Made by a program: the position numbers and the translations under genes
Source: a virus
Length of the DNA stretch: 64,000 nucleotides
IMG/VR virus record: IMGVR_UViG_3300037511_000475
Reading direction: 5' to 3' (one strand)
The notes under the pieces: model-generated
Told to the model about the DNA's origin: nothing
The model's database searches: none
Seen by the model: the letters and a program-made list of their open reading frames with translations, nothing else
In this document: positions 1 to 64,000 of the stretch, piece after piece
Layout: every line of letters begins with the position of its first letter
How positions within the stretch are numbered: the stretch's first letter is position 1

Positions 1-134
1 GTGGCAAGCTTAGCTTCGTAGAGTTTTGCAAGAATCACTCAGATGAGTATCCCATTGGCAACATCAAAGCAGAGTTTGAACGGGCAATGCAGCACCACTG
101 CATATTGATTTACGACAAGGACGAAGCTGCATAA
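1..134 (+). CDS. 3' end of a gene truncated by the window edge (hypothetical)
   Basis: Open frame from base 3 (GKLSFVEF...DKDEAA) to TAA at 132-134, followed by a terminator. Confidence 0.5.
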   Translation, partial: GKLSFVEFCKNHSDEYPIGNIKAEFERAMQHHCILIYDKDEAA

Positions 135-137
135 AGA

Positions 138-165
138 AAAGCCCATGGCGTCAACCATGGGCTTT
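138..165. terminator. bidirectional intrinsic terminator
   Basis: AAAGCCCATGG-CGTCAA-CCATGGGCTTT between convergent genes. Confidence 0.8.
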
Positions 166-191
166 ATGACTTTAGGAGAACCTAGCCAAAC

Positions 192-551
192 TTAAATACT
201 CAACAACCGATCGCCTACAACTTTCCGCACCCAGGCATGTTCCAAAAACGCCTTCAGCAATAGGCTGTTCCAAGTAACGGATTTTTTATCGGTGGTGCCC
301 ATTAACTCTAGGAACTTGTTGTAGTTACTGCGATCGCTCAATCCAATAAATCCTCTTTCGCTTTTATCCCAATCGGCTTCTAGCTCTTTTAGAAGTGACT
401 GGATGCGCTCATTAGTGATCGCCTCTTGCAGTAACACTGCATAGATTTTAGGTGCCATTCCTTCAACAGGAAAAAACTCGCGGAATAGATCTAAGGTATC
501 CGCTCGGAAAGGAATGTTGTGATAGGTAGGGCGATCGCGTCTCTGGCTCAT
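192..551 (-). CDS. hypothetical protein divergent from the repressor-like gene (cro position)
   Basis: ORF track 192..590; ATG at 551 (MSQRR) preferred because upstream codons overlap the operator motif. Confidence 0.6.
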   Translation of the reverse strand: MSQRRDRPTYHNIPFRADTLDLFREFFPVEGMAPKIYAVLLQEAITNERIQSLLKELEADWDKSERGFIGLSDRSNYNKFLELMGTTDKKSVTWNSLLLKAFLEHAWVRKVVGDRLLSI

Positions 552-553
552 AT

Positions 554-572
554 TGTATTGAAATAGAATACA
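554..572. promoter_or_regulatory. palindromic operator, motif A
   Basis: TGTATTG AAATA GAATACA. Confidence 0.75.
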
Positions 573-621
573 AAAATTGTAGCATAGCACAGAGATGGGG
601 GGCGATCGCCCCTAGTTGTGT

Positions 622-640
622 TGTATTGATGTCTGATACA
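622..640. promoter_or_regulatory. palindromic operator, motif A
   Basis: TGTATTG ATGTC TGATACA. Confidence 0.7.
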
Positions 641-656
641 CTTTAAACGCCAAGTT

Positions 657-1250
657 GTGTCTAGATCCCTGCTGATGGCTAACAGTACAACCCAGATGTC
701 ACGTCAACGAATCCCGTATACAGACGCCCAGATCCGGGGCATGAAAATCGTCGCTCAAATCCTGAAACAAGCCAGAACCCGTGAAGGCTGGTCTTTTCGT
801 GAATGCGCTGAGATTATTGGCGATCGCGCCGGGTATACATTTAACCATTCCAGGGTTCAACGCTTTGAGCGGGCAGGCACAGTCGTTGATAAGCGAACAC
901 AAGTAACGGAGGCCATAAATCCGCTGTACCTCAAAACAATACAGCCACTCACCCCTTACCCTTTAACGACATTAAAGGAGCTGTACGACGGCGAACTAAT
1001 AGATCTGTTTGATGAGGAGTCACCCGTGCTAGGAGCACTGATAGAACAAAAAGAAGATGAATTAGGTTCTCAGAAATTCCGGGCTGAATGCAAACGCCTT
1101 GGTTTGACCGAAGAAGAAATTATCGAAGCAAAGAAAGGCAACCTTTTATCAGGCAAGGTAATGATCGCTCTATCTTCCCTATTAAAGGTTCCCACGGATG
1201 AAGTGCAGCTAGCTGCACTTGCGCAACTAAACAACAACCTCGACAGTTAA
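657..1250 (+). CDS. XRE-family HTH regulator, candidate phage repressor, probably two HTH domains
   Basis: N-terminal LKQARTREGWSFRECAEIIG...HSRVQRFE HTH; second HTH-like segment at C-terminus; no S24 peptidase domain; two operators upstream. Confidence 0.75.
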   Translation: MSRSLLMANSTTQMSRQRIPYTDAQIRGMKIVAQILKQARTREGWSFRECAEIIGDRAGYTFNHSRVQRFERAGTVVDKRTQVTEAINPLYLKTIQPLTPYPLTTLKELYDGELIDLFDEESPVLGALIEQKEDELGSQKFRAECKRLGLTEEEIIEAKKGNLLSGKVMIALSSLLKVPTDEVQLAALAQLNNNLDS

Positions 1251-1266
1251 AGTTTTTGAAAGAGAA

Positions 1267-1310
1267 TCGACACAGCTAAATTAAGCACCCTGTTGATTAA
1301 GCTGTGTCGA
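1267..1310. terminator. long hairpin between convergent genes
   Basis: TCGACACAGCT...AGCTGTGTCGA, 11-bp perfect arms with an extendable inner stem. Confidence 0.6.
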
Positions 1311-1330
1311 TGCACTATCAGCGATTCAGC

Positions 1331-1588
1331 CTAATTGAAATCCGCCATTGGGCAGAGAACTTGCCGAGCGGTTTGATATAAATTACTAGCATGGCGATGC
1401 TTCGCAATGTCTATTGTTGTCATTAATTCTTCGCCCCAGTAAACGTCTATCAAATTGATTGATTTTTGCATTGCTTCCTGTTCAGCAGCAGGATACATTC
1501 GGTCAAAGTCGTCGAGGCAGTTTAGGTTCAGGGAGAACCTTCGTTGATGCGATTCGGACAGAGACATTTGTTCGAGCGGAGGTTTCAA
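1331..1588 (-). CDS. hypothetical protein, start uncertain
   Basis: ORF track; same strand as neighbouring operon. Confidence 0.4.
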   Translation of the reverse strand: MKPPLEQMSLSESHQRRFSLNLNCLDDFDRMYPAAEQEAMQKSINLIDVYWGEELMTTIDIAKHRHASNLYQTARQVLCPMADFN

Positions 1589-1690
1589 ATCATAATATTA
1601 ACGTTAATCTCCGTGGAAGACTAGCGACTTGCACGGAGATTAACACGGAGTTTATGTTAGTTTTAATTCCCTTGCGGAAGAGATCATTTG

Positions 1691-2086
1691 CTAGCGAGCC
1701 ACTAACTGTTTCTTGCTCTCCCAGCGAATAACCTTTAGGCTAGCCTGGATCCCTTGCCTGTAAATCCATTCAGTTGCATCAATCTGATTCCCAAACAGCA
1801 TCGGAACCCTGCACCCGTGTTCCAGGATCCCCACATCATTGATCAGTGATTCTTCGTACTCGCCGTCATCCGTATGTAATGCGATCGCCCATTGAACATT
1901 GACGCCTTTGATACTTTTAGAAACCCGATTTTCCATCAGGCCAAAAATTAGATCCCCATGGGGGGCATCGATTGACCTGGGCACCCCATCAATAATTAGC
2001 CAAACGCGATTATCAGCTAATTTTTCGATATAGCTAACTTTATTTAGGTCGATGAGGCGATCGCCAACTTGGTAGAGGTTCGTCAT
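1691..2086 (-). CDS. hypothetical protein
   Basis: 131-aa ORF, protein-like composition. Confidence 0.65.
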   Translation of the reverse strand: MTNLYQVGDRLIDLNKVSYIEKLADNRVWLIIDGVPRSIDAPHGDLIFGLMENRVSKSIKGVNVQWAIALHTDDGEYEESLINDVGILEHGCRVPMLFGNQIDATEWIYRQGIQASLKVIRWESKKQLVAR

Positions 2087-2121
2087 GGTTTTAGTTCCTG
2101 GTAGTTTAAAAACTTTGTGAG

Positions 2122-2832
2122 CTATGCCGATCGCTGGTGCTTGGGTTGATAATACGGACTGTTGTTGGGTGCAAGCCAGGGGTTTTGCTGTTGTGCCTGT
2201 CGGAGCATTTCCATTGCCGTTTCAGATCGTTGGAGAGTTTCGACCCCCACTCTTATCGTGCGGGCAAGTTTTAGCAATCCTAGTGTTTGCTTGTGTTCTA
2301 TAAGCAAGGCGATCGCCTCACGCACAAGCTCATCCGGCAAAACACCTTTGGGCCGTCCAACGGGTGCATTGATCGAAATAGGCTTTAACGGTGATTGGTA
2401 GTATGGGCTATTGCGTGGTGCAAGCTTGGGGTTTTGCTGATGAGCATCCTTGAGGATCTTGTTTGCAAAGGCTAGACTTTGAAACGACGTCAACGCAATC
2501 CCTATTTGCTTTGCAACACTTGCCTGCGTCAGAGTTTGGCCTTCATTGATCAAGGAAGCGATCGCCTGCTCGACATCCGCAGGCTGAAGATCCCGTGGGC
2601 AAATTCTGCCAGCATCCGGAGCCTCAGTAATTGAGAACTTTGAGCTGGCGATGATCGCATCAGCCATGTCGCCAAACTTGGCACGGATCGCCCGTTCTCC
2701 GTGTTCTTCACACCATCGCTTCTCGCACCGTTGATTTTCGCCTTGTTTCTCCCATTTCAGGATGGCGGTTTCTTGGCAGCTACAACAGAAGCCTTGCACA
2801 GTGCCGTGAATATAACGTGGCAAGCGGAGCAT
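2122..2832 (-). CDS. Cys/His-cluster protein with two tandem HTH-like repeats
   Basis: CCSC...C...CEEH N-terminus; repeat VEQAIASLI..G..LT..SVAKQIGI...QQNP.LAP.NSPYYQ twice. Confidence 0.7.
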   Translation of the reverse strand: MLRLPRYIHGTVQGFCCSCQETAILKWEKQGENQRCEKRWCEEHGERAIRAKFGDMADAIIASSKFSITEAPDAGRICPRDLQPADVEQAIASLINEGQTLTQASVAKQIGIALTSFQSLAFANKILKDAHQQNPKLAPRNSPYYQSPLKPISINAPVGRPKGVLPDELVREAIALLIEHKQTLGLLKLARTIRVGVETLQRSETAMEMLRQAQQQNPWLAPNNSPYYQPKHQRSA

Positions 2833-2969
2833 TACCGGGTACCTCCTTTGGATGCGATCGCATTTCGCTTCACCTGAATCCGCTGGTATTGCTCAGGCGT
2901 TACATCATAGAAATAGTTGCCGATCTGGATCGTGATCTTGCCTTCGTCAGGCTGAACAGCAGTTAGCAT
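2832..2969 (-). CDS. small hypothetical protein (45 aa, not in ORF track)
   Basis: MLTAVQPDEGKITIQIGNYFYDVTPEQYQRIQVKRNAIASKGGTR; TAA overlaps next ATG (TAATG). Confidence 0.55.
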   Translation of the reverse strand: MLTAVQPDEGKITIQIGNYFYDVTPEQYQRIQVKRNAIASKGGTR

Positions 2970-3000
2970 TGACTGAATACCCTCTTTAAGAACTCTTTAC

Positions 3001-3019
3001 TGTATTGTAATTCAATACA
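3001..3019. promoter_or_regulatory. palindromic operator, motif A (perfect)
   Basis: TGTATTG TAATT CAATACA, 4 nt before terL ATG, between divergent genes. Confidence 0.85.
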
Positions 3020-3023
3020 ACCT

Positions 3024-4496
3024 ATGCGGGCAATCCCTATTCTTAAAAATTCCGTGAAGGGTGCGATCGCGCCTCCTGCTGTTGAGTCTGGGTACAGGCT
3101 GCCTGATCCTCAGCCAGGTGGTCAGACTATATTTGCGTCTACAGATGCCGATATAGCTATATTTGGGGGCGCGGCAGGAGCGGGCAAGAGCCTTTCGTTG
3201 CTTTGCGATGCAGCTAAGTACATCGACAATCCTAAATATGGTGCTGTAATTTTTCGCGTAACGTCGCCTGAGATCACTAATGAAGGTGGCTTATGGGATG
3301 AATCCAAGGGCTTGTACACGGAACTGGGAGGGCGCGATCGCGAACATCTTTTAGATTGGCGGTTTCCCTCTGGTTCAGCTATCAGCTTTGGGCATACAGA
3401 CAAGCTCAAACAAAAATATCCAGGTGCCCAGATTGCGTACATCGGCCTGGATGAACTTGCATCTGAAGGTTGGACTTCTGATCTGTTCTGGTTCCTGCTA
3501 TCCCGTAACCGTTCAACCAGTGGGGTAAAACCTGTTGTACGGGCAACGTGCAACCCTAACGCTGATTCCTTCCTGGCTGACTTAGTGGCATGGTGGATTG
3601 ACCAAGAAACAGGCTACCCCATCCCAGAACGGCGCGGTGTAATCCGTTGGCTGTACCGAATTTCAGAAGAGATTTTCTGGGGTGATACCAAGGAGGAATT
3701 AGAAGAGAGGTTTCCTGAACAGGCGGCGATCGCCCCACCCAAAAGCTTCACGTTCATTTACGGCACCATCTACGAGAATAAGGCCTTACTAGATGCCAAT
3801 CCGCAATATCTAGCAAACCTGCTGGCACTGCACCCTGTCGAAATGGAGCGGCTGTTAAAAGGGAACTGGAAGGTGCGTTTCGAGGCGGGAACTATTTTCA
3901 ACCGCAATTGGTTTGAAGTAGTGGACTGGCTGCCAGGTGGCGCAGAGCTTTGCAAAGTCAGGTTCTGGGATTTCGCCTCTACTGCTGCATCGATGGCAAC
4001 CAGCACCAGTTACTATTCCGCTTCAACCAAGTGGGTGCGGATTGGGGATATTGATTACATCCTTGATTGCTACTGGGAACAGGTTGGAGGCGGGAATGAT
4101 GATTCAGTTAAAACCCTGGCTGAACAGGACGGTGCAGGCTGGTTGACTCGCTGGGAACTTGAAGGCGGTAGCGCTGCCAGTCGTTACGAAGCCCGATTGC
4201 AGGAAGACTTAGCAGGCTTTGATGCTTGCGGGGTTAAGCCATTAGGGGACAAGGTAACCAGGGCTATCCCCTGGGCACGACGGGCGCAGCAGGGCAAAAT
4301 TAAACTATTGCGTGGTGCGTGGAACGATCAGTTTCTATCCGCTGTCCACAACTTTGATGGTAAAAAAAGACCGCTTATCAACGATATTGTTGATAGCGGT
4401 TCTGGTGCTTATTCAGTTATTGAGGCAGAGGTTAGGCGATCGCCCGTTAGCCCTCCGATGGTTGGATCTAAGAAGTTGGCTAAGTTTGCGGGTTAG
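3024..4496 (+). CDS. terL: terminase large subunit
   Basis: Walker A GGAAGAGKS, Walker B YIGLDEL, motif III ATCNP, C-terminal RNase H-like RFWDFA...NDIVD. Confidence 0.93.
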   Translation: MRAIPILKNSVKGAIAPPAVESGYRLPDPQPGGQTIFASTDADIAIFGGAAGAGKSLSLLCDAAKYIDNPKYGAVIFRVTSPEITNEGGLWDESKGLYTELGGRDREHLLDWRFPSGSAISFGHTDKLKQKYPGAQIAYIGLDELASEGWTSDLFWFLLSRNRSTSGVKPVVRATCNPNADSFLADLVAWWIDQETGYPIPERRGVIRWLYRISEEIFWGDTKEELEERFPEQAAIAPPKSFTFIYGTIYENKALLDANPQYLANLLALHPVEMERLLKGNWKVRFEAGTIFNRNWFEVVDWLPGGAELCKVRFWDFASTAASMATSTSYYSASTKWVRIGDIDYILDCYWEQVGGGNDDSVKTLAEQDGAGWLTRWELEGGSAASRYEARLQEDLAGFDACGVKPLGDKVTRAIPWARRAQQGKIKLLRGAWNDQFLSAVHNFDGKKRPLINDIVDSGSGAYSVIEAEVRRSPVSPPMVGSKKLAKFAG

Positions 4497-4740
4497 GGGC
4501 GATCGCTTTTAGTACGCAATCCATTGCAGCCCTAAGATGCTCTTGATCGGTTGGATATTCCGCTATTTGAGCGAGTCTTGACTGCATCAAGCTTGTCTGA
4601 ATTGTTGGGAACCGCATCATCATATGTTCCTTGCATCCTTCAGCGTGAAGGGCGATCGCCTCATACCTGCATTGAGACTGTTTCGTTACAACATTTGCAA
4701 GAAACGCTACAAGTTGTATCAGTGCCTCTTTTTCATCCAT
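4480..4740 (-). CDS. hypothetical protein
   Basis: ORF track 4480..4806; ATG at 4740 (MDEKEAL) preferred. Confidence 0.55.
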   Translation of the reverse strand: MDEKEALIQLVAFLANVVTKQSQCRYEAIALHAEGCKEHMMMRFPTIQTSLMQSRLAQIAEYPTDQEHLRAAMDCVLKAIAPNPQT

Positions 4741-4966
4741 TGCGATCGCTCTTGCCCTTCGGCATAACTCCACTTGCCAAATACCAAATTGTTTTAGGCC
4801 ATCCAATCACCCTGGCTGCATCGGAAGCACACAGCCAAATCAAATACAGGAAACGACGCAGATTAAATAACTCAGGACTTGCAGCCAGCATCTTAGCTTC
4901 AGTCTTGTTCCGTTTCACTCTAAGCGTGATAGCGATCGCCTCTTCTTCAGTAACCCTCATAATCAC
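4733..4966 (-). CDS. hypothetical protein
   Basis: 77-aa ORF in a tightly packed minus-strand operon. Confidence 0.55.
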   Translation of the reverse strand: MIMRVTEEEAIAITLRVKRNKTEAKMLAASPELFNLRRFLYLIWLCASDAARVIGWPKTIWYLASGVMPKGKSDRNG

Positions 4967-4967
4967 C

Positions 4968-5174
4968 TCAATAGATTGGATTGAATCCTGGGACGTGCCT
5001 GCGTAGTGCGGCGATCGCCCTCCGTTTTGCCGTCAACAATTCAGGTTCAGGATTTGGCCCAATATGGCTGATTACCTGTTCGCGTTGCTGATGGGTAAGC
5101 CTTGCAAACTGCTCTGGCTCAAGCAGTTTTAGAAGGCTGTCATGGTCAAATGCACGTTCATTCATGGGAAACAC
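4968..5174 (-). CDS. hypothetical protein
   Basis: 68-aa ORF in the same operon. Confidence 0.55.
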   Translation of the reverse strand: MFPMNERAFDHDSLLKLLEPEQFARLTHQQREQVISHIGPNPEPELLTAKRRAIAALRRHVPGFNPIY

Positions 5175-5199
5175 TTCAACTCTCCGGACTGGTTAGGCG

Positions 5200-5757
5200 T
5201 TACGCAGTGACTTTTGGCTTCAATCTCTTCACCCAGTCCCACGCATCTTTTTTGCGTAACCGGACAGGCATAATCACACCCGTCACGGCAAAATCACCGC
5301 GATCGCCCGTGGAACAGAACTTAACCATAGTTTCAGCGTCAATAATGTCAAAACTGATAAACCCTTGTGTCGCGATCGCGGCTTCACAAATTTGCTTTAG
5401 ATAGTGCGGGTCAAAGGTGATCTTGCTGCCTTCCTGCGTAGAGATAACCTCAGCAAAGTCCTTGCCTTCGCCTTCAGCATCGCACCACAACTCAACATAT
5501 TCAATGTCATACTCGCATGTGCCCAGTTCGGCAGGTGACAGCATTGCAATCCGATCATCATTGATGTCTTCATCAAAATCTTTGCAAACAGCAGATTTAA
5601 CACGCTCAATCCGCATTAATAACGCGCCATCCGTAGAAGAGATAGAGCCTTTGCCAATATGGATTTTCTTGAATTGATCGGGTAACGACATTTTGCCGGA
5701 TGCCGACAAAGCAACCCACTGCAAAACTTTCAGCAATTTACTTGGAACCGTGCTCAT
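5200..5757 (-). CDS. DNA sliding-clamp (DnaN)-like truncated protein
   Basis: SSTDGALL resembles clamp ATDGHRL; ITFDPHYLKQI and GVIMPVRL resemble the clamp C-terminal motifs. Confidence 0.55.
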   Translation of the reverse strand: MSTVPSKLLKVLQWVALSASGKMSLPDQFKKIHIGKGSISSTDGALLMRIERVKSAVCKDFDEDINDDRIAMLSPAELGTCEYDIEYVELWCDAEGEGKDFAEVISTQEGSKITFDPHYLKQICEAAIATQGFISFDIIDAETMVKFCSTGDRGDFAVTGVIMPVRLRKKDAWDWVKRLKPKVTA

Positions 5758-6154
5758 GTTTGACAAATCTCCATTTTTCAAGTTGTTCTTTATCGCGTAA
5801 ATCACATGATTTCCGCCATTCAATCAAGGCAACCAAGGCCAAATCAAAACTCATTCCCTGCACCTGGCTGTCCTTTTCACCTCTTGAAAGCACCATCCAA
5901 GGCAAGTCAGCCGAAAAACGGTAGATGCAACCGATATACTCATCCGGTTTGCCATTGCCACACAAATAGATATCGTGATGGCTCATAAACGGCGCTTCTT
6001 CGGCATCTGCATCGCAAAAGTGGTTTACATCGAAATCACCATGCCGATAATGCTTTGCATCCAGCAGGGTGCGAGCTTTCCATGCGGGCACAGAAGGGGC
6101 GATCGCCCTCTCCGCTGGTGCATCTCTGAATAGATCAAGCTGCGCTATCATCAC
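5738..6154 (-). CDS. hypothetical protein
   Basis: 138-aa ORF coupled to the resolvase gene. Confidence 0.6.
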   Translation of the reverse strand: MMIAQLDLFRDAPAERAIAPSVPAWKARTLLDAKHYRHGDFDVNHFCDADAEEAPFMSHHDIYLCGNGKPDEYIGCIYRFSADLPWMVLSRGEKDSQVQGMSFDLALVALIEWRKSCDLRDKEQLEKWRFVKHEHGSK

Positions 6155-6704
6155 TCAACTCCAGCGATCGCTCTGTCAGCAACTTCGCGGCGTGCATCAT
6201 CAGCACAGCTTCAGCCCGGTTATGATTCCGGGCATACTTGCCATTGCGTGACTTGTAGAAAATCTGATCTCTGATAGATGGGTAGAGTTTGATAGCCAGG
6301 GCGATCGCCTGCTCTTCGTCACTCCCCACAATCCCCAGCACCGATCGCCATTGCGCTGGCACTGCATTAATCACCCCTACGCCATGAACCAGCAAAAGCG
6401 TCTTCACCGCTTCATGGCTACGAATGAGCCCTTCTGCGCTCGCCATCTTGCTGGTATCGCGGCTATCAATGTGAACCTGCTCAACCAGGGCGATCGCCCT
6501 CTGCTTTCCAATCCTTTGACTGATAATTTTGTTAAGAGCTACCGAGTCATGCTGATAGAACGAATAGCGCCCTACCTGCCGTTTTTCGGGCAATGTAGGC
6601 ACCCCATGTAGATGCACCGTCCCATCCGGCATCAAAAACGAAAGTACCCCGGAACTACTGCCAGGGTCGAAACCTACGTAAATTGTGGAATTAGCTGATT
6701 TCAT
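6135..6704 (-). CDS. RuvC-like Holliday junction resolvase
   Basis: YVGFDPGSSSG, ALVEQV, NHNRAEAVLM acidic catalytic pattern. Confidence 0.85.
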   Translation of the reverse strand: MKSANSTIYVGFDPGSSSGVLSFLMPDGTVHLHGVPTLPEKRQVGRYSFYQHDSVALNKIISQRIGKQRAIALVEQVHIDSRDTSKMASAEGLIRSHEAVKTLLLVHGVGVINAVPAQWRSVLGIVGSDEEQAIALAIKLYPSIRDQIFYKSRNGKYARNHNRAEAVLMMHAAKLLTERSLELSDDSAA

Positions 6705-6765
6705 GTTTAGGTAAAAGGCGATCGCACAAAGGAATAAGCGATCGCCTTGAGGTTGTTCACCTGAA

Positions 6766-6784
6766 TGTATTGTATTTCAATACG
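6766..6784. promoter_or_regulatory. palindromic operator, motif A
   Basis: TGTATTG TATTT CAATACG upstream of resolvase operon. Confidence 0.8.
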
Positions 6785-6794
6785 CTCTAGACGG

Positions 6795-7103
6795 TCAAGA
6801 ATCTTCTTTATCACGGCACAGATCACCGTTATCAGGGGTGAAGTTGTAAGCGTAAATTCGCTTCTGTAGCCGTCTTCGCATGTTCACATCTGCCCACCAT
6901 TGGCCCTTACACTGCTCACACTTGCAGTAGGTAGCATCTAAGCCAGGAATGGCTGAGCGCACCACGTAGGCCGTCTCTGCCTCTGTCCATCGTGGCTTCA
7001 GGAGTAGCTTGATAATGTCACACCCTTGATTGTTGGACTCGCCCGTGAGAGTGGTGTAGGGGCGATCGCACGAAGGTGCTTCGATTGGTTTAGATCTTGC
7101 CAT
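6795..7103 (-). CDS. hypothetical Cys-containing protein
   Basis: 102-aa ORF with CKCEQC. Confidence 0.6.
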   Translation of the reverse strand: MARSKPIEAPSCDRPYTTLTGESNNQGCDIIKLLLKPRWTEAETAYVVRSAIPGLDATYCKCEQCKGQWWADVNMRRRLQKRIYAYNFTPDNGDLCRDKEDS

Positions 7104-7131
7104 TTTCAGGGTGAACTCTTCACATATATAT

Positions 7132-7150
7132 TGTATTGTAAATCAATACA
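7132..7150. promoter_or_regulatory. palindromic operator, motif A (perfect)
   Basis: TGTATTG TAAAT CAATACA between divergent genes. Confidence 0.85.
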
Positions 7151-7179
7151 ATATAGATAGGTATTTAGAGGTTAAAGCT

Positions 7180-8379
7180 ATGAAGTATGCGAGCTCGATA
7201 AAGTTTCGCGGGCAATTAGTGGAGGCGATCGCCTGTGACTACGATGATTACAAGCGTTTAGGGCTACTGTGCCCAGTCTGCAAAGATCCGGTTTACTTGC
7301 GGAAAGATTCAGCCAGGGTGCAGGGCGATCGTACGGTCACTATTCCTGCCTGCTTCTGTCATTTCCCCAGCACTGATCCTGAACTTGCTAAGGCCTGTGA
7401 GAACCGTGTGGCAGGCTACACACAGGAAGAAGTGGAGAAGGCTAGGGCGATCGCACGTAATCAGCGATTGAAACTGTTGCAGCGTTGGTTTTGGGATATT
7501 GTTTCCCGGTATTTTATAGAAGGAGTGCGCAACAACGTAAAAGCTGAGATAGAAGCCAGTGAACTTTTTGTTCCTATTGTTCAGGCACAATCTAACGAAA
7601 CTTGCCCCGCGCCTGATGAACATTGGGCCGTAACTGAAAAAAAATCAATTTACATGAAAGCCGCAAAGCATTTGGGCGGAAAGTTTGCCGATGAAATTTG
7701 GGGTGGGTCGCTTGAATCTTTAATCGATTTTTTTGTTGATGGATGGAGCAAAGGGAATATTCCGATGATAAAGGGGCAGCATACCGCAAACATTTCGCTA
7801 TCCTCAGCCGACTTTGGTTTCTTGGGACGAATTAAACCGTCTCGGTTTGACTGGGAGATGCAAAAGCTAATATGCAAAGAAGTAATGTCATTCCTCTGCG
7901 CCAAGAGACAAAGGCAAATGCTTCAGACCCTTGTAGCCTGCGAGATGGGCGAAGCTACGTTGAAAGCAAAAGAAGGTGCATGGATCGCGGGCGTAAACAT
8001 TGACCGTGATGGAGTTGGAACTATAACAGCAGAAGGATGGGCGTCTCTAACAAAATTTGCCCGCGCAAATATTACGCAGCTAATCTGTGCGATTCCATGG
8101 GCTGACGAGTTTGAGCGTATCGGAGAGCCCACCACAAAAACTGCCGGAAAGAAGACGCGATACTATTTGCACGGCGATCGCCACGAAGTCAAGCCAAAAC
8201 AATACTACTGCGCTGCGTGCGACCTATTTGCACCGTTAGAGCATTTCTACAAAACAGGCGATTGCCACTGCAAAGACCACTATCAACGCTACCTAAAGAG
8301 CCAAGACACATGGAAAACCGTTTACGCTTCAAACCCTAACTATTACCGTCCAAAGGGAGCTGTAAGCCATTTCGCGTAA
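7180..8379 (+). CDS. protein with CoiA-like N-terminal zinc finger and a second C-terminal Cys cluster
   Basis: LLCPVCKDPVYLR...CFCHF...ACENR; C-terminal YCAACD...CHCKDH; ATG at 7180 preferred over 7111. Confidence 0.6.
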   Translation: MKYASSIKFRGQLVEAIACDYDDYKRLGLLCPVCKDPVYLRKDSARVQGDRTVTIPACFCHFPSTDPELAKACENRVAGYTQEEVEKARAIARNQRLKLLQRWFWDIVSRYFIEGVRNNVKAEIEASELFVPIVQAQSNETCPAPDEHWAVTEKKSIYMKAAKHLGGKFADEIWGGSLESLIDFFVDGWSKGNIPMIKGQHTANISLSSADFGFLGRIKPSRFDWEMQKLICKEVMSFLCAKRQRQMLQTLVACEMGEATLKAKEGAWIAGVNIDRDGVGTITAEGWASLTKFARANITQLICAIPWADEFERIGEPTTKTAGKKTRYYLHGDRHEVKPKQYYCAACDLFAPLEHFYKTGDCHCKDHYQRYLKSQDTWKTVYASNPNYYRPKGAVSHFA

Positions 8380-8400
8380 GCGATTGCTCCACTTCCTCTT

Positions 8401-8430
8401 AAGCCCTGCCATCAACGGCAGGGCTTTTTT
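8401..8430 (+). terminator. intrinsic terminator
   Basis: GCCCTGCC-ATCAAC-GGCAGGGC-TTTTTT. Confidence 0.85.
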
Positions 8431-8431
8431 A

Positions 8432-8590
8432 TTAGCCAGTGAGGCACTAGTCATCCCTACTTCTTTAATACACTTTTCATTACTACCCTCCCCCCCCTAT
8501 TATTTATTTTTTATTTTTAATCTCTATATTGAGGTGGGTAATGTAGAGGGTACTGAAGTAAAGCTAAATCAAGAGCTTCAGGGCTTCTAC
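8432..8590 (-). repeat. origin-like dispersed element, copy 1 (inverted, most diverged)
   Basis: Reverse complement CATTACCCAC...AAAATAAAAAATAAA...TAGGGGGGG... matches the cores at 43.8 and 51.9 kb; lies just past the primase-helicase stop. Confidence 0.65.
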
Positions 8591-8798
8591 CCAGACCCAA
8601 AAAGCCTACGAAAGGCCACACGAAAACCATAGGGCAATCGCCAGCCAACCCTTAAATGCAAAAATCAGCTAATTCTTCAATATCCGCGCAATGCAAAGAC
8701 TGAAGAATTAGCTGGTTTCTGGCTTGCTATCACAGCAAAACATGGCGATCGCTTTGTGTGGTGTGCGATCGCCCATGCAGCAGCTAAGGGGTTTACCC

Positions 8799-8817
8799 TG
8801 GCTTGATATTCAATACA
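8799..8817. promoter_or_regulatory. operator motif A, CAAGCC half-site variant
   Basis: TGGCTTG ATATT CAATACA. Confidence 0.65.
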
Positions 8818-8830
8818 GCTAAGACGTGCT

Positions 8831-11581
8831 TTAGAGCAGTCTTAGCTCTGTGATTGGATAGGAACCGTAAAAGGTATCACCTTCAATTGTTGCTGTTGTG
8901 CAGTTTACGGAAACTACAACGCCGGAACCCTTGGAGCACTGAACTTTATCACCTGGCTTGTATTTGAATACGGTATGACCATTGGAAGCAACGGGTACAA
9001 GCTCTTTTTGTTCAGTTTCTGGTGGTATTGGCGGCGGTTCTGGTGGTGCAATAGGGGCGATCGCTTCAGTTGTAAGTGATGAGGCAAAAGCTATGCCCTC
9101 AATGCCTTTGCGGTTGTTGCCAATTGATACCAGTTTTGCCCGTGGAAACAACTTGGATATACGGTTAAAAATTTGGTTAGCACCCTTAACGTAAGGATCC
9201 CCAGGTCTTACATCGTTATCCCATACCCGGTTGCCGTGAATGTCAATCTTGAGAATCGGGGTATCTCCAGCCTTGTAAAACTCTTCAAGCTTGTCCCACA
9301 GATCCTTGACAGGAATAACGTTGTTTTTGTCGGCAACAAGATTGTAGGTTTTGGAGAACTCAAACAGGTGACTGTTTACGGATTGGGCTTCCTCTAGTGC
9401 AGCATCGCAGCAACTATAATCAATCCCCTCTTCCATCAAGGCCCGGAATGCATCCATGATTTTGTTAAGGAATGCAGGAAGGATATTGACTTGAATGAAG
9501 TCCTTAGAGTACTTGAATCTCGGATCCGCTTCAATCTCTCCGAGTTCTGGATTTGCTCCAATCTTGAAAGTTTTCAGGAAAGAAACGATCGCGAATCTGG
9601 ATTTAATGGCCTCCATCCCAGCTTTAATATTGGGGGTGTGGTTGATATTAAAGATGTGTACCGCTTTTGGGGTGAATGGTTCCGGGTCAACGCCTTTGCG
9701 TTCTAAGTGAAGTTCATCGCCTGAGATTGCTTGCTTTAATGCCTCTGAAGAGTCGAGGTTGACATCCTTTTTGTTTTCACTAGACCAATTTATTCGACTA
9801 CCAGGCAAAGGTATTAAAGTAAATTTTCGCCCTCCGTCATAGCCTGCAAAGTCCTGCGTACCCAATGATGTCATTCCGGTTCTCCCCCACAAAAGAGAAA
9901 CTGTTTCCCTGAGTGAGTCTTTACCATTGCTTCCATCACCGTAAGCCAATAAAGCTTTGATCCGCCCGTGTCGCTCTCTAACCTTTTCAACGTCTAGTGC
10001 AGCGGCGATCGTCCTCAAAAATACTTGCTGTTGTGGCTTGTCCAGGGCAGACAACAGGCGATCGCAATCCTCAGCATAAGCATCTGGGTTGTACTCAACC
10101 AGCGGCTCATACAGGTAATACATATCAGGTGAGTGAGGAATGAAGTTGAAGATGGGTGTGCGATCGCTGTAGGAAATCTGCAATACCCCATTCTTGCAAT
10201 TCAGCCCAGGCGGGTTGCATTTGTCGATAGACACGGCATTTAAGACCTTTACCCAGTCAAGCGCCTGATTTACCTTTTGGCGGCTTGCGTAAGGATATGT
10301 CTTTTCATAAATTGGGTTGCCGTTCTCATCCTTTGCCCTTGTCTTTTTAATTACGCAGGTTTCATCAGCCAATTTAGCAATGCGCTTTTCCTCAACCTCA
10401 TCAGGGCAATACTCGTAATGAGTTCCAGTCCATCGGTATAACTTGCTAGTAACGGAAATGTATCTGGTATCAGAGTAAAGCTTTCGTGCTGTAATCTGCG
10501 GAAAATCTCGCTTTACATGCTTTTCATCTTCCTCTGATTCAACCTCTTTTACTGGCTCATCATAAATAGCCTTTGGTCGTGGTGCGATCGCCTCATACTC
10601 TGCCAACGTCAAAAACTTGATAGCTTCACCGTCCAATTCATCGCAGTCGGGGAAGTCTTTTGTCTCTTGTCCCCACCATGCAATTTTCACGTTGTAACCC
10701 ATGTGCCGAACCAGATCTAGTGTCTGGTAGTCACGGCGCAAAACCTTGTCATTATCGATCGCCCCTGCATCTGGGTAGAAGATTATTTCCTGGCTACCAA
10801 TCTCAGCCGACAGCTTTTCAAGCGTTGATGCCAGCAGCCTGGATGAAGCAGAGAAATTGCCGCCAGATGCACCCACAAACACGCACCCTAAGCCCTGTGC
10901 AGCAATCCATGGCTTAAGGATGCCTTCTGCCAGTGCGATCGCCTTCACCTTCCCCTTTAGAGGTCGAGCAACAGTAATAGGCAGTTCACCCATGATGTGA
11001 GGTGTAACCCCTTCCGGACTTTTCTTGGTGCGGCTCGTAAGCCAACGGTAACGGCCTGCATCACTAGGCTGATTCAGTCGTAACTGAATGCCAATAATCA
11101 ATCCGCTACTGTTAAACGCAGGGCACAGGTAGCCATCTGCCGGAATATTTAGATTACGGCCTCCCTTCAGCACCCCTGGTAGCCGTTCATCAAATTCAGC
11201 TTTCAACCCCTGCCATTGCTTGACGGAACGGAATAAGCCAGCCTCGATCTGTTCTTCGGTAAGCCCTCGATCAAGTAAATCGGCTTTGTCACGATCCAAA
11301 AGAGTTAATTCAGACAACATTTGCCGATGAAGGCGATCGCGCTCCGACGCAGACAGGGACGTATCATTCAACTCTAACTCTGACTGCCGCGGCGATCGCT
11401 CCGGTGCAAACATTCCCCAAACTCCATCAGAGGTGATTCCGTTAAAATGCCAGCCAGTAGGAGCATCCTTTTGGCTGAGGATTTCCATGCATAGCTGCCC
11501 TCGCTCCGTTGTGCGACACTTACCAGATTCGTTGTTGCAGATTGGGCAGGGGTGATACTTGCTAGAAGGTGTGAGTGGCAT
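8831..11581 (-). CDS. phage/plasmid primase-helicase (Zn ribbon, TOPRIM-like primase, D5-like SF3 helicase)
   Basis: HPCPICNNESGKC; ALAEGILKP/FYPD/DFPDCDE; Walker A GDGSNGKDS; INWSSEN; FNIN. Confidence 0.9.
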   Translation of the reverse strand: MPLTPSSKYHPCPICNNESGKCRTTERGQLCMEILSQKDAPTGWHFNGITSDGVWGMFAPERSPRQSELELNDTSLSASERDRLHRQMLSELTLLDRDKADLLDRGLTEEQIEAGLFRSVKQWQGLKAEFDERLPGVLKGGRNLNIPADGYLCPAFNSSGLIIGIQLRLNQPSDAGRYRWLTSRTKKSPEGVTPHIMGELPITVARPLKGKVKAIALAEGILKPWIAAQGLGCVFVGASGGNFSASSRLLASTLEKLSAEIGSQEIIFYPDAGAIDNDKVLRRDYQTLDLVRHMGYNVKIAWWGQETKDFPDCDELDGEAIKFLTLAEYEAIAPRPKAIYDEPVKEVESEEDEKHVKRDFPQITARKLYSDTRYISVTSKLYRWTGTHYEYCPDEVEEKRIAKLADETCVIKKTRAKDENGNPIYEKTYPYASRQKVNQALDWVKVLNAVSIDKCNPPGLNCKNGVLQISYSDRTPIFNFIPHSPDMYYLYEPLVEYNPDAYAEDCDRLLSALDKPQQQVFLRTIAAALDVEKVRERHGRIKALLAYGDGSNGKDSLRETVSLLWGRTGMTSLGTQDFAGYDGGRKFTLIPLPGSRINWSSENKKDVNLDSSEALKQAISGDELHLERKGVDPEPFTPKAVHIFNINHTPNIKAGMEAIKSRFAIVSFLKTFKIGANPELGEIEADPRFKYSKDFIQVNILPAFLNKIMDAFRALMEEGIDYSCCDAALEEAQSVNSHLFEFSKTYNLVADKNNVIPVKDLWDKLEEFYKAGDTPILKIDIHGNRVWDNDVRPGDPYVKGANQIFNRISKLFPRAKLVSIGNNRKGIEGIAFASSLTTEAIAPIAPPEPPPIPPETEQKELVPVASNGHTVFKYKPGDKVQCSKGSGVVVSVNCTTATIEGDTFYGSYPITELRLL

Positions 11582-11657
11582 ATATAATGCAGGTTAAGAA
11601 GGTTTTTCACTTGAATCCCCGGTGCTCCATCGCCGGGGATTTCGCTTTTCTGGGGGT

Positions 11658-11676
11658 TGGATTCTATTACAATACG
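11658..11676. promoter_or_regulatory. operator motif A
   Basis: TGGATTC TATTA CAATACG upstream of primase. Confidence 0.6.
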
Positions 11677-11678
11677 CT

Positions 11679-11825
11679 TTAGCCAACCTTTTGTAGATAC
11701 GCACCCACGATTTCTCGCACCACTGTAGTGTAGGTTCCGCCTTGTTGTCTGGCGATCGCTTCAATCTTGGCAACCTCTTCATTAGAGAACCTTACGCCTA
11801 CTACCTTTGTCTTTTTTGATGGCAT
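11679..11825 (-). CDS. ribbon-helix-helix (CopG/Arc-like) regulator, 48 aa, not in ORF track
   Basis: MPSKKTKVVGVRFSNEEVAKIEAIARQQGGTYTTVVREIVGAYLQKVG. Confidence 0.75.
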   Translation of the reverse strand: MPSKKTKVVGVRFSNEEVAKIEAIARQQGGTYTTVVREIVGAYLQKVG

Positions 11826-11876
11826 TTTTCAGACTCCAATCCTTCATAGTTAACACTCTTACCATGTTAACAATTC

Positions 11877-11895
11877 TGGCTTGAAATACAATACA
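11877..11895. promoter_or_regulatory. operator motif A, CAAGCC half-site variant
   Basis: TGGCTTG AAATA CAATACA; paired GTTAACA repeats at 11849-11872 lie between it and the RHH gene. Confidence 0.7.
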
Positions 11896-11896
11896 T

Positions 11897-12622
11897 TTAC
11901 TCTAAAATTTTGGGTTTTCCGATCGCCCAACCCTGACACAGATCGACATGGGTATAGTCGCGAACAAAATTGACTTGCCCCTGCTCAACCATCTCTAAAA
12001 TTACTTTAATTCCACGTGCGTGGGCAATAGCGCAGTAAGCGTTAATGTCTGCGATCGCCGCTGGATCTGGCAGCCGCTTCGTGTTCCACCCATCGACCTT
12101 GAGGTATTGAGGCTGCAATAGTTCCAAGCTGGCTACACTAAAACCGCCATCGGGTGCCCCGAAATCGTCTACAGCCAAAGGGCATCCTACGGCTCTGACA
12201 AAGCTTAGAACTGATTGAGCGATCGCCGTATTAGCAACCGCGCCTCTTTCGGTCACTTCAAAGATTAGAGGAATCTTATCTAATTTATAGAGTGCTTGTT
12301 GTGCCAACAAAAACTTTGAGAACTGCCCATTCATGTTGATCGTCGCAGGTGATAGGTTCACCGCATATTTATCCTGGGTGCCAGTGCGAGCCAAGTATGC
12401 CAGCGTAAGGGCTATTACATGGCGATCGAGAAAATGAATGAGACTGTGACCTTCCAGCCACTCAACAAAATGAAGGGGCGATCGCAGCACTCCATTTTCA
12501 CGGAATCGGCTAAGGATTTCGTAGTGAGAGATTTCGCCCGTGTGGATATTGGCGATCGGTTGCTGAAAAAGCACGATCGATTCGTTTAGGAGGAATTGAA
12601 TGTCTGGGGTAAAGGGCATCAC
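11897..12622 (-). CDS. stand-alone EAL-domain cyclic-dinucleotide phosphodiesterase
   Basis: FQQPI, YEILSR, AVNLS, IFEVTE, AVDDFG, LKVD, ILEMVE, CQGWAIGKP. Confidence 0.93.
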   Translation of the reverse strand: MMPFTPDIQFLLNESIVLFQQPIANIHTGEISHYEILSRFRENGVLRSPLHFVEWLEGHSLIHFLDRHVIALTLAYLARTGTQDKYAVNLSPATINMNGQFSKFLLAQQALYKLDKIPLIFEVTERGAVANTAIAQSVLSFVRAVGCPLAVDDFGAPDGGFSVASLELLQPQYLKVDGWNTKRLPDPAAIADINAYCAIAHARGIKVILEMVEQGQVNFVRDYTHVDLCQGWAIGKPKILE

Positions 12623-13191
12623 TGTTCTGTACTGGTGATGAGGCTAACGTAAGCGGTAACAGTGGCAGAAATCCAAAACTGATTAGTGCGTTGGCTGCTG
12701 TAGAGTAAAGCCTCACGCATCAATCGCTGGCTAATGAAGTCTAGCCCTTTCGTGTTGGACTGCATCCCGTTGGCGATCGCTACTAACCCTTCACAGATCA
12801 TCCGCAACAGTGTCGCTGTGTGCCTGCCAGGCACGGAAATATAAACCCCTTCATCCAGTAAAGGGATTTCTTTGCCTTTTGAAGTGAAAGCGGAAAATTT
12901 AATTACAAAATTCGGCGGCTGGTAGTAGAAGAGGGCATATATCGCTCTTTTACTTGGCTCACGTCTTTCGAGTCGTAGAACATCCGCAATGATTTGCTTA
13001 TTAAGGATTGTTGTGTCCTCAGAAGGTTCTCCCCTATGTAAGGGCAGCGCAACAATACGGTACTTAAACGGAAAACCTTGAATAAACCCATCAGCATAAT
13101 ACAAATACCCTTGTACTTTTCTAGCATGTAGACCGTATTCAATTTTGTGCCGTTTTTTTTGGCGGGGACACTGCCAAGGGAGCCATCGCAT
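12619..13191 (-). CDS. hypothetical protein coupled to the EAL gene
   Basis: 190-aa ORF; stop overlaps EAL start (ATGA). Confidence 0.7.
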   Translation of the reverse strand: MRWLPWQCPRQKKRHKIEYGLHARKVQGYLYYADGFIQGFPFKYRIVALPLHRGEPSEDTTILNKQIIADVLRLERREPSKRAIYALFYYQPPNFVIKFSAFTSKGKEIPLLDEGVYISVPGRHTATLLRMICEGLVAIANGMQSNTKGLDFISQRLMREALLYSSQRTNQFWISATVTAYVSLITSTEQ

Positions 13192-13193
13192 TA

Positions 13194-13508
13194 CTAATCC
13201 TCATTTTTTGCTTTATCCAAAACGTACTTAGCGATCGCACCCATAGCAGCACCAACACCGGATACCTGGAGAATCTGCACCAGGATTTCACCAGATAAAT
13301 CAAAACTCAGCCAGTCAGTTTGAATTCTCAGCCCAAAAGCCAAGACTAAAATCAAGCCCAGGAACGTAGCACCCGCAACGGTCACGCGGTCAATATCAAA
13401 AGCGTTTCGCCTGATTTTTCGCCAGAGGTCGCTAACAATTTGCTCCTGTTCATCCTGGCGAGATTCAATATTTCGCAAACGATCTTCAAAATCTTGCATT
13501 GTGCTCAC
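13194..13508 (-). CDS. coiled-coil plus two-TM membrane protein (holin-like)
   Basis: Charged N-terminal coil, then VTVAGATFLGLILVLAFGL and ILVQILQVSGVGAAMGAIAKYV, basic tail. Confidence 0.55.
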   Translation of the reverse strand: MSTMQDFEDRLRNIESRQDEQEQIVSDLWRKIRRNAFDIDRVTVAGATFLGLILVLAFGLRIQTDWLSFDLSGEILVQILQVSGVGAAMGAIAKYVLDKAKNED

Positions 13509-13563
13509 CGGGCTATCTTATTCAATTTTCGCTACGTCTCCCGGTATAAATTTATGCTTCAGG

Positions 13564-13575
13564 AAAAAGTCACGG
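13564..13575 (+). promoter_or_regulatory. candidate late-promoter motif B
   Basis: AAAAAGTCACGG upstream of tail fibre 1. Confidence 0.6.
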
Positions 13576-13636
13576 CATAAGCCGTATTTGGTTTAGATGG
13601 AGGGCGATCGCCCCTAAATTTGAGGATGAGGCTTTA

Positions 13637-16501
13637 TTGAGTTCTATGGCGATCGTTTCAGTTAGAACCAACATCAGAGACGGCTATCTATTGGTTTATC
13701 CAGAGGTGCCGTTTTTAGATGGTGAAACGATTGTTACCAAGGACAAGCTGAAGTTTAGAATCCGCAATTATGTCGCATCAGTTGAGGTTCCACTCTCGGT
13801 TGATGTTTTTTACAATTTCGAGATTTACAACTTAAAAGATGTGCTGGTGTGGTCAGGCCCAGCATTGATTGATAGCGCTGAAATCATCCTGGCTGATGCT
13901 GTTGATATTTCGCCTCCACCCGTCAATCCGTGGAGTGTGGCAGTTAATTTTTTGATCTCCAGACTGCCAGAATCTTCAGCGTTTCGATCGCTTTTAGTTG
14001 ATCTTTTGGGTGAGATAGGTGCAGGAACCAGTGATCATGGATCACTCACTGGATTGGAAGACGACGACCACCCGCAATATTTAACTGAATTTCGGGCGGA
14101 TCCTATTTATTGGCGAAAAGATGAGCTTATTTCAGAAGATGCGATAGATAGTGCGATCGCTCGTGACTCAGAGGTTAGTAGTGCGATCGCCGCTATCACC
14201 CCTGAATCAATTGGGGCATTGAGTATTGCTGACATTGGCGACACTGTGCAATGGTACAGCGATAATCTTGCTTCAGTGTCAGGACTGCATACGGATGGAT
14301 TCGTGACCCGTGACACCTTTGGGCTGTGGTCAACCATCCCCGTTGCCAATTTTCAGGTGGCTGATCCTGATTTGGCGGCGATCGCTGGCTTTTCTGAGAC
14401 TAGCGGAACCGGATACCTATTCCGAGATGGCATCAACAGTTACAGCCTGATTGATGCTGAATTTGCAACGGTAACCAATCTAAGTGACGCGATCGCGGGC
14501 ATCACCCTTGATTCATTGGGAGGCATCACTGAATCAGAGGGAGATGCCCGCTACCGCTTGCAATCTGTGGCGATCGACTACACCACGCTTACGAATCTCC
14601 CCACCCTTGGCACGGCTGCAAGCCAGAACACCTCAGCTTTTGCCACCGCTGCACAGGGAACAAAGGCTGATAGTGCATTACAGCCCTCAGCGATCGGCAC
14701 AACCATTACAGCATCCGCTCTTGGTGCCATCACTCAATCCGCAGCCGATGATCGCTATCGCTTGCAGTCAGTAGCAATCAGTTATCTTACCCTGACTAAT
14801 CTCCCTACCCTTGGCACAGCAGCCGCACAAAACACAGCAGCATTTGCTACAGCGGCACAGGGTACTCTTGCGGGAACTGCTTTACAGCCAGGGACAGCGA
14901 TCGCCAATATTTCAGGCTTACAAACTGCATTAGATGGCAAGCAGACCGCTTTTACTGTGCAAGCCGCCAACCGAGTATATGCAGGGCCAACGACAGGGGC
15001 GGATAGTTCTCCTAGTTTCCGGGCATTGGTCGCCGCTGATATTCCTGCGATCGCAATCTCTGGAGTCACAGGATTACAAACTTCTCTAGACGCTAAGGGT
15101 ACAGTTTCAAGCGTTGCACTGTCAGCACCTAACCTGTTTAGTGTTTCCGGATCTCCAATTACCGGATCCGGTACGCTGACACTAACTCTTGCCACTCAAC
15201 CCGCCAACAGAGTGTGGGCAGGCCCAACAACAGGCGCAGATGCTGCACCCACGTTTAGGACATTGGTTGCGGGCGATATCCCTGCGATCGCCATTAGCGG
15301 TGTAACAGGACTGCAAACGGCACTAGATGGCAAACAGGCAGCAACGACAGTACAGACTTTAGGCGATGCCAACGCCTCAATCAACTCTACTACCACGATC
15401 GCCCGCATCACCTCCACACTCACAGCAGCACGCACTTACACTTTGCCAGCGGCTAATGCGGTATCTGATGGGTGGGAAATTGAGCTGATTGACACCACAA
15501 GTTCAGTCGGTGTTAGCGGGTACACGGCAACCCTTGCGGCGACGGGTAGCGATACCATCAACGGCACGGCAACCATTGTCTTACGAATACCCAACGGAAA
15601 GATTCGGTTACGCTCAAACGGGAGTAATCGATGGGCGATCGTCTCCGCTCCCGATGTTTTCCATAGCCTAGTTACCAGTTCAACCACCTACACTCCCCCT
15701 GAGACTGCAACAGTCATCAAGTGGTACGGGTTGGGAGGTGGCTCCGCTGGTGGTGGCGGTAGTACAGGTGCGGCGGGAACCAACCGATCAGGTGGTGGCG
15801 CTGGTGCCCCTGGCGGCATGACCTACGGGGAATGGGCGATCGCTGAACTGCTAGCACTGTATGGAACTAAAGACTTGGTAGTAACCGTTGGCGTAGGCGG
15901 AACTCCAGGCGCGGCAGTAAGTGCCAACTCAACCAACGGCAACCCAGGCGGGGCAGGCGGAAATACTGTTATTTCTTGCGGTGGTGTTGTGATCGGCGTG
16001 GGCTTAGGGGCCAACGCTAGTACGGGTGGGCCAAGTGCGGGAACTCAATCAACGGCGATCCTTAACGTTGGTTCAGCGTTCCCTATGCCAACCTTAGCGA
16101 ACGGGACTAACGTAGCCGGCGGATCTGGGGCGATCGCTAACGGGTTTGGGGCTGCTGGCGGTGGCGGTGGCGGTGGCTTGGACACTGCAAATACAAACCG
16201 ATCGGGTGGCACGGGCGGCATAGGTGGTCGCACGTCCAAAAGCACCACAGGGGGTGCAAGTGGTACGGCTGGGGGCGGCAACGGCGGCAACGGCAACGCC
16301 CTTACGTCCAATCCCTACAACTGGGGTGATGGCGGCGGCGGTGGCGGCTCAAACAACGCTGGCAATGGCGGCAATGGTGGCAACGCTTCCGGGTATGGGA
16401 ATGGCGGTGGCGGCGGCGGTGCTTGTGTGAATGGTTTTACCGCTGGGCAGGGTGGCAACGGTGCCCAGGGTGCTGTCTTGTTTATTGCTTCTAGGGGCTA
16501 G
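13637..16501 (+). CDS. tail fibre-like virion protein with internal repeats and Gly-rich C-terminal domain
   Basis: Repeated LGTAA...FATAAQG and AGPTTGAD.P.FR.LVA.DIP modules; GGGGGG-rich C-terminus. Confidence 0.8.
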   Translation: MSSMAIVSVRTNIRDGYLLVYPEVPFLDGETIVTKDKLKFRIRNYVASVEVPLSVDVFYNFEIYNLKDVLVWSGPALIDSAEIILADAVDISPPPVNPWSVAVNFLISRLPESSAFRSLLVDLLGEIGAGTSDHGSLTGLEDDDHPQYLTEFRADPIYWRKDELISEDAIDSAIARDSEVSSAIAAITPESIGALSIADIGDTVQWYSDNLASVSGLHTDGFVTRDTFGLWSTIPVANFQVADPDLAAIAGFSETSGTGYLFRDGINSYSLIDAEFATVTNLSDAIAGITLDSLGGITESEGDARYRLQSVAIDYTTLTNLPTLGTAASQNTSAFATAAQGTKADSALQPSAIGTTITASALGAITQSAADDRYRLQSVAISYLTLTNLPTLGTAAAQNTAAFATAAQGTLAGTALQPGTAIANISGLQTALDGKQTAFTVQAANRVYAGPTTGADSSPSFRALVAADIPAIAISGVTGLQTSLDAKGTVSSVALSAPNLFSVSGSPITGSGTLTLTLATQPANRVWAGPTTGADAAPTFRTLVAGDIPAIAISGVTGLQTALDGKQAATTVQTLGDANASINSTTTIARITSTLTAARTYTLPAANAVSDGWEIELIDTTSSVGVSGYTATLAATGSDTINGTATIVLRIPNGKIRLRSNGSNRWAIVSAPDVFHSLVTSSTTYTPPETATVIKWYGLGGGSAGGGGSTGAAGTNRSGGGAGAPGGMTYGEWAIAELLALYGTKDLVVTVGVGGTPGAAVSANSTNGNPGGAGGNTVISCGGVVIGVGLGANASTGGPSAGTQSTAILNVGSAFPMPTLANGTNVAGGSGAIANGFGAAGGGGGGGLDTANTNRSGGTGGIGGRTSKSTTGGASGTAGGGNGGNGNALTSNPYNWGDGGGGGGSNNAGNGGNGGNASGYGNGGGGGGACVNGFTAGQGGNGAQGAVLFIASRG

Positions 16502-16503
16502 AC

Positions 16504-16788
16504 ATGAACCTTTTTGTGGCTGAATGCGATCGCCAATCTGGTGAAATCCTCAATACCACACTTCACCGTGAGGTGGATGTAACCTACGACCCCGAAACCC
16601 TTGAAGTATCCAAGCTCGCCATTCCTCTAATGCAAGGCGTGATCTATTTCGTGGTGCCAGACGAGAAGCGGTACTACTGCCAGATCGGGGGGATGTGGGA
16701 GCTAAACACACTTCCGCCTACATGGATTCTTCCCACACCTCCCGAACTACCACCAATTGAAGAAGTACCGCCTGAAGAAGAATCTTAG
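16504..16788 (+). CDS. fibre-associated small protein (possible chaperone)
   Basis: Directly follows fibre gene; Pro/Glu-rich tail. Confidence 0.55.
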   Translation: MNLFVAECDRQSGEILNTTLHREVDVTYDPETLEVSKLAIPLMQGVIYFVVPDEKRYYCQIGGMWELNTLPPTWILPTPPELPPIEEVPPEEES

Positions 16789-17969
16789 GCAATCCCAGCC
16801 AATGCTTTCACGCGATTGACTACGGCTTTATCTTCTGGCTGTAGCGGCGCGCCGTTTGTTACCTTGGCGATCGCCTCAATCATCCCCTTGGCATCCTCTG
16901 ACTTACCCTCATCGACGGGGAAGTGCCCAAAATCATCTAATCCCTGGTAATTAAACAGGAGCATCGGCTTAACAATCTTTTCGATCAATTGCCCTCCAAC
17001 GTTGTGCATGTTGGACTTGACAACGATGGACAGGATCTTGTTATGACCTTCACTCAGTCCACTATCACCTGTACCGGATAAATTGCTTCCGAGTGCTGTT
17101 TCGGGCACTAGCCAACACAATGCGATCATCCGCTCAAACAGTTTCAAGCAAGATTCAAACATTGCTGGTGTACCCTGTTGGGCGATCGCCTCAATATCGT
17201 CCTCAAGACCAATCACTATTGCAGAAGCATTTTCCAGGTCTTCCATGCGTTTTAACATCGCATGGCCTTGATTGATTTTTATGGGTTTGCCGTGTTGATC
17301 TAAAATCGTTACGCCATTTTCATCAATGCGATCGACCGATGCCGTAATGTCTGTTTTCCCTACCGTAATCGGTGTGGCTTGACGCTGGCAGGCTACCAAA
17401 AGACAAGCAGTAGCAATTTTATAGGCTTCCCAGTAAGGGAGTGCCCGTTTGGCAGGTGAATACCCATAGGGAGAATTGTCGATCACTAAATGTTCTTGAT
17501 TGACCAGGTGTATCCCCTCTTCGTAGGGAATAAGGATATTGCCCTCTGTCGACCTGTATTCAACCTCTTTTATTCCACCAGCGGAACCGCGAAACGAATA
17601 TCGCCTCGGATCTAGGGTGAGCATCCGATCGAGAACGGCACGACCGGATGAAGTATCAAAAGCCCTCTCAGTGAAGCTAAACCCGTAATAGGTGTAGTTC
17701 ATCGCCTTAGCAACTGCGCTCATCCAAGATCCGTTCATCTTGGCAAAACTTGCGCGTACTTCTGCCTGGATATCTTCCGTTGGCCCTATATAGTCCTGGA
17801 TGTATGTCAACCCTAACAGCACAGGTAGTTCGGCATAGGCTGCTACAACCGGGTGAGACAGCATTTCATAGTAATCATCAAGCGAGTATCGATCTTTGCG
17901 GTTGACGCTTGCCAATATTTGAGAGGCGATCGCCTCAACAGCAGGTGTAAGAATTTTTGTTGAAATCAT
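16785..17969 (-). CDS. portal protein (DUF935 / Mu gp29-like)
   Basis: AMNYTYYGFSFTE, SPYGYSPAKRALPYWEAYK, CQRQATPITVGK, LGSNLSG...LSEGH, IEKIVKPMLLFN pattern. Confidence 0.8.
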   Translation of the reverse strand: MISTKILTPAVEAIASQILASVNRKDRYSLDDYYEMLSHPVVAAYAELPVLLGLTYIQDYIGPTEDIQAEVRASFAKMNGSWMSAVAKAMNYTYYGFSFTERAFDTSSGRAVLDRMLTLDPRRYSFRGSAGGIKEVEYRSTEGNILIPYEEGIHLVNQEHLVIDNSPYGYSPAKRALPYWEAYKIATACLLVACQRQATPITVGKTDITASVDRIDENGVTILDQHGKPIKINQGHAMLKRMEDLENASAIVIGLEDDIEAIAQQGTPAMFESCLKLFERMIALCWLVPETALGSNLSGTGDSGLSEGHNKILSIVVKSNMHNVGGQLIEKIVKPMLLFNYQGLDDFGHFPVDEGKSEDAKGMIEAIAKVTNGAPLQPEDKAVVNRVKALAGIA

Positions 17970-18133
17970 GGTGCATCCTGTTTAGTGGCTTCCTGTTCTT
18001 TTTTGCGTGCCAGAGATGCCGCCTCCTGACCAATAGCCCATACAGCTATTCCTACAAAAATCCGCCAATCGGAAAGAAACACGATTAGCAATCCCGCGCA
18101 ACTGCACAACACCGCAAACTGTCTTATGGTCAT
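17966..18133 (-). CDS. small two-TM membrane protein (55 aa, not in ORF track)
   Basis: MTIRQFAVLCSCAGLLIVFLSDWRIFVGIAVWAIGQEAASLARKKEQEATKQDAP; TGA overlaps portal ATG. Confidence 0.6.
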   Translation of the reverse strand: MTIRQFAVLCSCAGLLIVFLSDWRIFVGIAVWAIGQEAASLARKKEQEATKQDAP

Positions 18134-18180
18134 GATTAATATGGACTCCCTTTACGGCGATCGCCTGCTTTCATCTTGTA

Positions 18181-18540
18181 TCAAAGGGATTCTTGAAAGA
18201 ACCCTTTCAATGCTTCTATGTCTGCGCCGATCTTTGCCAGTAGTGCGTGCACGTCCTGTTTTTGTGATAGATTTGCGATCGCCTCTAACTCCGATGTCAT
18301 GGACTGAATACTACCTTTCACTTTTAACTCCTCAACTTCCCATGGAGCCGGAAAACCCGTAATTTCTTTGGCCTTAAGCTGTGAGGCGCGATCGCTTTGC
18401 GCTTCTTCCGGCGAATCAAATTCTTGCTCGGAACAAACGTGAAAACCTCCACCTTCATCTGATTTTGCGATCAGGTGCCATTTGCCTGATGGATTTCCGT
18501 CAGCATCCTTTAATTGCATTGGCTGCACATACCAAACCAT
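18181..18540 (-). CDS. hypothetical protein
   Basis: 119-aa ORF in the portal operon. Confidence 0.65.
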   Translation of the reverse strand: MVWYVQPMQLKDADGNPSGKWHLIAKSDEGGGFHVCSEQEFDSPEEAQSDRASQLKAKEITGFPAPWEVEELKVKGSIQSMTSELEAIANLSQKQDVHALLAKIGADIEALKGFFQESL

Positions 18541-18542
18541 TA

Positions 18543-18827
18543 CTATTTCCCTTCGGTGATGGACTTGTGTTTGCGATCGCTATCCGGCTTTTCAATCTCA
18601 GCCAAAAGCTCAATGGATGACGGCTCAATCATCCCGTGTGTACCAATGCCCTGATCTTGTTTCCAGGCACTAAAAGCAGCAACCGTTTTAAGACCTACAG
18701 CCCCATCAATATCTGCCTCTTCTAGATATCCACCCCTGACTAACTGTTGCTGCACCCACGTAACGTTAGGGTGTGGCAACAGGTCTAAGCGAATAGGGTT
18801 TTTGAGAGTGGGCTTAGGTGCCATCAA
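18543..18827 (-). CDS. peptidoglycan-binding domain protein with no catalytic domain
   Basis: VTWVQQQLVRGGY...IDGAVGLKTVAAFSAWKQDQGIGTHGMI matches PG_binding_1. Confidence 0.75.
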   Translation of the reverse strand: MMAPKPTLKNPIRLDLLPHPNVTWVQQQLVRGGYLEEADIDGAVGLKTVAAFSAWKQDQGIGTHGMIEPSSIELLAEIEKPDSDRKHKSITEGK

Positions 18828-19105
18828 AACAAATCTCTGATTTTTCTCGAATTAACTAAAGCTTGAAATAACCGCAATTCCGTAACCGTTGGCTGTGCCC
18901 GTCCTCTCTCCCAATCAGAGATCCGTTGCTGCGAGATATTCTCCGCGCCACGGTGCTTCATGGCGATCGCCAATTGCTGTTGCGTAAAACGCGCTTCAGC
19001 ACGGGCCTGTCGAATAGTTTCAGCAACCTGATCGGCTCCCTTGTGCCGTTCCAAATACACTCGTTGCCGTGCCGTAAATTCAAATTGTTGTAGATCCTCT
19101 TGCAT
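18824..19105 (-). CDS. XRE-family HTH regulator
   Basis: IRQARAEARFTQQQLA...SQQRISDWERGRAQP. Confidence 0.88.
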   Translation of the reverse strand: MQEDLQQFEFTARQRVYLERHKGADQVAETIRQARAEARFTQQQLAIAMKHRGAENISQQRISDWERGRAQPTVTELRLFQALVNSRKIRDLF

Positions 19106-19124
19106 AAATCCACGGGCAAAACGA

Positions 19125-19136
19125 AAAAACTCACGG
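19125..19136 (+). promoter_or_regulatory. candidate late-promoter motif B
   Basis: AAAAACTCACGG upstream of head operon. Confidence 0.65.
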
Positions 19137-19143
19137 CATAGAC

Positions 19144-19162
19144 CGTATTGTATATCAAGCCT
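19144..19162. promoter_or_regulatory. operator motif A, CAAGCC half-site variant
   Basis: CGTATTG TATAT CAAGCCT. Confidence 0.65.
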
Positions 19163-19222
19163 AGCTCATTCCAATTATGGTTGATTTAGCCCTAAAACTC
19201 CAACTTTTTATACTTGTGCGCT

Positions 19223-20383
19223 ATGCCTGACTACCAGATCTATTTATATGGCGAAATTGGCGATAGTTGGTGGGATGAAGAGCCGCTGACAGCCAAGGCG
19301 ATCGCCGCTCAATTGGAAGAAATCCCATTGGATTCTGAGATTGAATTGCGTATCAATAGCCCTGGTGGTGATCTGGGTGAAGGTTTGGCGATCTATTCCC
19401 TGCTGAAGGAGCGCGCACCCTACATAACGGCGCGTGTAGACGGTTATGCCTTAAGTGCTGCCAGTTTCATCCTGTGTGCAGCATCTAAGGTTGTAGCGTC
19501 CGACTCTTCAATTTTCATGATCCACAACCCGCACACCATCTCCTACGGCGATGCAAACGCCTTAAGGAAAACAGCGGATGTGCTAGATACCCATCGCAAT
19601 GCAGTGCTGGGGATTTACCGCGACAAAACAGGTAAATCGGATAGTGACATCATCACTGCACTAGATGACGAAACTTGGTTTACCGGGGAAGAAGCGGTCG
19701 AATTTGGCCTTGCTGATGAGTTGAATAATGAGGCGATCGCCGAACCCGTAAAAAATTCTTTGCCGCCATGGTTGAAGGTTTCAGCCAGTGCAAAGAAGAA
19801 GCTGAAAGCCGCTGGCTTGATGCCCAAACAAAGCCGCGTTGCGGCAAAAGCCAACACCTTACCAAAGGAGAAAACAACAGTGCCTAATGAAGAAGAAAAA
19901 ACGCAAAAAATCGACAATGAAGCCCAAAGCACCGTCGAAATGAAAGCTTTGCTGGCACGGGTAACCGACCTGGAAGCTCAGGCCAAAATGCAGAGTGAAG
20001 CGATCGCAGCCAAAGATCGCGAACTGGCAGAACTGAAGCGGAAAGATGCTGTTACCGCCCTTTATACAAAGGTGCGTAACATGGCTGATTCTTTGGTCAA
20101 GAGCAATTCACCCAAGCTTTCCACGGCTGAATTTGAAGCACTGGGGTTTACCGCTGATGCTGATGCCGACATCAAAAACTTTTTGGCTGATGACAATGCG
20201 GAAACCGCCTTAAAGCAGGCTAATTTCTACGTTGAAATGGCTAAGCATCGTCCTCCCATGCTCCAAACAAAGCTTCAAACGGGTGATGAGCCCTTGCCCG
20301 AAAAGGAGCCTGCAAGCCCTGAACAAGATGAACAGTATCAGGCAGACATGGCACGCTTTGAAGCTCGACTGAAGCGCAAGTAA
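19223..20383 (+). CDS. ClpP-like prohead protease with C-terminal scaffold region
   Basis: LRINSPGGD, ALSAAS, MIHNP, DETWFTGEEAVEFGLAD; coiled-coil C-terminus. Confidence 0.92.
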   Translation: MPDYQIYLYGEIGDSWWDEEPLTAKAIAAQLEEIPLDSEIELRINSPGGDLGEGLAIYSLLKERAPYITARVDGYALSAASFILCAASKVVASDSSIFMIHNPHTISYGDANALRKTADVLDTHRNAVLGIYRDKTGKSDSDIITALDDETWFTGEEAVEFGLADELNNEAIAEPVKNSLPPWLKVSASAKKKLKAAGLMPKQSRVAAKANTLPKEKTTVPNEEEKTQKIDNEAQSTVEMKALLARVTDLEAQAKMQSEAIAAKDRELAELKRKDAVTALYTKVRNMADSLVKSNSPKLSTAEFEALGFTADADADIKNFLADDNAETALKQANFYVEMAKHRPPMLQTKLQTGDEPLPEKEPASPEQDEQYQADMARFEARLKRK

Positions 20384-20418
20384 AGCGATCGCACCCTCAC
20401 CTTTTCGCATACCTATAG

Positions 20419-20437
20419 TGTATTGAAATACAGGACA
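20419..20437. promoter_or_regulatory. operator motif A
   Basis: TGTATTG AAATA CAGGACA, 5 nt before ATG. Confidence 0.65.
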
Positions 20438-20442
20438 CCCCG

Positions 20443-21303
20443 ATGGGACTTTATCAAGAGTTAGAAACGTATTCCAATGATTCGCCGTTGCTGCGATCGC
20501 CCCATTTCCATTGCCCGGTTCACCGGACTATTGACGACACCAAAGTAACAGCCAATGGTGAAGGCAGTAAAACCTTCCCCGGTGGTTACTTCGTCGCAGA
20601 ATCTACCAACGGGTTAGGGCGCATTGCACCCCGTTCTAAAGTTGCAACCGCTGCAATTACTACGTCTTCAACGGCAATTGTCGTTGAGAATGCAATGCCT
20701 TTTGTTGCAGGTGATGTACTGGTTATCCCAGTGCCTTACGCCCGTCTGGATCTGGCGTTGACCTGGGCAAATGCTGACGTTGCAAACGTTGTCATTGCAG
20801 GTCAAACCCTCAGTTACACTGTTGCTGGTTATGACACGCTAACAGCACTCGCCACCACGTTAGCGGGGTTGATCAATGCCTATCCTGCATACCGGGGACG
20901 AGTAGAGGCGATCGCAGAATCCCAATACATTCACTTGTATTCGCTGGATGGGCGCTATCACACGGTTTCAGCTTCCGACACCACAGCAGGAAACGGTACT
21001 TTGACCGTTGCAAACTCTGCAACCACATTCCAGGCAAATCTAAGCGTTGGCACGATAACGACTGCTGGTGTTGATGTCGATAGCAACACTATCACCTTGG
21101 CTTCTACGGCTGCGCGGCGTCTACCTGTTGGCGGTTATGTCGGCACATCTGACAAGGTGCTGGGCTTGCTGCTGCGTCAAATTGATGTAGCAAATGAACC
21201 GGGAATTATGGGGCTTTGCACCCAAGCGGAAATCATCGCCGCCAACCTCCCCTACTACGACGGTGATATAGCCTTCACCCTACCAGATTTGAAGGTTTAT
21301 TAA
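20443..21303 (+). CDS. head decoration / capsid-stabilising protein
   Basis: Between protease and capsid; beta-rich with inserted domain; lambda gpD-like position. Confidence 0.65.
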   Translation: MGLYQELETYSNDSPLLRSPHFHCPVHRTIDDTKVTANGEGSKTFPGGYFVAESTNGLGRIAPRSKVATAAITTSSTAIVVENAMPFVAGDVLVIPVPYARLDLALTWANADVANVVIAGQTLSYTVAGYDTLTALATTLAGLINAYPAYRGRVEAIAESQYIHLYSLDGRYHTVSASDTTAGNGTLTVANSATTFQANLSVGTITTAGVDVDSNTITLASTAARRLPVGGYVGTSDKVLGLLLRQIDVANEPGIMGLCTQAEIIAANLPYYDGDIAFTLPDLKVY

Positions 21304-21347
21304 TTGTCAGACACAGACTTACTACCCTTTGAGGGAGGATTCAACAA

Positions 21348-22385
21348 GTGCAAGTAAAGGATTTTCTTGACAAGCATAAATATACGATCGATAAACAGGT
21401 CGATATTACAACCCAAGAGCTATTAATGCGTGAAGGGTTGATTCAGACCTACTTCCCGATCGACACTTACACCGATTTTGACGTGATGATTTTGCGTGTT
21501 CGGCAGAACAAGCAACTCGCTCACATCATCGGTATTGATGGCGAGATTCCGGAAAGCAAGGCTGGCTCAATGAGCATGGCGATCGCACAAGAGATCAAGA
21601 TTGGGCGATCGCATGTTTACACCGAAAGCGATATGAAGCTTCTCAAGCGTTGGCAGGAAAACATTCGAGGCATCCCCGACGATGTTCGTGACTATTTCTT
21701 TGGTACCGCTGCCAGCCATCCACAGGCCATTCTGGATACGCATAATTTGCTGTGTGTGCAACTGATGTATTCCGGCACAATCAATTACACGGATCCCATT
21801 ACAGAAGTTGCTGTAAGTCAGACTTACCCAACTGAATCATGGCAATATCCATCAGCGTTGAGTGGCGGCGCACGATGGAACCAGGCAACAGGAAACTGCC
21901 TCACGAACCTCCGTGATCATGCTCGTGAATATCGCCGGCGTCTAGGCTTTACGCCTGACATCTTAATCAACGAAGACACCGTTGATCTAATGCTGGAACA
22001 GACGGCAGTAAAAGAAGCAGCACTAGCCCGAAAAGGCGTGAATCTTGATACTGCTGGTGTTGCAGCCTACGACGTGAGCATCGATGAACTGCAAGACCTG
22101 CTTGATGTTCGGCGCGCTGGAACACTTCGCATTTTCGATGAGAAATACGAAGACTTTGATGGCGTTGAGCAATTCTTTATGCCGGAGGGGTATTACGCCT
22201 TTGCTATTCCCGATATGGGGGATAGCGGTCTAATGCCCGTACCTAGTAACAACATGGCAAGCGGTATTTACGTGTTCTCCGAGGAGCTATCTAAAGAGCC
22301 TCCTAAAGATCGCACCGTTGGCGTAGCTAATACGGCGATCGTTGTTGACGATATTCGCCGCCTGGCTGGTCGCAAAGTTTACTAA
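21348..22385 (+). CDS. major capsid protein (lambda gpE-like family)
   Basis: 345 aa; position; LIQTYFP, AVSQTYP...ARWNQ, FMPEGYYAF pattern of Phage_cap_E. Confidence 0.85.
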   Translation: MQVKDFLDKHKYTIDKQVDITTQELLMREGLIQTYFPIDTYTDFDVMILRVRQNKQLAHIIGIDGEIPESKAGSMSMAIAQEIKIGRSHVYTESDMKLLKRWQENIRGIPDDVRDYFFGTAASHPQAILDTHNLLCVQLMYSGTINYTDPITEVAVSQTYPTESWQYPSALSGGARWNQATGNCLTNLRDHAREYRRRLGFTPDILINEDTVDLMLEQTAVKEAALARKGVNLDTAGVAAYDVSIDELQDLLDVRRAGTLRIFDEKYEDFDGVEQFFMPEGYYAFAIPDMGDSGLMPVPSNNMASGIYVFSEELSKEPPKDRTVGVANTAIVVDDIRRLAGRKVY

Positions 22386-22436
22386 TTCCGCCCTTGTTCC
22401 TGCTCGGTATTCCTGAAAATCATCTGAGGTAAGACA

Positions 22437-23156
22437 ATGCCTATTGCTGTTGGCGAAACTAGTTTGCGCTTTACTACTCTCAAAGTAAAGCTTTTGGATC
22501 TGGGTGTTCGTACCGTTACGCCCGTTACTATCACTGCTGATGCAGCGATCGCAGAGGGTGCAACAAGCGCTTCTCTGACCGCCTCCACGGCTGCCACAGT
22601 TGTTCCTGCTGGAACTGCCCTGCCATTCAATGAAGCTTCCCCTTCTGGTGCTACTAGCCGAAAGCTGATTGTTACTCGTGCTGATGCAACGCTCGGAACC
22701 ACTCCCACTTCTGTAAGTATCTTCCCTGCCCGTTTAGCGGTTCCTGATACGGAAGAGGCTAGTTTCGTTGCAGGCCTGCTGCCTGTGTTTGGTCTGCAAG
22801 AATTCTCCTTCCAAACTCAAGACCAGACGGTAGATACAACCGACACCCTGTCAGGGATTGGTACCGAGATGGCGATCGTTCGAAGCGGCATCGAGTTTAC
22901 GATGAGCCATATTGAAAGGGTTGCAGATAAAGGTCTGACAACCATCATTAAACAGGTAGCACTGGACATGGCGCTAAAAGGCCGCGAAGTATACGCAGAG
23001 CTGGTTTTTGCTGACGGGGAAACCCACAAAGGTGCAGCCAAGGTGATGAACTACAGCCAACCTGGCAACCAGAACGAAGTTAAGAAAGTTAGCTATACCC
23101 TTCAGTTCCAGGGTGAGAGCTACTACTACGAACCTGCCTATACCTTTGCCGCTTAA
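22437..23156 (+). CDS. major tail tube protein
   Basis: PVFGLQEFSFQTQDQTVDTTD...GAAKVMNYSQPG...VSYTLQFQG siphovirus tube pattern. Confidence 0.8.
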   Translation: MPIAVGETSLRFTTLKVKLLDLGVRTVTPVTITADAAIAEGATSASLTASTAATVVPAGTALPFNEASPSGATSRKLIVTRADATLGTTPTSVSIFPARLAVPDTEEASFVAGLLPVFGLQEFSFQTQDQTVDTTDTLSGIGTEMAIVRSGIEFTMSHIERVADKGLTTIIKQVALDMALKGREVYAELVFADGETHKGAAKVMNYSQPGNQNEVKKVSYTLQFQGESYYYEPAYTFAA

Positions 23157-23158
23157 TC

Positions 23159-23407
23159 ATGCAAGTTGATTACCTCTCAGATCCCGATCAATCGTTTGCA
23201 GCTTTGGTCAATTGCAAGGTTGAGGAAAGCGAAATCAAATGCGGGTTTGCCTGGTTTCTGGGAGGTATCAGCGGCGATATTGAGCTAGTCAGTCCTGAGG
23301 GCTTTTCAGTTTTAATCCTGATACCTAAAGAGGTTCAGAACGTAGCTACAGCACACGTTCTATGCAATCCCGATGAAGCGATCGCAATCCAGCGAATCAA
23401 ATTATGA
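23159..23407 (+). CDS. hypothetical protein
   Basis: 82-aa ORF in morphogenesis operon. Confidence 0.65.
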   Translation: MQVDYLSDPDQSFAALVNCKVEESEIKCGFAWFLGGISGDIELVSPEGFSVLILIPKEVQNVATAHVLCNPDEAIAIQRIKL

Positions 23408-23640
23408 AACTAAAAGCACTGAAAAAATGCTGGGATTATCAGAAGGAAATCGCGGTTCCGGCAGGTGAAGAATTTGATCTGCCAACCAACCAGGCACAAT
23501 CCCTAATCAAAATTGGGGCAGCGATCGCCCTCCCAGTAGAACCTGCACCATTAAGTGTTGATTTACTTGAGGAGGATGCGATCGCCCCACCATTGCCCAA
23601 ACCTGAACTTCCTAAGCCAACGAAGAAGCCTAAAACTTGA
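23404..23640 (+). CDS. small head-associated hypothetical protein
   Basis: AGEEFDLP..QAQSLIKIGAA plus Pro/Lys tail; ATGA overlap. Confidence 0.65.
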   Translation: MKLKALKKCWDYQKEIAVPAGEEFDLPTNQAQSLIKIGAAIALPVEPAPLSVDLLEEDAIAPPLPKPELPKPTKKPKT

Positions 23641-24037
23641 TAGGTCTTTTGGGGTTTGGTTCTTTTAATGGACGTGATGCTGAATGAAACTGTGTACGGT
23701 TTTCGGTGCTGGCGGGTGATTGAGATTCAAGTAAAGACAGAAGCCTTTGATATTCAATCCCGTACTTTGTTGAGCCCAGGTCTTTATCGGCATAAGTGAC
23801 CGTATAGCCTTCATCGTTACGCTCAAACTGTTTTACCGTATCGGGCGATCGCTCACTTGCTTCATTCCGCAAAGTTAGTTTATGCCCCATCAAGGCAATA
23901 AAAGCTGAATCGTACAAAATGCCCCAATCACGCAGCATTAACTCAGCATCAACCAATGTTTTGAATGCCAGGTAATCAGGCTCAGTCAGGCTTGAAAATT
24001 CGGTCAAAATCGTGAAACTTTCGTAGGTAATAGCCAT
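23630..24037 (-). CDS. head-tail adaptor (DUF4054-like), inverted relative to operon
   Basis: EFSSL...W..LYD.AFIALMGH.LTL...SVTY...DLGSTKYGIEYQRLL. Confidence 0.75.
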   Translation of the reverse strand: MAITYESFTILTEFSSLTEPDYLAFKTLVDAELMLRDWGILYDSAFIALMGHKLTLRNEASERSPDTVKQFERNDEGYTVTYADKDLGSTKYGIEYQRLLSLLESQSPASTENRTQFHSASRPLKEPNPKRPIKF

Positions 24038-24485
24038 GTTTAGCGTGGAAAAACTTACTACTCAAACCTTAGCCGGAATACCTTCCGACTGGTTGAAGAT
24101 GGAGCCGAATTTTGAAATTACGCAAACAACCAGAACAGGCGAAACCGAGATCGTGAATGGGTTGGAAGTGTTTGTTGAAGGGGCGATCGCCACAACCACA
24201 ACCTATTTAGCCTACGTACATGAACCCAAAGATCCTAGAGAAGTAATCCAGGGTGAAGCCGCAACCTCAAGGCTTTATCTGAAGGGGCACCTAATCGATC
24301 CGGTGCAGTTCCCCTCAGACTTTGATTATGATGCTCAATTTACAGCCCGGTTTCTGTCTGGCTCCTTAGCAAATGTTGGCTACGGAGTTTTTCAGTTACA
24401 GCCAATCATCGAACCTGGTTCAACTGCGTTAACCGAAAAGATGGGGCAACGGATCACGGGATTCTTTACGGCAAACACCCGATAA
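24036..24485 (+). CDS. head closure / head-tail joining protein (alternative start 24099)
   Basis: Position; beta-rich composition. Confidence 0.6.
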   Translation: MFSVEKLTTQTLAGIPSDWLKMEPNFEITQTTRTGETEIVNGLEVFVEGAIATTTTYLAYVHEPKDPREVIQGEAATSRLYLKGHLIDPVQFPSDFDYDAQFTARFLSGSLANVGYGVFQLQPIIEPGSTALTEKMGQRITGFFTANTR

Positions 24486-24489
24486 GCCT

Positions 24490-24891
24490 ATGTATGGAAG
24501 CGGAACATACGAATCAGTAATGAGCATCCTCAGAGAATTGCTGGATGCTGAAATTGGTACGTTTAAGGACGGGCGAAAGGCGTTCTGGGATGACCTGCGA
24601 TCGCGTCCTGACATGAACCCTGGGATGCTGTTGATCTTGCGCCGTCATCCCCTGCGAGTGAACGATCAAATGGATCAATGGTTTTTGTCTTTGGTGCAGA
24701 GCGATCGCTCTGATGCTGGTGTGCAGAAGTTTGATAGTGCGATCGCCAAACTAAAAGATAAGTTTCCGCAACATCGGAATCTGCTTGTTTTTGATGGTGG
24801 CGATGGGCAACCGCTTCAATGCAATCTCCGTTTGCTGTTTCACCCAGAAGCGTATCCAAATATTAACGGCAGAATCGTGGAGGCTTTATGA
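24490..24891 (+). CDS. tail terminator-like protein
   Basis: 133 aa; neck-module position. Confidence 0.5.
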   Translation: MYGSGTYESVMSILRELLDAEIGTFKDGRKAFWDDLRSRPDMNPGMLLILRRHPLRVNDQMDQWFLSLVQSDRSDAGVQKFDSAIAKLKDKFPQHRNLLVFDGGDGQPLQCNLRLLFHPEAYPNINGRIVEAL

Positions 24892-26579
24892 GCTTAGTTT
24901 TACATCGCACAATCACGGGTGCAGACCTCCACAACTCAAAGGCGACAGGCTTTACAGGGGATCCTGCAAGCTTTACGCCTACAGAACCAGGGGTGTTTTA
25001 CGTAAAAACTGATGTAACACCTAACGTCTTGTATCGCAGTACGGGCACAACCGTTGGTGCGCTGGCAGCCGTTGGTAGTGCTGATGATTCAGAAGGGGTG
25101 ACGGATCACGGGGCACTCACTGGTTTAAGTGACGACGATCACACACAGTATTTCAATACAACCAGGGGCGATGCTCGATATCAACTGAAGAGCGATCGCC
25201 TTGCAGAGATTGCGGCACTTACGCCTTCTGTTACAGGACAAACGATTGAATGGAGCGGATCCGCGTGGGTTGTTGGCACAGATGATGGGGGCGTTTCATC
25301 GCTCAATAGCCTGTCTGGTGCGCTGACGATCGCCAACGGAAGCAATATCACAGTCACTCCGTCTGGAAGCACTATCACGATTGGCACCACTGGCTTATTG
25401 GTCGCAGCTAACAACCTGTCTGATCTCCCCAGTGCGGCAACTGCTCGGACTAATTTAGGAGTGGCGATCGGTACTAACGTACAAGCCTACAGCGCACGCC
25501 TGTCAGAACTAGCAGCGCTAACACCCACTACAGGACAAGTCCCTAAATGGTCTGGATCTGCCTGGGTTGCAGGGGATGACAATAGCTCTAGTAGCACGGG
25601 CACAGTTACCAGCGTTGCCCTGTCTGCGCCTACATTTCTGACTGTTAGCGGTTCACCCGTCACCACATCCGGAACCTTAACCCTTACCCTTGCCAATCAG
25701 TCGATGGGTACTGTTTTTGCGGGGCCAGCAGCTAGCACCGGGGCACCCACATTTAGATCGCTCGTAGCTTCTGATATTCCTGCGATCGCCATCTCCGGCG
25801 TCACAAACCTACAAACGGCATTGGATGCCAAATTAGCGATCGCCAACAACCTATCAGAGCTATCCGCCTCAGCCTCTACGGTGCGAGGGAACCTGGGTGT
25901 AGTAATTGGAACTGATGTGCAGGCTTACAGCGCAAGACTTGCTGATATTGCCGCACTAACACCCACCTCAGGCAAAGTCATCAAAGGAAACGGCGCAACA
26001 TGGGTCGTAGCTGATGACGAAACAGGAGGAGGAGGTGTTGCAGGGGTTTCGTCGTTGAATGCCCTGACAGGCGCACTGGCTATCACGGCAGGTAGCAATA
26101 TCAGTGTTACGCCGTCGGGAAGCACGATCGCGATCGCCGTCAGCAACGTTGGCATTGTCTGGGCAAAATCCGCCACACCAGGCAGCACAACCTCTTTTTC
26201 ACTCACCACTCTATCCACGGTCACAATTCCTGCTGGCACCTTGCAATCAGGGGATCTAATTGAGGTGATTGGATTCTTTGCGGGCACTGGTGGAGGTTCA
26301 AAGAGTTATGTGTTATCCATTGGTGGCACTACTGTTTTTGGGCGATCGCCTACCAGCAACTACCAAACCTTTCGCCGTGTTTTTGCTTGCGGTACCAACA
26401 CGGTTACAACATCAGGTGCAACAACAACAGAACCAGCGGAACACTCAAACAGTTCTGAACTGTCGTTTTCTGTAACGTTTTCCAGCGGAAGCTTTGCAAT
26501 CGATTTTCGTGGCTCCTGCGATGCTGGCAGTTCCTGTATTCTGCGCGGTGGAATCGTTCGTGTCTTGAGGGCTCCCTAA
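24888..26579 (+). CDS. tail fibre-like protein 2 with tandem repeats
   Basis: RL.EIAALTP x3, ANNLS.L...AR.NLGV.IGT.VQAYSARL x2, GVSSLN.L.GAL.I..GSNI.VTPSGST x2; shares modules with fibre 1. Confidence 0.8.
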   Translation: MSLVLHRTITGADLHNSKATGFTGDPASFTPTEPGVFYVKTDVTPNVLYRSTGTTVGALAAVGSADDSEGVTDHGALTGLSDDDHTQYFNTTRGDARYQLKSDRLAEIAALTPSVTGQTIEWSGSAWVVGTDDGGVSSLNSLSGALTIANGSNITVTPSGSTITIGTTGLLVAANNLSDLPSAATARTNLGVAIGTNVQAYSARLSELAALTPTTGQVPKWSGSAWVAGDDNSSSSTGTVTSVALSAPTFLTVSGSPVTTSGTLTLTLANQSMGTVFAGPAASTGAPTFRSLVASDIPAIAISGVTNLQTALDAKLAIANNLSELSASASTVRGNLGVVIGTDVQAYSARLADIAALTPTSGKVIKGNGATWVVADDETGGGGVAGVSSLNALTGALAITAGSNISVTPSGSTIAIAVSNVGIVWAKSATPGSTTSFSLTTLSTVTIPAGTLQSGDLIEVIGFFAGTGGGSKSYVLSIGGTTVFGRSPTSNYQTFRRVFACGTNTVTTSGATTTEPAEHSNSSELSFSVTFSSGSFAIDFRGSCDAGSSCILRGGIVRVLRAP

Positions 26580-27013
26580 TGATTACTGTTCCTGCTATCA
26601 ATGGCGCTCCTGAATACACCCCAGAAGGGGCAATCTATTCAGAATGTGATGGAGCAACCTACACCTTTTACTTTGAGGGTGATGAATTTACAATCCCAGA
26701 GCCAGAGGCGATCGCCCCTCGCAACTGGGCAACGTTTCGCCTGGGCATGCTCTCTAATCCTGCTTTCCGCCGGATAACTGATAAGGCCAACTGTCATCAA
26801 ATCGATGGAGCGGCGATCGCCTCTGAAATCAACCAGAACCCACCAAATGAGCCTTCCGTCTCTGCACTTACTCTGATCTGGAACAACATCATTACAAACC
26901 TCCCTCAAGGTGTTGAGCCAACAACGTTAGAGGTTTCTGGCTGGCAGGCGATCGCAGATGCAGCAAACGTCCCTTTGCTGTTCCAGTCAGATGGGACGTT
27001 ACCCAATGGTTAG
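26579..27013 (+). CDS. fibre-associated protein / possible chaperone
   Basis: Coupled to fibre 2 (TAATG overlap). Confidence 0.6.
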   Translation: MITVPAINGAPEYTPEGAIYSECDGATYTFYFEGDEFTIPEPEAIAPRNWATFRLGMLSNPAFRRITDKANCHQIDGAAIASEINQNPPNEPSVSALTLIWNNIITNLPQGVEPTTLEVSGWQAIADAANVPLLFQSDGTLPNG

Positions 27014-27371
27014 ATCAACCCGGTGGAACCCTCCCAAAATCCCCAAAATTACAGCTAGTTTCTTATGGGATGTGGATTACGCAGCAGAAGTACACGAACA
27101 CCCGGAAAGACCGCGCCCATGGGTAGACGTAACATTAGCTGATTTCGATATATGCGATCGCTTCCGTGAGAATTACAAGGGACTGAATACGATAGATGTA
27201 TGTTTTTTCAATACAATGGATGAGTTAGGGGATGAGTTTACTTTAACGATTGATGAGTATGAGTGGAACTACACTTCTACCAATCGGAAAAGACACATCC
27301 CTGAATACACCTGGCGAACGATCACTGATTCCGGTGATTTAGCCGACTCACTAACCATCACTTATTCCTGA
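27006..27371 (+). CDS. neck / tail completion protein (HK97 gp10-like)
   Basis: C-terminal RTITDSGDLADSL resembles the DTGxLxxS motif. Confidence 0.5.
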   Translation: MVRSTRWNPPKIPKITASFLWDVDYAAEVHEHPERPRPWVDVTLADFDICDRFRENYKGLNTIDVCFFNTMDELGDEFTLTIDEYEWNYTSTNRKRHIPEYTWRTITDSGDLADSLTITYS

Positions 27372-27372
27372 T

Positions 27373-28275
27373 ATGAAGATCACTTCTAACCCGTTTGCTT
27401 TACCTGAAGTTCCTGTGCATCTGCTAACTGGGCCATTGGGAAAAGTCTGGTTTTTGCGTCGTGGCTTTGTCGAGCCTGCCTTGGTAAATGAGATGATTCA
27501 ATCTCAGCAGGGACGGCAGTTGGAGCTATCTTTGCTGATGTTGGATGCCTCTGAAGCACTCGCAAAAGCCAAGAGCATAAGTGATGAAGAAGCGCGCAAT
27601 ATGTTCGCACCTCAACAGATGGCGGATGGCAGCTTTGTTGAAGCGCAAGCAAATCCAATTGATTACCTCACTCGCGAACAACGGAAGCAGTATCTAGAAT
27701 TAGCTAATTCCGGTACAAATAACTTGCAGATCCAGGTAGCTACAGCCCTGATCCAGACCCGGATTATGTTTGCGTTGGAGTTGGCAGAGGATGCGGCGAT
27801 CGCCTCCGAGAAAATCAAAGTTAAGCGTAAATGGTTTAGCCCTGAAGTTGGGCAGAAGTACCAAACAGCAGACGGCGTAAGCGTAGAGATCAAGGGCATT
27901 ATTTCCGCTAATGAGTTCAAAGTTAAGCCATTGGCATCGGCATTGGCAGCGGATGACAGCATTTTCCTGATGGAGGATGCAGAGAGCTATAAGGTTGGAA
28001 TGGAAGGCTGGAAGGAGGCGGATACAAATCGCTTCTTAGGTTTGCAGTCAGGCCAGAACCAAGCACAAATTCCTGTTTTGTATCAGTTCTTTCTGGAAGA
28101 GCGATCGGCTGCGTCTGAAGAGGAAACGGAGGGAAACGAGATCCCAGAGATTTCAGAGACAGCAAGCCAAAGCCAATTGACTGGGAAAGCATCTATTACA
28201 GACTCCAGTTCCTTGGATGCAGAGATTCAAGACTTACCGATTATCGAAGCTATCGAAGAACCGATACCCGTTTAA
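27373..28275 (+). CDS. tail assembly chaperone (gpG-like)
   Basis: Upstream of tape measure; acidic tail; contains slippery heptamer. Confidence 0.75.
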   Translation: MKITSNPFALPEVPVHLLTGPLGKVWFLRRGFVEPALVNEMIQSQQGRQLELSLLMLDASEALAKAKSISDEEARNMFAPQQMADGSFVEAQANPIDYLTREQRKQYLELANSGTNNLQIQVATALIQTRIMFALELAEDAAIASEKIKVKRKWFSPEVGQKYQTADGVSVEIKGIISANEFKVKPLASALAADDSIFLMEDAESYKVGMEGWKEADTNRFLGLQSGQNQAQIPVLYQFFLEERSAASEEETEGNEIPEISETASQSQLTGKASITDSSSLDAEIQDLPIIEAIEEPIPV

Positions 28276-28571
28276 TCTTGAGGGCATTGGTGCAACTGGA
28301 AGAGGCGGAACGCGATCGCATCAATGCCCAATCTCGCACCCAGGCGCACGGATGGTCTGCCCTCTTCAGTTCCGGAATTTTCAAGGCGGAAACTGAACCA
28401 TCACGTTGGTTGCCATTCCCGCCAAAAGATAGCAAGTCTGAAAGGATGTCACCTCGCACAACGGCAGCATTTAAGCGGTTAATGAGCAAAGGACTTATTT
28501 CTAATCAGATGGTGTTGGCTGCTGCGATGTCAATCAATTTTGAACTAATACCTAAAGACGAGGAAATATAG
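28119..28571 (+). CDS. gpT-like frameshift extension of the chaperone
   Basis: -1 frame reads GKRDPRDFRDSKPKPIDWESIYYRLQFLGCRDSRLTDYRSYRRTDTRLILRALVQLEE... Confidence 0.75.
   Translation, partial: RGNGGKRDPRDFRDSKPKPIDWESIYYRLQFLGCRDSRLTDYRSYRRTDTRLILRALVQLEEAERDRINAQSRTQAHGWSALFSSGIFKAETEPSRWLPFPPKDSKSERMSPRTTAAFKRLMSKGLISNQMVLAAAMSINFELIPKDEEI
28131..28137 (+). other. programmed -1 ribosomal frameshift site
   Basis: G GGA AAC in the gpG zero frame; -1 frame open from 28119 to 28571. Confidence 0.85.
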
Positions 28572-28584
28572 GAGGCGATCGCCC

Positions 28585-28785
28585 ATGAGCATCTTGACTG
28601 CAACTAGCAATGAATCAGAAGACGAATATGAACTAGTTGACTCGTATGACTACGGCAACCGCATAGTGCAGCGAATCTTGGTCTGCACGTATCTAGATGA
28701 AGACGGCAAAGAATGTGCTGAATACATTGAAGCTGAAGCTATTCCAGTCACAAAGGTAAAAAGATTGAAGCTCGATCGCCCCTAA
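28585..28785 (+). CDS. small acidic hypothetical protein
   Basis: 66-aa ORF followed by terminator. Confidence 0.55.
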   Translation: MSILTATSNESEDEYELVDSYDYGNRIVQRILVCTYLDEDGKECAEYIEAEAIPVTKVKRLKLDRP

Positions 28786-28808
28786 TTCATTTTTCAGTGT
28801 GAGTGATG

Positions 28809-28837
28809 GAGGTGTGTAAAACACACCTCTTTTTTTG
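28809..28837 (+). terminator. intrinsic terminator before tape measure gene
   Basis: GAGGTGTGT-AAA-ACACACCTC-TTTTTTT. Confidence 0.85.
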
Positions 28838-28843
28838 TGCTTG

Positions 28844-28855
28844 AAAAACTCACGG
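28844..28855 (+). promoter_or_regulatory. candidate late-promoter motif B
   Basis: AAAAACTCACGG(ATT) right after the terminator, before tape measure ATG. Confidence 0.7.
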
Positions 28856-28920
28856 ATTCTTGTTTTGCAGGCATTCCAGCAGATTAGATTGGTGATGAAG
28901 CAATTGCGCGATCGCCTACC

Positions 28921-31900
28921 ATGCCGACCATTTTAGATACTTTGCTGTTAGAGGTTGACCTCGACCCTTCACGTTACGCCGCAAAGATTGGTCAACTTAG
29001 AACTGATGCCATGGCATCGGCTAAAGAGGTTGAGAGCGTATTTAAGAGCGTCAACGCAACACTATCGGCGAAGGTAGACGATCGCGCACTGACTGCCCTA
29101 AACAAGCACTTAGACCTAAAACAGGCGCACTTTGCCCAGGTACGGCGTGATTTTCAACAAAACCCGTTGAAGCCAAGGGTGGATTTCAAGGATTTAGACA
29201 ACCTTGAACGGCGATTAAACCGTCTCAAAAGCGGTTCCTTCAACGTAAATATCTCTGCATCCGGTGGCACTTCGTCCGGTTCTCATCAGCAAATGGCGGA
29301 TGCGATCGGGCGCGCGGTTGCTAAACATTCCCGCCCTTCTACTGTTTCGCGTATCGTGGGTGGAGTTGCAAATGCTGCAACAGCACCTATTCGTGCTGCC
29401 CTGGCTATCCCCTCGCAGGTCATCAGCCAATCTGCACAAGGGATTGCCTTTGGTGTAGCCAATGAGGTTTCTAAGAATCTTGGGAAAGGTTTATCTACTG
29501 CACTTGAATCAGCCGTTTCACGTTCATTCGGTAGCACTGAGCTAATTGGTGAAAAGCTGGGTGGTGCAGTTGGTGCAGCGGTTGTTGACGCTTTTGGCGA
29601 TCGCATTAAAAGCATCCCAGATTTACTTGAAAAAGCGATCGATCGCATCCAATCCCCAAAGAAACGTGCTGAACTCAAAAAAATGCTGGCAACCATCCAG
29701 GAAGTTCCTGGGGTTGTGCGTAAGCAGGCAGTTGACACCTTGGGGGGTGAAGCCGCTGTAGCTCAGGAAGGGATGGCTGTACGGCAATCCCAGCGCAAGC
29801 GCAAGCAAGCCAAAAAGCCAGCAACGCAAGAGGGTGCGGCAACTGAATGGCGCGATGCCCTATGGAATCGTGATTTAGTAAACGCTGAAGCAGGCGATCG
29901 CCGTACCGCCAACGACAAACAACGCGCCATCCTCCAACGGCAGGGACAAGAGGCACAAAAGGCCTTTGCCGACTTAAACAAACAACTTGAAGAGGCGAAA
30001 GCAACAGGCGACAAAGAGTTAGAGGCTGAAACCAATAAGGCGATCGCCCAGGTATCAGCGATCGCCATGGGTACAGTTGAGGCGATCGAGCAACTTGAAA
30101 AGCTAGACACGGAGATAGCTAAGGAAAGTCAAAAAGCTGATGAACGCGTGAAACAGGCATACGCCCGCTATCAAAGCGTTATGCCACGGCAACGCCCAAA
30201 ATCTTATGAAGATTTATTCAGCCAAGCGACGAAAGGTGCTGTCAGTCAAGAAAAGATGCCAGTGCTGCGAGTAGCTGATACCAAACTTAAAAAGATTGGT
30301 GCAAAGGCGCAATATGATGTTGCCCGCAACGCAATCGAGGTTACGCGTGAAACCTATGATGCGATCGTTTCTGGTACTCTGACCAATGCACAACGTGAAA
30401 CCCTTCTAGAAGAGTTGAATCATGCTGTAGATTTTGACTTTGGCTCTTTCAAAGGAATGCAGGCGGCAAAATCAAGGCGCGTAGTGGGGAAACCTGTCAC
30501 ACCTACGGCTGAAGAGTTTGCAAAGCTTGCGCCTGAATTGGGTTTATACTCACCCGATCGCCGTGCCCTGGAATTAAACGCCAAAGTGAAGGCGATGCGC
30601 GATCTGGATGCTGTAAGCCAATCTTCGCGGCAAGCCAAAAACCTTGAGTTGGTGCCAGAAGTTGCTGTAAATAAGCTGAAAATAGAGCGGCAACGTAAAC
30701 TATTTGATGCTCAACTAGGTTGGCTGGATGAACAGGGAGCAGCTAAAGGAGTTGATGTTTCCGGCTTTGTTGGCAAGTATCGCGAATTGTTTGATGATCT
30801 TGACTCAAAGATCACGGGGCTGGTTAGTTCTGTCACTGAAGCCGGATTAGATGCGGATCCGGCAGAAGTTGAAGCCGCTATCAAAAAGATGGAGGCTTAT
30901 TGGAGCACCCTTGAGACTCTAAACACCAAACTTCAAGAGCGGATTAAGCTCACGGCTCAAGGCGTTGGGCCTAAGCCTGAGTCAGCATCGCTCGCTCGCA
31001 CTACACAGGCGATCGCTCAACAATCTGGCGAGGGCAAAACGGTCAGAGAGCGGGTTAATGATGTGGCCTACCAAGCAGGGGCGATCGCAGGCAATGCAGC
31101 GGGTGCAATGCGGTCTGTTATTGGCTCCCCTCAAGTGCAGGCGATCGGGAAATTTACTGTTGGAGTTTACAAAGCTTCAGAGGCGATCGAAAGTCTCGTT
31201 TTAGACCTGGTTCCTTTTGGACGGATTGCCAAGGGCACTATTAAAAATGTTGCCGCTCCAATGGCTATGTACGGGGCTGCAACCCATCTGTTACCCGGTG
31301 GTGCTGCATTGGGTGAAGCCATCACCCACACAGCGCAGATGGGGCTTACTCCTATCGGAAACATGGTTTCCGGCGGAATGATGGATGCTGCATCGGCAAC
31401 TATCAGTCACTTGCCCGGTGCATTTGGCATTCAGCAAGCTGTTTCCGGTGCTGTTAGTGCTGGAATTGAATCACTTACCCAGGCGGGTACAGCGGCGATC
31501 GCCTCTGTCGGTACTGCCCTCATCGGCGGAAAAGCGATGCAGAATGCTGCTGCGATGCCATTGAAGGCGATCGCCCCTGGTTCTGCGTTGCAACTTCAAT
31601 CTGCACAACAAAAAGCTTTGCCTGGTAGTAACGCAGCAGCAGCCCTGACGTTAACATCCCCTACAACACTGAATGAGGCAAAAACAAAAGCTGTAGAAGC
31701 CGCATATAAAGCCGGTCAGATGGCAGGAGAGGCGATCGCCAATGTCCAAGAACTAATCGATGCTGGTAACGCCCTGGTTGGCAATGTCTCAAGCGCTTAT
31801 GCCAACCTGAAAGATGCTATCAAAACCGCTGAAAAGGCGATGAAGACAGGCGATCAAGGGGCGATCGCCGAAACACAACGTAACGTAAAAGCGTACGAAG

Positions 31901-34900
31901 AAGCCTTCCAGGAAACAAAAGAACACGTCTTGGGGCGAATTAATGACCTACTAGAGTTCGCCCGTGATGCAGGCGAAGCACAGTTTGGAGCTAAGGGTTT
32001 AAGTGCTCTGGGTGGCATTAAAGGGCGAATCACCCAACAATTCAATCGCGCAGAACAGCAAACCCGCAAGTTCAAAAACAAGGCAGGCATTGCTGATGAT
32101 GCGATCGATGTACCGTCGGTAGCAGCACAACCGAAAGAAGTTAGGCCTGTTCCGGTAAACCTCCCAGAAGCACGCCCAATTGTTGATCTATCAACCGAGT
32201 ATGAAGCATTAGGTGAAGACCTTTGGGCACAGAAGTTAAGCCTGGAAAGCTTTGGTGATGCCCTCGACAAGGCTCGACAAGGCTTAGAAGATTTCCTGGC
32301 TACCACCTACGACGTGGAAGCACAGGGTAGCGTCATGGGTACCGCAAAGGCTGCGCTGCAAACACCCAAGGCCAGAGAGCAGATTAAGGATTTAGCAGTC
32401 AATGCGGGCGGCATGGCGGCATCTGCTGCAATGGGGCATCAAGGAAATCTGGCAGGCATCGCAGGCGACATTAGCGGCGCACTCATCACCCGGCAGTTAA
32501 TCGAATTAGGAATTGCACTCAAAAAAGCCAAGCAAAACTTAGATCAAAGTCTTGCCAGTGGCGATATGAGCGGGCTTGACAAGTTCAAACTGCTCATGAC
32601 CTCTCTCAACAATGAACTACAAAGTAAAGCATTTGAATTAAACCAAAAGGATGCAATCTTTGGCGATATTACAGGCTTTGCCGTCGGTAATGCCGCTGCC
32701 CAACTCCCCAATGTTTTACAGGCGGCAGGGGTGCCCGGTGCAGGTGCTGTTGGTAAATTGCCAGTGGGGGCGATCGCCGCTTCACTCTCTGTTGATTCCC
32801 TCCGCAAACTGCGTGATCAAATAGCGGATGCTGTATCCCAGGGTGCATCAGAGGGATTAGATGAGTCATTGGGTGAAGATCTTGCAGCCCAAAGCCTTGA
32901 TCTCAGCAAGAGAGGGCTTAAGCCTCGCAGGGGCATGAATGATGCTGAGAAGGCATACTACCAGGATCTGATCCGGGTAATTGATGATGCGATCGCTAAG
33001 GCTGATCAGTTCGATAAAGCCTACGCAGCAGCCGATCCACAGGTACAACAACGACTGGACGAAAGCCGCAAAAAGCTACAGGCGCAAATAGATCCCGACC
33101 CACAGGGCATCATTCAGCAAGTTCAATCAACAATCGAAGAATATGAAAAAGTAATTGCTGAGCTAGAAGCAGGCTACAACGAACGAATTAATAAATCTCA
33201 GGAAAAAGTAGCTGAAGATCTAGAGTATCGGAAAGCCTATGCTGAATTGATGGGCAAAGATCCAGACTTGGGGGCGATCGAAGCACCTCCAATGCCCAAA
33301 GAAAATAAGTTCTTTGAAGCGCTCAAGGGTGACATCGGGGAAATTATTAAAGGCACCAAAAGCCTTGGCAGTGCGTTAACTGGGTTGATTCCTGCTGCTG
33401 CTGGATTGGGGGCGATCGTTGCTTTCGGGCCTCAGCTCTGGGATCTAGGAAAAAGTTCTATTGAAGCTGCAATGGATATGCAGCAACTAGAGCGAACAGT
33501 AATGTTTGCCTCTGGCTCATTCCAGCAAGGGCAAAAGAATTTGGCAATGTTGCGCGACGAAGCCAACCGTTTAGGGGTAGACCTTAAAAACTCAATGGAG
33601 GGCTTTGCGGGGTTCGCCAATGCTACGAGAGGAACATCCTTAGAAGGCGCAGCAACTGAGCAGATCAACAAAGCCATCCAGGAAGGTGCAGCAATTAGCC
33701 AATTAACCGGGCAACAAACCGATCGCCTCTACAAGGTATTCAGAGACATCGCAGGTAAAGGACAGGTTTACTCTGAAGAATTGGTAGGCCAATTGGCTGA
33801 AGTTGGTGGCGTGTTCTCCGGTGGCTTACAGATTGCCGCCAGATCCTACGGCATCAACTCACAGCAACTCCGCAAACGAATGAGTAGAGGTGAAATTAAA
33901 TCTGAAGACTTCCTGCCTCGTTTCGCACAACAATTGAGCGCTGAAACCGCTACCAGTGTTGAAAGTTCTGCAAACTCTGCACAGGCATCTGTAAACCGCC
34001 TCAATAATGCGATCTTTGAGTTGCAAGCCGCGATCGGTAAACAGCTTCTGCCAGTGCGGAATATGGGCCTGGATATGCTCACAAAGGCATTGCAGGCAAC
34101 AATGGTTGTCTTGCCTCCTTTTATTCAGTTGCTAAGTTCAGCGGCGATCGCAGCTATAACACGCTATGCCGCTGCACTGGTAACAGCAGGCGGTGCCAAG
34201 ATGGGCTTTGTCACAATCACAAAGCTAGCCGGAGTCGCGATAAAATCCTTTATTGGCTTGATGAAGTCATCAGCACTTAGCACAGCAGGTTTAACAGTTG
34301 GTTTGTTTGGGGCGATCGAGTTATTCAAGCTATTTAAATCAGTACAGGAAGATGCGGGTGGAGCCGCAAAAGATTTTGCAGAACAATCGCGTAAGAGCTT
34401 AGAAGAATACTTACGATTGACTGGACAGGCGATCGACAAAACTAAAGAATTAGCTGATGCACAGCGTAATAATGCACCTTCTGCATCTGAAGGGGGCATT
34501 CTGGGGACACTTGCCCAAAGTATCTTCGGTGATGCAGGTACGCAGTTTTTACGTAACGCCGAAACTGGGATTCAACGCCGACTAGGGCTAAGCACACTGG
34601 CTGATAAAAAGGCTAGTGACGTACTTGTAAACAGCCGTGAAGGGCGATTCAACACGGATCAGCTATTGGGTCAAGCCCAACAGATGTTTGGGCGTGGCGG
34701 GAATGCCCAGGGGCAATTGCGACAATTAATGGACATTGATGCACGTATCCAGCAGGAACGCGATCGCCGCGCAACAATTGACCCTGGCAATGAATCTGAT
34801 GTGCGGGCATCGCAAGCAAGAGAGCAAGAATTGCTGGCAGCCAGAGAAGAAGCGGTTAAGGCGGTCGCTCTGTTGCAGAAGTCCTTTGCTGAAAGGGTTG

Positions 34901-37900
34901 AATCTATCAAGGCTGCACAAGATCGCATCCAGCAAGCATTGGACGAAGGCAACCTTACCCCTGAAGATACGGCAGCGTTACGCACCGAATATGATCAGTT
35001 GGGGCGTCAACTTGAAGATGTTAAGACCATGCAGGATCGTTTTAATAAAGCGATGTCGCAGGGTCTGCAAATAAACCAACAACTTCAACGTTCTTTTGAC
35101 AAGATTGCCGACAGTATCAGTGATGCTAACCAGGCATTAAGCATCCAAGAGGCAAAATCTAGACAAACCCTTGCAAATCTACAAACCACAACGAATCTGA
35201 CTCCAGGGCAGTTGCAGGGGATGCAGAATACCAACGCCATCCAAGGATCCGTAAACCGGATAGCAGTCAACCAACAGGCGAGATCCGGTCTTCAATCGCT
35301 TTACGATTCACCCGCAATCCAGGAAGCATTATCAGCGGCGGGGCTAAGCTCTGATAGTGGTGTTGCCGAGATTCGCCGCAGGATTGACAGCATCGGTGAA
35401 AGCCTAACTACTGAAACACGCGATCGCCTCACCATGGCAGCAGATGCCAGAGAGCGGATGCAACAGCTTGACTTAGAAACGGCAGGCATGGCTGCTGATA
35501 TTGCCGAGACGCAAGCGCAAGCGGCACAAGCCATGAGGGACTTGAACAAGGAGATCAAGGATTACCTGAAAGAGGTACAACGTGCAGCCGAAGACCTTGC
35601 ACAAACGACTAAGAGAACCAATTTTCAGGTTGCCATACAAGATGCCAAGTCTAGAATAAGTACGGCATTGGGCGACTACAGCGATAATTTCTTCAGCGGA
35701 ATTATTGACGCGCTTGATCAAGCATTGCAGGCAATCTTTAAAATTCCTCAAAACTGGCTTGATTTAACTGAGCAAATTACACAAATCAATCGCACATTCC
35801 AAGATGGGCAACAAAACCTATCTAATCTACAAGGGCAGGCAATCCCGCAAGGCACAATAACAACACCGGGCGATGCCAATAGCGGCTCTGGCGGTGGCTT
35901 CTTCTCCCCGCTAAGAGGGCGCAGCGTACAGGAATTAGTTAACTATCAAGAATCGGAAGATCAGGGCTGGCGTGCCACAAGACATCGCCGAAGCGGAGTT
36001 GGGGTTCATGGCGGAATTGATTTTGGCAGGAATATTGGTGGGGTACCTGGCGCCGAAGTTGTTGCCATGGAATCAGGAAACGCAACTATCCGCCAAATTG
36101 CTACCGCTGAAGGTACGGGCGAAGGATCGATGCAGATACGAATTGAGTTTGTTGATGAACAAGGCCGTCCGATCACCCTTGAGTATAATCACCTAGCCGA
36201 GTCTGCCGTAAGACAGGCTTTAGGGAGAACTAGCGGTACTGTGCCAGTTAACGCAGGTCAGGTAATCGGAAGAATTGGGCAGGACGACACAATTTCATCA
36301 GGCGCACACCTTGACACCAAGATCAGAATCAATGGTGAGTTTGTGGATCCACAGCAGTACATACAAGCGCGTGGCGGATCGGGTGGGATGGTTACAACCT
36401 TGTCGGGTCGCCAGGTTCGTGTAAATGCCGCTGGTGGCGCACAACTCACACCACAACCGACGCGATCGCCTGCGTCAGCGCCAACAGGACAGCAATACCG
36501 TCCACGCGCAGGTACAGCCAGAACAGCCGAAAGTGTACAGCGTGACCCAGCAGGTGCAGCAGCAATTGTTGCATCCGCACAACGCCTGCAACTCGATCCC
36601 GTGCAACTTGCGGCGTTAATGAGTTGGGAAAGTGCTGGCACCTTAAACCCTAACGTTATGGGTGGTGATGGCGGTCAGTATAGAGGATTGATTCAATTCA
36701 GCCCTAGCAACCAACGGCAATACGGCATTAACGGCAATATGTCGATCGCTGAACAGATGCCAGCGGTTGAGCGCTATCTACTGGATCGTGGCTTTGTTCC
36801 AGGACAAATGGACATTCGCGGAGCTTACTCCGCTGTACTTGCGGGAAATGCCAATCAACGTTATTGGAATAGAACAGATAGCAACGGAACATCAGTAAAC
36901 AATGCCGCTGGTAGATTCCGGAGTGGGGAGCATTACGATCGTGCTGCACGTTTCCTGCAAAACAGCAACGTTGATCCTAGAAACCCAGGGGCGATCGCCT
37001 CTACGTCTTCCAGTACGGGCACGGGTGTCCCTGGGGCTCAGCTTCTCCCTGGTGTCCCACTAGACACAACCTCACTTAATGCAAGTAGCGAAGGTTTGAG
37101 GGCTAATGCACAGGCTGCAAGTGCCAACGCTTACGCTAATTTCAACTCCAATAACCGGGCGGCTGTAGCTGAAGCCGTTGGAATATTGGATCGTGTCAGC
37201 ACACAGATCCGGCAAAACAGCCGAAGTCAAGCCGATGCAGTAAGGCAGGCACAGCAGGCCGTTGACGATGCATTTGCTGAAGGTCGTGCCGACACCAGCG
37301 AGAACCGCTATCAAGAAGCATTACGCCGCGTCACCCAGGAAGAATCGCAACGGGCAACCGAGCTAAGCCGAAACATTGAAGACTCAACGCGATCGCTCGA
37401 GCAGTTGCGCTTAAATCGTAGCTTGATGCAGGAAGAGCTGAATAAGGCTCAACAACTGGTTGCTGACAACCCAGCGCTTCGCGAGCAGATGGCTCCTGCT
37501 ATTCAGAAGTTTAATGAGACATTGTCGGAGATTGACGGGTTAATCGCAGAGACAGAAACCAATATTGGCAAGTTACAGGAAGCCGCAGATCAAGCACCAA
37601 TTGCTTCCATGGCTAAGCGCAAGAAACTGTACAACGATCGCCAACGTGAGATCGCCAACGAACGTTTCGCCCAAAGTTCTCGACTAATCCAAGGTGACAT
37701 GGGGATTACCCAGGCGGCGATCGAAGGGATGCAGATTAGAGGTGAAGAGGTTCGCCCTGCACAGCGAGGCTTGCAAGCTCAGCAGATTATGTTTGATTAC
37801 CGCAGTCAAATTAGAGACATTGACAACATGGAAGCGTCAATGGAGATAACAGCGGAAACGGCGGCGAAGCTGAGAGAGCAGTTAGGGCAGTTGCGCGATG

Positions 37901-38970
37901 TTCAATTGTCTAATTTGGCTGCACAAGCAGAAGTCGATCGCCGTGCCATGGAAGAAGAAGCCTATCAGGAGCGGCGTAGGGTCACAGACTCATCAATGAC
38001 ACTAGGACAGGCGATAATCGACCAGCGCAAAGCCAGAGGACAGGATACAAGGCAGGGCGAGCGAGAAATGGCGATCGCTTCTCAGCAACTTGATTTTCAA
38101 TCAGGGTTGAGAGAGATTCAACAACTGCAAGACACAATGCAGATTTCTGCGACTACTGCGGCACAACTCAGAGACAACCTATCTCAAATCAATTCCGTAA
38201 AACTGGATACAATCAACAGCCAGTTCGACGTGTTCAGTTCACAAGTATTGCCAGAGCTTCAGGGAGCAACACAAAATCTATTTTCTGGGCTGATTAACGG
38301 TTCAATGAACCTGGAAAGCATCTTAGATAATCTGCTCTCTAGCCTTGCAAACATTGCCGCTCAACTGCTCACCCAAGAATTGTTCGGGAATTTTATGGGA
38401 GGAGGTAATTCAGGCTTTGGCGGTGGAATTCTGGGAGCCGTTGCCGGAGGTGGTAAAAACTTTGGTGCCCTGGCAGGTGGTGGCGGTGGAAAGTCTTCAG
38501 GTTGGATGGATATTGCGGGGCTATTCCTTAATGCAGCCGTTGGCGGGTTTGCTGATGGGGGTGTTGTTGGATCTGCCAACCATAGCAACTATAAGCAGGG
38601 TTACGGCGAGATATCTAAAGCACTTCAAAGAGAAGGCCCAAATGGGGTATTGGCAGCTTTAACGCCCGGAGAACTGGTACTTAATAACCGTGAAACACGC
38701 AGGTTCTTTGATCTTGGCTTAGATAAGGTATTGAATTTCAAAGAGGGCGGCGTTGTTGGTGGAGCAGGTAAGTCACCTGTAACAGTGCAGGCAGCGCCAC
38801 AAATGGGAGGCGGCATTAACGTATCAATTCCCATCAATAATGAGTTCAAAGGACAGGGGCAAGGACAAGACAACCCAATCAACTCACAGCGTCTAGAGTC
38901 CGTAGTTCGCAACTTGGTTATTAGCGAACTGGAAAACCAAACTCGATACAGGGGGATTGTACGAAGATAG
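28921..38970 (+). CDS. tape measure protein with zincin-like, M23 peptidase and lytic transglycosylase domains
   Basis: 3349 aa, Ala/Gln-rich helical; tape domain near 33480; HGGIDFG/EYNHL/GAHLD; LAALMSWES...GLIQF; C-terminal FADGGVV/GELVL. Confidence 0.93.
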   Translation: MPTILDTLLLEVDLDPSRYAAKIGQLRTDAMASAKEVESVFKSVNATLSAKVDDRALTALNKHLDLKQAHFAQVRRDFQQNPLKPRVDFKDLDNLERRLNRLKSGSFNVNISASGGTSSGSHQQMADAIGRAVAKHSRPSTVSRIVGGVANAATAPIRAALAIPSQVISQSAQGIAFGVANEVSKNLGKGLSTALESAVSRSFGSTELIGEKLGGAVGAAVVDAFGDRIKSIPDLLEKAIDRIQSPKKRAELKKMLATIQEVPGVVRKQAVDTLGGEAAVAQEGMAVRQSQRKRKQAKKPATQEGAATEWRDALWNRDLVNAEAGDRRTANDKQRAILQRQGQEAQKAFADLNKQLEEAKATGDKELEAETNKAIAQVSAIAMGTVEAIEQLEKLDTEIAKESQKADERVKQAYARYQSVMPRQRPKSYEDLFSQATKGAVSQEKMPVLRVADTKLKKIGAKAQYDVARNAIEVTRETYDAIVSGTLTNAQRETLLEELNHAVDFDFGSFKGMQAAKSRRVVGKPVTPTAEEFAKLAPELGLYSPDRRALELNAKVKAMRDLDAVSQSSRQAKNLELVPEVAVNKLKIERQRKLFDAQLGWLDEQGAAKGVDVSGFVGKYRELFDDLDSKITGLVSSVTEAGLDADPAEVEAAIKKMEAYWSTLETLNTKLQERIKLTAQGVGPKPESASLARTTQAIAQQSGEGKTVRERVNDVAYQAGAIAGNAAGAMRSVIGSPQVQAIGKFTVGVYKASEAIESLVLDLVPFGRIAKGTIKNVAAPMAMYGAATHLLPGGAALGEAITHTAQMGLTPIGNMVSGGMMDAASATISHLPGAFGIQQAVSGAVSAGIESLTQAGTAAIASVGTALIGGKAMQNAAAMPLKAIAPGSALQLQSAQQKALPGSNAAAALTLTSPTTLNEAKTKAVEAAYKAGQMAGEAIANVQELIDAGNALVGNVSSAYANLKDAIKTAEKAMKTGDQGAIAETQRNVKAYEEAFQETKEHVLGRINDLLEFARDAGEAQFGAKGLSALGGIKGRITQQFNRAEQQTRKFKNKAGIADDAIDVPSVAAQPKEVRPVPVNLPEARPIVDLSTEYEALGEDLWAQKLSLESFGDALDKARQGLEDFLATTYDVEAQGSVMGTAKAALQTPKAREQIKDLAVNAGGMAASAAMGHQGNLAGIAGDISGALITRQLIELGIALKKAKQNLDQSLASGDMSGLDKFKLLMTSLNNELQSKAFELNQKDAIFGDITGFAVGNAAAQLPNVLQAAGVPGAGAVGKLPVGAIAASLSVDSLRKLRDQIADAVSQGASEGLDESLGEDLAAQSLDLSKRGLKPRRGMNDAEKAYYQDLIRVIDDAIAKADQFDKAYAAADPQVQQRLDESRKKLQAQIDPDPQGIIQQVQSTIEEYEKVIAELEAGYNERINKSQEKVAEDLEYRKAYAELMGKDPDLGAIEAPPMPKENKFFEALKGDIGEIIKGTKSLGSALTGLIPAAAGLGAIVAFGPQLWDLGKSSIEAAMDMQQLERTVMFASGSFQQGQKNLAMLRDEANRLGVDLKNSMEGFAGFANATRGTSLEGAATEQINKAIQEGAAISQLTGQQTDRLYKVFRDIAGKGQVYSEELVGQLAEVGGVFSGGLQIAARSYGINSQQLRKRMSRGEIKSEDFLPRFAQQLSAETATSVESSANSAQASVNRLNNAIFELQAAIGKQLLPVRNMGLDMLTKALQATMVVLPPFIQLLSSAAIAAITRYAAALVTAGGAKMGFVTITKLAGVAIKSFIGLMKSSALSTAGLTVGLFGAIELFKLFKSVQEDAGGAAKDFAEQSRKSLEEYLRLTGQAIDKTKELADAQRNNAPSASEGGILGTLAQSIFGDAGTQFLRNAETGIQRRLGLSTLADKKASDVLVNSREGRFNTDQLLGQAQQMFGRGGNAQGQLRQLMDIDARIQQERDRRATIDPGNESDVRASQAREQELLAAREEAVKAVALLQKSFAERVESIKAAQDRIQQALDEGNLTPEDTAALRTEYDQLGRQLEDVKTMQDRFNKAMSQGLQINQQLQRSFDKIADSISDANQALSIQEAKSRQTLANLQTTTNLTPGQLQGMQNTNAIQGSVNRIAVNQQARSGLQSLYDSPAIQEALSAAGLSSDSGVAEIRRRIDSIGESLTTETRDRLTMAADARERMQQLDLETAGMAADIAETQAQAAQAMRDLNKEIKDYLKEVQRAAEDLAQTTKRTNFQVAIQDAKSRISTALGDYSDNFFSGIIDALDQALQAIFKIPQNWLDLTEQITQINRTFQDGQQNLSNLQGQAIPQGTITTPGDANSGSGGGFFSPLRGRSVQELVNYQESEDQGWRATRHRRSGVGVHGGIDFGRNIGGVPGAEVVAMESGNATIRQIATAEGTGEGSMQIRIEFVDEQGRPITLEYNHLAESAVRQALGRTSGTVPVNAGQVIGRIGQDDTISSGAHLDTKIRINGEFVDPQQYIQARGGSGGMVTTLSGRQVRVNAAGGAQLTPQPTRSPASAPTGQQYRPRAGTARTAESVQRDPAGAAAIVASAQRLQLDPVQLAALMSWESAGTLNPNVMGGDGGQYRGLIQFSPSNQRQYGINGNMSIAEQMPAVERYLLDRGFVPGQMDIRGAYSAVLAGNANQRYWNRTDSNGTSVNNAAGRFRSGEHYDRAARFLQNSNVDPRNPGAIASTSSSTGTGVPGAQLLPGVPLDTTSLNASSEGLRANAQAASANAYANFNSNNRAAVAEAVGILDRVSTQIRQNSRSQADAVRQAQQAVDDAFAEGRADTSENRYQEALRRVTQEESQRATELSRNIEDSTRSLEQLRLNRSLMQEELNKAQQLVADNPALREQMAPAIQKFNETLSEIDGLIAETETNIGKLQEAADQAPIASMAKRKKLYNDRQREIANERFAQSSRLIQGDMGITQAAIEGMQIRGEEVRPAQRGLQAQQIMFDYRSQIRDIDNMEASMEITAETAAKLREQLGQLRDVQLSNLAAQAEVDRRAMEEEAYQERRRVTDSSMTLGQAIIDQRKARGQDTRQGEREMAIASQQLDFQSGLREIQQLQDTMQISATTAAQLRDNLSQINSVKLDTINSQFDVFSSQVLPELQGATQNLFSGLINGSMNLESILDNLLSSLANIAAQLLTQELFGNFMGGGNSGFGGGILGAVAGGGKNFGALAGGGGGKSSGWMDIAGLFLNAAVGGFADGGVVGSANHSNYKQGYGEISKALQREGPNGVLAALTPGELVLNNRETRRFFDLGLDKVLNFKEGGVVGGAGKSPVTVQAAPQMGGGINVSIPINNEFKGQGQGQDNPINSQRLESVVRNLVISELENQTRYRGIVRR

Positions 38971-39003
38971 GCGATCGCCGCCACAGCACTTAAAAGCCTC
39001 TGA

Positions 39004-39022
39004 TGTATTGAAATAAGATACA
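39004..39022. promoter_or_regulatory. operator motif A inside an extended hairpin between convergent genes
   Basis: CTCTGATGTATTG AAATA AGATACATCAGAG. Confidence 0.6.
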
Positions 39023-39049
39023 TCAGAGGCGACCAGTTAAGGGCGATCG

Positions 39050-39691
39050 CTAATCAACATGCTTCCAGATTTCACGCCTTACGATGTAACCAACCAGGCT
39101 AAAGTGAACGCTGTACTTTTCCGCTATTTGGGAATAACTCAAGCCACTAGCATGCAATTGTCGAATTTCGCGCACTTGCGATTCCTTGAGCTTAGAATTT
39201 ATCTGCTTTTCACCTTTGTATGAACGCCCAGAAACAACCATATCATTGCTATTTTGCTGTGGCGTCCCTGCATATAGATGCCTTGGATTTATGCATTTTC
39301 GGTTATTGCATTTATGGCAAGCAATTATTTGACGCCCAATCAATTGAAAGCCCTGCTGCTGAAGGACAAAGCGATGTAATGAAATCTTTTTGCCGTTAAT
39401 CATCATCTCGGGATAGCCATTGGGCCTGACATAAACATCGGGTTCCAAGCATCCTGTCTCGGGAATCTCTTTCAACCTGCCTTTTTCCCTCAGCTGTTCA
39501 ACTACATCCTTACTAGGATCAATGCAAGGCGATGGTCGATATCTGCGCTTGACATCCTCACATGAAGCCTTTAAGAGCTTTGCGACCGTAGGGTAAACAA
39601 CCCCGCACCGTTCCGCAATCTCCTTTACTGGAACACCTTGGTTATAAAGCTCGATAATTTTCGCGTTTCGCTTCTGTGTGCGCTTAAGCAT
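39050..39691 (-). CDS. HNH homing-type endonuclease with N- and C-terminal HTH domains
   Basis: LHRFV...ACHKCNNRKCINPRHLYAGTPQQNSNDM; LKESQVREIR...SYSQIAEKY; ATG 39691 preferred. Confidence 0.9.
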   Translation of the reverse strand: MLKRTQKRNAKIIELYNQGVPVKEIAERCGVVYPTVAKLLKASCEDVKRRYRPSPCIDPSKDVVEQLREKGRLKEIPETGCLEPDVYVRPNGYPEMMINGKKISLHRFVLQQQGFQLIGRQIIACHKCNNRKCINPRHLYAGTPQQNSNDMVVSGRSYKGEKQINSKLKESQVREIRQLHASGLSYSQIAEKYSVHFSLVGYIVRREIWKHVD

Positions 39692-39707
39692 ATTCAACCT
39701 CGCAAGA

Positions 39708-39726
39708 TGTATTGTAATAGAATACA
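39708..39726. promoter_or_regulatory. operator motif A
   Basis: TGTATTG TAATA GAATACA upstream of HNH. Confidence 0.75.
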
Positions 39727-39759
39727 AAACGGTCAAAAAAACACCTTAGGGCGATCGCC

Positions 39760-39921
39760 CTACCTACCTTCACCCTTCGATTCAGACTCGTTCACAACTT
39801 CTTCCATGCAAGTTTCGATCAGGTTACTAAGCGATCGCCTCCTTGTCTTTGCCAAAAGTTCCAACCGCGCCTTCAATTCCTCATCCAGGTAAAGCGAAAT
39901 CCGTTTTTTGCTTGTTGTCAT
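39760..39921 (-). CDS. ribbon-helix-helix regulator, 53 aa, not in ORF track
   Basis: MTTSKKRISLYLDEELKARLELLAKTRRRSLSNLIETCMEEVVNESESKGEGR. Confidence 0.85.
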   Translation of the reverse strand: MTTSKKRISLYLDEELKARLELLAKTRRRSLSNLIETCMEEVVNESESKGEGR

Positions 39922-39988
39922 AATCGCGCCTTAATAGTGCTGGCATAACACTATGGTAGCACTACCAAAGGGTGATTGTGTTGCGGTT

Positions 39989-40000
39989 AAAAACTCACGG
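39989..40000 (+). promoter_or_regulatory. candidate late-promoter motif B
   Basis: AAAAACTCACGG(ATT) upstream of tail tip operon. Confidence 0.7.
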
Positions 40001-40060
40001 ATTAGGGGCGATCGCCTTCATTGATTGAATAGAGTAGATACAGCATCGCTCCTTCAGCCA

Positions 40061-40981
40061 ATGGCATACCCTACCCTAAATCTGCCCGTAAAATGGGCTT
40101 TCCAGCAGTCCTACGATGTCAATCACCTAAACACAAAATTAGGTGATTCTTATCAACAGTTCAGTTACCAAGGCGTATCTTTTGATGATCAATTTAAAGA
40201 AACCCTGCAAGTATCGGCAGTCCTAACCCAGGCTGAAAAAGACGCGCTTGATATATTGCTCCGTAACTGGCTAGGGGTGCAGCGTTTCTTATGGAGCCCG
40301 ATACCGGACGAAATTACACCCAGGGCTTTTGTCTGTGAAACCTGGAATTTTAAGGAGTTAGGGGTTGATACCTGGGAGTTCTCAGCAGCATTTGAAAAAA
40401 CGGTTGATGCACCGGGCTTATACGTTGCAGGTGGAGGCAGTGATGCCAGCCTACCGCCTCCACCCGTAGATGGCGGCACAGGAGGCGATCCGGATGAAGA
40501 TGATGGCACGAGTTCAGGCGGTGAAGCAGCACCCGTAGAGGAAACAGGCTACATTGTGACCGATGACGGGAGTTACGTTGTTGATGATAGCGGTGTGTTT
40601 GTAACCATCATTGAAAACGCACGGGTGAAGGTTCGTTATCAGTGGGAAGTTGACGTGGTAGCTGTTGATGCCAGGCCATTGTGTACGCCCGTTTGGGAAC
40701 TTCGCACGGAAGTATGGGCGGGTGATTACAACGAAGGTCTACGTCCTCCTGTTACTGCATCGGCTCCAATTTTTACTACCACTGGAACAGATACTGCTGG
40801 CACGGCACAGCACTATTTCACAGTGACCTTTGATGGCTTAGGCAACAGCGGCGTATCTGGCACCAAAGACCTGTTTATCTATTCGGGTGTTACAGGCGGC
40901 CCTGATAGTTGTTATGCATCGTTGAGTAGCATGGCACCCAGGGTAAGAAACTTTTCCTACACTGTGGAGGCTTGGCCTTAA
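40061..40981 (+). CDS. distal tail protein (lambda gpM-like) with C-terminal accessory domain
   Basis: KLGDSYQQ, LLRNWLGVQRFLWSP, FVCETW, FSAAFEK; Pro/Gly/Asp linker then about 170 extra aa. Confidence 0.8.
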   Translation: MAYPTLNLPVKWAFQQSYDVNHLNTKLGDSYQQFSYQGVSFDDQFKETLQVSAVLTQAEKDALDILLRNWLGVQRFLWSPIPDEITPRAFVCETWNFKELGVDTWEFSAAFEKTVDAPGLYVAGGGSDASLPPPPVDGGTGGDPDEDDGTSSGGEAAPVEETGYIVTDDGSYVVDDSGVFVTIIENARVKVRYQWEVDVVAVDARPLCTPVWELRTEVWAGDYNEGLRPPVTASAPIFTTTGTDTAGTAQHYFTVTFDGLGNSGVSGTKDLFIYSGVTGGPDSCYASLSSMAPRVRNFSYTVEAWP

Positions 40982-41319
40982 TGACATTCGATGCTTTGCC
41001 TTTGCGCTATCAGTGGGAAGGTGATTTTAAGACAGAAGGACAGTTAATAGTTAATCAGTATCAAAACGCTGTACGGCAATCTAGACGGCGAAACCGCATT
41101 CGGCACGTTATCGAGAGCGGCACTGTGACAGCTTTTGCTGATGATTTTGAACAAGCTGAAAACATGGATGAATTCCTTAGAAGTACACCTGGCAGAATCT
41201 TTAAGTTAGCCAGCGGGGATACAAAGCTATGGCGTTGCATTCAATACAGTAAAGCACTGCAAGGGGCAAAAGGTGAAACGTCTTTTACCCTACAAATCAT
41301 GCAGGTTTACAAGCCTTGA
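40981..41319 (+). CDS. second gpM-like tail protein
   Basis: NQYQNAVRQ, MDEFLR, WRCIQY, SFTLQIMQVY; TAATG overlap. Confidence 0.6.
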   Translation: MTFDALPLRYQWEGDFKTEGQLIVNQYQNAVRQSRRRNRIRHVIESGTVTAFADDFEQAENMDEFLRSTPGRIFKLASGDTKLWRCIQYSKALQGAKGETSFTLQIMQVYKP

Positions 41320-41320
41320 A

Positions 41321-41339
41321 TGTATTGTAATACGATACA
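41321..41339. promoter_or_regulatory. operator motif A
   Basis: TGTATTG TAATA CGATACA upstream of thyX-like gene. Confidence 0.8.
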
Positions 41340-41369
41340 ATTTAGAGAGTAATTTTGCGAGTTTTGCTT

Positions 41370-42170
41370 ATGAAAATCAGTGCTGAAGTGCTGGCTGATT
41401 CTATCAACAAGGTAACGGGCGATCGCCTCACAACCTTAAAAATTGTATGCCCCAAATTCATATTGGCTGAATTCAATACCCATAGAGTTCTATCGCGCAA
41501 CTTCAGCAGTTCTAGGGCTGTTCCTGCTAAGAAGATGCGCGCAAAAGTAATTTTTGATCCTGTTATTCCGGTTTCTTTTGGTCGCAATCAATCAGGAATG
41601 CAGGCAAAAGAAGAGTTAACTGGATGGCGGCGATCGCTCGCTATGAAAACATGGCTTTGGGCTCGTTATCCTGCGTGTGTCTTTCACTTTGTTGGTGAAA
41701 AGATTGGACTGCACAAGCAGCTACTAAACCGAATTATTGAGCCTTGGCTATGGGCAGAAGGAATCATATCTTCTACGACATGGGAAAACCTTTTTGTATT
41801 GCGTGACCACCCAGACGCGCAGCCAGAATTTCAAGCATTAGCCTGTGCGATGAGGGAGGCGATCGCCGCTTCTGTTCCCAACAAACTACCGCCTGGTGCA
41901 TGGCACATACCGTTTGCGCCAGACCATGGGCAAATGGAAATTGTTAAAAAAATATCGGCTGCCAGGTGTGCAAGAGTTAGCTATTTTCTGCGTTCTGGTG
42001 TTGAGTCAGACGTGAAGGCTGACGTGAAGTTGTGCGATCGCCTTGCTGGGTCTAACCCAAAGCATCTTTCGCCGTTTGAGCATCAAGCAATGGCACTAGA
42101 AGAAAGTGTGCAGAGCGGCAATTTTAGGGGGTGGATGCAGTATCGAAAGGAGCTAGAAAATAATGCGTGA
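41370..42170 (+). CDS. thyX: flavin-dependent thymidylate synthase-like protein
   Basis: THRVLSRNFSSSR fits xHRx7SxR; HPDAQPE, ARCARVSY, HLSPFEH. Confidence 0.75.
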   Translation: MKISAEVLADSINKVTGDRLTTLKIVCPKFILAEFNTHRVLSRNFSSSRAVPAKKMRAKVIFDPVIPVSFGRNQSGMQAKEELTGWRRSLAMKTWLWARYPACVFHFVGEKIGLHKQLLNRIIEPWLWAEGIISSTTWENLFVLRDHPDAQPEFQALACAMREAIAASVPNKLPPGAWHIPFAPDHGQMEIVKKISAARCARVSYFLRSGVESDVKADVKLCDRLAGSNPKHLSPFEHQAMALEESVQSGNFRGWMQYRKELENNA

Positions 42171-42843
42171 TCTCTATTCCTTAGAACAGGAAACACCAAT
42201 TGAATTGTTCGAGCTAACAAACTTTAATCGTCTCAATATGGCTGAGACGATTAGGTTTTGCAACTACACTGATGTTGTTTTTGAGGGCAACCAATATCTA
42301 GCACTGGCTTGTGAAGCAAAAGGCTTCGACGTTACCACACAAGGAACCAACCCCATGCCCACGATTACTATCAGTAATGCGGGTAGATTTATTGGTAGCT
42401 GGATCAGGGTTTGCGAAACTAATTCAAATTATTTCTTGGAAGGTGCAAGAGTCATCCGGCGAATGACTCAGAAAAAGTTTCTTGACGGGCAAGAGTTTGA
42501 GGATGATCCAATTAGAGAATATGCTCAACACGTTTATAGGATCGAGCAAGTAACGGATATCACGCCTGAATTTGCCAATTTCAAACTTTCTAATCCGTGG
42601 GAATTAGAAGGGGTAACTTTGCCCCGTCGCATCGTCCATAGAGACTGTTCATGGACGTTTCGCGGCCCTCGGTGCGGCTATGCAGGCACAGTGATGCGCG
42701 ATGTTAATGGCAATGTCACGACCGACCCGACAAAGTTTGATTGCGGAAAAACGGCTGCTAACTGCGCTCAATATTTCGGGAGTAATGCAATCTTGCCCTT
42801 TGGCGGGTTCGTAAATCTTGGGGCGTTTGGAGGAATTAACTAA
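42163..42843 (+). CDS. minor tail protein L (lambda gpL-like)
   Basis: YLALACEAKGF, PTITISN, CSWTFRGPRCGY...CGK...C four-Cys cluster. Confidence 0.9.
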   Translation: MRDLYSLEQETPIELFELTNFNRLNMAETIRFCNYTDVVFEGNQYLALACEAKGFDVTTQGTNPMPTITISNAGRFIGSWIRVCETNSNYFLEGARVIRRMTQKKFLDGQEFEDDPIREYAQHVYRIEQVTDITPEFANFKLSNPWELEGVTLPRRIVHRDCSWTFRGPRCGYAGTVMRDVNGNVTTDPTKFDCGKTAANCAQYFGSNAILPFGGFVNLGAFGGIN

Positions 42844-43622
42844 TGCGTGACATCATTCTCAACGAAGATCACAAGGCCATCATTAAGGCGATCGCCCTCC
42901 ACACTCCCGAAGTAGAAACCTGCGGCGTAATCACCAAAGACGAAGTAATCCCGCTTGCGAATACAGCGGAATCACCTGATACTGCCTTTATGTTTGACCC
43001 GGATCAGTGGAGTGCTGTTAGTGATAGGGCGATCGCCATCTACCATTCTCACTGTTCCCGCTACCAGCCAGGGCAGTTATCCCCTGGTGATATTGAAAAT
43101 TCTGTGTTGTTTGGATTGCCTTACGTTTTGTATCACACGGCGTTCGATTGCTGGGATTACTACGACCCGAAACACACACATCCGTATCCGCTAAAGATTC
43201 AGCACCCAGAAAACACCCTTGAGTATTATCTTGGCTGGCAGTTCGAATGGGGGCGATCGGACTGTGCCGCTTTGGTGCGTGGTTTCTTTGAAGGTTTTCT
43301 AGGTTTGCCTGTGGGCACTTTCACCCGTGTAGACTTTACGCGTCTGGACGGCGATCGCACCTTCACCAGCGCATTGGAAGGTGCAGGCTTTGTAGATGTA
43401 TCAGCCAGGGTTAGAGAAGAGGGCCTGGTGCTCTACGACGTGCCCCTGATGTCGTTGCGATCGTGGGATAAAGGGGAACACATTGGAATTATTTGGACTG
43501 CTGGCAACATGCCCAGGATTTTGCATCACACGGGGGGCGATCGCCTCTCTGAGCACGTACCCTATGATGAGTTTTGGCAGCGTAAAACGCTTAAGGTGTT
43601 TCGCCACGAAAAGTTACTGTAA
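42843..43622 (+). CDS. tail tip protein K (JAB/MPN plus NlpC/P60)
   Basis: ETCGV, YHSH...LSPGD; FEWGRSDC, HIGI, ILHH. Confidence 0.9.
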   Translation: MRDIILNEDHKAIIKAIALHTPEVETCGVITKDEVIPLANTAESPDTAFMFDPDQWSAVSDRAIAIYHSHCSRYQPGQLSPGDIENSVLFGLPYVLYHTAFDCWDYYDPKHTHPYPLKIQHPENTLEYYLGWQFEWGRSDCAALVRGFFEGFLGLPVGTFTRVDFTRLDGDRTFTSALEGAGFVDVSARVREEGLVLYDVPLMSLRSWDKGEHIGIIWTAGNMPRILHHTGGDRLSEHVPYDEFWQRKTLKVFRHEKLL

Positions 43623-43655
43623 GCCAAAATAGAAATTCAACTCGCAAGACCTTTG

Positions 43656-43687
43656 GCCCCTGGGTAAAAATCCAGGGGTTTTCTTTT
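43656..43687 (+). terminator. intrinsic terminator
   Basis: CCCCTGG-GTAAAAAT-CCAGGGG-TTTTCTTTT. Confidence 0.8.
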
Positions 43688-43694
43688 GCCCGTG

Positions 43695-43994
43695 AAACTG
43701 ACTAACAAAAAGTTAGGCGAACATCTGTACACTAACCCTCTGACTAACGCACCTCAAACCCTTATTACTCCGTTCTTCTTACTCTCTCTTATTAGTCACA
43801 TTACCCATATAGTCAGTTAGATATAAAAATAAAAAAGTAAATATAGGGGGGGTAGTAGAAATAGAAATAATATATATAGGTATAGGGGCGATCTGCCTAA
43901 CTGACTAACTTAATCGGCTGAAACCTTTGCCCTGTATGGGCGGAGTCACTTTGTTACCCTGTCGTTTGTAGCCTAATCTGGGTTAGGCAGTTTT
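43695..43994 (+). repeat. origin-like dispersed element, copy 2
   Basis: Aligns by eye with 51694-52060; repeated TGACTAA/TTAGTCA, A-tract, G-tract. Confidence 0.85.
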
Positions 43995-44050
43995 TGGGAT
44001 TGATGGAAAATTGAGAAATGAGTGAGGGCGATCGGGTGGGTTAGAATTGG

Positions 44051-44299
44051 ATGAGAGTTGAGGCGATCGCCATGATTGGATTAAAGGTGTTTTGGATGGA
44101 GCTGACGGGCTATTCAAAGAAATGGCGGCGAAATATTGTGGTTGGCGATCGCTGCTGTTATCCAAACTTGAGCGGAGGATGGGCGATCGCAACGGTTCTG
44201 CGCGTAAGAGACGGGCTAGCATCAGTTGAGAGCAAAAGCTATGCTGCAACCGTTACACAATGGATCGAAGTAAGTCGGCTTTTCCCGCTGCCAGATTGA
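44051..44299 (+). CDS. hypothetical protein
   Basis: 82-aa ORF; start uncertain. Confidence 0.4.
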   Translation: MRVEAIAMIGLKVFWMELTGYSKKWRRNIVVGDRCCYPNLSGGWAIATVLRVRDGLASVESKSYAATVTQWIEVSRLFPLPD

Positions 44300-44339
44300 C
44301 AGGGGCGCGATAAGTTTTTGCGATCGCCCCTAGTCCTTC

Positions 44340-44358
44340 CGTATTGCTTATCAATACG
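44340..44358. promoter_or_regulatory. operator motif A (perfect, C-G outer pair)
   Basis: CGTATTG CTTAT CAATACG. Confidence 0.8.
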
Positions 44359-44428
44359 ACAAAGGGCTATGATTGTGGAGGCCGACATCGACGGTTCATG
44401 GCTGCTACTTTTAAATGGATTGACCTAA

Positions 44429-44457
44429 AGCTACGTGTTAGCGCACGTGGCTTTTTT
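44429..44457 (+). terminator. intrinsic terminator
   Basis: AGCTACGTG-TTAGCG-CACGTGGCT-TTTTT. Confidence 0.75.
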
Positions 44458-44505
44458 ATTGGGTGCGATCGCCCTCCGCCTCGACCCTGGGCTAAGATTG
44501 AAACG

Positions 44506-44524
44506 TGTATTGAATTGCAAGCCA
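44506..44524. promoter_or_regulatory. operator motif A, CAAGCC half-site variant
   Basis: TGTATTG AATTG CAAGCCA, 1 nt before gpI ATG. Confidence 0.7.
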
Positions 44525-44525
44525 G

Positions 44526-45125
44526 ATGATCACGGTTTACCTTGAAGGTGTTTTAGCCGAACAATTTACGCCTGCGATCGCCCTCGATGTCACATGCGTG
44601 GCTGAAGCGGTGCAGGGCTTGTCTGCCAACTTCCCAAGCTTTAGACGGCAAATAGGGGAGATGTTAGCGCGTGGCATCCGCTTTGTTGTGAGGGTTGGCA
44701 GCAAAGAAATTGGTGAGGAGTTTTTGAGAAGTCCGATCGCCTCTAAAGTGCGATCGATCAGGATTATCCCCGTCCCTGCTGGCTACGGCTCCAACGGTGG
44801 TGCATTCGCTCAGATTGCGATCGGGGTTGGTCTAATTGCCCTATCACTCACGGGCGTTGGTATTTTGGGCGTGGCACCAGCAACCCTGGCTCTGATGGGG
44901 GGTGTAATGGTTGCAAGAGGCATCATGAGCCTGATCTTTGGGCAGGTGAAAGACCCGGCATCACAGGAGGATGAAGGAGGGCGATCGCTCATCTGGGGGC
45001 AACCACAGCAAACCATCAAGGAGGGAGGGCGAATGCCCAGGCTTTACGGGCGGCATAAGGTAGGGCACTACATCATTTCGGGTGCGATAAGAACTTATTT
45101 TGTTGAGGATGACGACGATGATTAA
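44526..45125 (+). CDS. tail assembly protein I (lambda gpI-like)
   Basis: ITVYLEG.LAEQF, EAVQGL, IRIIPVPAG, hydrophobic segment, EGGRMPRLYG. Confidence 0.9.
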   Translation: MITVYLEGVLAEQFTPAIALDVTCVAEAVQGLSANFPSFRRQIGEMLARGIRFVVRVGSKEIGEEFLRSPIASKVRSIRIIPVPAGYGSNGGAFAQIAIGVGLIALSLTGVGILGVAPATLALMGGVMVARGIMSLIFGQVKDPASQEDEGGRSLIWGQPQQTIKEGGRMPRLYGRHKVGHYIISGAIRTYFVEDDDDD

Positions 45126-45143
45126 TGTGGAGGGCGATCGGAC

Positions 45144-45365
45144 ATGAGAACAGAAGATGCCGTAAGAGGATTTAAGGCTGCACTTGCAGTTGACCAGCAG
45201 GCGATCGCACCCAAATATTCAGATAGCCTTTTTCAGTTGTGCTGGATGGCAATCATTGCAGCCGTGATTGGATGGCTACGAAAAACCAGAACCTATAAAT
45301 ATTTCAGGTTAGTAGAAGATGAAGCGGTTATTAATTGGGTCTTAGGGGAGAGCGATCGCTCATGA
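45144..45365 (+). CDS. small membrane protein inserted between gpI and gpJ
   Basis: 73-aa ORF with one hydrophobic segment. Confidence 0.45.
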   Translation: MRTEDAVRGFKAALAVDQQAIAPKYSDSLFQLCWMAIIAAVIGWLRKTRTYKYFRLVEDEAVINWVLGESDRS

Positions 45366-47656
45366 CCCGCAAACGCCCCACACCAAAAGGCTTCGGAGCC
45401 AAGAAACCAAAACAACCCGTTACCGATGAGGTATCGGGTATCAGTTCTGCCTTTGCCGAATTTATTGGGGCGATATCCTCTGGGCCAATCGAAGGACTGG
45501 TGAACGGCGCACAGTCTATCTACCTGGATGACACACCAGCACAGGATCCAGATGGCACCTACAACTTCTCAGAATTCAAATGGTGGTTTCGCCCTGGCAC
45601 TCAGAACCAGGCATTAATTAGAGGCATCACCCAGGGTGTCTTCTCTGAAACGCCCGTTGGGGCAGAAGTGCGTTACCTGTTTCCCGTATCACGCACCATC
45701 ACAAATCCCAACCTCGATTCAATCCGCATTACCTTAAGCGTAGTCTTGCAGGAAGCTGAAGACGATGGCGATGTCAAGGAAAACGATGTCAGCTATGAAA
45801 TCCGGATCCGACAGGGCGCAGGGGCTCTTGTCCTGCGAGAATCACGCACGATTAAAGGCCGTTATCCCACCCAAACAAACTTCGAGGTTCAATTCCCGGT
45901 TAATAACCTGGGCGGAACCGTTGAGGAGTTCGAGGTTGAGATAACGCGCACTACCGATGATGACGATGATGATCTTCAGAATCAGCGGATCCTGCGTTGG
46001 GAAAGCTATACAGAGTGCATTGATGACAAATTCAACTACCCTCACACTGCGCTGATGGCTGTCAGGGTAGACAGAGAGCAATTTGATAATATTCCCCAGT
46101 TCTCTTATGAAATGTATGGGGTAAGGAATTGCAGAATTCCCACCAATGCAACCGTGAATATGAGCGATCGCGGCCTCGATTACTCTGGCACTTGGGACGG
46201 TACTTTCAAATCTGCAGGCTATGCCATCAGCGATCCAGCATGGCAGCTATTCGATCTTCTCACTCACCCAGAAGAAGGGTTAGGGCAAGAGATCAAAATC
46301 TCAGATCTGAATAAGTGGCACTATTACGCACTCTCAAAGTACTGCAACGAATTAGTTAATGACGGCAAAGGAGGACTAGAACGGCGTTTTTCCAGCAATA
46401 TCTATCTAACCGATCGCAAAGACGCCAACGAGGTTATTGAAGGTTTCCGCTCAATCTTTAATGGCTTCACCTACTACCTAAATGGGGTGATCAACTTAGG
46501 CACAGATATGCCACGTGACCCTATCCGGCAGTTTGTGCCAGCAGATGTTGAGAACGGCGAATTCAGGTACACACGACCTGGATTGCGATCGCTTAAAACA
46601 GAGGCGATCGTTACCTACATCGACCCGGAAACCTGGGAACGAGATACGGTTACAGTCAGACTGCCAGCACAATACCGCCAAAAGTATGGTGAAGGTTCAC
46701 CACTAGAAATGAGTGCGTTTGCCTGCACCTCTCAAGGGCAAGCACGCCGCGCAGGACTGGCAGCACTAATCGGCAACATCGAAGGAAAGATTGTTACCTT
46801 CAAAAGCCGGATGCATGGCGTGATCTGTGTTCCAGGCGACCTGATTGATATTTACGATTACGAAACCTCCCAATACACGGGAGGCGGGTTAATCAAGGAA
46901 GCAACCGCTGGAGAGGTGACACTCGATCGCGCTGTCAGAATACGCGCTGGCTTTACCTATCTACTCTCTGTAATGATGCCAGACGGCACAAGACAGGAGA
47001 GGGCGATCGCCAACCTACCAGGCGATCACACCGTCCTAACTCTACCCATCGACTTCACCGAAGCACCAGAACCGGAAGCAAGCTGGATTCTAGCTTCTGC
47101 GTCGTTGCAGCGATCGCTCTGGACAGTCTTAGACGTGATCAGCGTCCCAGAATCTAACAACACCCTCTACGAGATTAATGCCCTCTACCACAACCCAGAC
47201 AAGTTCGATTTAATTGAAAACGGACAGATTCTACCAGCCCCACGGGTGAGGAATCGACCGTCTCAAACGGTAAGCTTGCCCAGGAATGTGAGGGCGATCG
47301 CCCGTGTTCGTTACAACACCGAAACAGGAATCACAGGTGTTGACTTAGATTGCCGTTGGGATGCACCACTAAGAGCCGATGGCACCCGTGATCCGTTTAT
47401 CAGTTCCTACTTTTTTGAATATCGAGTGTTTGCTAATGGGGTATGGGTCAACAGGCAAACCCTAAAAACCAGAAATATTGTTCTGAGTCCTGCACCCAGG
47501 GGGAATGTCTATATACGGGTAGCGGCGATCGACATCAATGGCAGGGTTTCTAAATGGGTGCGATCGGCTGCCGTCGGCACTAGCTTTGTGTCAGGGGAGC
47601 AACCCAACTATGCAGCTACAGCCAACGAATTTACAACTTTGTTCTTTACGGATTAA
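45362..47656 (+). CDS. tail tip / host specificity protein J (lambda gpJ-like, short)
   Basis: ISSGPIEGLVNG, SIYLDDTP, FRPGTQNQ, YPHTAL, SDPAWQLFDLLT, GDLIDIYD; FN3-like C-terminus. Confidence 0.92.
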   Translation: MTRKRPTPKGFGAKKPKQPVTDEVSGISSAFAEFIGAISSGPIEGLVNGAQSIYLDDTPAQDPDGTYNFSEFKWWFRPGTQNQALIRGITQGVFSETPVGAEVRYLFPVSRTITNPNLDSIRITLSVVLQEAEDDGDVKENDVSYEIRIRQGAGALVLRESRTIKGRYPTQTNFEVQFPVNNLGGTVEEFEVEITRTTDDDDDDLQNQRILRWESYTECIDDKFNYPHTALMAVRVDREQFDNIPQFSYEMYGVRNCRIPTNATVNMSDRGLDYSGTWDGTFKSAGYAISDPAWQLFDLLTHPEEGLGQEIKISDLNKWHYYALSKYCNELVNDGKGGLERRFSSNIYLTDRKDANEVIEGFRSIFNGFTYYLNGVINLGTDMPRDPIRQFVPADVENGEFRYTRPGLRSLKTEAIVTYIDPETWERDTVTVRLPAQYRQKYGEGSPLEMSAFACTSQGQARRAGLAALIGNIEGKIVTFKSRMHGVICVPGDLIDIYDYETSQYTGGGLIKEATAGEVTLDRAVRIRAGFTYLLSVMMPDGTRQERAIANLPGDHTVLTLPIDFTEAPEPEASWILASASLQRSLWTVLDVISVPESNNTLYEINALYHNPDKFDLIENGQILPAPRVRNRPSQTVSLPRNVRAIARVRYNTETGITGVDLDCRWDAPLRADGTRDPFISSYFFEYRVFANGVWVNRQTLKTRNIVLSPAPRGNVYIRVAAIDINGRVSKWVRSAAVGTSFVSGEQPNYAATANEFTTLFFTD

Positions 47657-47659
47657 CTT

Positions 47660-48178
47660 ATGAGTTCTATCGCTTATAGAGACGGATTAGGTAATACTCG
47701 CTATCGCGACACTTATTCTGGTGCAGGTACCGAGCTTAGCCCCGACGTGATGACATCGCACGATCCGGTGCTGGGTGAAACTTCCGATAGTGCTGCTGCC
47801 TCGCCTGGTTCTACCGCGAGTGCGATCGCCCTCCTAAAAGGCTTATGGTCTGACTGGCAGACCTCCGACACAACGGCATCTGCTACCTTGCTCAACGCGG
47901 TTACAGCCACGGGTGCAGGCAGTAGCACAACCGCAACCAGATATGGAAGTTTTGCCTTTTACTTCACAGCTACTTCTGTAACTTCAGGTGGTACCGTGGC
48001 GATCGAAGTAGAAGCCCCTGATGGCACCTGGCACGAAATCCACAGAGAAGTGATTGCGGCGAATACGGCAACAACGGCGATCGCACCCTTTACCATCTCA
48101 GCCCCATTTAGAGCAGTGAGAGGGAATGTGGTTAGCAGGACTGATGGAACATTTACCTTGGGTATGACGGCGAGATAG
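47660..48178 (+). CDS. hypothetical, probably virion-associated Ser/Thr/Ala-rich protein
   Basis: Follows gpJ in the same operon. Confidence 0.65.
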   Translation: MSSIAYRDGLGNTRYRDTYSGAGTELSPDVMTSHDPVLGETSDSAAASPGSTASAIALLKGLWSDWQTSDTTASATLLNAVTATGAGSSTTATRYGSFAFYFTATSVTSGGTVAIEVEAPDGTWHEIHREVIAANTATTAIAPFTISAPFRAVRGNVVSRTDGTFTLGMTAR

Positions 48179-48189
48179 GGCGATCGCTT

Positions 48190-48380
48190 TTAAGGGTTCT
48201 CCTGTTGCTTTTTGCGCTTGCGGTACTCTTTGGCTTTTTCGGCTTTGTATTTTTTGCGCTCTTCGCTTGACTCAAAGTTTGTGCGCTCTTTCCAGGCTTT
48301 TTGCTTGTTATAGTCATCTGGCTTAGTTTTGGGTCTGCCACGTTTGCGCTTAGGCTGTTCATCCATTTGTGCTACCCTCA
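48190..48380 (-). CDS. small basic protein with AT-hook-like KRKRGRPK
   Basis: MRVAQMDEQPKRKRGRPKTKPD... Confidence 0.55.
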
Positions 48381-48434
48381 TAGGAAAACCCCGCTTCTCG
48401 TGTGTCTTTACTTGAGACGCGGGGTTCTTTATAT

Positions 48435-48695
48435 TTAGCAGGCAGTCAGTTTTTTGCGACAATCTTTACAGGACGCTCGGTAAGAACCAATTGCCAAAGC
48501 GATTCCGAGTTTGTCGGCATCGCGCTTGTCAATGGAGATGCCACCGCGATCGGGATGTGCAACAACCCCGCGCCGTGCAAAAAAATCAACCATGAAATTG
48601 TTGTACCCCAAAAAGTTGACGCGATCGCCGTAAACGTCAATTACAACTTCAATCTTTCCGTATGCTTTGTACTCTTGACGAATTTTGTTAATCAT
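48435..48695 (-). CDS. hypothetical protein
   Basis: MINKIRQEY... from ATG 48695. Confidence 0.55.
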   Translation of the reverse strand: MINKIRQEYKAYGKIEVVIDVYGDRVNFLGYNNFMVDFFARRGVVAHPDRGGISIDKRDADKLGIALAIGSYRASCKDCRKKLTAC

Positions 48696-48746
48696 TGGGG
48701 TGTTCTCGTGTGTCGTTAAATCTATTATGGCGTAGACACTACCTAA

Positions 48747-49004
48747 ATGACGAGAGGTTCCAGGAAATATCTTGAAATCATGAAACAACTATCCTTAAAC
48801 CTTGACTCAGCAATGCCTACAGGTGATGACGGGTGGCCTCATAAAGACGGAAGATGGATTATGCGCTCTTATTGCGCAAAGCCTGGATACGCCCCCGGAG
48901 AATGGCCTCATTTAACTTTTAAGAGCGCAGTCAAGAGAGCGCTAATCCTACTCAATGAATCTCCGGCGTTTTACTCATCCATTGAGGTTTACTACAAGGA
49001 ATAA
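48747..49004 (+). CDS. hypothetical protein
   Basis: 85-aa ORF. Confidence 0.5.
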   Translation: MTRGSRKYLEIMKQLSLNLDSAMPTGDDGWPHKDGRWIMRSYCAKPGYAPGEWPHLTFKSAVKRALILLNESPAFYSSIEVYYKE

Positions 49005-49173
49005 CAAGCTATGGGAAAGCCACCAAAAACACTTTTTGAATTCCGCTGGGCGATGTCGCAGGGATACTATCTTGGATGGAGCCGATTGGATGGATGGCAC
49101 CTATACCCTTCGCCGTTGCTGTTAATGCAATGGATTGAGTTGTGCGAGATAGGCTGAAGCTGCCACTTTTTAT

Positions 49174-49192
49174 TGGCATGTATTTCAATACA
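49174..49192. promoter_or_regulatory. operator motif A variant
   Basis: TGGCATG TATTT CAATACA upstream of terS. Confidence 0.6.
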
Positions 49193-49255
49193 GGCTAGAA
49201 TAGAGGCGATCGCCACTCTACCAGGGGCTTTTGAGGGCGATCGTTTTTTGTATGT

Positions 49256-49777
49256 ATGCCTTTAACTCCTAAGAAAAAGCGTTTCTGTGAAGAATACTGC
49301 GTAGACAGCAACGGAACGCAGGCTGCTATTCGTGCTGGCTATAGCGTCCGAAGTGCAGGACAGATGGCAGAACAACTCTTGAAAAAACATGAAATTCAGG
49401 AGTGCATCGCAACATTACGCAAAGAATCAACAGCCAGGGTGAATGTCACTATCGATCGCGTTGTAGAAGAGTATGCCGCGATCGCCTTTGCTAACACAAT
49501 GAAAGCTGTTGAGGTGAAGGCAGGAAAGTTGCTGGTGAAAGACCCAACAACGTTGCCTGAACAGTTGCAGAGGGCGATCGCATCTATCTCTCCGGTTCAA
49601 ACAAAAGATGGCGTGTTCTTTAAGTTGACATTTTTTGATAAGGTGCGTGCGCTGGATTCCCTGGGCAAGTATTTGGGGATGTTCAGCGAGTTCAATGGGG
49701 CGATCGCTACCCTCAAAACCTACGGCATTCATCTGCGGCAAACGGATGAAGGTTGGGTTGTGAGTGATAAAGAGTAG
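49256..49777 (+). CDS. terS: terminase small subunit
   Basis: LTPKKKRFCEEY..DSNGTQAAIRAGYS, DKVRALDSLGKYLGMF (Terminase_2 pattern). Confidence 0.9.
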   Translation: MPLTPKKKRFCEEYCVDSNGTQAAIRAGYSVRSAGQMAEQLLKKHEIQECIATLRKESTARVNVTIDRVVEEYAAIAFANTMKAVEVKAGKLLVKDPTTLPEQLQRAIASISPVQTKDGVFFKLTFFDKVRALDSLGKYLGMFSEFNGAIATLKTYGIHLRQTDEGWVVSDKE

Positions 49778-49796
49778 TTTTTCCTAATAGAAACCT

Positions 49797-50378
49797 ATGG
49801 CATTAGTTGATTATCAGATCCGGCGGCTTTGCCTTGAGAATGATTTGGTTGTGCCGTTCCTCCCAGAAATGCTAAACCCAGCATCAATCGACGTTCGGAT
49901 TGGGCAGTTTATCAAGGTAGAGCATCAAGGTAGTTGGGGCGATCGCCTATCTCGTTTTCTGTTTCGGTTTAAGCCGTTGCGTCGATGGGTAAAGTTTAAG
50001 CCAGTTCAATTTGTTGATGTAGACCTTTCAGGGTACACAGCCGAAAATCCTTACTACATCAAACCAAAAGAATTTTTCCTAGCCTCTACGATTGAGGTTT
50101 TCAATATTCCGGATACCCTCACGGTTACCTTTTGCCTAAAGTCTTCCAGGGGAAGGGAAGGCTTTAATAATGTGTTGGCAGGCTTTGGAGATCCAGGATG
50201 GCAAGACTCAGTTTTAACGCTTGAACTAATTAATGAACTGCGTTTTAACTGGCTCCCAATTTATCCAGGATTGCGGATTGGTCAGATGATTTTTGAAAAC
50301 TGTGATGCGCCCGAGAAAAGCTATTCGGTCACTGGCAGATACAACGGCGATCGCACCGTCCAATCAAGCAGGGGATGA
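49797..50378 (+). CDS. dcd: dCTP deaminase
   Basis: NPASIDVRIG, KSSRGREG, DPGW, LTLELIN, RIGQMIF, GRYNGD. Confidence 0.9.
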   Translation: MALVDYQIRRLCLENDLVVPFLPEMLNPASIDVRIGQFIKVEHQGSWGDRLSRFLFRFKPLRRWVKFKPVQFVDVDLSGYTAENPYYIKPKEFFLASTIEVFNIPDTLTVTFCLKSSRGREGFNNVLAGFGDPGWQDSVLTLELINELRFNWLPIYPGLRIGQMIFENCDAPEKSYSVTGRYNGDRTVQSSRG

Positions 50379-50575
50379 GCATGATCACTGTTGCTGTTTG
50401 CGGCCTTGGGCTTGATATTTCCCCACCCGGGATACAGATTTATTTAGGCGATTACTGGATAGACATCGAAGTTTTCAGGCGTGGCGGATTCTCGATAACA
50501 CCACATTACAAGTTCGAGCCTATATGGCGATCGCTGATTATTGCAGATGATAATTTTGGAATCCCCAGGAACTAG
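50375..50575 (+). CDS. hypothetical protein
   Basis: 66-aa ORF overlapping dcd stop. Confidence 0.45.
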   Translation: MSMITVAVCGLGLDISPPGIQIYLGDYWIDIEVFRRGGFSITPHYKFEPIWRSLIIADDNFGIPRN

Positions 50576-50881
50576 GTTGAATATGTGGATATTTGCAGCG
50601 ATCGCCCTAGCAGCAATTATTGCGGTGTTAATCCTGGAAATTATTTTCTAGAATAGGTTTGCACCGTAGGTTTTCCCTGTCACTATTGGCAGGGATTTTT
50701 ATTAGGAATACAATAAAAGAGCAAACGTTTCACGGTAGTTTGCGCGGCAAGAAATTTCAAAATCCTCTGTCCTTCGCAGAGGATTTTTTATTACTTAAAA
50801 AAGCGATCGCAATGTTATGTGCGATCGCCTTTATTGTGTTATTAGCTGATTCTGGGTTGTGAACCTGAATGTCCTTCAAGT

Positions 50882-51109
50882 CTAGATCACGTCACACCGT
50901 TGCGATCGCCGTACCACCAACGTTTCTATCAATCCATCCGCTACCCGCTCCGGTGTTGCCCCTGCTGGAACCTCAGCCACGAGCAAACAGTATTTATCTT
51001 CACCGGGGCTGTCTGCTGTTATGGGTTGTGCAGATGCCCAGACCGTAGTGCGATCGCCTTCCGTCTTTGCAGCCAGGTAATATGGCGGCTTCTCCCACGT
51101 TTTCATCAT
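50882..51109 (-). CDS. hypothetical protein
   Basis: 75-aa ORF at end of the nblA-like operon. Confidence 0.55.
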   Translation of the reverse strand: MMKTWEKPPYYLAAKTEGDRTTVWASAQPITADSPGEDKYCLLVAEVPAGATPERVADGLIETLVVRRSQRCDVI

Positions 51110-51234
51110 TGGTCACTCTCCTGCTCATCCTGGATGCTATCTATTGCCCCTACAGTACGCCCTAGCATACAGATGAGGGAAAGGACGGCGATCGCCCCTA
51201 CTACGCCTACAGCGGCAACGAACAGCCAAATCAT
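51106..51234 (-). CDS. small single-TM peptide (42 aa, not in ORF track)
   Basis: MIWLFVAAVGVVGAIAVLSLICMLGRTVGAIDSIQDEQESDQ; ATGA overlaps on both sides. Confidence 0.6.
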   Translation of the reverse strand: MIWLFVAAVGVVGAIAVLSLICMLGRTVGAIDSIQDEQESDQ

Positions 51235-51425
51235 AAGACACTGCTGCCAGGATTCATCTTCCGTAAACATGCCCTGGTTGCAAAATTCAAGTCTACAGCG
51301 GCGATCGCCAACTCCCTCAACTTCTCAATATCGCTGGCAGCCTTAATCTCATTCACAATCTGCTGACGGTGTAGAGCCATCTCAAGTGGTAAATCAGAGG
51401 CCAAAACATTCAGGGGTGTGTCCAT
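51231..51425 (-). CDS. NblA-like phycobilisome degradation adaptor
   Basis: 64 aa; LPLE resembles the NblA L(S/T)LE start; helix-loop-helix hydrophobic pattern matches NblA as recalled. Confidence 0.55.
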   Translation of the reverse strand: MDTPLNVLASDLPLEMALHRQQIVNEIKAASDIEKLRELAIAAVDLNFATRACLRKMNPGSSVL

Positions 51426-51451
51426 TTTTTCTTGCCTAGAAGCTTTTGTTT

Positions 51452-51470
51452 AGTATTGCATATCAATACA
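51452..51470. promoter_or_regulatory. operator motif A
   Basis: AGTATTG CATAT CAATACA upstream of nblA-like gene. Confidence 0.75.
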
Positions 51471-51693
51471 GCGATCGCCCACATCGAAGAATTAGGTGAT
51501 TCCTGGTTTTGCAACAAAAAGCCCCTGCTAAATGGCAAGGGCGGGAATTTTCTGGTTGTTGTCGGTTTACCCCTTCAGCACAACCGAGGGCGATCGCCCA
51601 CCACATCACAGGCACCCCTCCCCCCCCCTATCAATTGCTGTTTAGGGGGGGGTACCCGTTTTTGCGCCTCCTTTTTCAATTTCTCAACCAGGG

Positions 51694-52060
51694 GTGAAAA
51701 CTGACTAACCCTTGAGGTAAACGGGCGATCGCCCTACCCCGTATAGCTTTCAGCCGATTTCCTTGTGCCCTCCCAAAAAGGCAAACACTTGTACCCTAAT
51801 AAACTGACTCAGGGCGTGAAACCCTTATTATTCCGTCTTTCCTCTTTTCTTTATTAGTCACATTACCCACTTAGTCATATAGATAAGAAAATAAAAAATT
51901 AAATGTAGATAGGGGGGGGATAGAAAGTAGAAATATATATATAAGGTATAGGGCTGATCTGCCTAAGTGACTAACTTAAGAGGCTGAAACCCTTGTCCTG
52001 TATGGACGGAGTCACTTCATTACCCTGTCGAACGTAGACTAATTTGGGTTAGGCAGTTTT
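51694..52060 (+). repeat. origin-like dispersed element, copy 3
   Basis: AAACCCTTATTA..TTATTAGTCACATTACCCA..ATAAAAAA..TAGGGGGGG..ATCTGCCTAA.TGACTAACTTAA..GGAGTCACTT..TTAGGCAGTTTT shared with copy 2. Confidence 0.85.
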
Positions 52061-52133
52061 GGTGCGCGATGAAAAACCCCCTACCAGTTAAGGCAGGGGG
52101 TGTGATGGGGTTGGTAGTGATTGGGCGATCGCT

Positions 52134-52886
52134 CTACTTGAGGCCGATGCCTTTGATTCCTTTGCGGTTGCTGCCAATGTCTACTAGGGCGATAGGAATT
52201 TCTAGTAGCTTCAGCGACCTAAAGACTTGATTGGAACCTTTGATGTAGCTTTGATCTGGCTTCCAGATGCGCTTTTCGCCCCTGACTTGTAAGATTCCTT
52301 GATTTTGATAATAGGCTTCAATTCGCCGCCATATCTCAATGACAGGAATTCGGTTTTGGGGATTGACTGTTAGGGCGATCGCTTCTGCCACTTCAGCTAC
52401 GTGTTCCTTGGTTATTTCAGGCGGTTGATAGTGGTAGATTACAAGCGGTGGTTTTGCTCCAACTTGACGGCTAATTAAAGCCATTTCTTTCCTCATTTCA
52501 GCTATTTGAGCTATGAGCTGATGGTTTGTGCGATCGCCTGAAATGCTGTAGCTGCCAGTCCTGCGAATGGTTGGCAGAACCTCTTCAAACAGCCAATCCT
52601 GAAAGGGTATAGCCAATGGACTGTCAGACCGGGCGATAATTCGCCAAAATCCTGGCTCTAGAAGTGTGACAACATTTTGTTCTCCGCCAAGGGTCATAAG
52701 ATTCTTATGACCCTTCCATTTTGCCGGAACCTTGTTGAGGTAATTATGACGGTTGCGCTTGTCTAATTCAGGGTAGAGAATCTCTAACAAGTCGTTTGCT
52801 ACCCATTCAGGTCGTTGGACTGTTCCAACAAAACGAAGTTCTGCACCATTGAAAAAGAATGGCTGGATAGCTGCCGTTAATTCCAT
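52134..52886 (-). CDS. Bro-N domain phage antirepressor-like protein
   Basis: FFFNGAELRFVG...EWVANDL...TLGGEQ...EPGFWRII.RSDSP.A..FQDWLFEEVLPTIRRTGSY. Confidence 0.9.
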   Translation of the reverse strand: MELTAAIQPFFFNGAELRFVGTVQRPEWVANDLLEILYPELDKRNRHNYLNKVPAKWKGHKNLMTLGGEQNVVTLLEPGFWRIIARSDSPLAIPFQDWLFEEVLPTIRRTGSYSISGDRTNHQLIAQIAEMRKEMALISRQVGAKPPLVIYHYQPPEITKEHVAEVAEAIALTVNPQNRIPVIEIWRRIEAYYQNQGILQVRGEKRIWKPDQSYIKGSNQVFRSLKLLEIPIALVDIGSNRKGIKGIGLK

Positions 52887-52952
52887 GTAAAATGTCCTCA
52901 GGAAGTTACTTGAGAAGCGGGGCGTAGCTTGCCCCGCTTTTTACGTCTCTAT

Positions 52953-52971
52953 TGTATTGAAATACAAGCCG
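52953..52971. promoter_or_regulatory. operator motif A, CAAGCC half-site variant
   Basis: TGTATTG AAATA CAAGCCG upstream of Bro-N gene. Confidence 0.75.
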
Positions 52972-52991
52972 AAGTAGGTAAGGCGATCGCC

Positions 52992-53387
52992 CTAAGCCTT
53001 AGCTGCCTCCTTCCAGAACCCGCGCTGAACCTTCAGCTTTTTCTCAAGTGCGCGAATCTGTTTGACGTTTTTCACCTTGTTCTCTTTGCGCCATTCTGCC
53101 CATGATTCATCAGTGGCTTGGAAGTTCACCCATTCATCCGTATCAGGCTTTGGCTCGAATGAATCCTGTTGGTTGATGCAGCGATCGCATAAGGAGCCAT
53201 CTGCATAAAGGTGATTCCAGCAGAAGTGAAGGCCACAACCGCGATCGCCTCCATAAGGTTGACCCCCGCAGACATAACTCAACCCACGGTCAATTTCTTC
53301 GTTGCAGCCTGGATGATCACAAAGGGCGGGCACCCCATAGCCAATAAAACGCTCAAAACCATCGTCATATCCAATAGACCATCCCAT
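52992..53387 (-). CDS. Cys/His-rich conserved phage protein
   Basis: MGWSIGYD...IGYGVPALCDHPGC..EIDRGLSYVCG...GCGLHFC..H. Confidence 0.75.
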   Translation of the reverse strand: MGWSIGYDDGFERFIGYGVPALCDHPGCNEEIDRGLSYVCGGQPYGGDRGCGLHFCWNHLYADGSLCDRCINQQDSFEPKPDTDEWVNFQATDESWAEWRKENKVKNVKQIRALEKKLKVQRGFWKEAAKA

Positions 53388-53428
53388 TGGTAAACCCTCA
53401 ATAGTGCTTGTAAGTTGCGCGATCGCCC

Positions 53429-53710
53429 CTAAGCCTCAACAAACAACCCGTCAAACGCATCCAGGTCAATCGGCTCAGAGAAATCGAGTTCATTGGCTTC
53501 AGCGATCGCCAGGTTGTGAACTACCGCAATAACCTTGTCCTTATCGGTATCGTTCCATAGTTCTGTGTTGTTGGAGTCGTAGCCAAAGTAGCGATCGCCC
53601 TTCTTCTGCACCGAGTAACCCAGCGTGGCAGCAACGCCTTTTAGCTGGACAAATTCAGACTCCTCGAACAGGGCATCAAACTCAGCAATTTGTTGTGCAG
53701 TGAATTCCAT
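53429..53710 (-). CDS. acidic hypothetical protein
   Basis: 93 aa, D/E-rich termini. Confidence 0.7.
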   Translation of the reverse strand: MEFTAQQIAEFDALFEESEFVQLKGVAATLGYSVQKKGDRYFGYDSNNTELWNDTDKDKVIAVVHNLAIAEANELDFSEPIDLDAFDGLFVEA

Positions 53711-53728
53711 GGTTTAGATCTCCGTAGG

Positions 53729-53747
53729 TGTGTTCTATTTCAATACA
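53729..53747. promoter_or_regulatory. operator motif A variant
   Basis: TGTGTTC TATTT CAATACA. Confidence 0.6.
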
Positions 53748-53761
53748 GACAGGGTATGGCT

Positions 53762-54001
53762 CTACCCTTGAAACCGGGTGCTGTGGAACTTGCGGGCCTT
53801 GCCCGTGCCAACAGCGGCAACCAGGTGATCTTCAGTCTTCACCAGACGACCCAGGGCACTACGAACCTGCCCAGCGGTGTAGTCGGCACGATAGAAGTAA
53901 TCCTCTTCGGTGCTCATCGCCTCTGCCCATTCTTCAGGGGTGAGGGAGCGATCGCACTTTTTGCTGATATAGCTCAAAACGGTTTCATCAATGCTTGCCA
54001 T
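53762..54001 (-). CDS. small winged-helix-like hypothetical protein
   Basis: MASIDETVL...YTAGQVRSALGRLVKT. Confidence 0.55.
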   Translation of the reverse strand: MASIDETVLSYISKKCDRSLTPEEWAEAMSTEEDYFYRADYTAGQVRSALGRLVKTEDHLVAAVGTGKARKFHSTRFQG

Positions 54002-54045
54002 GACTAGAACTCCTAAGTAATGGGTGTGTAGTAGATGCAAACTGA

Positions 54046-54189
54046 TTAGGGGCGTTTTTTGGCCTGAGATAATTTGGCCTCTACTGCATCAAGCTCAAGC
54101 CCGATCCAATACTTTTCTGCTTCAGTTGCGACGTTGTATTCAGCAATCAATGCATTGCGCTTTTGTTCGAGCTTCTCAATCACTTGCAT
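54046..54189 (-). CDS. small coiled-coil protein (47 aa, not in ORF track)
   Basis: MQVIEKLEQKRNALIAEYNVATEAEKYWIGLELDAVEAKLSQAKKRP. Confidence 0.6.
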   Translation of the reverse strand: MQVIEKLEQKRNALIAEYNVATEAEKYWIGLELDAVEAKLSQAKKRP

Positions 54190-54475
54190 GCGCGATCGCC
54201 TCCAAAACTAACGTTTACCTTTTGCCGCCTGTCGTTATCGGGATCAGCGACCTCCTACCGCTGGCTTTTGGACATAGCCAGAACTGCTTAACGGTGCCCG
54301 TAGCTGTTAACCCGTTACCTAGAGCGCAGTGCCTTAAGATGCTGTTGCGTACTCTCTGGATGGAGGCGAGGGCGGCTCCCTCCTTTCGTGTCGGGCGTGT
54401 GGTGGGTGCTTCACCCTGCCAGCGGCTTAACCGCTCCGCTCAACCTCCATGAATCTAATATCCTACATTTTCATC

Positions 54476-54528
54476 CATACGTCAACACCTAAATATGTGT
54501 TGACGTATGTTTTTTAAGTTGCTAGTAT
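54476..54528. promoter_or_regulatory. back-to-back sigma70-type promoter region with 13-bp inverted repeat
   Basis: CATACGTCAACAC-N8-GTGTTGACGTATG; rightward TTGACG-N17-TAGTAT. Confidence 0.75.
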
Positions 54529-54553
54529 TGGCGTAAGATTTTGGTACTGAGTT

Positions 54554-54790
54554 ATGGATGTATTGATGACCGATAAGCGATCGCAGCCCAGGGTCTACGG
54601 GGAGGTGAAGAAGAAATATCAAATCATGCTGACTCCATCTGCATCTGATCAGCTTGATTCCTTGGCTGAGTTGCTGGGTGCTACACGCTCTGATGTGGCT
54701 GAGCGTGTAATAAGGGCGTTGTACAACACTGGTGATGAGGCGCTGATTCGTGCGTTCCTGGCTCGTGGGGAGGGCGATCGCAATGTATAA
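54554..54790 (+). CDS. ribbon-helix-helix regulator
   Basis: KKKYQIMLTPSASDQLDSLAELLGATRSDVAERVIR. Confidence 0.8.
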   Translation: MDVLMTDKRSQPRVYGEVKKKYQIMLTPSASDQLDSLAELLGATRSDVAERVIRALYNTGDEALIRAFLARGEGDRNV

Positions 54791-55055
54791 AGTTACCCGT
54801 CACCTGAATGATGCGCCTGTGCCTGCTGGCATGGCACGCAATTCACGTTTTACCCACGGTGTAAAGATTCAGCCAGAGCCGCCTATGAGTTATGAGTGGA
54901 GGGTTGAGGAGGTTATCAAAGTAACGGCTACCTATGGTTTTACTGACTGCCTTTACGCTGACTCCTTCACAGTGTTCTGGACTGAGGGCGAAGTTACGGA
55001 TCAAGAGTTAGCCGCAATTAGTAAAGCGTTGGAGAGCGATCGCACCAATGGTTAA
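54783..55055 (+). CDS. hypothetical protein
   Basis: MYKVTRHL... 90 aa. Confidence 0.6.
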   Translation: MYKVTRHLNDAPVPAGMARNSRFTHGVKIQPEPPMSYEWRVEEVIKVTATYGFTDCLYADSFTVFWTEGEVTDQELAAISKALESDRTNG

Positions 55056-55205
55056 ACCTAGTCAATCGGCGTTAGAGAAACTGAATACTTTGCCAAGATT
55101 GCTGCTGGACTGGAACGTGTCAACCAACGACCCGAAATGGGGTGAAATCGTAGACGAAATTACGCGGATCAAGGTTTTAGTTGAAAACATTGGAGGCGAT
55201 CGCCC

Positions 55206-55712
55206 GTGACACCAGAACCAGTTGAAGTGGCAGCAGCAATCGAAGTTGCAGTTAAGTTACTGCAAAGTGTTTTGCCCGCAGGGACAGACGCATGGGTGAC
55301 GGTTGCCAAACTTGAAAACGACGCGTACACCGTAGAAGCTGATTTTACGGATGCAGAAGATTACCTTGAGTGGGCCAACGAAAACTTTGTAGAACACACC
55401 CCAATCACACCACGGGTACAGCAGGACATCGCCCGACAGAAGCATCGCCCAGGGTGCGATCGCCTCCTATCCCTACTACACCAACGCACAGAAAAAGGCA
55501 TCCAAGAATACGGCAGGCCACTCCGAACCAATGATGGACACGATTTCCTGACTCACCTAACCGAAGAATTAGCTGATGCCACGCAATACACCATGGGTGC
55601 ATTGATGGATATGGAGTTACAGGGGGGCGATCGCTCTAAACTCCAACGCATCTACAGCAGCCTACTGGATGCAGCTCTGACCGTTGAAGAAATGCGGATG
55701 AATCGCGAATAA
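55206..55712 (+). CDS. protein with MazG-like all-alpha NTP pyrophosphohydrolase domain
   Basis: RTEKGIQEYGRPL...FLTHLTEELADATQY. Confidence 0.55.
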   Translation: MTPEPVEVAAAIEVAVKLLQSVLPAGTDAWVTVAKLENDAYTVEADFTDAEDYLEWANENFVEHTPITPRVQQDIARQKHRPGCDRLLSLLHQRTEKGIQEYGRPLRTNDGHDFLTHLTEELADATQYTMGALMDMELQGGDRSKLQRIYSSLLDAALTVEEMRMNRE

Positions 55713-55725
55713 AGTTCGCCTGTAC

Positions 55726-55744
55726 TGTATCCTATATCAATACA
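55726..55744. promoter_or_regulatory. operator motif A variant
   Basis: TGTATCC TATAT CAATACA. Confidence 0.65.
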
Positions 55745-55759
55745 CTGGGAGAACCCAAA

Positions 55760-56239
55760 ATGTGTGATGAATCCGAAGAGTTTTACGCGTTGTTGCATCG
55801 AGTGAACTTCAGCAAAAACTGGTTAGCCCTTGATTTATGGATGGCTTCCGAGCTTTGCGACCAGTCCCTAGAAAACGACCACGCTGAAGCCCTTGCAACC
55901 TGGATGTTGGACAGCAAGCAGAGTGACCACGAAGCCATGAAGCAAGCGCTAGGGGTTAATGATTACGGCAAGTTGTTGGTAGAGCGGGCGATCGCTCGGA
56001 TTAATGGAACTACAGAGGCGATCGTTTCTCAGGCTTTTGGGATGGCATCTCAAGCTGTAGAGGATAACGCAACCGTAGACGTTGAGCTGGAAATGTCTAC
56101 CTGTGCCCAGATTGCTTTGTTTATGCATCGGCAATGGCAAGAGGCAGGCACCTCTATGCCTTTCACTGAATGGCTCAACGAGATTATGTGGAGCCAACCG
56201 GGCACGGTTCTAATTACTGAAGCGGAGGGCGATCGCTAA
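55760..56239 (+). CDS. hypothetical protein
   Basis: 159-aa ORF. Confidence 0.7.
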   Translation: MCDESEEFYALLHRVNFSKNWLALDLWMASELCDQSLENDHAEALATWMLDSKQSDHEAMKQALGVNDYGKLLVERAIARINGTTEAIVSQAFGMASQAVEDNATVDVELEMSTCAQIALFMHRQWQEAGTSMPFTEWLNEIMWSQPGTVLITEAEGDR

Positions 56240-56556
56240 TGGCATGGAAATACTGGAAAGGTGAGCATGGGCACTGGTTCATCGAAGACCCCGACTCTGG
56301 CGTCACACTGATGAGCTGCGGCCTATTTGCAGAGCGTGAATGGGTAGCATTGCAAGTGTGCTGCTATCTGAACGGGCAAGGGATGCAGGGGACTTGGTGG
56401 CTAGAACTGCGGGTTGGTGATTACTTCCTTTGCTGCCCTAATCATGGATGTGTCATTGCACATTCACTAACTGATGACATGACAGAGTACCTATCAACAA
56501 ACAAACTCATGCCTCAGATGTTTCGAGGCTTTGAAGATAGAAGCGATCGCCCTTAA
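56239..56556 (+). CDS. hypothetical Trp/Cys-rich protein
   Basis: 105-aa ORF, TAATG overlap. Confidence 0.6.
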   Translation: MAWKYWKGEHGHWFIEDPDSGVTLMSCGLFAEREWVALQVCCYLNGQGMQGTWWLELRVGDYFLCCPNHGCVIAHSLTDDMTEYLSTNKLMPQMFRGFEDRSDRP

Positions 56557-56571
56557 CCACCCACAAACACC

Positions 56572-56946
56572 ATGACTTACACACAAATCAAACCACGGCA
56601 GCCGATCGCCCTCACCCAGAAAAACCTGAAAGCCTACGAATGGATACGCACTTACATGGAGTTGAGTGGAGGGCGATCGCCCTCCGTCCGAGAAATTATG
56701 AAGGGACTCAAACTCAAAAGCCCTGCACCCGTTCAGGCTCATCTACGACGTTTAAGAGAGGCTGGTTACATAACCTGGCTAGACGGTCAGACACGCGCTC
56801 TAAAGCTCACCAATGAGCCAGGGTATGTCATCCCACCCGCTAACGCAGCCATCGTTGCCGCCAAACTGCAAGCACTGGCAAAGCGATCGCCCATCAGAAT
56901 CAAGTCTGAGCTACTGGCGATCGCACAGGAGCTACAAGCCTCTTAA
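56572..56946 (+). CDS. LexA DNA-binding-domain protein without the peptidase domain
   Basis: LTQKNLKAYEWI...SPSVREIMKGLKLKSPAPVQAHLRRLREAGYITWLDGQTRAL; only about 40 aa follow. Confidence 0.88.
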   Translation: MTYTQIKPRQPIALTQKNLKAYEWIRTYMELSGGRSPSVREIMKGLKLKSPAPVQAHLRRLREAGYITWLDGQTRALKLTNEPGYVIPPANAAIVAAKLQALAKRSPIRIKSELLAIAQELQAS

Positions 56947-56986
56947 CCAAGAATTACCTAATTTTCACATTTCCCTATTGTCAAAC

Positions 56987-57005
56987 TGTATTGAAATACA
57001 ATACA
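56987..57005. promoter_or_regulatory. operator motif A (perfect)
   Basis: TGTATTG AAATA CAATACA. Confidence 0.85.
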
Positions 57006-57006
57006 G

Positions 57007-57189
57007 TTGAATTATGGAACACGAAGGAGCGCAAACATGCTGGCAGTCGTAATCGAAAACAAGAACTTTGAAGCTGAAACGATTCTGTTCCCTTACTCTG
57101 CCGATGGTCAGACCATCAAGCAGACGATCGCCGTTCTGTACCCTGGCTACAAGTGGATCGAGACCATCGAGGAACGGACTGCCCTGTAA
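57007..57189 (+). CDS. small hypothetical protein
   Basis: 60-aa ORF; real start may be ATG at 57037. Confidence 0.5.
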   Translation: MNYGTRRSANMLAVVIENKNFEAETILFPYSADGQTIKQTIAVLYPGYKWIETIEERTAL

Positions 57190-57208
57190 CACCCACGGAG
57201 TTTAGTTC

Positions 57209-57343
57209 ATGCCTGAAGATATGCCTGACTTTGCTGCGATCGCTACTGAACTTGTTGAACCGCTGACCGACGAAGAGGTGAAAGAGTTGGAAGCGATCGC
57301 AGATGACGAAGAAGATACGGAAGCGCTGGAATTGATGATTTAG
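57209..57343 (+). CDS. very acidic 44-aa peptide (not in ORF track)
   Basis: MPEDMPDFAAIATELVEPLTDEEVKELEAIADDEEDTEALELMI; 17 D/E, 1 K. Confidence 0.55.
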   Translation: MPEDMPDFAAIATELVEPLTDEEVKELEAIADDEEDTEALELMI

Positions 57344-57610
57344 GGCGATCGCCCAATCGAATCAGGGGTGCATCTCCTCACCCATTACCCCTGAAGGAAT
57401 CATGACACCAACACTATTCAATCTTTTGACCGCAGCCGACAAACGCAATTTTGGCAGCAAGGATTACGAAGTACGCGATCGCCCGCAATTCCCGCTTGAC
57501 CGTGATTACATGACCGGATGGAATAGCAAGAATCTCAGGCTACGGTGCAAAAAGATCTAGATATTTTCCTCAAATAGCAAATACGCTCATGGAGCAAGAG
57601 GTCTAAATAA

Positions 57611-58060
57611 ATGGAGTTAAAAGATTTCTTGGTCAAAAATATCAAAATCCCGTGTGTTTGCAGAAATAGTTACGGGCAAGTAACTAGTACAACCCTGATG
57701 ACGCCTGAAGAATACCACAAGCTAGTTGGCAAAGTAGATTTTCAAGGTAACTGGAAACCTGGCATTAACCTAGCAGGCATTGAGTTGGATAGGGACGATC
57801 GGCGTTATACCGTTTACGACGTTCAGGACACTGGCGACGAAAGAACCACATTAGGCTACGTTTTTAACCCCAAAATGCCCTTTGATTGGAATTCGGATGC
57901 TTACCAGCATGAATTCCAGGATATATACTTCGCTTTCACGGCTGGCAAATCTTACCACGAGGAATTTACTAGCTTAAGCACTTGTATCGCTTTTTTGTAT
58001 TGGTGCAAATCTGGCGAGGTAACAGATTACCCGGTCAATGCTGTAAGGCTAATCCGATAG
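57611..58060 (+). CDS. hypothetical protein
   Basis: 149-aa ORF. Confidence 0.7.
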   Translation: MELKDFLVKNIKIPCVCRNSYGQVTSTTLMTPEEYHKLVGKVDFQGNWKPGINLAGIELDRDDRRYTVYDVQDTGDERTTLGYVFNPKMPFDWNSDAYQHEFQDIYFAFTAGKSYHEEFTSLSTCIAFLYWCKSGEVTDYPVNAVRLIR

Positions 58061-58146
58061 CTATGGACAGTAATTGGTGTTTACAGCCAGTGCGGAACCT
58101 GGGCGATCGCCCCATTGATTGTCGGCACGATGTTGTAAAGGAAATC

Positions 58147-58353
58147 ATGCTTAGATTTTACAAAATTTGTTACGGCTCGATCGCCCTTCCGTTACACGCC
58201 CAGAGCTACAAAGAAGCGATCGCCCTTTCCCGCAAAGACTACGGCGCACCCAACATTCAGCCAACCGAGATCCAGCTTTGGCACGACGGCGAATGGTGGG
58301 TACTGGATTCAGAAACGGAAAAGTTTAGGAGGCAAGGTGCAAACATCAATTGA
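58147..58353 (+). CDS. hypothetical protein
   Basis: MLRFYKICYG... 68 aa. Confidence 0.55.
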   Translation: MLRFYKICYGSIALPLHAQSYKEAIALSRKDYGAPNIQPTEIQLWHDGEWWVLDSETEKFRRQGANIN

Positions 58354-58641
58354 TTTTTTGATCTGGTTGTTGGCGATCGCCTCCTTTGTTTACGTAACCC
58401 GTGAGTTTGCAAAATGAAAGTTTTTCTGTTTGAAACGTTCAAGGTTTGTGCTGGCTCGATTTTGATTGTGTTGCTAGTGGGGGCGATCGCCCCTAGTCCT
58501 TCATCGGATTCAGTTCCAAGTGTTCCGAGTGCAAGAGGTGTTGGATAAGGGCGAAACAGGGTGCGCCTGTAATGCAGCCGAGGCCTGTCTCAAGCCAGGG
58601 TAAATGCAGAGAGTTCTCAACCCAACAACTTCACCAAAACC

Positions 58642-58824
58642 ATGAAAAATACACCCCTAAAACCAGGCGATCGCTTTGTTGCGGTCAATTGCAGCACTTC
58701 ACCCCAATTAGGGACGATCGTACGCCTTCGCCCGGATTATCCCAGTTACTACCATGTCCGATGGGATGACGGCACAGAGCAGCCCTTGCTTTATTACCGA
58801 TTTGTTCAACCTTTCAACAAGTAA
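58642..58824 (+). CDS. small SH3/KOW-like protein
   Basis: LKPGDRFV...GTIVRL...YHVRWDDGT. Confidence 0.6.
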   Translation: MKNTPLKPGDRFVAVNCSTSPQLGTIVRLRPDYPSYYHVRWDDGTEQPLLYYRFVQPFNK

Positions 58825-58842
58825 ACATTACCTAATTCCACC

Positions 58843-59529
58843 ATGAGCAACAACGTTGTACTTGCGATCGCCATTGAAGCAGGCCCAGAGCTTCGGTATA
58901 CCTCCGATAGCCAGAAGCCTGTTCAGAATGCGATCGCCCGGTTCACTGACTACGAAACGGAACACGTCATCAAACTTACCCGTTGGAGTGACGCCCCTTT
59001 GACCGCTGGTGTTATTTCAGGAAGGTTGCACATTGTTTCTAAAAAGGAGAGCGATCGCCCCTACTACGAAATCATTGTTGAAGAGTGTTGGCCCGTTGAA
59101 GGCGAGATTGGCCCGGTTAATGTGGTCAATCTTGCTGGCAGAGTAGGCGGCGATCCTGAAGTTAAATATTTTGAATCAGGAAAGGTTGTAGCCAAGTTCA
59201 CCATGGCTGTAAACCGTAATGGTAAAGATGTGCCTCCTGATTGGGTGAACGTCGAAGCATGGGGCAAGACAGCCGAAACAGTAGGAAATTACTTGCGGAA
59301 AGGTGCGCTGATCGGCGTCCACGGCTCCCTGAAAACTGAATCCTGGCAGGACAAAGAAGGAAATCCACAATCCAAATTAGTGGTGAAAGCGGATCAGTTC
59401 CGCTTCCTGGGCAGCAAGAAGGACAGCGAACAATACCAAGGGCAGGCGGAACAGCGTCAGCCAGCGATGGCAGCCGCAACACCAACGGCTAGACCGTCAG
59501 ATATTGATTACGAAGATATCCCGTTCTAG
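58843..59529 (+). CDS. ssb: single-stranded DNA-binding protein with two OB folds
   Basis: Degenerate N-terminal OB fold; NVVNLAGRVGGDPEVKYFESG...WGKTAE...; C-terminal YEDIPF. Confidence 0.93.
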   Translation: MSNNVVLAIAIEAGPELRYTSDSQKPVQNAIARFTDYETEHVIKLTRWSDAPLTAGVISGRLHIVSKKESDRPYYEIIVEECWPVEGEIGPVNVVNLAGRVGGDPEVKYFESGKVVAKFTMAVNRNGKDVPPDWVNVEAWGKTAETVGNYLRKGALIGVHGSLKTESWQDKEGNPQSKLVVKADQFRFLGSKKDSEQYQGQAEQRQPAMAAATPTARPSDIDYEDIPF

Positions 59530-59557
59530 CGCGATCGCACACATAGGAGAAACTAGT

Positions 59558-59779
59558 ATGCAGCTCCGAAAGGAAAAAGTTTTAGAGCTCTTACGCTCAA
59601 AGGGTTGGAAGCATTTAGAGGTTTCACTTGATGACCTGGATCAGTTGATGGACATTGCAGAAGAGTGCAAGCCGTCAGAACCTGAAATTACGCTTCGAAT
59701 CAAAACCTTACTTGTTCAGCAAAATATCGTAACCGTCAATCAATTTGAAAGAATCCTCAAGTCATCCAATGCCAAGTAA
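59558..59779 (+). CDS. hypothetical protein
   Basis: MQLRKEKV... with AGGAG upstream. Confidence 0.55.
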   Translation: MQLRKEKVLELLRSKGWKHLEVSLDDLDQLMDIAEECKPSEPEITLRIKTLLVQQNIVTVNQFERILKSSNAK

Positions 59780-60242
59780 AGGATTTACGCCACGGGTGAA
59801 GGTGAAGGAGCGATCGCCCGAACCTCAAGGTTGGCACCCGCAACCAGCACCATTGAGCGATCGCGATCTAAAGAAACCTAGACCTATCTGGATTCAAGTT
59901 TCACGCACTGGCCCCGACGGTGAAGAAGTGGTAACAAACACCCACCTAAACATCTCAATCGACAGAGCCCGCAAAAAAGTTCGCGACATCGCTCTCTATG
60001 AATCAGGTGTGCGTCACGCTTACGTACTCGATGGACGGATGCCAGCCAAGTATCTACCTTTTCCTGATGAACTGGCTAAATGGGGCTGCTGCTGGGCTGC
60101 TGGTTGGGCTCCGTCCGACTCAGGGAAAATGCGGGTTTATCTCCCGTCATCAATGGCACAGGAAATGAATTCCCTGGAAGCGATCGCACAACGGATGGAC
60201 GTAGGACTAGAGGCGATCGCAGAAGTTCAAGTTATCCCTTAA
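59769..60242 (+). CDS. hypothetical protein
   Basis: MPSKGFTP... 157 aa. Confidence 0.65.
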   Translation: MPSKGFTPRVKVKERSPEPQGWHPQPAPLSDRDLKKPRPIWIQVSRTGPDGEEVVTNTHLNISIDRARKKVRDIALYESGVRHAYVLDGRMPAKYLPFPDELAKWGCCWAAGWAPSDSGKMRVYLPSSMAQEMNSLEAIAQRMDVGLEAIAEVQVIP

Positions 60243-60266
60243 GCAAAAATCACCTAATTCCGAGAT

Positions 60267-60464
60267 ATGCAGAAACGCAAAAGAATTCCAATCTCATGGC
60301 AGCACATCAAAGCCTCCTTTGAATGGTTTCAGTTCCTGATTGCTGTTTATCTCCTGCTTGCCTTTGGTGTCGCCACTGTTCACCCGGTTGTGATTGGCAT
60401 CCCTCAATTCATCGCCGTCTACGTAGCTGCTGCGATCGCCGCTACTCTTGAAAACCGAAAGTAG
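60267..60464 (+). CDS. small membrane protein
   Basis: Basic N-terminus and two hydrophobic segments. Confidence 0.55.
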   Translation: MQKRKRIPISWQHIKASFEWFQFLIAVYLLLAFGVATVHPVVIGIPQFIAVYVAAAIAATLENRK

Positions 60465-60499
60465 CGATCGCCCTCCAACCCACAACATCACCTAATTCT

Positions 60500-60793
60500 A
60501 TGATTTGGCCTTTCAAGCGCAGAAACATCAACGCCGAAATCCTGGGAGTGCTGCACAACCAGGAATTAGACGCACTCGGCGTCAAACGGGTATTGAACCT
60601 CTTTAGCCCTCCCTATACAGCACTGTACAACCTCGAAAAGGCCGGACTAATTGAAAGCCGCTGGAGCGATCGCCGTCTACCCATACGCGGCTACGCCCGT
60701 GCCCGTTACTATCGGCTCACCCAGAAGGGCATGAAAGAACCAAGATTGTACAGGACGTGCGATTGGCTCCCATGGGGCTTTCAAGGGTTCTAG
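60500..60793 (+). CDS. PadR-like winged-helix regulator
   Basis: EILGVL...YTALYNLEKAGLIESRW...RARYYRLTQKG. Confidence 0.8.
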   Translation: MIWPFKRRNINAEILGVLHNQELDALGVKRVLNLFSPPYTALYNLEKAGLIESRWSDRRLPIRGYARARYYRLTQKGMKEPRLYRTCDWLPWGFQGF

Positions 60794-60877
60794 GCGATCG
60801 CATCCCGAATCTGTAAATAGTAAAATTAGCTAATTCTTGAAGTTTCGCAATCGTCGTAAATGCACAGGAGGAATCAA

Positions 60878-61150
60878 ATGGTTCAGTTTTACTCAGAGTA
60901 CAATGCAGCCCAATCGCGACACGAAAAAGCTTGCAGAGAAGCCAATGCGGCAGATCCCGACTATCGCAAATCCTTACATCAATCCATTGCCGAAAAACTC
61001 GCATCTGAGGGAGCGCAGGCAATTGACGAATACGAGCAAAAAACAAAAGCAATGCCCATTCGGAGTTTGATCGATGCTGACTCTCGTAGCATTCGATGGG
61101 GTATTGTCAAAAACGCCAGAAGAATCTTAGCTGGACACTCCCAACAATAA
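60878..61150 (+). CDS. hypothetical protein
   Basis: MVQFYSEY..., AGGAGG upstream. Confidence 0.65.
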   Translation: MVQFYSEYNAAQSRHEKACREANAADPDYRKSLHQSIAEKLASEGAQAIDEYEQKTKAMPIRSLIDADSRSIRWGIVKNARRILAGHSQQ

Positions 61151-61250
61151 ACAGCCCTCACCCACAAAATCACCTAATCTCAGGATTAGATATTTTCCCG
61201 TCTGCACCGGGTTGTAGTGCGATCGCCAGTGCAGATAGGGCGATCGAGTT

Positions 61251-61565
61251 TTGGAGGATGAAAAGATGGAACTTGAACGGATTGCAAAAGCTTTAGTTTT
61301 TTCGTCCTTTTTCGCCAAGTATTGCATTAAAGATGCACTCCCAGCTAAGCCAAGGAATGGAGATTTTGTTTACGAATGGACTTCTATCCGAACACCTCCC
61401 TATTTAGACAAAGTAGGAATTCTTGTAGAGATGAATACCATAGAAACTTTAGACGGAAGAATTATTCATTGGGAAAACGCCAGCTTTCGGCGAATACCCG
61501 AATCATTTGCATACCAAAATGAGTTACTAGACCTTGAAGATCCAAACGATATTTCGCGCGCCTAA
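61251..61565 (+). CDS. hypothetical protein
   Basis: 104-aa ORF followed by terminator at about 61588-61618. Confidence 0.55.
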   Translation: MEDEKMELERIAKALVFSSFFAKYCIKDALPAKPRNGDFVYEWTSIRTPPYLDKVGILVEMNTIETLDGRIIHWENASFRRIPESFAYQNELLDLEDPNDISRA

Positions 61566-62070
61566 CCCTAAAACACCAAACCACACGCGCCCCTGGCTCA
61601 CAACCAGGGGCTTTTTCATGCCCGATCGCCCTCAACACCTGAAAAGCGCTCTGCAAAAGCTTTTCCGAAGAAAAGAAGAACGGCGATCGCGCCGCCAAAA
61701 AAAATCTTTTTCCTCTTTTGCCATATACTCAAATGCTTATATAGCAATACTTTTAAACTGCTTTATAGCTACATAGCGATGAAAACTGGAAATAGATGGC
61801 TAACGAAGAAATGGCGATCGCAGCCCCAGCTAGAAAAACGGTGCATGAAATTGCCACGGTAGAATGCGGGTTCTGTCTTGCACTATGCCGCCATATACGC
61901 AAATAACTAAATAGCTATTTAATCATTAATTATTAGGTGATTTAGTCATATAGGAATTGAGCGATGGTGATTGCGGGTGGAGGGCGATCGCGCCCATGTC
62001 TTATCCCTTAAAGGGATTGACAATCCTTTTAAGGGATAAGACAATAGTTGTAGTGAGTTGGATTAAGGCA

Positions 62071-62556
62071 ATGCAGATTTCAGTTGATGATATGCGCGGT
62101 GCGGGCAAGGCTGGGTATGTGGCAAAGATTGGCGATCGCTTTGAGAAGCATTTCTTGACTGCTGCTGAATATTCCGGTCATGGTGCGAGCCGCAAGACCG
62201 TGACTTATGAGATCTCCGAAGATGGCGTGTATGAAGTGTGTGACGCCAACTATGGAGCCCGCAAGCGCAAAATCAGCTTCCTGGTTGTTAAAAATGGGCA
62301 GTGCGTTTTTGAGTCGGAAAAGCTTGATGACGCTTACCGCCATTTCGATGTGTTGACGGGGAGGCTGGAAGCATGGGCGACCGATGGTGATGTATTGCCT
62401 GAGTTGGAAGGATCCCCTAAGCAGATTGCATGGGCTGTAGATATTCGCTCTAAGGCGATCGCCGGTGGATTGCCTACAGCTAAAGCCGCAACCGTGACAT
62501 CCGCTAAGGCCTGGATTGACAACCGTTCTAAGCTTGCCAAGTATGGGGTTCGATAA
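62071..62556 (+). CDS. hypothetical protein with LPELEGSxKQIAWA..IR..WIDNR domain
   Basis: ATG at 62071; C-terminal motif recalled from phage/ICE proteins. Confidence 0.7.
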   Translation: MQISVDDMRGAGKAGYVAKIGDRFEKHFLTAAEYSGHGASRKTVTYEISEDGVYEVCDANYGARKRKISFLVVKNGQCVFESEKLDDAYRHFDVLTGRLEAWATDGDVLPELEGSPKQIAWAVDIRSKAIAGGLPTAKAATVTSAKAWIDNRSKLAKYGVR

Positions 62557-62867
62557 TGGCAACGATTGACACAGCAAGATTAGATGCAGCGCTGCAAGCC
62601 AAGTTAATCAAGCGATCGCTCAAGCCAGAGCAAAAGTTATTTCTTCATCCTTCGGTGGTTACGGTGTGTGAGCTGCTTGAGGCGATCGCCTCATCTGGCA
62701 AGGATGGCTTAAGCGTTGAACAATTGAGCGATCGAGTTGGCATTCATCCCAATACGGTGGCACAGTACACCCGATGGCTGATTCAAAATAATTTGATACG
62801 ACTGGATTTTGAAATAACAGAAACAAGCGATCGCCGCAAACGAAGAAATGTTTATATTGCCGCATAG
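62556..62867 (+). CDS. winged-helix DNA-binding protein
   Basis: LLEAIA...GLSVEQLSDRVGIHPNTVAQYTRWLIQNNLI. Confidence 0.75.
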   Translation: MATIDTARLDAALQAKLIKRSLKPEQKLFLHPSVVTVCELLEAIASSGKDGLSVEQLSDRVGIHPNTVAQYTRWLIQNNLIRLDFEITETSDRRKRRNVYIAA

Positions 62868-62872
62868 CGATC

Positions 62873-62905
62873 GCCCCAGCCTCTACTCCGGTAGGGGCTT
62901 TTTCA
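62873..62905 (+). terminator. intrinsic terminator
   Basis: GCCCC.....CTAC-TCCG-GTAG-GGGC-TTTTT. Confidence 0.55.
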
Positions 62906-62967
62906 TGCAACAAAAAACTCACCCCGCAAAGAGTGAGTTAAAGATGGAACGCAAACTTGTTTACAGC

Positions 62968-63561
62968 TTAGCCTGCTTTACGTTGGCTCAGAGCATCCAG
63001 CGCACGGCAATACTGCTCGATATGCAAGGGAAAGTGCTTTTGCCGATGGCTGATCAAGTCGGGAATTTTTTTGTAGAGCGATCGCAGCCCTACCCCTACA
63101 TAGCCACGCTTCTCAAGCAGGGCAGGCAGTTCCTTAGTACGCACCCAGAAACGGCCTACCCCTGGCTTCATTTCTTTGGAGCCGATCGCCCCTTCCAGGA
63201 AATCACCCACTAAAAGTGGTTTGTTGGGAATTAGCTGATGATTGATAATCCACCAGAGCTCATCATCGGAGGGTAGCGGCTTGCGAGGGCTCAGCGGTTC
63301 GAGGGTTTCGGGGTCAATGCGAGTGTAGGCGATCGCCAACAACACGATCGCTTGCCCAATGGATAGTTTTGTGGCGTGTGGTCTGACCAGTGAGGTGGCA
63401 TCTGGTGCATCCCAGCGTGGTAGCCGCTTCCAGTTTGACCAGGTACGCCACGACAAGCCACGCTTGCACATCTGGTTGGCAAGGTCGAACACCTCCCTAT
63501 CGTCTAGCCGGAGTTCGGGATTTCTTTGATCCAGTGTCTCTAAGATTTGTTGCAACTGCAT
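62968..63561 (-). CDS. hypothetical protein, possible DNA-binding
   Basis: MQLQQILETLD... from ATG 63561. Confidence 0.6.
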   Translation of the reverse strand: MQLQQILETLDQRNPELRLDDREVFDLANQMCKRGLSWRTWSNWKRLPRWDAPDATSLVRPHATKLSIGQAIVLLAIAYTRIDPETLEPLSPRKPLPSDDELWWIINHQLIPNKPLLVGDFLEGAIGSKEMKPGVGRFWVRTKELPALLEKRGYVGVGLRSLYKKIPDLISHRQKHFPLHIEQYCRALDALSQRKAG

Positions 63562-63916
63562 AAGCCAACACCTTGAAGTTTGCGCGTAATTTGTTTGTGA
63601 AAGTTTCTGTGTTGTGGTTTCCCAGCTTTGGATCCTGCTTATCTTTGATCCAGTTCTTTGGGTGATGGGCGATCGCATGGCACCCTTCACACATGGGAAA
63701 AACGTCTCTTCCTGGAACTTCACCACCGGCTAGTGCGCGATCGCCTGCCTTGTAATAACAGTGGTGAACTTCGGTTGATTTCCGAATCATGCACAGTGTG
63801 CAGCGCCCGTGAGTGAGGGAATGGGCGAAACGGGTTACTTGCCGCCAGTTATCAGCGTAGCGATCGCCCCAATTGATGTCGCTGTTAAACCGTGGCTTAG
63901 GCTTGCGTTTCGCCAT
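63497..63916 (-). CDS. HNH endonuclease
   Basis: NWRQVT...RCTLC...TEVHH...FPMCEGCHAIAH. Confidence 0.85.
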   Translation of the reverse strand: MAKRKPKPRFNSDINWGDRYADNWRQVTRFAHSLTHGRCTLCMIRKSTEVHHCYYKAGDRALAGGEVPGRDVFPMCEGCHAIAHHPKNWIKDKQDPKLGNHNTETFTNKLRANFKVLAYAVATNLRDTGSKKSRTPARR

Positions 63917-64000
63917 TAATTAACACCCACAGGTAGTTCAGGGTTTCGCCTTCTTCAACCCATACCCCAGTTAAGTCGTAAAACTCTTGCTGTAGTTCAG

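Follow-up and report, generated by a model that had tools for sequence, protein, structure and literature searches.

A dispersed 19-bp palindrome as the candidate operator of a phage-encoded regulator in an uncultured soil cyanobacterial phage

Introduction

Control of a phage genome by a master regulator with many dispersed sites is a principle already known from mycobacteriophages, phage P1, and Streptomyces phage phiC31. In P1, which uses the C1 protein, and in phiC31, one repressor acts at roughly 17 to 20 dispersed sites belonging to many unrelated units. To our knowledge, how temperate or plasmid-like cyanophages regulate their genes has received almost no study. Dispersed operators or stoperators have been described in Cluster A mycobacteriophages (L5 with gp71, Bxb1, and TipsytheTRex; PMC9283540, PMC6550527), and Cluster O mycobacteriophages carry the 17-bp dyad repeats TGTTCGG-N3-CCGAACA (PMC4351075). 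The cyanobacterial LexA box is the 14-bp sequence AGTACWNWTGTACT (PMC3091678).

Here we analyzed a 64,000-nt stretch of DNA (the window) from an uncultured soil cyanobacterial phage, the source being a soil metagenome. An earlier note on the window had listed 21 copies of TGTATTG-N5-CAATACA and proposed that one phage regulator acts at many sites. These sites resembled those of Cluster A in that more than 20 copies of one site were found genome-wide, at promoters and, in the early and late regions, in short gaps between genes, and in that the site sequence varied between related phage lineages. In contrast, Cluster A stoperators are 13-bp, asymmetric, monomer-bound, and oriented with transcription, whereas the site here was a 19-bp palindrome without orientation bias. 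The host is a cyanobacterium, and no gp71-like protein was identified by PHROGs and Pfam scans, which returned only generic HTH, RHH-like, and LexA-domain proteins.

The Cluster O repeats were similar in their 7-bp inverted arms (TGT...ACA), short spacer, tens of copies per genome, and location mostly between ORFs or at ORF ends, and also in that a gene lying between two copies suggests a role in gene flux. However, in Cluster O the arms do not vary among 34 copies, a 3-bp spacer separates them, and the sequence is different; the phage studied here had few perfect copies, a constrained 5-bp spacer, and a recurrent second half-site class. The phiC31 repeats are likewise palindromic and intergenic, unlike the asymmetric P1 operators, and the sequences and proteins of both phages differ from those described here. 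Our motif and the LexA box have a GTA half-site core and a TGTA(C/T)T flank in common, and the phage encodes a LexA DNA-binding domain, but the GTAC cores of the box are 8 bp apart centre to centre and the GTAT/ATAC cores of the motif are 13 bp apart.

Results

Exact copies of TGTATTG-N5-CAATACA numbered 3 in the window and 0.00 in shuffles, and matches with up to 3 mismatches numbered 29 (2.77 expected); comparison with shuffled sequence thus upheld the enrichment, and the motif was present at all 21 coordinates listed previously. A weight-matrix scan with a score of at least 15 yielded 24 matches, compared to 0.1 expected. These corresponded to 23 distinct sites (Table 1), the 24th match being an overlapping register at 52948. 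This register and the sites at 8954 and 27197 were missing from the previous list. Among the 21 listed copies, 3 were perfect, 17 had 1 to 3 mismatches, and the copy at 19144 had 4 mismatches; perfect copies therefore made up only 3 of the 23 sites.

TABLE 1 Palindromic sites and candidate DNA-binding proteins in the window
Feature	Coordinates	Strand	Setting or description
Site TGTATTGAAATAGAATACA	554..572		2 nt from ATG of minus-strand RHH-like gene; first of two in divergent control region; conserved in L133 and L134
Site TGTATTGATGTCTGATACA	622..640		Upstream of double-HTH gene; deviant right half TGATACA kept in relatives
Perfect site	3001..3019		4 nt upstream of terL ATG, divergent region
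Site	6766..6784		Between two minus-strand genes, upstream of Holliday-junction resolvase gene
Perfect site	7132..7150		Divergent region (6795-7103, minus strand; about 7180-8379, plus strand)
GC-type site	8799..8817		Convergent gap downstream of primase gene, beside inverted repeat
GC-type site	8954..8972		Within last ~41 codons (3' end) of primase ORF
Site	11658..11676		Upstream of primase gene
GC-type site	11877..11895		1 nt from stop of 11897-12622 (minus strand)
Weak GC-type site	19144..19162		Between XRE gene (minus strand) and protease gene (plus strand)
Site	20419..20437		5 nt upstream of ATG at 20443
Uncertain site	27197..27215		Weak left half; possibly inside ORF 26958-27371
Site	39004..39022		Convergent gap after 3349-aa ORF; within longer palindrome (cctctga...tcagagg)
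Site	39708..39726		Upstream of HNH endonuclease gene (minus strand)
Site	41321..41339		15 nt upstream of thyX, 1 nt past preceding stop codon
Site CGTATTG..CAATACG	44340..44358		Sole copy changed on both sides of a pair
GC-type site	44506..44524		1 nt upstream of tail assembly gene ATG (44526)
Site	49174..49192		Upstream of terS, between promoter-like hexamers TTGGCA and TAGAAT
Site	51452..51470		26 nt upstream of small minus-strand ORF 51231-51425
GC-type site	52953..52971		Between two minus-strand genes, upstream of Bro-N/antirepressor-like gene
Site	53729..53747		Divergent region, 18 nt from start of 53429-53710 (minus strand)
Site	55726..55744		Head of three-gene unit ending in LexA-domain gene
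Perfect site	56987..57005		40 nt past LexA-domain gene; heads site-free 57-64 kb rightward block
Candidate binder, 119 aa	192..551	-	Ribbon-helix-helix/ParG-like predicted fold
Candidate binder, 169-191 aa	675..1250	+	Two tandem XRE-type HTH domains
Weaker candidate, 93 aa	18824..19105	-	XRE-family HTH protein
Candidate binder, 124 aa	56572..56946	+	LexA DNA-binding domain and helical tail, without S24 protease domain

The full unit was the 19-bp palindrome TGTATTGWAnTWCAATACA (7-bp arms and a 5-bp spacer, 23 copies in 64 kb), and both of its halves corresponded to one 9-nt consensus, TGTATTGWA. G was found at position 2 in 42 of 42 half-sites, and every copy had the form GTA-N11-TAC. The spacer itself was constrained to W-A-n-T-W, with A at position 9 in 34 of 42 half-sites; it had been described as always A/T-rich, which was mostly the case, the copies at 622, 44340, 44506, and 51452 containing G or C. 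The strong two-fold symmetry of the consensus fits a homodimer.

A second half-site class, CAAGCC (TGGCTTG on the other strand), had also been reported and proved to be real: it was present in the six GC-type copies in Table 1, and CATGCC was found at 49174. The GC-type half always faced a good consensus half, and simple decay of the consensus does not explain the recurrence of TGGCTTG. No orientation bias relative to gene direction was seen for the spacer asymmetry (4 agreed and 3 disagreed) or for the GC-type halves (3 agreed and 2 disagreed). Given the symmetric consensus and the unoriented GC-type halves, the idea that the existence of two half-site classes stems from the pair of HTH domains in 657..1250 was unsupported.

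The earlier note was right to place the sites between genes or at gene junctions: 21 of 23 site centres were outside ORFs of at least 80 aa, and such ORFs occupy 81% of the window (binomial p 1.6e-13). The ~23 copies were spread over about 17 intergenic gaps, including divergent promoter regions, the heads of operons and inserted genes (thyX, HNH, terS, and antirepressor), and some gene ends, and sites were present at nearly every transcription-unit boundary. The proximity of 1 to 5 nt to an ATG held true for the sites at 554 (minus-strand gene), 3001, 20419, and 44506. Several sites were located at convergent gene ends or 1 nt past stop codons; such positions are not expected of a promoter operator and count against an operator reading.

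Three relative contigs had the same sites in the same places. Only two homologs of the double-HTH gene were found (73% and 62% amino acid identity), and both loci retained the 554 and 622 sites with a start-to-start spacing of 64 to 68 bp, while the flanks had diverged. In L133 and L134, the RHH-like gene was also conserved beside the two sites. A contig with a TerL identity of 80% (L137) retained the site just upstream of terL, and L135 and L136 had lineage-specific sites upstream of terL. A relative with a TerL identity of 66% carried the near variant TGTATWGAAnTTCWATACA at 6 or more sites (0.03 expected for 6). L135, in which TerL identity was 70%, carried a different 19-bp palindrome, TGTAAGGTTnAACCTTACA. 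Its 25 strand matches, which made up 14 sites within 21 kb, compared with 0.4 expected. With a single exception, these sites were between called genes, and one was upstream of the terL unit. The sister phages thus displayed a specificity series, TTGWA, TWGAA, and AGGTT, within the common TGTA-N11-TACA frame. Lineage-specific sequence in a common frame points to a co-evolving, phage-encoded symmetric binder, which is probably a global repressor. No candidate regulator common to all three motif lineages was found in the contig parts examined. Because sites occupy almost all transcription-unit boundaries, the best reading is that a single regulator encoded by the phage acts at many of them, as proposed previously.

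The motif holds TTGAAA/TTGTAA and TACAAT-like hexamers on both strands, and eight promoter-like matches that overlapped sites used these hexamers. The palindrome might accordingly be a core promoter element, with bidirectional -10/-35 hexamers for host RNA polymerase and possibly a phage factor, and not an operator. We regard this as very unlikely: promoter-like matches were not above chance in the window overall, the invariant outer bases (such as the G at position 2) are outside any hexamer, copies are found at convergent gene ends, and the L135 palindrome has the same distribution yet lacks a -10-like hexamer.

The earlier note had also allowed for an RNA stem-loop. In the transcript, such a nucleic-acid hairpin would be a site of processing, a translational operator where the ribosome binds, or a weak terminator; alternatively, it would form in single-stranded DNA. 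Several observations are compatible with it. The perfect copies allow a stem of 7 bp and a loop of 5 nt, at -4.6 to -5.2 kcal/mol, four copies are at the ribosome-binding-site position 1 to 5 nt before an ATG, site 39004 is embedded in a longer palindrome, and several of the deviating bases would still pair as G-U on the plus strand. However, mean folding energy was about -2 kcal/mol, and 8 of 23 sites reached only -1 kcal/mol or weaker on both strands, with 5 of these unfolded. Two internal mismatches are present in each of the six or seven copies of the GC type, and a single compensated pair was found among the 23 sites, so that RNA-type covariation was not seen. In addition, the loop WAnTW is conserved symmetrically, which is a feature of a DNA dyad, and copies in divergent promoter gaps need not be in either transcript. 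An intrinsic terminator or structured RNA was rejected on the basis of the weak folds, the single compensatory pair, the lack of a T-run (U-tract) after the sites, and the lack of an Rfam family match for the motif. With pairing broken and not compensated, the sites behave like protein-binding DNA, and we give a hairpin very little credence.

Instead of a classical phage repressor, the protein at the sites might be a factor of the phage's host or a phage-plasmid's silencing or partition protein of the ParB/KorB type. Partition-type proteins bind dispersed palindromes in plasmid RK2 and phage N15, the 64-kb window is without an integrase, and the predicted fold of the 119-aa candidate is ParG-like. 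On the other side, no ParA or ParB was found among roughly 100 proteins of the window and relative contigs scanned with Pfam or PHROGs. A host factor gains some support from the half-site TGTATT, which resembles the LexA half-site TGTACT and is included in natural LexA boxes (PMC3091678). However, the exact motif was found in 12 of 401 cyanobacterial genomes, once in each, and a reversed-pattern control was found in 4 of the 401, with 6 occurrences. The motif is at chance level across these genomes and is not a phylum-wide host site, which agrees with the earlier attribution to the phage: the sites are specific to the phage lineage and not to cyanobacteria generally. Furthermore, the palindrome is a different one in relatives whose HIP1 content is host-like, making a single conserved host factor unlikely. 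Overall, a host or partition protein seems improbable.

Known sites were also compared. The cyanobacterial LexA box was rejected because the motif is 19 bp and its cores are 5 bp further apart; the window contained no canonical box, and the canonical LexA pattern with up to 2 mismatches was found once (2.8 expected), which is no excess over chance. The NtcA/CRP-type consensus is GTA-N8-TAC, a spacing that no copy here has, and this candidate was rejected as well.

Finally, the sites could be boundary or recombination sequences that promote the gain, loss, and exchange of cassettes (HNH, thyX, and antirepressor), with protein binding being secondary. The HNH gene is flanked by the sites at 39004 and 39708, the HNH gene of L135 is likewise flanked by a pair of its own palindromes, and a site heads the thyX insertion in the tail operon. 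In Cluster O, some genomes have and others lack a gene flanked by the 17-bp repeat (PMC4351075). Nevertheless, 19 bp is short for homologous exchange, and recombination alone requires neither the lineage-specific selection that acts on the sequence nor its strict two-fold symmetry and constrained spacer. The paired sites before the HTH gene are also conserved without an apparent cassette boundary. We consider this explanation rather unlikely.

Discussion

In our judgment, the sequence patterns make it fairly probable that TGTATTGWAnTWCAATACA serves as the operator for a DNA-binding regulator encoded by the phage. This protein would have two-fold symmetry, as a homodimer or as a dimer of dimers. 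We infer all three elements of this model: protein binding, phage encoding, and repression. The regulator is probably a repressor, which would occlude promoter elements because the motif contains promoter-type hexamers on both strands, and protein bound at sites within operons could block RNA polymerase. One protein could thereby silence or time most of the phage genome, and the weaker half-sites of the TGGCTTG class would grade affinity between units. A single operator that is easy to recognise and stands at almost every transcription unit provides a ready map of phage regulatory architecture and yields a short list of proteins to test. The specificity series in the sister phages provides a natural system for studying repressor-operator co-evolution and hence the origin of immunity groups.

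The DNA-binding candidates adjoin sites. Our rough estimates place the RHH/double-HTH pair at 192-1250 first among the candidates, though still as a less than even prospect, and FNHSRVQ, the putative recognition stretch of the double-HTH protein, is invariant in the two homologs that retain the same sites. The LexA-domain-only protein at 56572-56946 is a doubtful to unlikely binder, and the XRE protein at 18824-19105 or another or unseen protein is similarly doubtful. The recognition stretch of the 56572-56946 protein, LKSPAPVQ, equals that of full-length LexA-like proteins. It is conceivable, if unlikely, that the phage captured a host LexA DNA-binding domain, removed the self-cleaving protease, and added a dimerising tail, and that this protein is the binder. 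With the new tail, the separation of the two domains would exceed that in LexA by 5 bp. The resulting master repressor would be insensitive to RecA and would recognize LexA-like half-sites (TGTAT) in a 19-bp arrangement peculiar to the phage. Such a repressor would operate separately from the host SOS regulon, and its half-sites would have come to differ at their inner positions from one sister phage to another. If true, this would be an example of a phage re-tooling a host stress regulator.

The earlier note had set control by the palindrome against a lambda-type cascade, a contrast that was not supported. Motif sites were nearly absent from the long structural block at 20.4-39 kb and from the 57-64 kb block, and a second exact 12-mer, AAAAA(C/G)TCACGG, preceded four structural units. 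Together, these observations make further class-specific control besides the palindrome likely.

A 19-bp palindrome is repeated between the genes of the window

Exact copies of TGTATTG-N5-CAATACA were found three times in the window and never in 100 shuffled sequences, and 29 matches with three or fewer mismatches were present versus 2.8 expected. An earlier note, made from the sequence alone, had listed 21 copies of this pattern, and the motif was present at all 21 coordinates. When the 42 half-sites of these copies were pooled, the consensus half-site was TGTATTG-W-A, with G at position 2 in every case and A at position 9 in 34 of the 42. Because the half-sites were conserved to position 9, the element is a 19-bp palindrome, TGTATTGWAnTWCAATACA; thus, the pattern in the earlier note stood, but the conserved unit was longer than had been proposed and its spacer was constrained.

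A symmetric weight matrix with a threshold of at least 15 bits matched 24 positions (0.1 in shuffled sequences), which corresponded to 23 distinct sites. The matrix added site 8954, which falls within the 3'-terminal part of the primase ORF, the weak site 27197, and 52948, a trivially overlapping register. The intergenic placement that had been claimed was confirmed, as the centers of 21 of the 23 sites were outside ORFs of at least 80 aa, which made up 81% of the window (p = 1.6e-13). Site 53729, an in-ORF exception, was within the 5' extension of an ORF with a TTG start, and 8954 was the sole site clearly within a robust gene. Site 56987 headed a 7-kb block without sites. A second class of half-site had also been proposed, and it was recovered: six copies carried TGGCTTG (CAAGCCA on the other strand) and one carried CATGCC, always opposite a good consensus half.

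Positions of palindromes (named by start coordinate), genes, and repeats in the window
Feature	Coordinates	Strand	Remarks
Sites in divergent promoter gaps	554/622, 3001, 7132, 19144, 53729
Sites heading operons or inserted genes	39708, 41321, 49174, 52953, 55726, 56987		HNH (39708), thyX (41321), terS (49174), antirepressor (52953)
Sites at gene ends	8799, 11877, 39004
RHH-like protein	192-551	-	119 aa; predicted fold ribbon-helix-helix/ParG-like
Double-HTH protein	675-1250	+	169-191 aa; two tandem XRE-type domains
TerL	3024-4496		Packaging
12-mer AAAAA(C/G)TCACGG	13564-13575, 19125-19136, 28844-28855, 39989-40000		Four exact copies, each 36-89 nt before a plus-strand structural unit
Coding repeats (family D4)	15008-15334, 25743-25832		Three, 90 nt, 68-73% identity
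Portal-like gene	16785-17969	-	Packaging
XRE protein	18824-19105	-
Protease	19214		Head
Major head protein	21348
3349-aa single ORF	28921-38970		Tape-measure position of tail block
HNH endonuclease	39050-39736	-	Two HTH domains; between giant ORF and tail-tip genes; bracketed by sites 39004 and 39708
M/L/K/I/J-type tail-tip genes	40025-47656
thyX	41355-42170		Between two tail-tip/minor tail genes; overlaps start of next tail gene; site 41321 at head
Non-coding direct repeat (family D8)	43878-44010, 51944-52076		133 nt, 84% identity
TerS	49256		Packaging
LexA-domain protein	56572-56946	+	124 aa; LexA DNA-binding domain without S24 protease domain

The window was derived from a 79,361-bp soil metagenome contig and had a G+C content of 48.6%. 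Its predicted gene set is that of a lambda-like siphophage, with further genes for a primase-helicase, an SSB, a dCTP deaminase, a Bro-N antirepressor-like protein, and several small DNA-binding proteins. A megablast search of the window against a phage collection gave no match. The cyanobacterial HIP1 octamer GCGATCGC was present 220 times (3.4 per kb) versus about 0.9 expected in total from composition, and this density suggests that the phage has long resided in a HIP1-type cyanobacterium. The 90-nt coding repeats were common to a 954-aa protein and a 563-aa tail protein, which suggests that the two proteins have a domain in common.

The palindrome behaves as a DNA site

It was possible that the palindrome functions as an RNA stem-loop, but RNA folds of the perfect copies reached only -4.6 to -5.2 kcal/mol. 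The mean over all copies was about -2 kcal/mol, and 8 of the 23 copies had folds no stronger than -1 kcal/mol on either strand, including 5 without any fold. Departures from the consensus broke a pair in most cases, and the copies with a TGGCTTG half-site had two internal mismatches. Both sides of a pair were changed only at site 44340 (C...G), a change that a symmetric dimer would tolerate equally well. In addition, the putative loop was itself symmetrically conserved, no T-run was found 3' of the sites, and an Rfam search of the window gave no match. These findings argue against an RNA stem and indicate that selection acts on the palindrome as a dyad-symmetric element of double-stranded DNA.

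The best reading of the palindromes is that they are bound by a symmetric repressor. Such a repressor would occlude promoters, might perhaps block elongation at internal sites, and would show graded occupancy at sites with weaker half-sites. The motif holds TTGAAA/TTGTAA and TACAAT on both strands, and eight sigma-70-like matches used motif hexamers or straddled a site; such matches overall were not above chance. A leaderless promoter at the ATG-adjacent sites was rejected because bases -12 to -7 were not -10-like.

According to the earlier note, one phage regulator acts at the palindromes in place of a lambda-type cascade. This interpretation was partly borne out, since sequence variants in related phages (see below) point to a phage-borne symmetric binder, but the replacement of a temporal cascade was not supported. 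The independent 12-mer preceded four structural units, and the blocks at 20.4-39 kb and 57-64 kb were nearly without sites. A small ACGGCATARRCCGT hairpin followed two of the four 12-mer copies, and the copy at 19125 abutted palindrome site 19144. The 12-mer may serve as a late promoter or as an activator element.

Related phages carry variants of the palindrome

We surveyed 401 genomes sampled from the whole phylum to which a cyanobacterial MAG with a distant TerL relative belongs. The exact motif was present in 12 of the 401 genomes at one copy each, and a reversed-pattern control was present in 4 (six occurrences). Given these single copies, the density in the window (three exact copies per 64 kb) was thousands of times that of the 401 genomes. 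An NtcA site was rejected because the spacing was N11 rather than N8. The canonical cyanobacterial LexA box (consensus from PMC3091678) was also rejected, with one match at two or fewer mismatches in the window versus 2.8 expected and no canonical copy present.

Contigs of TerL relatives formed a graded series. In the relative with 80% TerL identity (L137), the one site in a 2.3-kb contig had the same motif, TGTATTGTAATACGATACG, and preceded terL by 13 nt (4 nt in the window). L136/L141 (66% identity) had a near variant, TGTATWGAAnTTCWATACA, with six matches versus 0.03 expected; about 12 variant sites were present in all, every one between called genes and one upstream of terL. L135/L140 (70% identity) had a different 19-bp palindrome, TGTAAGGTTnAACCTTACA, with 25 strand matches (14 sites) in 21.5 kb versus 0.4 expected. 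All but one of the L135 palindromes were between called genes, one preceded the terL unit, and two bracketed an HNH gene (4340-4870, minus strand), as in the window. L138 (64% identity) had no such repeat, and the TerL relatives found among viral and genome contigs were only about 40% identical and lacked the motif. HIP1 richness was also observed in L135, L136, and L138.

Thus, this HIP1-rich phage clade has a common 19-bp TGTA-N11-TACA frame at equivalent intergenic positions, with lineage-specific inner half-site bases. We infer that this combination is the signature of a phage-borne, co-evolving binding protein, and it speaks against a host factor common to these phages. A core promoter element was argued against because the L135 variant has no -10-like hexamer.

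An exact-pattern scan of viral contigs gave singletons at chance level, and a scan of metagenome contigs gave no HIP1-bearing relative among the matches listed. One unrelated viral contig (L021, IMGVR_UViG_3300032267_000660; 41% G+C, no HIP1) had dense TGTAA/TGTAT-based direct repeats (pentamer arrays) at 4158-14050, just upstream of G+C-rich terminator hairpins. These arrays are a different repeat system and a chance pattern match. L141 carried a large serine recombinase gene and a TnpB/OrfB_IS605 gene (4716-7598); these genes suggest that the group can be temperate.

Candidate binding proteins

The divergent pair at 192-1250 is a candidate binder based on predicted folds and conservation, and its common control region contains two conserved sites. 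Among 5.8 billion proteins, the double-HTH protein had only two homologs, with 73% and 62% identity, and each was on a short Logan contig. Both contigs retained the same two sites between the HTH gene and the divergent 119-aa gene, with start-to-start spacings of 67 and 64 bp (68 bp in the window) and diverged flanks, and both kept the deviant right half TGATACA of the second site (622). The putative recognition stretch FNHSRVQ was invariant in these homologs. Having a site ahead of its own gene does little to single out a candidate, because nearly every unit has one. Pfam scans of the proteins adjoining the paired sites of L135 gave no match, and a 193-aa L135 protein was unrelated to the window HTH protein.

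The LexA-domain-only protein is an unproven candidate. Its recognition stretch LKSPAPVQ recurred unchanged in full-length LexA-like proteins, and the palindrome half-site TGTATT was one base off the cyanobacterial LexA half-site TGTACT; TGTATT is found in natural LexA boxes (PMC3091678). A perfect site followed the gene, and another site headed its operon. Moreover, an L136-type contig with a near-identical motif encoded a homolog of 79 aa with E values of 5e-10 to 7e-10 and 33-38% identity across 65-90 aligned residues, and no homologs of the RHH, HTH, or XRE candidates were seen in 26 kb of that contig. Counting against the LexA-domain candidate, the core-to-core distance exceeds that of the LexA box by 5 bp. 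By HMMER, many stand-alone LexA-domain proteins (75-160 aa) were found in public data, none of them close; of two genes examined, one was on a 764-bp contig and one was chromosomal. Viral contigs searched with an alignment of the LexA domain gave no match, and a word-based homolog search returned only the protein itself. The XRE protein, with one weak site over a promoter-like region, is a third candidate.

Comparison with known operator systems

The palindrome is best filed among the known multi-copy operator sites of phages, and the P1 C1 operators and the conserved inverted repeats of phiC31 are further analogues. Of added interest are the naturally occurring series of specificities in sister phages and the intriguing, unproven LexA-domain candidate. 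As with Cluster A mycobacteriophage operators and stoperators, one regulator (here a putative one) would act at more than 20 sites scattered through the early and late regions. However, Cluster A sites are asymmetric 13-mers that are orientation dependent and bound by a monomer (PMC9283540), whereas the window site is a symmetric 19 bp. The closest anatomy is found in Cluster O mycobacteriophages, which carry unexplained 17-bp dyad repeats of the form TGTTCGG-N3-CCGAACA (PMC4351075). Corndog has 34 copies of this repeat, and a gene between two of the copies is variably present (PMC4351075).

Follow-up and report, generated by a model that had tools for sequence, protein, structure and literature searches.

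Three related noncoding modules with an origin-like build occur in the 64,000-nucleotide stretch of DNA analyzed here (the window), which belongs to a cyanobacterial phage assembled from a soil metagenome. Judged from sequence and predicted structure, the three are probably paralogous copies of an iteron-type origin module belonging to the phage's own primase-helicase, and at least one of them should be a working origin. Such origins normally occur once per genome, just after the gene for this type of primase-helicase. The ancestral layout is kept best by copies 2 and 3, while copy 1 occupies the ancestral position beside the gene yet is degenerate and has the poorest heptamer set.

Anatomy of the three modules

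The claim of three dispersed copies, made in a sequence-only reading of this DNA, held up under alignment and profile searches. Copies 2 and 3 align end to end, with 84-86% identity in ungapped blocks, and copy 3 carries an additional insert of roughly 60 bp toward the left (51716-51775). An HMM built on copies 2 and 3 alone and run over the window found the inverted copy 1 on the minus strand (8581-8409, E=6.4e-11) and no further match in the window. Copies 2 and 3 lie together on a single 12.4-kb Logan contig from the same run, which rules out an assembly artifact as the source of the repeat.

Table 1. Positions of the modules, their motifs, and neighboring features in the window
Feature	Position	Strand	Basis or remark
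Copy 1, diverged core adjoining primase-helicase gene	8409..8581	-	Alignment, HMM
CAGCTAA heptamers (four), between primase stop and copy 1 core	8666+, 8708-, 8781+, 8816+		
Box-like TAAACCCCTT	8786-8795		Within 8666..8822
Primase-helicase, presumed initiator	8831..11581	-	916 aa
C-terminal winged-helix domain, presumed origin-binding	9074..9379	-	About residues 735-836, AF2 model
NlpC/P60 gpK-like gene, left of copy 2	42843-43622		
Terminator-like hairpin closing gpK transcription unit, directly left of copy 2	43655..43680	+	
Copy 2, full origin-like module	43683..43995	+	Direct reading, alignment, HMM
Copy 2 TGVCTAA heptamers	43699(+), 43741(+), 43792(-), 43894(+), 43902(+), 43983(-)		
Copy 2 one-mismatch heptamers	43811(-), 43971(+)		
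Copy 2 AT-rich core	About 43809-43880		Includes A5TA6 and G7
Copy 2 box CTGAAACCTTT	43918		
Small ORF	44051-44299	+	82 aa, no family
Terminator-like hairpin after small ORF	44427-44454	+	
gpI-like tail assembly gene, right of copy 2	44526-45125		phrog_32, E=7e-35
Copy 3, full origin-like module	51694..52065	+	Direct reading, alignment, HMM
Copy 3 heptamers	51702(+), 51854(-), 51871(-), 51960(+), 51968(+), 52049(-)		
Copy 3 AT-rich core			Includes G8 51912-51919
Copy 3 box GCTGAAACCCTT	51983		
Bro-N (anti-repressor-like) protein	52134..52886	-	

The shared architecture described earlier is present in all three copies: ACATTACCCA (43798-43807 in copy 2, 51860-51869 in copy 3 and, as the reverse complement, 8535-8544 in copy 1), an A5TA6 tract, a G run (G7 at 43846-43852, G8 at 51912-51919, and C8 at 8490-8497), and an AT-rich stretch. 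Three of the five runs of at least 7 G or C in the window are those of the copies. When all 80-bp windows in the 64 kb were ranked by AT content, the core of copy 3 came first, that of copy 2 second, and copy 1 fifth; AT content of the top cores was 0.762, compared with an 80-bp window mean of 0.513 (sd, 0.06).

TGACTAA is concentrated mainly in copies 2 and 3, as had been noted, with 8 of the 11 window sites inside them. The degenerate word TGVCTAA has six perfect sites in each of these copies, whereas the largest TGVCTAA cluster in 200 shuffles numbered 4 (mean, 2.0). In the full copies, the heptamers form two opposed sets around the core, and the heptamer columns are better conserved between copies 2 and 3 (92% identical) than the other aligned columns (77%; Fisher p=0.011).

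For copy 1, the earlier description stood only in part. The core motifs are there, but the heptamers are mostly not: a single perfect site remains (TTAGCCA at 8432), with two one-mismatch neighbors (TGAGGCA at 8440 and CTAGTCA at 8447), the three sites being spaced at 7-8 bp. The stretch separating copy 1 from the primase stop holds a CAGCTAA cluster of its own at 8666-8822, which may represent the second half of an origin adjoining the gene.

Arrays beside the primase-helicase gene in relatives

The reading of these elements as origin-like and P4-like is well supported by comparison with relatives of the primase-helicase, a homologue of which occurs in 22 of 401 sampled cyanobacterial genomes. 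The HMM of copies 2 and 3 matches the noncoding block right after the primase-helicase stop codon in loci L002-L006, whose proteins are 42-43% identical to that of the window; the E values, 6e-8 to 3e-5, are modest, and the sequences are AT rich and repetitive. At L002, 15 of 17 CTGGCTAA octamers fall within a 600-bp stretch that starts at the stop codon, where they point both ways about an AT-rich centre. CTGGCTAA and the window's CTGACTAA disagree at a single base, at a position that varies in the window (A, C, or G). A doublet spaced at 8 bp next to the core is common to both, as is the box GGCTGAAACCCTT. Copy 1 alone, used as the query, did not match the relatives' arrays.

More broadly, at 19 of 21 cyanobacterial homologue loci, some 8-mer is present 5-13 times within 670 bp spanning the end of the domain-coding part, compared with 0 of 21 for control stretches within the gene. 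The copies usually form two opposed sets, the word itself differs by lineage, and in three whole genomes the paired words are confined to that one locus. Iterons in the window are fewer and less uniform, with the commonest exact 8-mer present at most 3 times per copy versus 5-13 times in relatives.

The presumed initiator

The primase-helicase carries the Pfam D5_N and DUF5906 regions of an SF3 helicase. Similarity to CyRepA1-family plasmid Rep proteins in the N-terminal third is the sole basis for the putative primase part, as Pfam names no primase domain on the protein. When phmmer was run against solved structures, the SaPI5 primase-helicase 7ola was the sole match at E below 0.001 (E=4e-4), through the helicase core only.

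In the AF2 model, residues from about 735 to 836 are mostly at pLDDT above 90 and fold as a winged helix. A structural search with the model of residues 700-916 against all of the PDB (48,161 chains) returned RFX5 (Z 8.2), RFX1 (Z 7.9), and the P4 origin-binding domain 1ka8 (Z 5.9) as the top three matches, a likeness at the level of fold, where a common arrangement can give scores of this size. Another initiator of the primase-SF3 helicase type has a winged-helix domain to which RFX (1dp7) and P4 alpha (1ka8) have been aligned (PMC2777425).

Alternative explanations

Terminator-like hairpins lie beside each copy, as the sequence-only reading had proposed: in addition to the one left of copy 2, they are found at 8401-8426 (+) and 52101-52076 (-). 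Every copy sits at a transcription unit boundary between terminators, which would also suit clusters of regulatory binding sites, with the heptamers as operators for the Bro-N/winged-helix protein or another regulator that controls or insulates transcription. Only 70 bp separate copy 3 from the stop of the Bro-N gene, proteins with Bro-N match anti-repressor families, and the C-terminal 88 aa of this one (52140-52403) are a paralogue of the primase winged-helix domain. We nevertheless consider this explanation unlikely. The homologous arrays of relatives are tied to the primase-helicase gene and not to a Bro gene, the Bro-N/winged-helix fusion was not found elsewhere, the genes on either side of two of the copies are convergent, leaving no obvious regulatory target, and no convincing promoter was found within the copies.

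Slightly less credible again is a single working origin accompanied by decaying recombination duplicates that have no present function. Phage genomes are mosaic, one array per genome suffices in relatives, and copy 1 is clearly degenerate. Against such decay, copies 2 and 3 have diverged by about 20% elsewhere yet retain the box, the core, and every one of the six heptamer positions, and the same core motifs are kept in all three copies.

Copy 2 does lie between gpK and gpI, as had been claimed, with the gpK-like gene on its left and gpI-like and gpJ-like genes on its right. The 903-bp gap is filled by copy 2, the small ORF, and its hairpin, a moron-like module. This break in a normally contiguous operon, together with an imperfect 12-nt inverted repeat at the ends of copies 2 and 3 (AAACTGACTAAC ... 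GTTAGGCAGTTT), could be taken as the trace of a small nonautonomous element, either MITE-like or an origin-bearing hitchhiker, that inserted three times. That suggestion, also made earlier, fared poorly, and we regard it as improbable. The flanks of copies 2 and 3 show no target site duplication, copy 1 lacks both ends, and the terminal "repeats" are merely the heptamer word. Searches of phage, plasmid, and viral contig collections found no copies, and the same-sample assembly yielded no contig joining across copy 2. With no duplication, only a 12-nt heptamer-bearing repeat, and no copies in the collections, the modules do not qualify as MITEs or nonautonomous transposons.

Dispersed repeat clusters are known from N15, and no integrase was seen in the window, so that partition (centromere-like) sites spread over a phage-plasmid genome, in the manner of the N15 sopC sites, also come to mind. 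We think this very improbable: relatives' arrays are linked to a replication gene, and no ParA/ParB-type gene was detected among the scanned proteins, about 15 kb of the contig lying outside the window.

Just as doubtful is a small noncoding RNA gene at each copy, with the AT-rich stretch as promoter and a hairpin as terminator. Copy 2 ends in a hairpin followed by a T run (43971-43988) that is nearly conserved in copy 3, but the single substitution between the two, at a degenerate heptamer position, breaks a pair and is therefore uncompensated. Copies 2 and 3 are predicted to fold differently, with weak z-scores (-0.9 to -2.2), and as RNA their AT-rich cores fold worse than shuffled sequence (z +1.2 to +1.7). 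Rfam gave no match at the gathering score for the whole window, nor at E up to 1 for copies 2 and 3; copy 2 showed no sigma-70-like promoter, and copy 1 lacks the 3' part. A degraded coding remnant, likewise considered earlier, is not favored, as no coding signal was found.

How the modules may work

We infer the initiation events and the role of each copy from the layout described above. In a replication origin of this kind, the winged-helix domain at the C terminus of the SF3 primase-helicase would recognize short heptamers (TGVCTAA and variants), arranged as an opposed pair of sets flanking a readily melted AT-rich core. Hexamers would load on either side, then melt the core, and then prime synthesis, steps modeled on SaPI Rep/PriRep and the P4 alpha protein. 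The extra copies might fire as additional origins, or they might instead be auxiliary sites bound by the initiator. As such, they could form a fork barrier that triggers a theta-to-concatemer switch, as proposed for SPP1 oriR, act as a cis enhancer, like P4 crr, or serve in copy control via handcuffing. The G7-8 run and ACATTACCCA, which have no counterpart in relatives, are left unexplained by the origin model, and GC skew showed no switch separable from gene orientation.

Comparison with known systems

CyRepA1 and CyRepA2 (PMC9978351, PMC10079941) are likewise cyanobacterial and join a primase-like part to a helicase, and the window's protein is similar in its N-terminal third to proteins named as CyRepA1 family by their sources. 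They differ in having a DEXDc part where the window's protein has an SF3 helicase (D5_N/DUF5906) and a winged-helix tail. On pSYSA, priming is transcript dependent and is assigned to a site upstream of the gene, and the word "iteron" is absent from the main texts of both papers (PMC9978351, PMC10079941).

SaPI and PICI Rep or fused PriRep proteins (SaPI1 Rep1, SaPI5 PriRep5; PMC9371898, PDB 7ola) offer a likeness, being SF3 helicase initiators, alone or fused to a primase, that end in a winged helix, as the window's protein does at its C terminus. A SaPI origin has short iterons and an AT-rich centre, with at least two iterons per side in opposite directions (PMC9371898). Copy 2 has this arrangement of opposed sets in 43792(-), 43811(-, one mismatch), the core, 43894(+), and 43902(+), and copy 3 has it in 51854(-), 51871(-), the core, 51960(+), and 51968(+). 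The SaPI position immediately after the gene is seen in relatives of the window's protein, whereas the sole copy directly downstream in the window is the degenerate copy 1, copies 2 and 3 being 35 and 43 kb from the primase-helicase gene. SaPIs also have one origin with 6-12 penta- or hexamers, compared with three modules of degenerate heptamers here, and similarity to PriRep5 is weak, the N-terminal primase part resembling cyanobacterial CyRepA-type proteins instead.

The alpha protein of satellite phage P4 has the same domain order of primase, SF3 helicase, and winged-helix origin-binding domain (PMC2777425). The window's protein combines these in a single polypeptide, with the primase part assigned by N-terminal CyRepA1 similarity only, and the P4 origin-binding domain ranks third among the structural matches, although sequence similarity to P4 is not detectable. 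P4 also resembles the window in having the same iteron in more than one separated genomic cluster, which here means two clusters of six TGVCTAA sites separated by 8 kb, one in copy 2 and one in copy 3. P4 reportedly has a single origin plus an auxiliary region, crr, needed in cis, while the window has three look-alike modules with an AT-rich core in each.

Bacillus phage SPP1 offers a parallel in arrangement. Its oriL and oriR are like-built copies, each with repeats and an AT-rich unwinding element, and lie kilobases apart. One is within or next to the gene for the initiator; the other interrupts the conserved order of late morphogenesis genes, in a segment that has transcription signals on either side and contains moron genes (PMC6316719). 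Initiator bound at oriR has been proposed to halt the fork and so bring about the switch to concatemer synthesis (PMC6316719). Similarly, copy 1 lies beside the primase-helicase gene, and copy 2, accompanied by a small ORF and with a terminator on either side, interrupts the late genes between gpK and gpI. SPP1 differs in having two copies rather than three and in using a separate origin-binding protein, gp38, with a loader and a DnaB-type helicase, in place of an SF3 primase-helicase. Because the layout is already known from other phages, with SPP1 oriL/oriR and P4 ori/crr as precedents, these modules are not a new kind of element; what is unusual here is that the module is present three times, that two of the copies lie far from the gene, and that one splits the tail operon.

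RESULTS

Three dispersed non-coding modules had been described, from sequence alone, as copies of one origin-like element. Alignment, profile match, common motifs, AT rank, hairpins and a second contig together make that description accurate. Copies 2 and 3 were alignable end to end, with the exception of roughly 60 bp inserted in copy 3, and a profile made from these two only found copy 1 on the opposite strand (E = 6.4e-11), with no other match within the window. Common to all three are ACATTACCCA, an A5TA6 tract, a run of 7 to 8 G, and an AT-rich stretch, and each copy is flanked by terminator-like hairpins. The copies account for three of the five runs of at least 7 G or C in the window, and when its 80-bp stretches are ranked by AT content, the cores of copies 3 and 2 take the top two places and copy 1 is fifth. 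Copies 2 and 3 also lie together on one independent contig from the same run. Immediately left of copy 3 is a C9 ... G8 hairpin with a T-run; the left arm of the hairpin (CCCCTCCCCCCCCCTAT) repeats the C-run plus TAT of the element core in its copy 1 form.

Heptamer repeats had been described mainly for copies 2 and 3. Each of these two has six perfect TGVCTAA sites (third base free); the one correction is that copy 1 has very few of this type. The largest TGVCTAA cluster in 200 shuffles had four sites, and 8 of the 11 TGACTAA sites in the window fall within copies 2 and 3. In both copies, the inner heptamers on the two sides of a 76- to 82-bp core point outward, and the right-hand pair forms a doublet with 8-bp spacing. 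Additional heptamers lie outside these inner sets, inverted heptamers form both element ends, and twice per copy a heptamer is followed, at 6 to 8 bp, by another repeated word, CTGAAACCYTT. When copies 2 and 3 are compared, identity is 92% in heptamer columns and 77% in other columns (P = 0.011), which may be taken as mild support for constraint, and only mild because the sites were chosen partly by their conservation.

Location of features in the window and in related loci (L002, L007, L010, and L048, loci with a primase-helicase homologue)
Feature	Location	Strand	Remark
Copy 1	8409-8581	-	profile match 8581-8409
Copy 2	43683-43995	+	
Copy 3	51694-52065	+	
Primase-helicase gene	8831-11581	-	916 aa
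Bro-N protein gene	52134-52886	-	anti-repressor-like
Winged-helix paralogue in Bro-N protein	52140-52403	-	C-terminal domain
Inner heptamers, copy 2, left of core	43792, 43811	-	
Inner heptamers, copy 2, right of core	43894, 43902	+	
Inner heptamers, copy 3, left of core	51854, 51871	-	
Inner heptamers, copy 3, right of core	51960, 51968	+	
Box GGCTGAAACCCTT, copy 2	43917-43929		
Box GGCTGAAACCCTT, copy 3	51982-51994		
Box GGCTGAAACCCTT, L002	4013-4026		≤1 mismatch
Box GGCTGAAACCCTT, L007	7420-7433		≤1 mismatch
Box GGCTGAAACCCTT, L010	12413, about 13615		≤1 mismatch
Box GGCTGAAACCCTT, L048	2435		≤1 mismatch
Operator-like word, primase end	8800-8820	-	
Operator-like word, gpI	44505-44527	+	
Small ORF and hairpin	44051-44454		gpK-gpI gap
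C9 ... G8 hairpin	51620-51652		left of copy 3
Opposed GTGAAGCAA sets, L007	7294-7573		inside ORF

Copy 1 occupies the canonical position beside the primase-helicase gene and is the poorest of the three. Four CAGCTAA words and a box-like TAAACCCCTT lie between the primase stop and its core, and three heptamer-like sites with 7- to 8-bp spacing lie on the far side. With sites on both sides of the core, the gene-adjacent locus therefore retains a two-sided layout, its words mixed and weak. WWAGCCAG formed no local cluster. An operator-like word, GTATTGAAT-NN-CAAGCCAG, directly follows the primase stop and is directed into copy 1, and the same word stands directly before the tail gene gpI. We rejected CAAGCCAG after the primase stop as kin of the iteron word of relatives, as it is part of this operator-like word. 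A promoter directed into copy 1 would point to transcriptional activation of a copy 1 origin, or to its priming.

The phage carrying these modules came from a soil metagenome, where it corresponds to a 79-kb contig in the gene catalogue. The 64-kb window has a G+C content of 48.6%, 220 copies of the cyanobacterial HIP1 octamer GCGATCGC, and genes for a large terminase, a Mu-type portal, a ClpP-type prohead protease, and lambda-like tail proteins L, K, I, and J. No near relative was found in phage, plasmid, or viral-contig collections; phage and plasmid records had no match to copy 2 (blastn, distant mode), phage records had none to 24 kb of the window (megablast), and scanning viral contigs for a core pattern returned nothing. 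Scanning metagenome and genome contigs for iterons plus box gave isolated, chance-like matches only, and one such locus, L018, was rejected because inspection revealed no array. By protein identity the closest relatives reach 41% for gpK and 43% for the primase-helicase.

The primase-helicase, the presumed initiator, contains D5_N and DUF5906 SF3 helicase domains, and its N-terminal third resembles proteins named CyRepA1 family. Its only sequence match below an E value of 0.001 among solved structures is the SaPI5 primase-helicase. Residues 700 to 916, modeled on the basis of 21 aligned homologues (mean pLDDT of 74, most of the domain above 90), include a predicted winged-helix domain at about residues 735 to 836. 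In a structural search of 48,161 solved chains that did not use Foldseek, RFX5 (Z = 8.2) and RFX1 (Z = 7.9) ranked ahead of the P4 origin-binding domain 1ka8 (Z = 5.9, rmsd of 2.7 over 76 residues), with the next-ranked chain at Z = 4.3; the top Foldseek match was likewise RFX5. For another initiator that joins a primase to an SF3 helicase, PMC2777425 aligned the C-terminal domain with two solved winged-helix domains, RFX (1dp7) and P4 alpha (1ka8). We read the match of the modeled fold as resemblance only, not as proof of binding. In SaPI Reps, a winged-helix domain of the C-terminal part recognizes the iterons; 6 to 12 of these directly follow rep, and each flank of their AT-rich center has two or more, the two flanks being oppositely oriented (PMC9371898).

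A comparable arrangement follows the gene in relatives. The nearest homologues, P0002 and P0003 (42 to 43% identical), have a gene-free block of about 0.9 to 1.2 kb directly after the gene, the first 600 bp of which hold 15 of the contig's 17 CTGGCTAA octamers, in both orientations about an AT-rich center. As in the window, 8-bp-spaced doublets lie beside the center and the box GGCTGAAACCCTT is present. The copy 2 and 3 profile matched the relatives' blocks at E values of 6e-8 to 3e-5, and copy 2 alone matched L002 to L004 (E about 1e-4); neither copy 3 by itself nor the copy 1 locus matched these blocks. A homologue of the helicase and C-terminal part occurs in 22 of 401 sampled cyanobacterial genomes, and 19 of 21 loci have one 8-mer present 5 to 13 times within 670 bp around the match end; no 8-mer exceeded 3 copies in control stretches inside the gene. 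The array copies fall mostly into two opposed sets, the word changes between lineages, and in three whole genomes the paired words are confined to the primase-helicase locus. The family norm is therefore a single iteron array that directly follows the 3' end of the gene or, in some cases, lies within it.

Judged by sequence, copies 2 and 3 are recognizable members of this array class, moved away from the gene, their iterons being both less numerous and more degenerate than in relatives. The origin-like reading of the copies is well supported by comparison with the relatives' arrays, and we treat them as putative origins, for which firing and binding are predicted only. A weak point is that the conserved G-run and ACATTACCCA are absent from relatives and have no role in this reading. 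The box GGCTGAAACCCTT lies in or near origin arrays of relatives with entirely different iterons, and elsewhere in two whole cyanobacterial genomes it appears at chance level only, inside genes. It could serve the primase part or a host factor as a conserved site.

In five related loci (L032, L033, L035, L039, and L040), a second array of another word (TGTAGACA or GCTAGACA, 7 to 9 copies) lies downstream of the lineage-specific array, 0.5 to 0.9 kb past it. Two identical primase-helicase loci with arrays (L035 and L049) lie 7 kb apart on one cyanobacterial contig (C177 of genome G326). In L007 (Gloeocapsopsis), two opposed GTGAAGCAA sets lie inside the primase-helicase ORF after the winged-helix part, an arrangement known from lambda ori (gene O) and SPP1 oriL (gene 38); L028 has its array at the same place.

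DISCUSSION

The window phage departs from the one-array rule in having three modules and a second protein with an origin-binding-type domain, and it is therefore a natural case for asking why spare origins are kept by some phages. Possible roles are additional initiation, copy control, and a barrier that halts forks for the switch to concatemers. P4 has ori and crr, and in P1 and F spare iteron sets serve copy control. SPP1 has oriL inside its initiator gene and oriR in a moron-bearing segment breaking the late genes, where bound initiator was proposed to stall forks and switch replication to concatemers (PMC6316719). As the sequence-only reading had stated, copy 2 interrupts the tail operon; it is placed like SPP1 oriR, behind a terminator between gpK and gpI, and the 903-bp gap also holds a small, 82-aa ORF without a family match and a second, strong terminator-like hairpin. 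Copy 2, this ORF, and the hairpin together resemble a moron-like insert of the kind present at SPP1 oriR.

A more elaborate possibility, which we consider improbable, is a phage with two paralogous origin-binding domains acting on two site sets, plus the box GGCTGAAACCCTT as the site at which the conserved primase part recognizes DNA or starts. The C-terminal domain of the Bro-N protein, encoded by a gene that ends 70 bp away from copy 3, is a paralogue of the primase winged-helix domain (35% identity, E = 2e-14); no other similar-sized protein with a Bro-linked winged-helix domain was found. The primase-helicase would act at copy 1 with its CAGCTAA and TGGCTAA words, and the TGACTAA modules of copies 2 and 3 would be bound by the Bro-N/winged-helix fusion, which would work as a phage-made switch to choose the firing origin or stall forks toward concatemer synthesis. 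If true, an anti-repressor-like protein would have been recruited for replication control. That the Bro-N protein might compete for heptamer sites is likewise speculation.

The suggestion of a small non-autonomous mobile element was not supported. The listed sequencing runs with this sequence were one DNA run, probably of the source sample, and no RNA run; no contig of that DNA run skipped copy 2, and the gpK relatives fetched were prophage remnants with no gpI neighbor. GC skew was inseparable from gene orientation and uninformative on the origin. A transcribed noncoding RNA or degraded coding remnant is disfavored by the lack of an Rfam match even at E values up to 1, by folds of copies 2 and 3 that disagree with weak z-scores, by a core that folds worse than shuffled sequence, by a 3' hairpin whose single change between copies 2 and 3 is uncompensated and falls at the degenerate heptamer position, and by six-frame comparison of the flanks of all three copies, which revealed no common coding remnant except the winged-helix paralogue.

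No iteron-bearing origin is described in the two CyRepA papers searched (PMC9978351, PMC10079941), so the replication origins used by phages of cyanobacteria, and by this Rep family of plasmids and integrated elements, seem to be mostly uncharted. Comparison yields a rule, to search directly after the winged-helix-coding end of the primase-helicase gene, along with about twenty lineage-specific iteron words; both lend themselves to direct tests and could serve in cyanobacterial vectors. The SaPI, P4, and SPP1-type class of origin is already known, and the gain here is incremental rather than fundamental. What is new compared to those systems is a cyanophage with three modules, a degenerate gene-adjacent copy, and a second protein bearing an origin-binding-type domain.

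Follow-up and report, generated by a model that had tools for sequence, protein, structure and literature searches.

Phototactic motility, aggregation and exopolysaccharide production of cyanobacteria, traits which shape soil crusts and blooms, are under the control of c-di-GMP. Genes for its turnover are also found on mobile DNA. ZpdA (VC0515) is encoded on the VSP-2 island of Vibrio cholerae (PMC12607878), and DgcX hitch-hikes beside lambdoid prophages in Escherichia coli (PMC4287979); both retune biofilm formation and motility of the host from mobile DNA, as the gene described here may do. A Mu-like virus that carries a diguanylate cyclase is a further mobile precedent. Pseudomonas phages produce peptides that bind YfiN (PMC8085984) and the protein Dap1, an inhibitor of the phosphodiesterase DipA (PMC12846349). 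Searching the literature, we found no paper in which a phage-encoded EAL enzyme was described or tested; the phage effects that were found act via small inhibitors of host enzymes. The closest described enzyme in sequence and structure is RbdA (PA0861) of P. aeruginosa (PDB 8pps, 5xgb-5xge), an active phosphodiesterase with a membrane-bound PAS-GGDEF-EAL architecture under allosteric control. Stand-alone EAL proteins are known from bacteria, namely PdeH (YhjH) of E. coli, VcEAL of V. cholerae (6ifq) and Lmo0131 of Listeria (4q6j). Like the protein studied here they consist of a single domain without sensor, and transcription is expected to determine their output.

The EAL gene, its catalytic residues and its fold

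The window, i.e. the whole stretch of 64,000 nucleotides of IMG/VR virus record IMGVR_UViG_3300037511_000475, contains in its list of open reading frames a minus-strand frame at 11897-12622. The protein encoded there starts with the ATG at 12619 and not with the GTG at 12622, which leaves a coding sequence of 240 codons for amino acids (11897-12619). The upstream frame ends with ...CAG TGA, and the ATG of the EAL gene lies inside the resulting TGATG. In the contig of a close relative the TGATG junction was likewise found kept, and no in-frame GTG precedes the ATG of the EAL gene there, so translation almost certainly begins at 12619. Gene callers likewise picked the 240-aa form (P0002). Residue numbers in this paper were counted from the GTG, i.e. 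in the 241-aa form.

Using the curated gathering score of 31.3 bits as cutoff, the Pfam family EAL (PF00563) was found with 121.9 bits (E-value 3.4e-35), with residues 12-237 of 241 aligned to profile positions 9-236 of 236. No second Pfam domain, neither a sensor nor a GGDEF domain, was found in the frame, and a hydropathy scan of the protein detected no hydrophobic or transmembrane segment. GC content (0.483), GC3, codon usage and density of the HIP1 octamer described below were similar to those of core phage genes.

For the analysis of the active site an alignment of 56 EAL sequences, the window protein plus its best database relatives, was employed. All signature residues were present: E35 (EIL), R39, N89 (VNLS), E122 and E125 (FEVTE), D152/D153 (DDFG), K175 (LKVD), E210 (LEMVE) and Q230 (QGW). 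Fourteen columns were invariant (Q21, E35, L37, D66, S91, E122, E125, D152, D153, G155, K175, E210, Q230, G231) and those of R39 and N89 were each conserved in 55 of the 56 sequences; in all of these columns the window protein matches the consensus. The metal/phosphate-binding pair of the E-x-L-x-R motif (E35 and R39) is found within YEILSR. The metal ligands N89 (N-L-S), E122 (E-x-T-E), D152 and D153 all fall into columns that are invariant or conserved in 55/56, and the columns of the catalytic lysine K175 (K-x-D), the general-base glutamate E210 (at the E-G-V-E position) and the glutamine Q230 (Q-G) are all three invariant. Thus no substitution affects any of the ten signature residues (0/10), whereas degenerate EAL domains have lost several of them. 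The importance of the EAL catalytic base has been stated before (PMC12900916).

One element deviates from the canonical pattern. Loop 6 retains E125, the glutamate which stabilizes it, and the DFG, but is longer by 2 residues and lacks the S-S; at the place where G-x-S-S is usual the window protein reads DDFGAPDGGFSV. The segment from the DD to the K-x-D measures 24 residues in 53 of the 56 sequences and 26 residues only in the window protein and its 73% identical relative (P0003). A loop 6 of similar form was seen in a fragment of 122 aa with 68% identity. The S-S is missing in the whole stand-alone clade described below, in which the ten signature residues are invariant. From studies of RocR, loop 6 is reportedly needed for binding of metal and substrate and for dimerization. 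A requirement of EAL loop 6 for activity was also described in PMC5845226. As the whole clade deviates from the canonical loop 6 and two extra residues are present here, activity or specificity could differ from those of typical EAL enzymes.

The alignment was used to build an AlphaFold2 model, which reached a mean pLDDT of 93.8 and a pTM of 0.91. The best 50 PDB matches obtained with Foldseek were all EAL domains, with TMq values of 0.73-0.88 (at least 0.79 for 49 of them). Active EAL phosphodiesterases were at the top (TM 0.84-0.88), namely RbdA/PA0861 (0.87-0.88), MorA, Bd1971, TBD1265, RocR and YahA; EAL structures of the FimX type were also among the good matches. RbdA was the closest solved relative by sequence, too (E-value 1e-22, about 33% identity). 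In the viral structure library BFVD no EAL-like fold was matched at an E-value of 0.001 or below. Judged by Foldseek, the predicted fold is that of an EAL domain and not that of the 2H phosphoesterases to which Acb1-type anti-CBASS enzymes belong. With all criteria of sequence and predicted fold in agreement except for a canonical loop 6, we file the 240-aa protein as a member of the EAL family and, with this one exception, of its catalytically competent class.

A sequence-only reading of this locus had described a phage-encoded, stand-alone EAL phosphodiesterase with all metal and catalytic positions present and an atypical loop 6. The catalytic set was confirmed by columns with few or no deviations among the 56 EAL sequences, and the atypical loop (DDFGAPDGGFS) by its two additional residues compared to 53 of these 56 and by the absence of G-x-S-S. 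The lack of a sensor and of GGDEF was borne out by the single Pfam domain. The open reading frame was given correctly there, while its start had to be moved from the GTG at 12622 to the ATG. That the gene is encoded by a phage agrees with the terminase, portal, protease, capsid, tape measure, gpJ and D5 primase genes around it (Table 1).

The gene block, the phage genome and the host

The EAL gene is the last of three minus-strand genes without gaps between them, preceded by genes for a 104-aa protein and a 190-aa ORFan. The intergenic region upstream of the block is its presumed promoter region, and the spacer downstream of the EAL stop codon is probably the boundary of the transcription unit. 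For the 190-aa ORFan no match was obtained in Pfam, PHROG or PADLOC, and homologues were found only on its own contig and on a 946-bp contig from another run (L017). The latter carries an EAL gene whose product is 73% identical and, upstream of it and with the same junction, a 58-aa C-terminal piece of a homologue of the 190-aa protein (phmmer E-value 4.5e-23). The ESM Atlas model of the ORFan was poor, and its structural resemblances all stayed below a TM of 0.5. Prediction of a complex of the EAL protein with the 190-aa protein gave a score of 0.00 and a pLDDT of 35 for the partner, values which speak neither for nor against binding.

The 104-aa protein resembles a 157-aa membrane protein encoded on an unrelated phage contig (L010; 27% identity over 104 aa, E-value 1e-8). 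As that protein is encoded between an EAL gene and an endolysin gene, a holin-like role of the 104-aa protein appears plausible by analogy. PADLOC detected no defence or anti-defence signature among the proteins of the block. A scan of the window with Rfam yielded no family, and hence no c-di-GMP riboswitch in the window.

Table 1. Coordinates of features in the window and on contigs of relatives
Contig	Feature	Position	Strand	Remarks
Window	Large terminase	3024-4496
Window	D5-type primase-helicase	8831-11581		Preceded by 48-aa RHH gene (ParG/NikA-like); D5_N/DUF5906 Pfam matches
Window	71-nt spacer	11826-11896	-	3' of EAL stop; repeats GTTAACA...TGTTAAC; precedes 48-aa RHH gene and D5-type primase-helicase
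Window	EAL gene	11897-12619	-	240 aa, single EAL domain (Pfam PF00563, AlphaFold2, Foldseek)
Window	Loop 6, DDFGAPDGGFS	12137-12169	-	Metal-binding Asp pair and DFG kept, 2-residue insertion, no canonical G-x-S-S
Window	190-aa ORFan	12619-13191	-	Stop overlaps EAL start (TGATG); starts 2 nt after preceding stop
Window	104-aa protein	13194-13508	-	First gene of block; charged, coiled-coil-like N-terminus; hydrophobic segments 39-64 and 75-93
Window	Divergent intergenic region	13509-13636	.	Between EAL block (-) and 954-aa fibre-like gene (+); small GC hairpin
Window	Mu-type portal	16785-17969
Window	ClpP-like prohead protease	19214-20383
Window	Major head protein	21348-22385
Window	Tape-measure-sized ORF	28921-38970		3349 aa
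Window	Minor tail proteins and gpJ-like tip protein	40025-47656
L010	Tail genes, EAL, 157-aa membrane protein, endolysin	10001-11995
L018	FHA protein	5373-6185	-	Two C-terminal hydrophobic segments; convergent neighbour of P0008-like EAL gene
L003	HD/HDOD-domain gene (HDIGK motif)	1003-1281		Downstream of P0008 EAL gene, overlapping
L002	Sigma-70-region-2 factor	1191-1886	-	Contig of a Sphaerospermopsis MAG

The window represents the genome of a tailed phage assembled from a soil metagenome, and its DNA was matched in one run, which is labelled soil metagenome. The EAL protein is on record on a contig of 79 kb, of which the window covers all but about 15 kb. In addition to the genes listed in Table 1, small terminase-like, dCTP-deaminase-like, ThyX, SSB and Bro-N genes and a gene for a protein with a LexA DNA-binding domain were found in the window. 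Several features of the genome deserve mention in their own right. The single 3349-aa frame in the position of the tape measure is exceptionally long for a phage of roughly 79 kb. Between it and the distal tail genes, on the minus strand at 39050-39736, lies a gene whose 228-aa product combines two HTH domains with a weak match to the HNH/His-Me finger; this product may be a homing endonuclease. The gene for the thymidylate synthase ThyX (41355-42170) is located inside the distal-tail block. The small-terminase-like and the dCTP-deaminase-like gene follow each other at 49256-50378, about 18 kb (counted circularly) from the large terminase gene. The protein with the LexA DNA-binding domain (56572-56946, 124 aa, Pfam E-value 2e-16) is too short to contain an S24 cleavage domain.

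No integrase gene was seen in the annotated parts of the 64-kb window. At the DNA level the window and the region had no match among INPHARED phages and PLSDB plasmids (megablast) or in IMG/VR. A search with the capsid protein matched only remote capsids of Bacillus and Geobacillus phages, which marks the phage as one without cultured relative. Relatives of the primase, sought for the presence or absence of the EAL gene in sister phages, were not found.

With respect to the host, the octamer GCGATCGC, known from cyanobacteria as the highly iterated palindrome HIP1, occurs in 220 copies in the window compared to 0.9 expected copies. This corresponds to 3.4 per kb, in coding and non-coding DNA alike; the octamer was found in every gene examined, with 3 copies in the EAL gene. 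A relative of the EAL protein is encoded in a Sphaerospermopsis MAG. Based on the 220 HIP1 sites and on this relative, a cyanobacterial host is well supported. The heavy load of HIP1 suggests a long residence in hosts rich in this octamer.

Relatives and origin of the EAL protein

A HMMER search of 1.84 billion representative proteins yielded only 5 matches below an E-value of 1e-30, all of them short proteins. The five best matches were the 73% identical P0003, the fragment at 68% identity and then stand-alone EAL proteins of 236-265 aa with 34-41% identity. Multi-domain proteins came next (31-41% identity); the one which was looked up was cyanobacterial (Scytonema, Chroococcidiopsis). Sequenced relatives at or above 68% identity thus number two only. 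Above 41% identity a pattern scan of 185,579 species genomes found no relative. Close relatives of the EAL protein were not detected in IMG/VR, JGI metagenomes or these 185,579 genomes, where the sole match, at 27% identity in an actinobacterial MAG, is irrelevant.

In a maximum-likelihood tree of 56 EAL domains the window protein grouped with P0003, P0004/P0009, P0008, P0010 and P0011 (SH-aLRT 92). Together with P0017 this group makes up an eight-member clade, which was split off from the 48 other sequences (45 from multi-domain proteins, 3 short) by a long branch of length 1.14 with an SH-aLRT of 95. Placement inside the clade is uncertain, given long end branches. The ten signature residues are invariant among its eight members despite identities of only 31-39%. 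For the EAL genes of the window and the 73% relative a pN of 0.20 and a pS of 0.71 were calculated (the latter corresponding to a saturated dS of about 2.1), which gives a dN/dS of about 0.11 and indicates strong purifying selection.

All located members of the clade on contigs long enough to judge were found in viral or mobile contexts. P0017, which was found on 12 contigs from several runs, is encoded on the 69-kb phage contig L010 between tail genes and the genes for the membrane protein and the endolysin. On the IMG/VR viral contig L018 a P0008-like gene is located downstream of the gene for the major head protein. P0159/P0010 adjoins a large serine recombinase of the phage-integrase type on contig L013, and P0004/P0009 adjoin a divergent sigma-70-region-2 factor amid ORFans on contigs L002 and L004. 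The HD/HDOD protein encoded next to P0008 on L003 could be responsible for a second phosphodiesterase step, such as the removal of pGpG. The window shares with the contigs of these relatives only the EAL gene, and with L010 also the membrane protein. Judged by its sequence, the EAL protein belongs to a divergent lineage present in several unrelated viruses. What is encoded next to the clade members, i.e. a sigma factor, an FHA membrane anchor, a holin-like membrane protein or an endolysin, speaks for reprogramming of the host or for late functions and not for immunity.

Two groups of candidate phage EAL proteins were discarded. The EAL match in Cyanophage AS-1 (DQ115821.1, "contig_14", obtained by tblastn) is a GGDEF-EAL fragment on 1670 bp; with this and its GC content of 72% the contig is very probably bacterial contamination. 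The other EAL matches in INPHARED stem from faecal contigs that are unverified or from bacterial assemblies entered as phage.

Function and comparison with known systems

The most likely function of the protein, in which we place moderate confidence, is that of a constitutive c-di-GMP phosphodiesterase which lowers the c-di-GMP level of the host. Domain and predicted fold, the full catalytic set, the purifying selection, the phage context and the recurrence of the clade in viral contigs all speak for it. The phage would produce a soluble, sensor-less EAL enzyme inside its cyanobacterial host, and this enzyme, judging from its family membership, would hydrolyse c-di-GMP to pGpG, provided that the non-canonical loop 6, as we infer, still supports catalysis. 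As the protein has no input domain, its level of activity would be fixed by the timing with which the phage transcribes the three-gene block, and the two presumably co-transcribed proteins may have a role of their own. Many EAL domains which look intact have little activity unless an activating partner is present. The resulting drop in c-di-GMP would lead to less aggregation and exopolysaccharide and to an altered behaviour of type IV pili. Such a shift could favour spread of the virus or benefit a lysogen.

A wider interpretation appears possible to us, though doubtful. A virus-restricted lineage of minimal EAL proteins with a remodelled loop 6 might be deployed by cyanophages, together with small membrane-anchored partners (holin-like proteins with two transmembrane segments here and in L010, FHA proteins with two such segments elsewhere), as a takeover module. 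This module might erase c-di-GMP locally at the membrane, affecting pili, exopolysaccharide or the timing of lysis, or might have a broadened specificity that includes immune dinucleotides.

That the protein serves counter-defence was the second half of the interpretation offered by the sequence-only reading, and we consider it unlikely. On this view the EAL enzyme would spare the phage abortive infection by degrading immune cyclic dinucleotides, namely 3'3'-cGAMP or the c-di-GMP that CdnE-type CBASS produces for STING-TIR effectors. An altered loop near the substrate would fit such a role, and the absence of a sensor is what one expects of a takeover protein. However, the proteins of the block had no PADLOC or anti-defence match, and next to the clade members there are genes for sigma factors, FHA anchors and lysis-type functions, not anti-defence islands. 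To our knowledge, no EAL fold is found among the known anti-CBASS enzymes. A survey of phosphodiesterases of jumbo phages likewise lists HD-GYP, DHH, calcineurin-like and 2H families, while EAL is absent. Immune nucleotides are a known target of phages, which break them down or sequester them (PMC7824862), and the claim that some EAL proteins cleave cGAMP holds true: the stand-alone VcEAL (PDB 6ifq family) is described in PMC12607878, which cites Yadav et al. 2019, as degrading c-di-GMP and cGAMP.

Slightly less probable still is a non-enzymatic protein, a c-di-GMP sensor or protein-binding regulator like FimX, LapD or YdiV/STM1697, which would bind c-di-GMP or a host protein (e.g., a regulator of pili or flagella), possibly at the membrane via the protein with two transmembrane segments. 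The clade-wide deviation of loop 6, the consistent pairing of the EAL protein with small membrane-anchored proteins and the FimX-type structures among the good Foldseek matches are compatible with this, but in contrast to the degenerate EAL domains of receptors every catalytic and metal-binding residue has been kept at 31-39% identity, and a retained general base E210 and retained metal ligands make little sense in a pure binder.

It is very improbable that the gene is a neutral hitch-hiker or an inactive host-derived remnant without any role for the phage: the window sequence was matched in one DNA run only and there are just two relatives at or above 68% identity, but dN/dS is about 0.1, the translational coupling is conserved, no homologue from a host exceeded about 41% identity among 1.8 billion representatives or 185,579 species genomes, members of the clade turn up independently in further viral contigs and the composition is fully phage-like.

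A recent capture from a host, which the sequence-only reading had named, for an unexpressed gene, as one case that would speak against its interpretation, is rejected on the basis of the distant relatives, the other viral contigs with members of the clade, the selection on the gene and its phage-like composition; in addition, the 73% relative keeps the junction with the ORFan. The phylogeny against other EAL proteins, proposed there as a check, placed the window protein in a separate stand-alone clade. Overall, a phage-encoded, stand-alone and catalytically intact EAL protein without recent capture stood up to the analysis of sequence, fold, conservation and selection. The part concerning CBASS or STING-type signals gained no specific support, with no defence or anti-defence signature in the operon. 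Lowering of host c-di-GMP is thus left as the most economical reading.

If this reading is true, a phage-borne constitutive phosphodiesterase would represent a direct viral switch of motility, aggregation and exopolysaccharide production. The conserved virus-associated clade offers several natural variants for testing, and should immune dinucleotides be cleaved as well, a new fold would join the anti-CBASS repertoire. At present the locus offers a solid annotation and a good candidate for experiments rather than a new mechanism.

Comparing the locus with the known systems, clear differences are visible. RbdA shares its catalytic residues and its barrel with the phage protein, which is, in contrast to the multi-domain enzyme, a bare domain; the loop 6 of RbdA, DDFCAGMSSF, is two residues shorter than DDFGAPDGGFS. 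PdeH/YhjH, VcEAL and Lmo0131 are chromosomal, housekeeping or regulated, and have a canonical loop 6, while the phage protein falls into its own long-branched clade. ZpdA, which is under the control of Zur and HapR, belongs to a genomic island, and DgcX is a cyclase encoded adjacent to prophages and not within them, whereas the EAL gene of the window forms part of a phage genome, with replication and structural genes around it. In contrast to the loci of some other clade members, the window contains neither an FHA nor a sigma factor gene, and the partners of its EAL protein are the putatively holin-like protein with two transmembrane segments and the ORFan. The YfiN-binding peptides and Dap1 likewise are means by which phages interfere with c-di-GMP and motility of the host, but they are small binders of host enzymes. 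The phage of the window would supply a hydrolase of its own, and its predicted effect, a lower c-di-GMP level, is opposite to that of Dap1.
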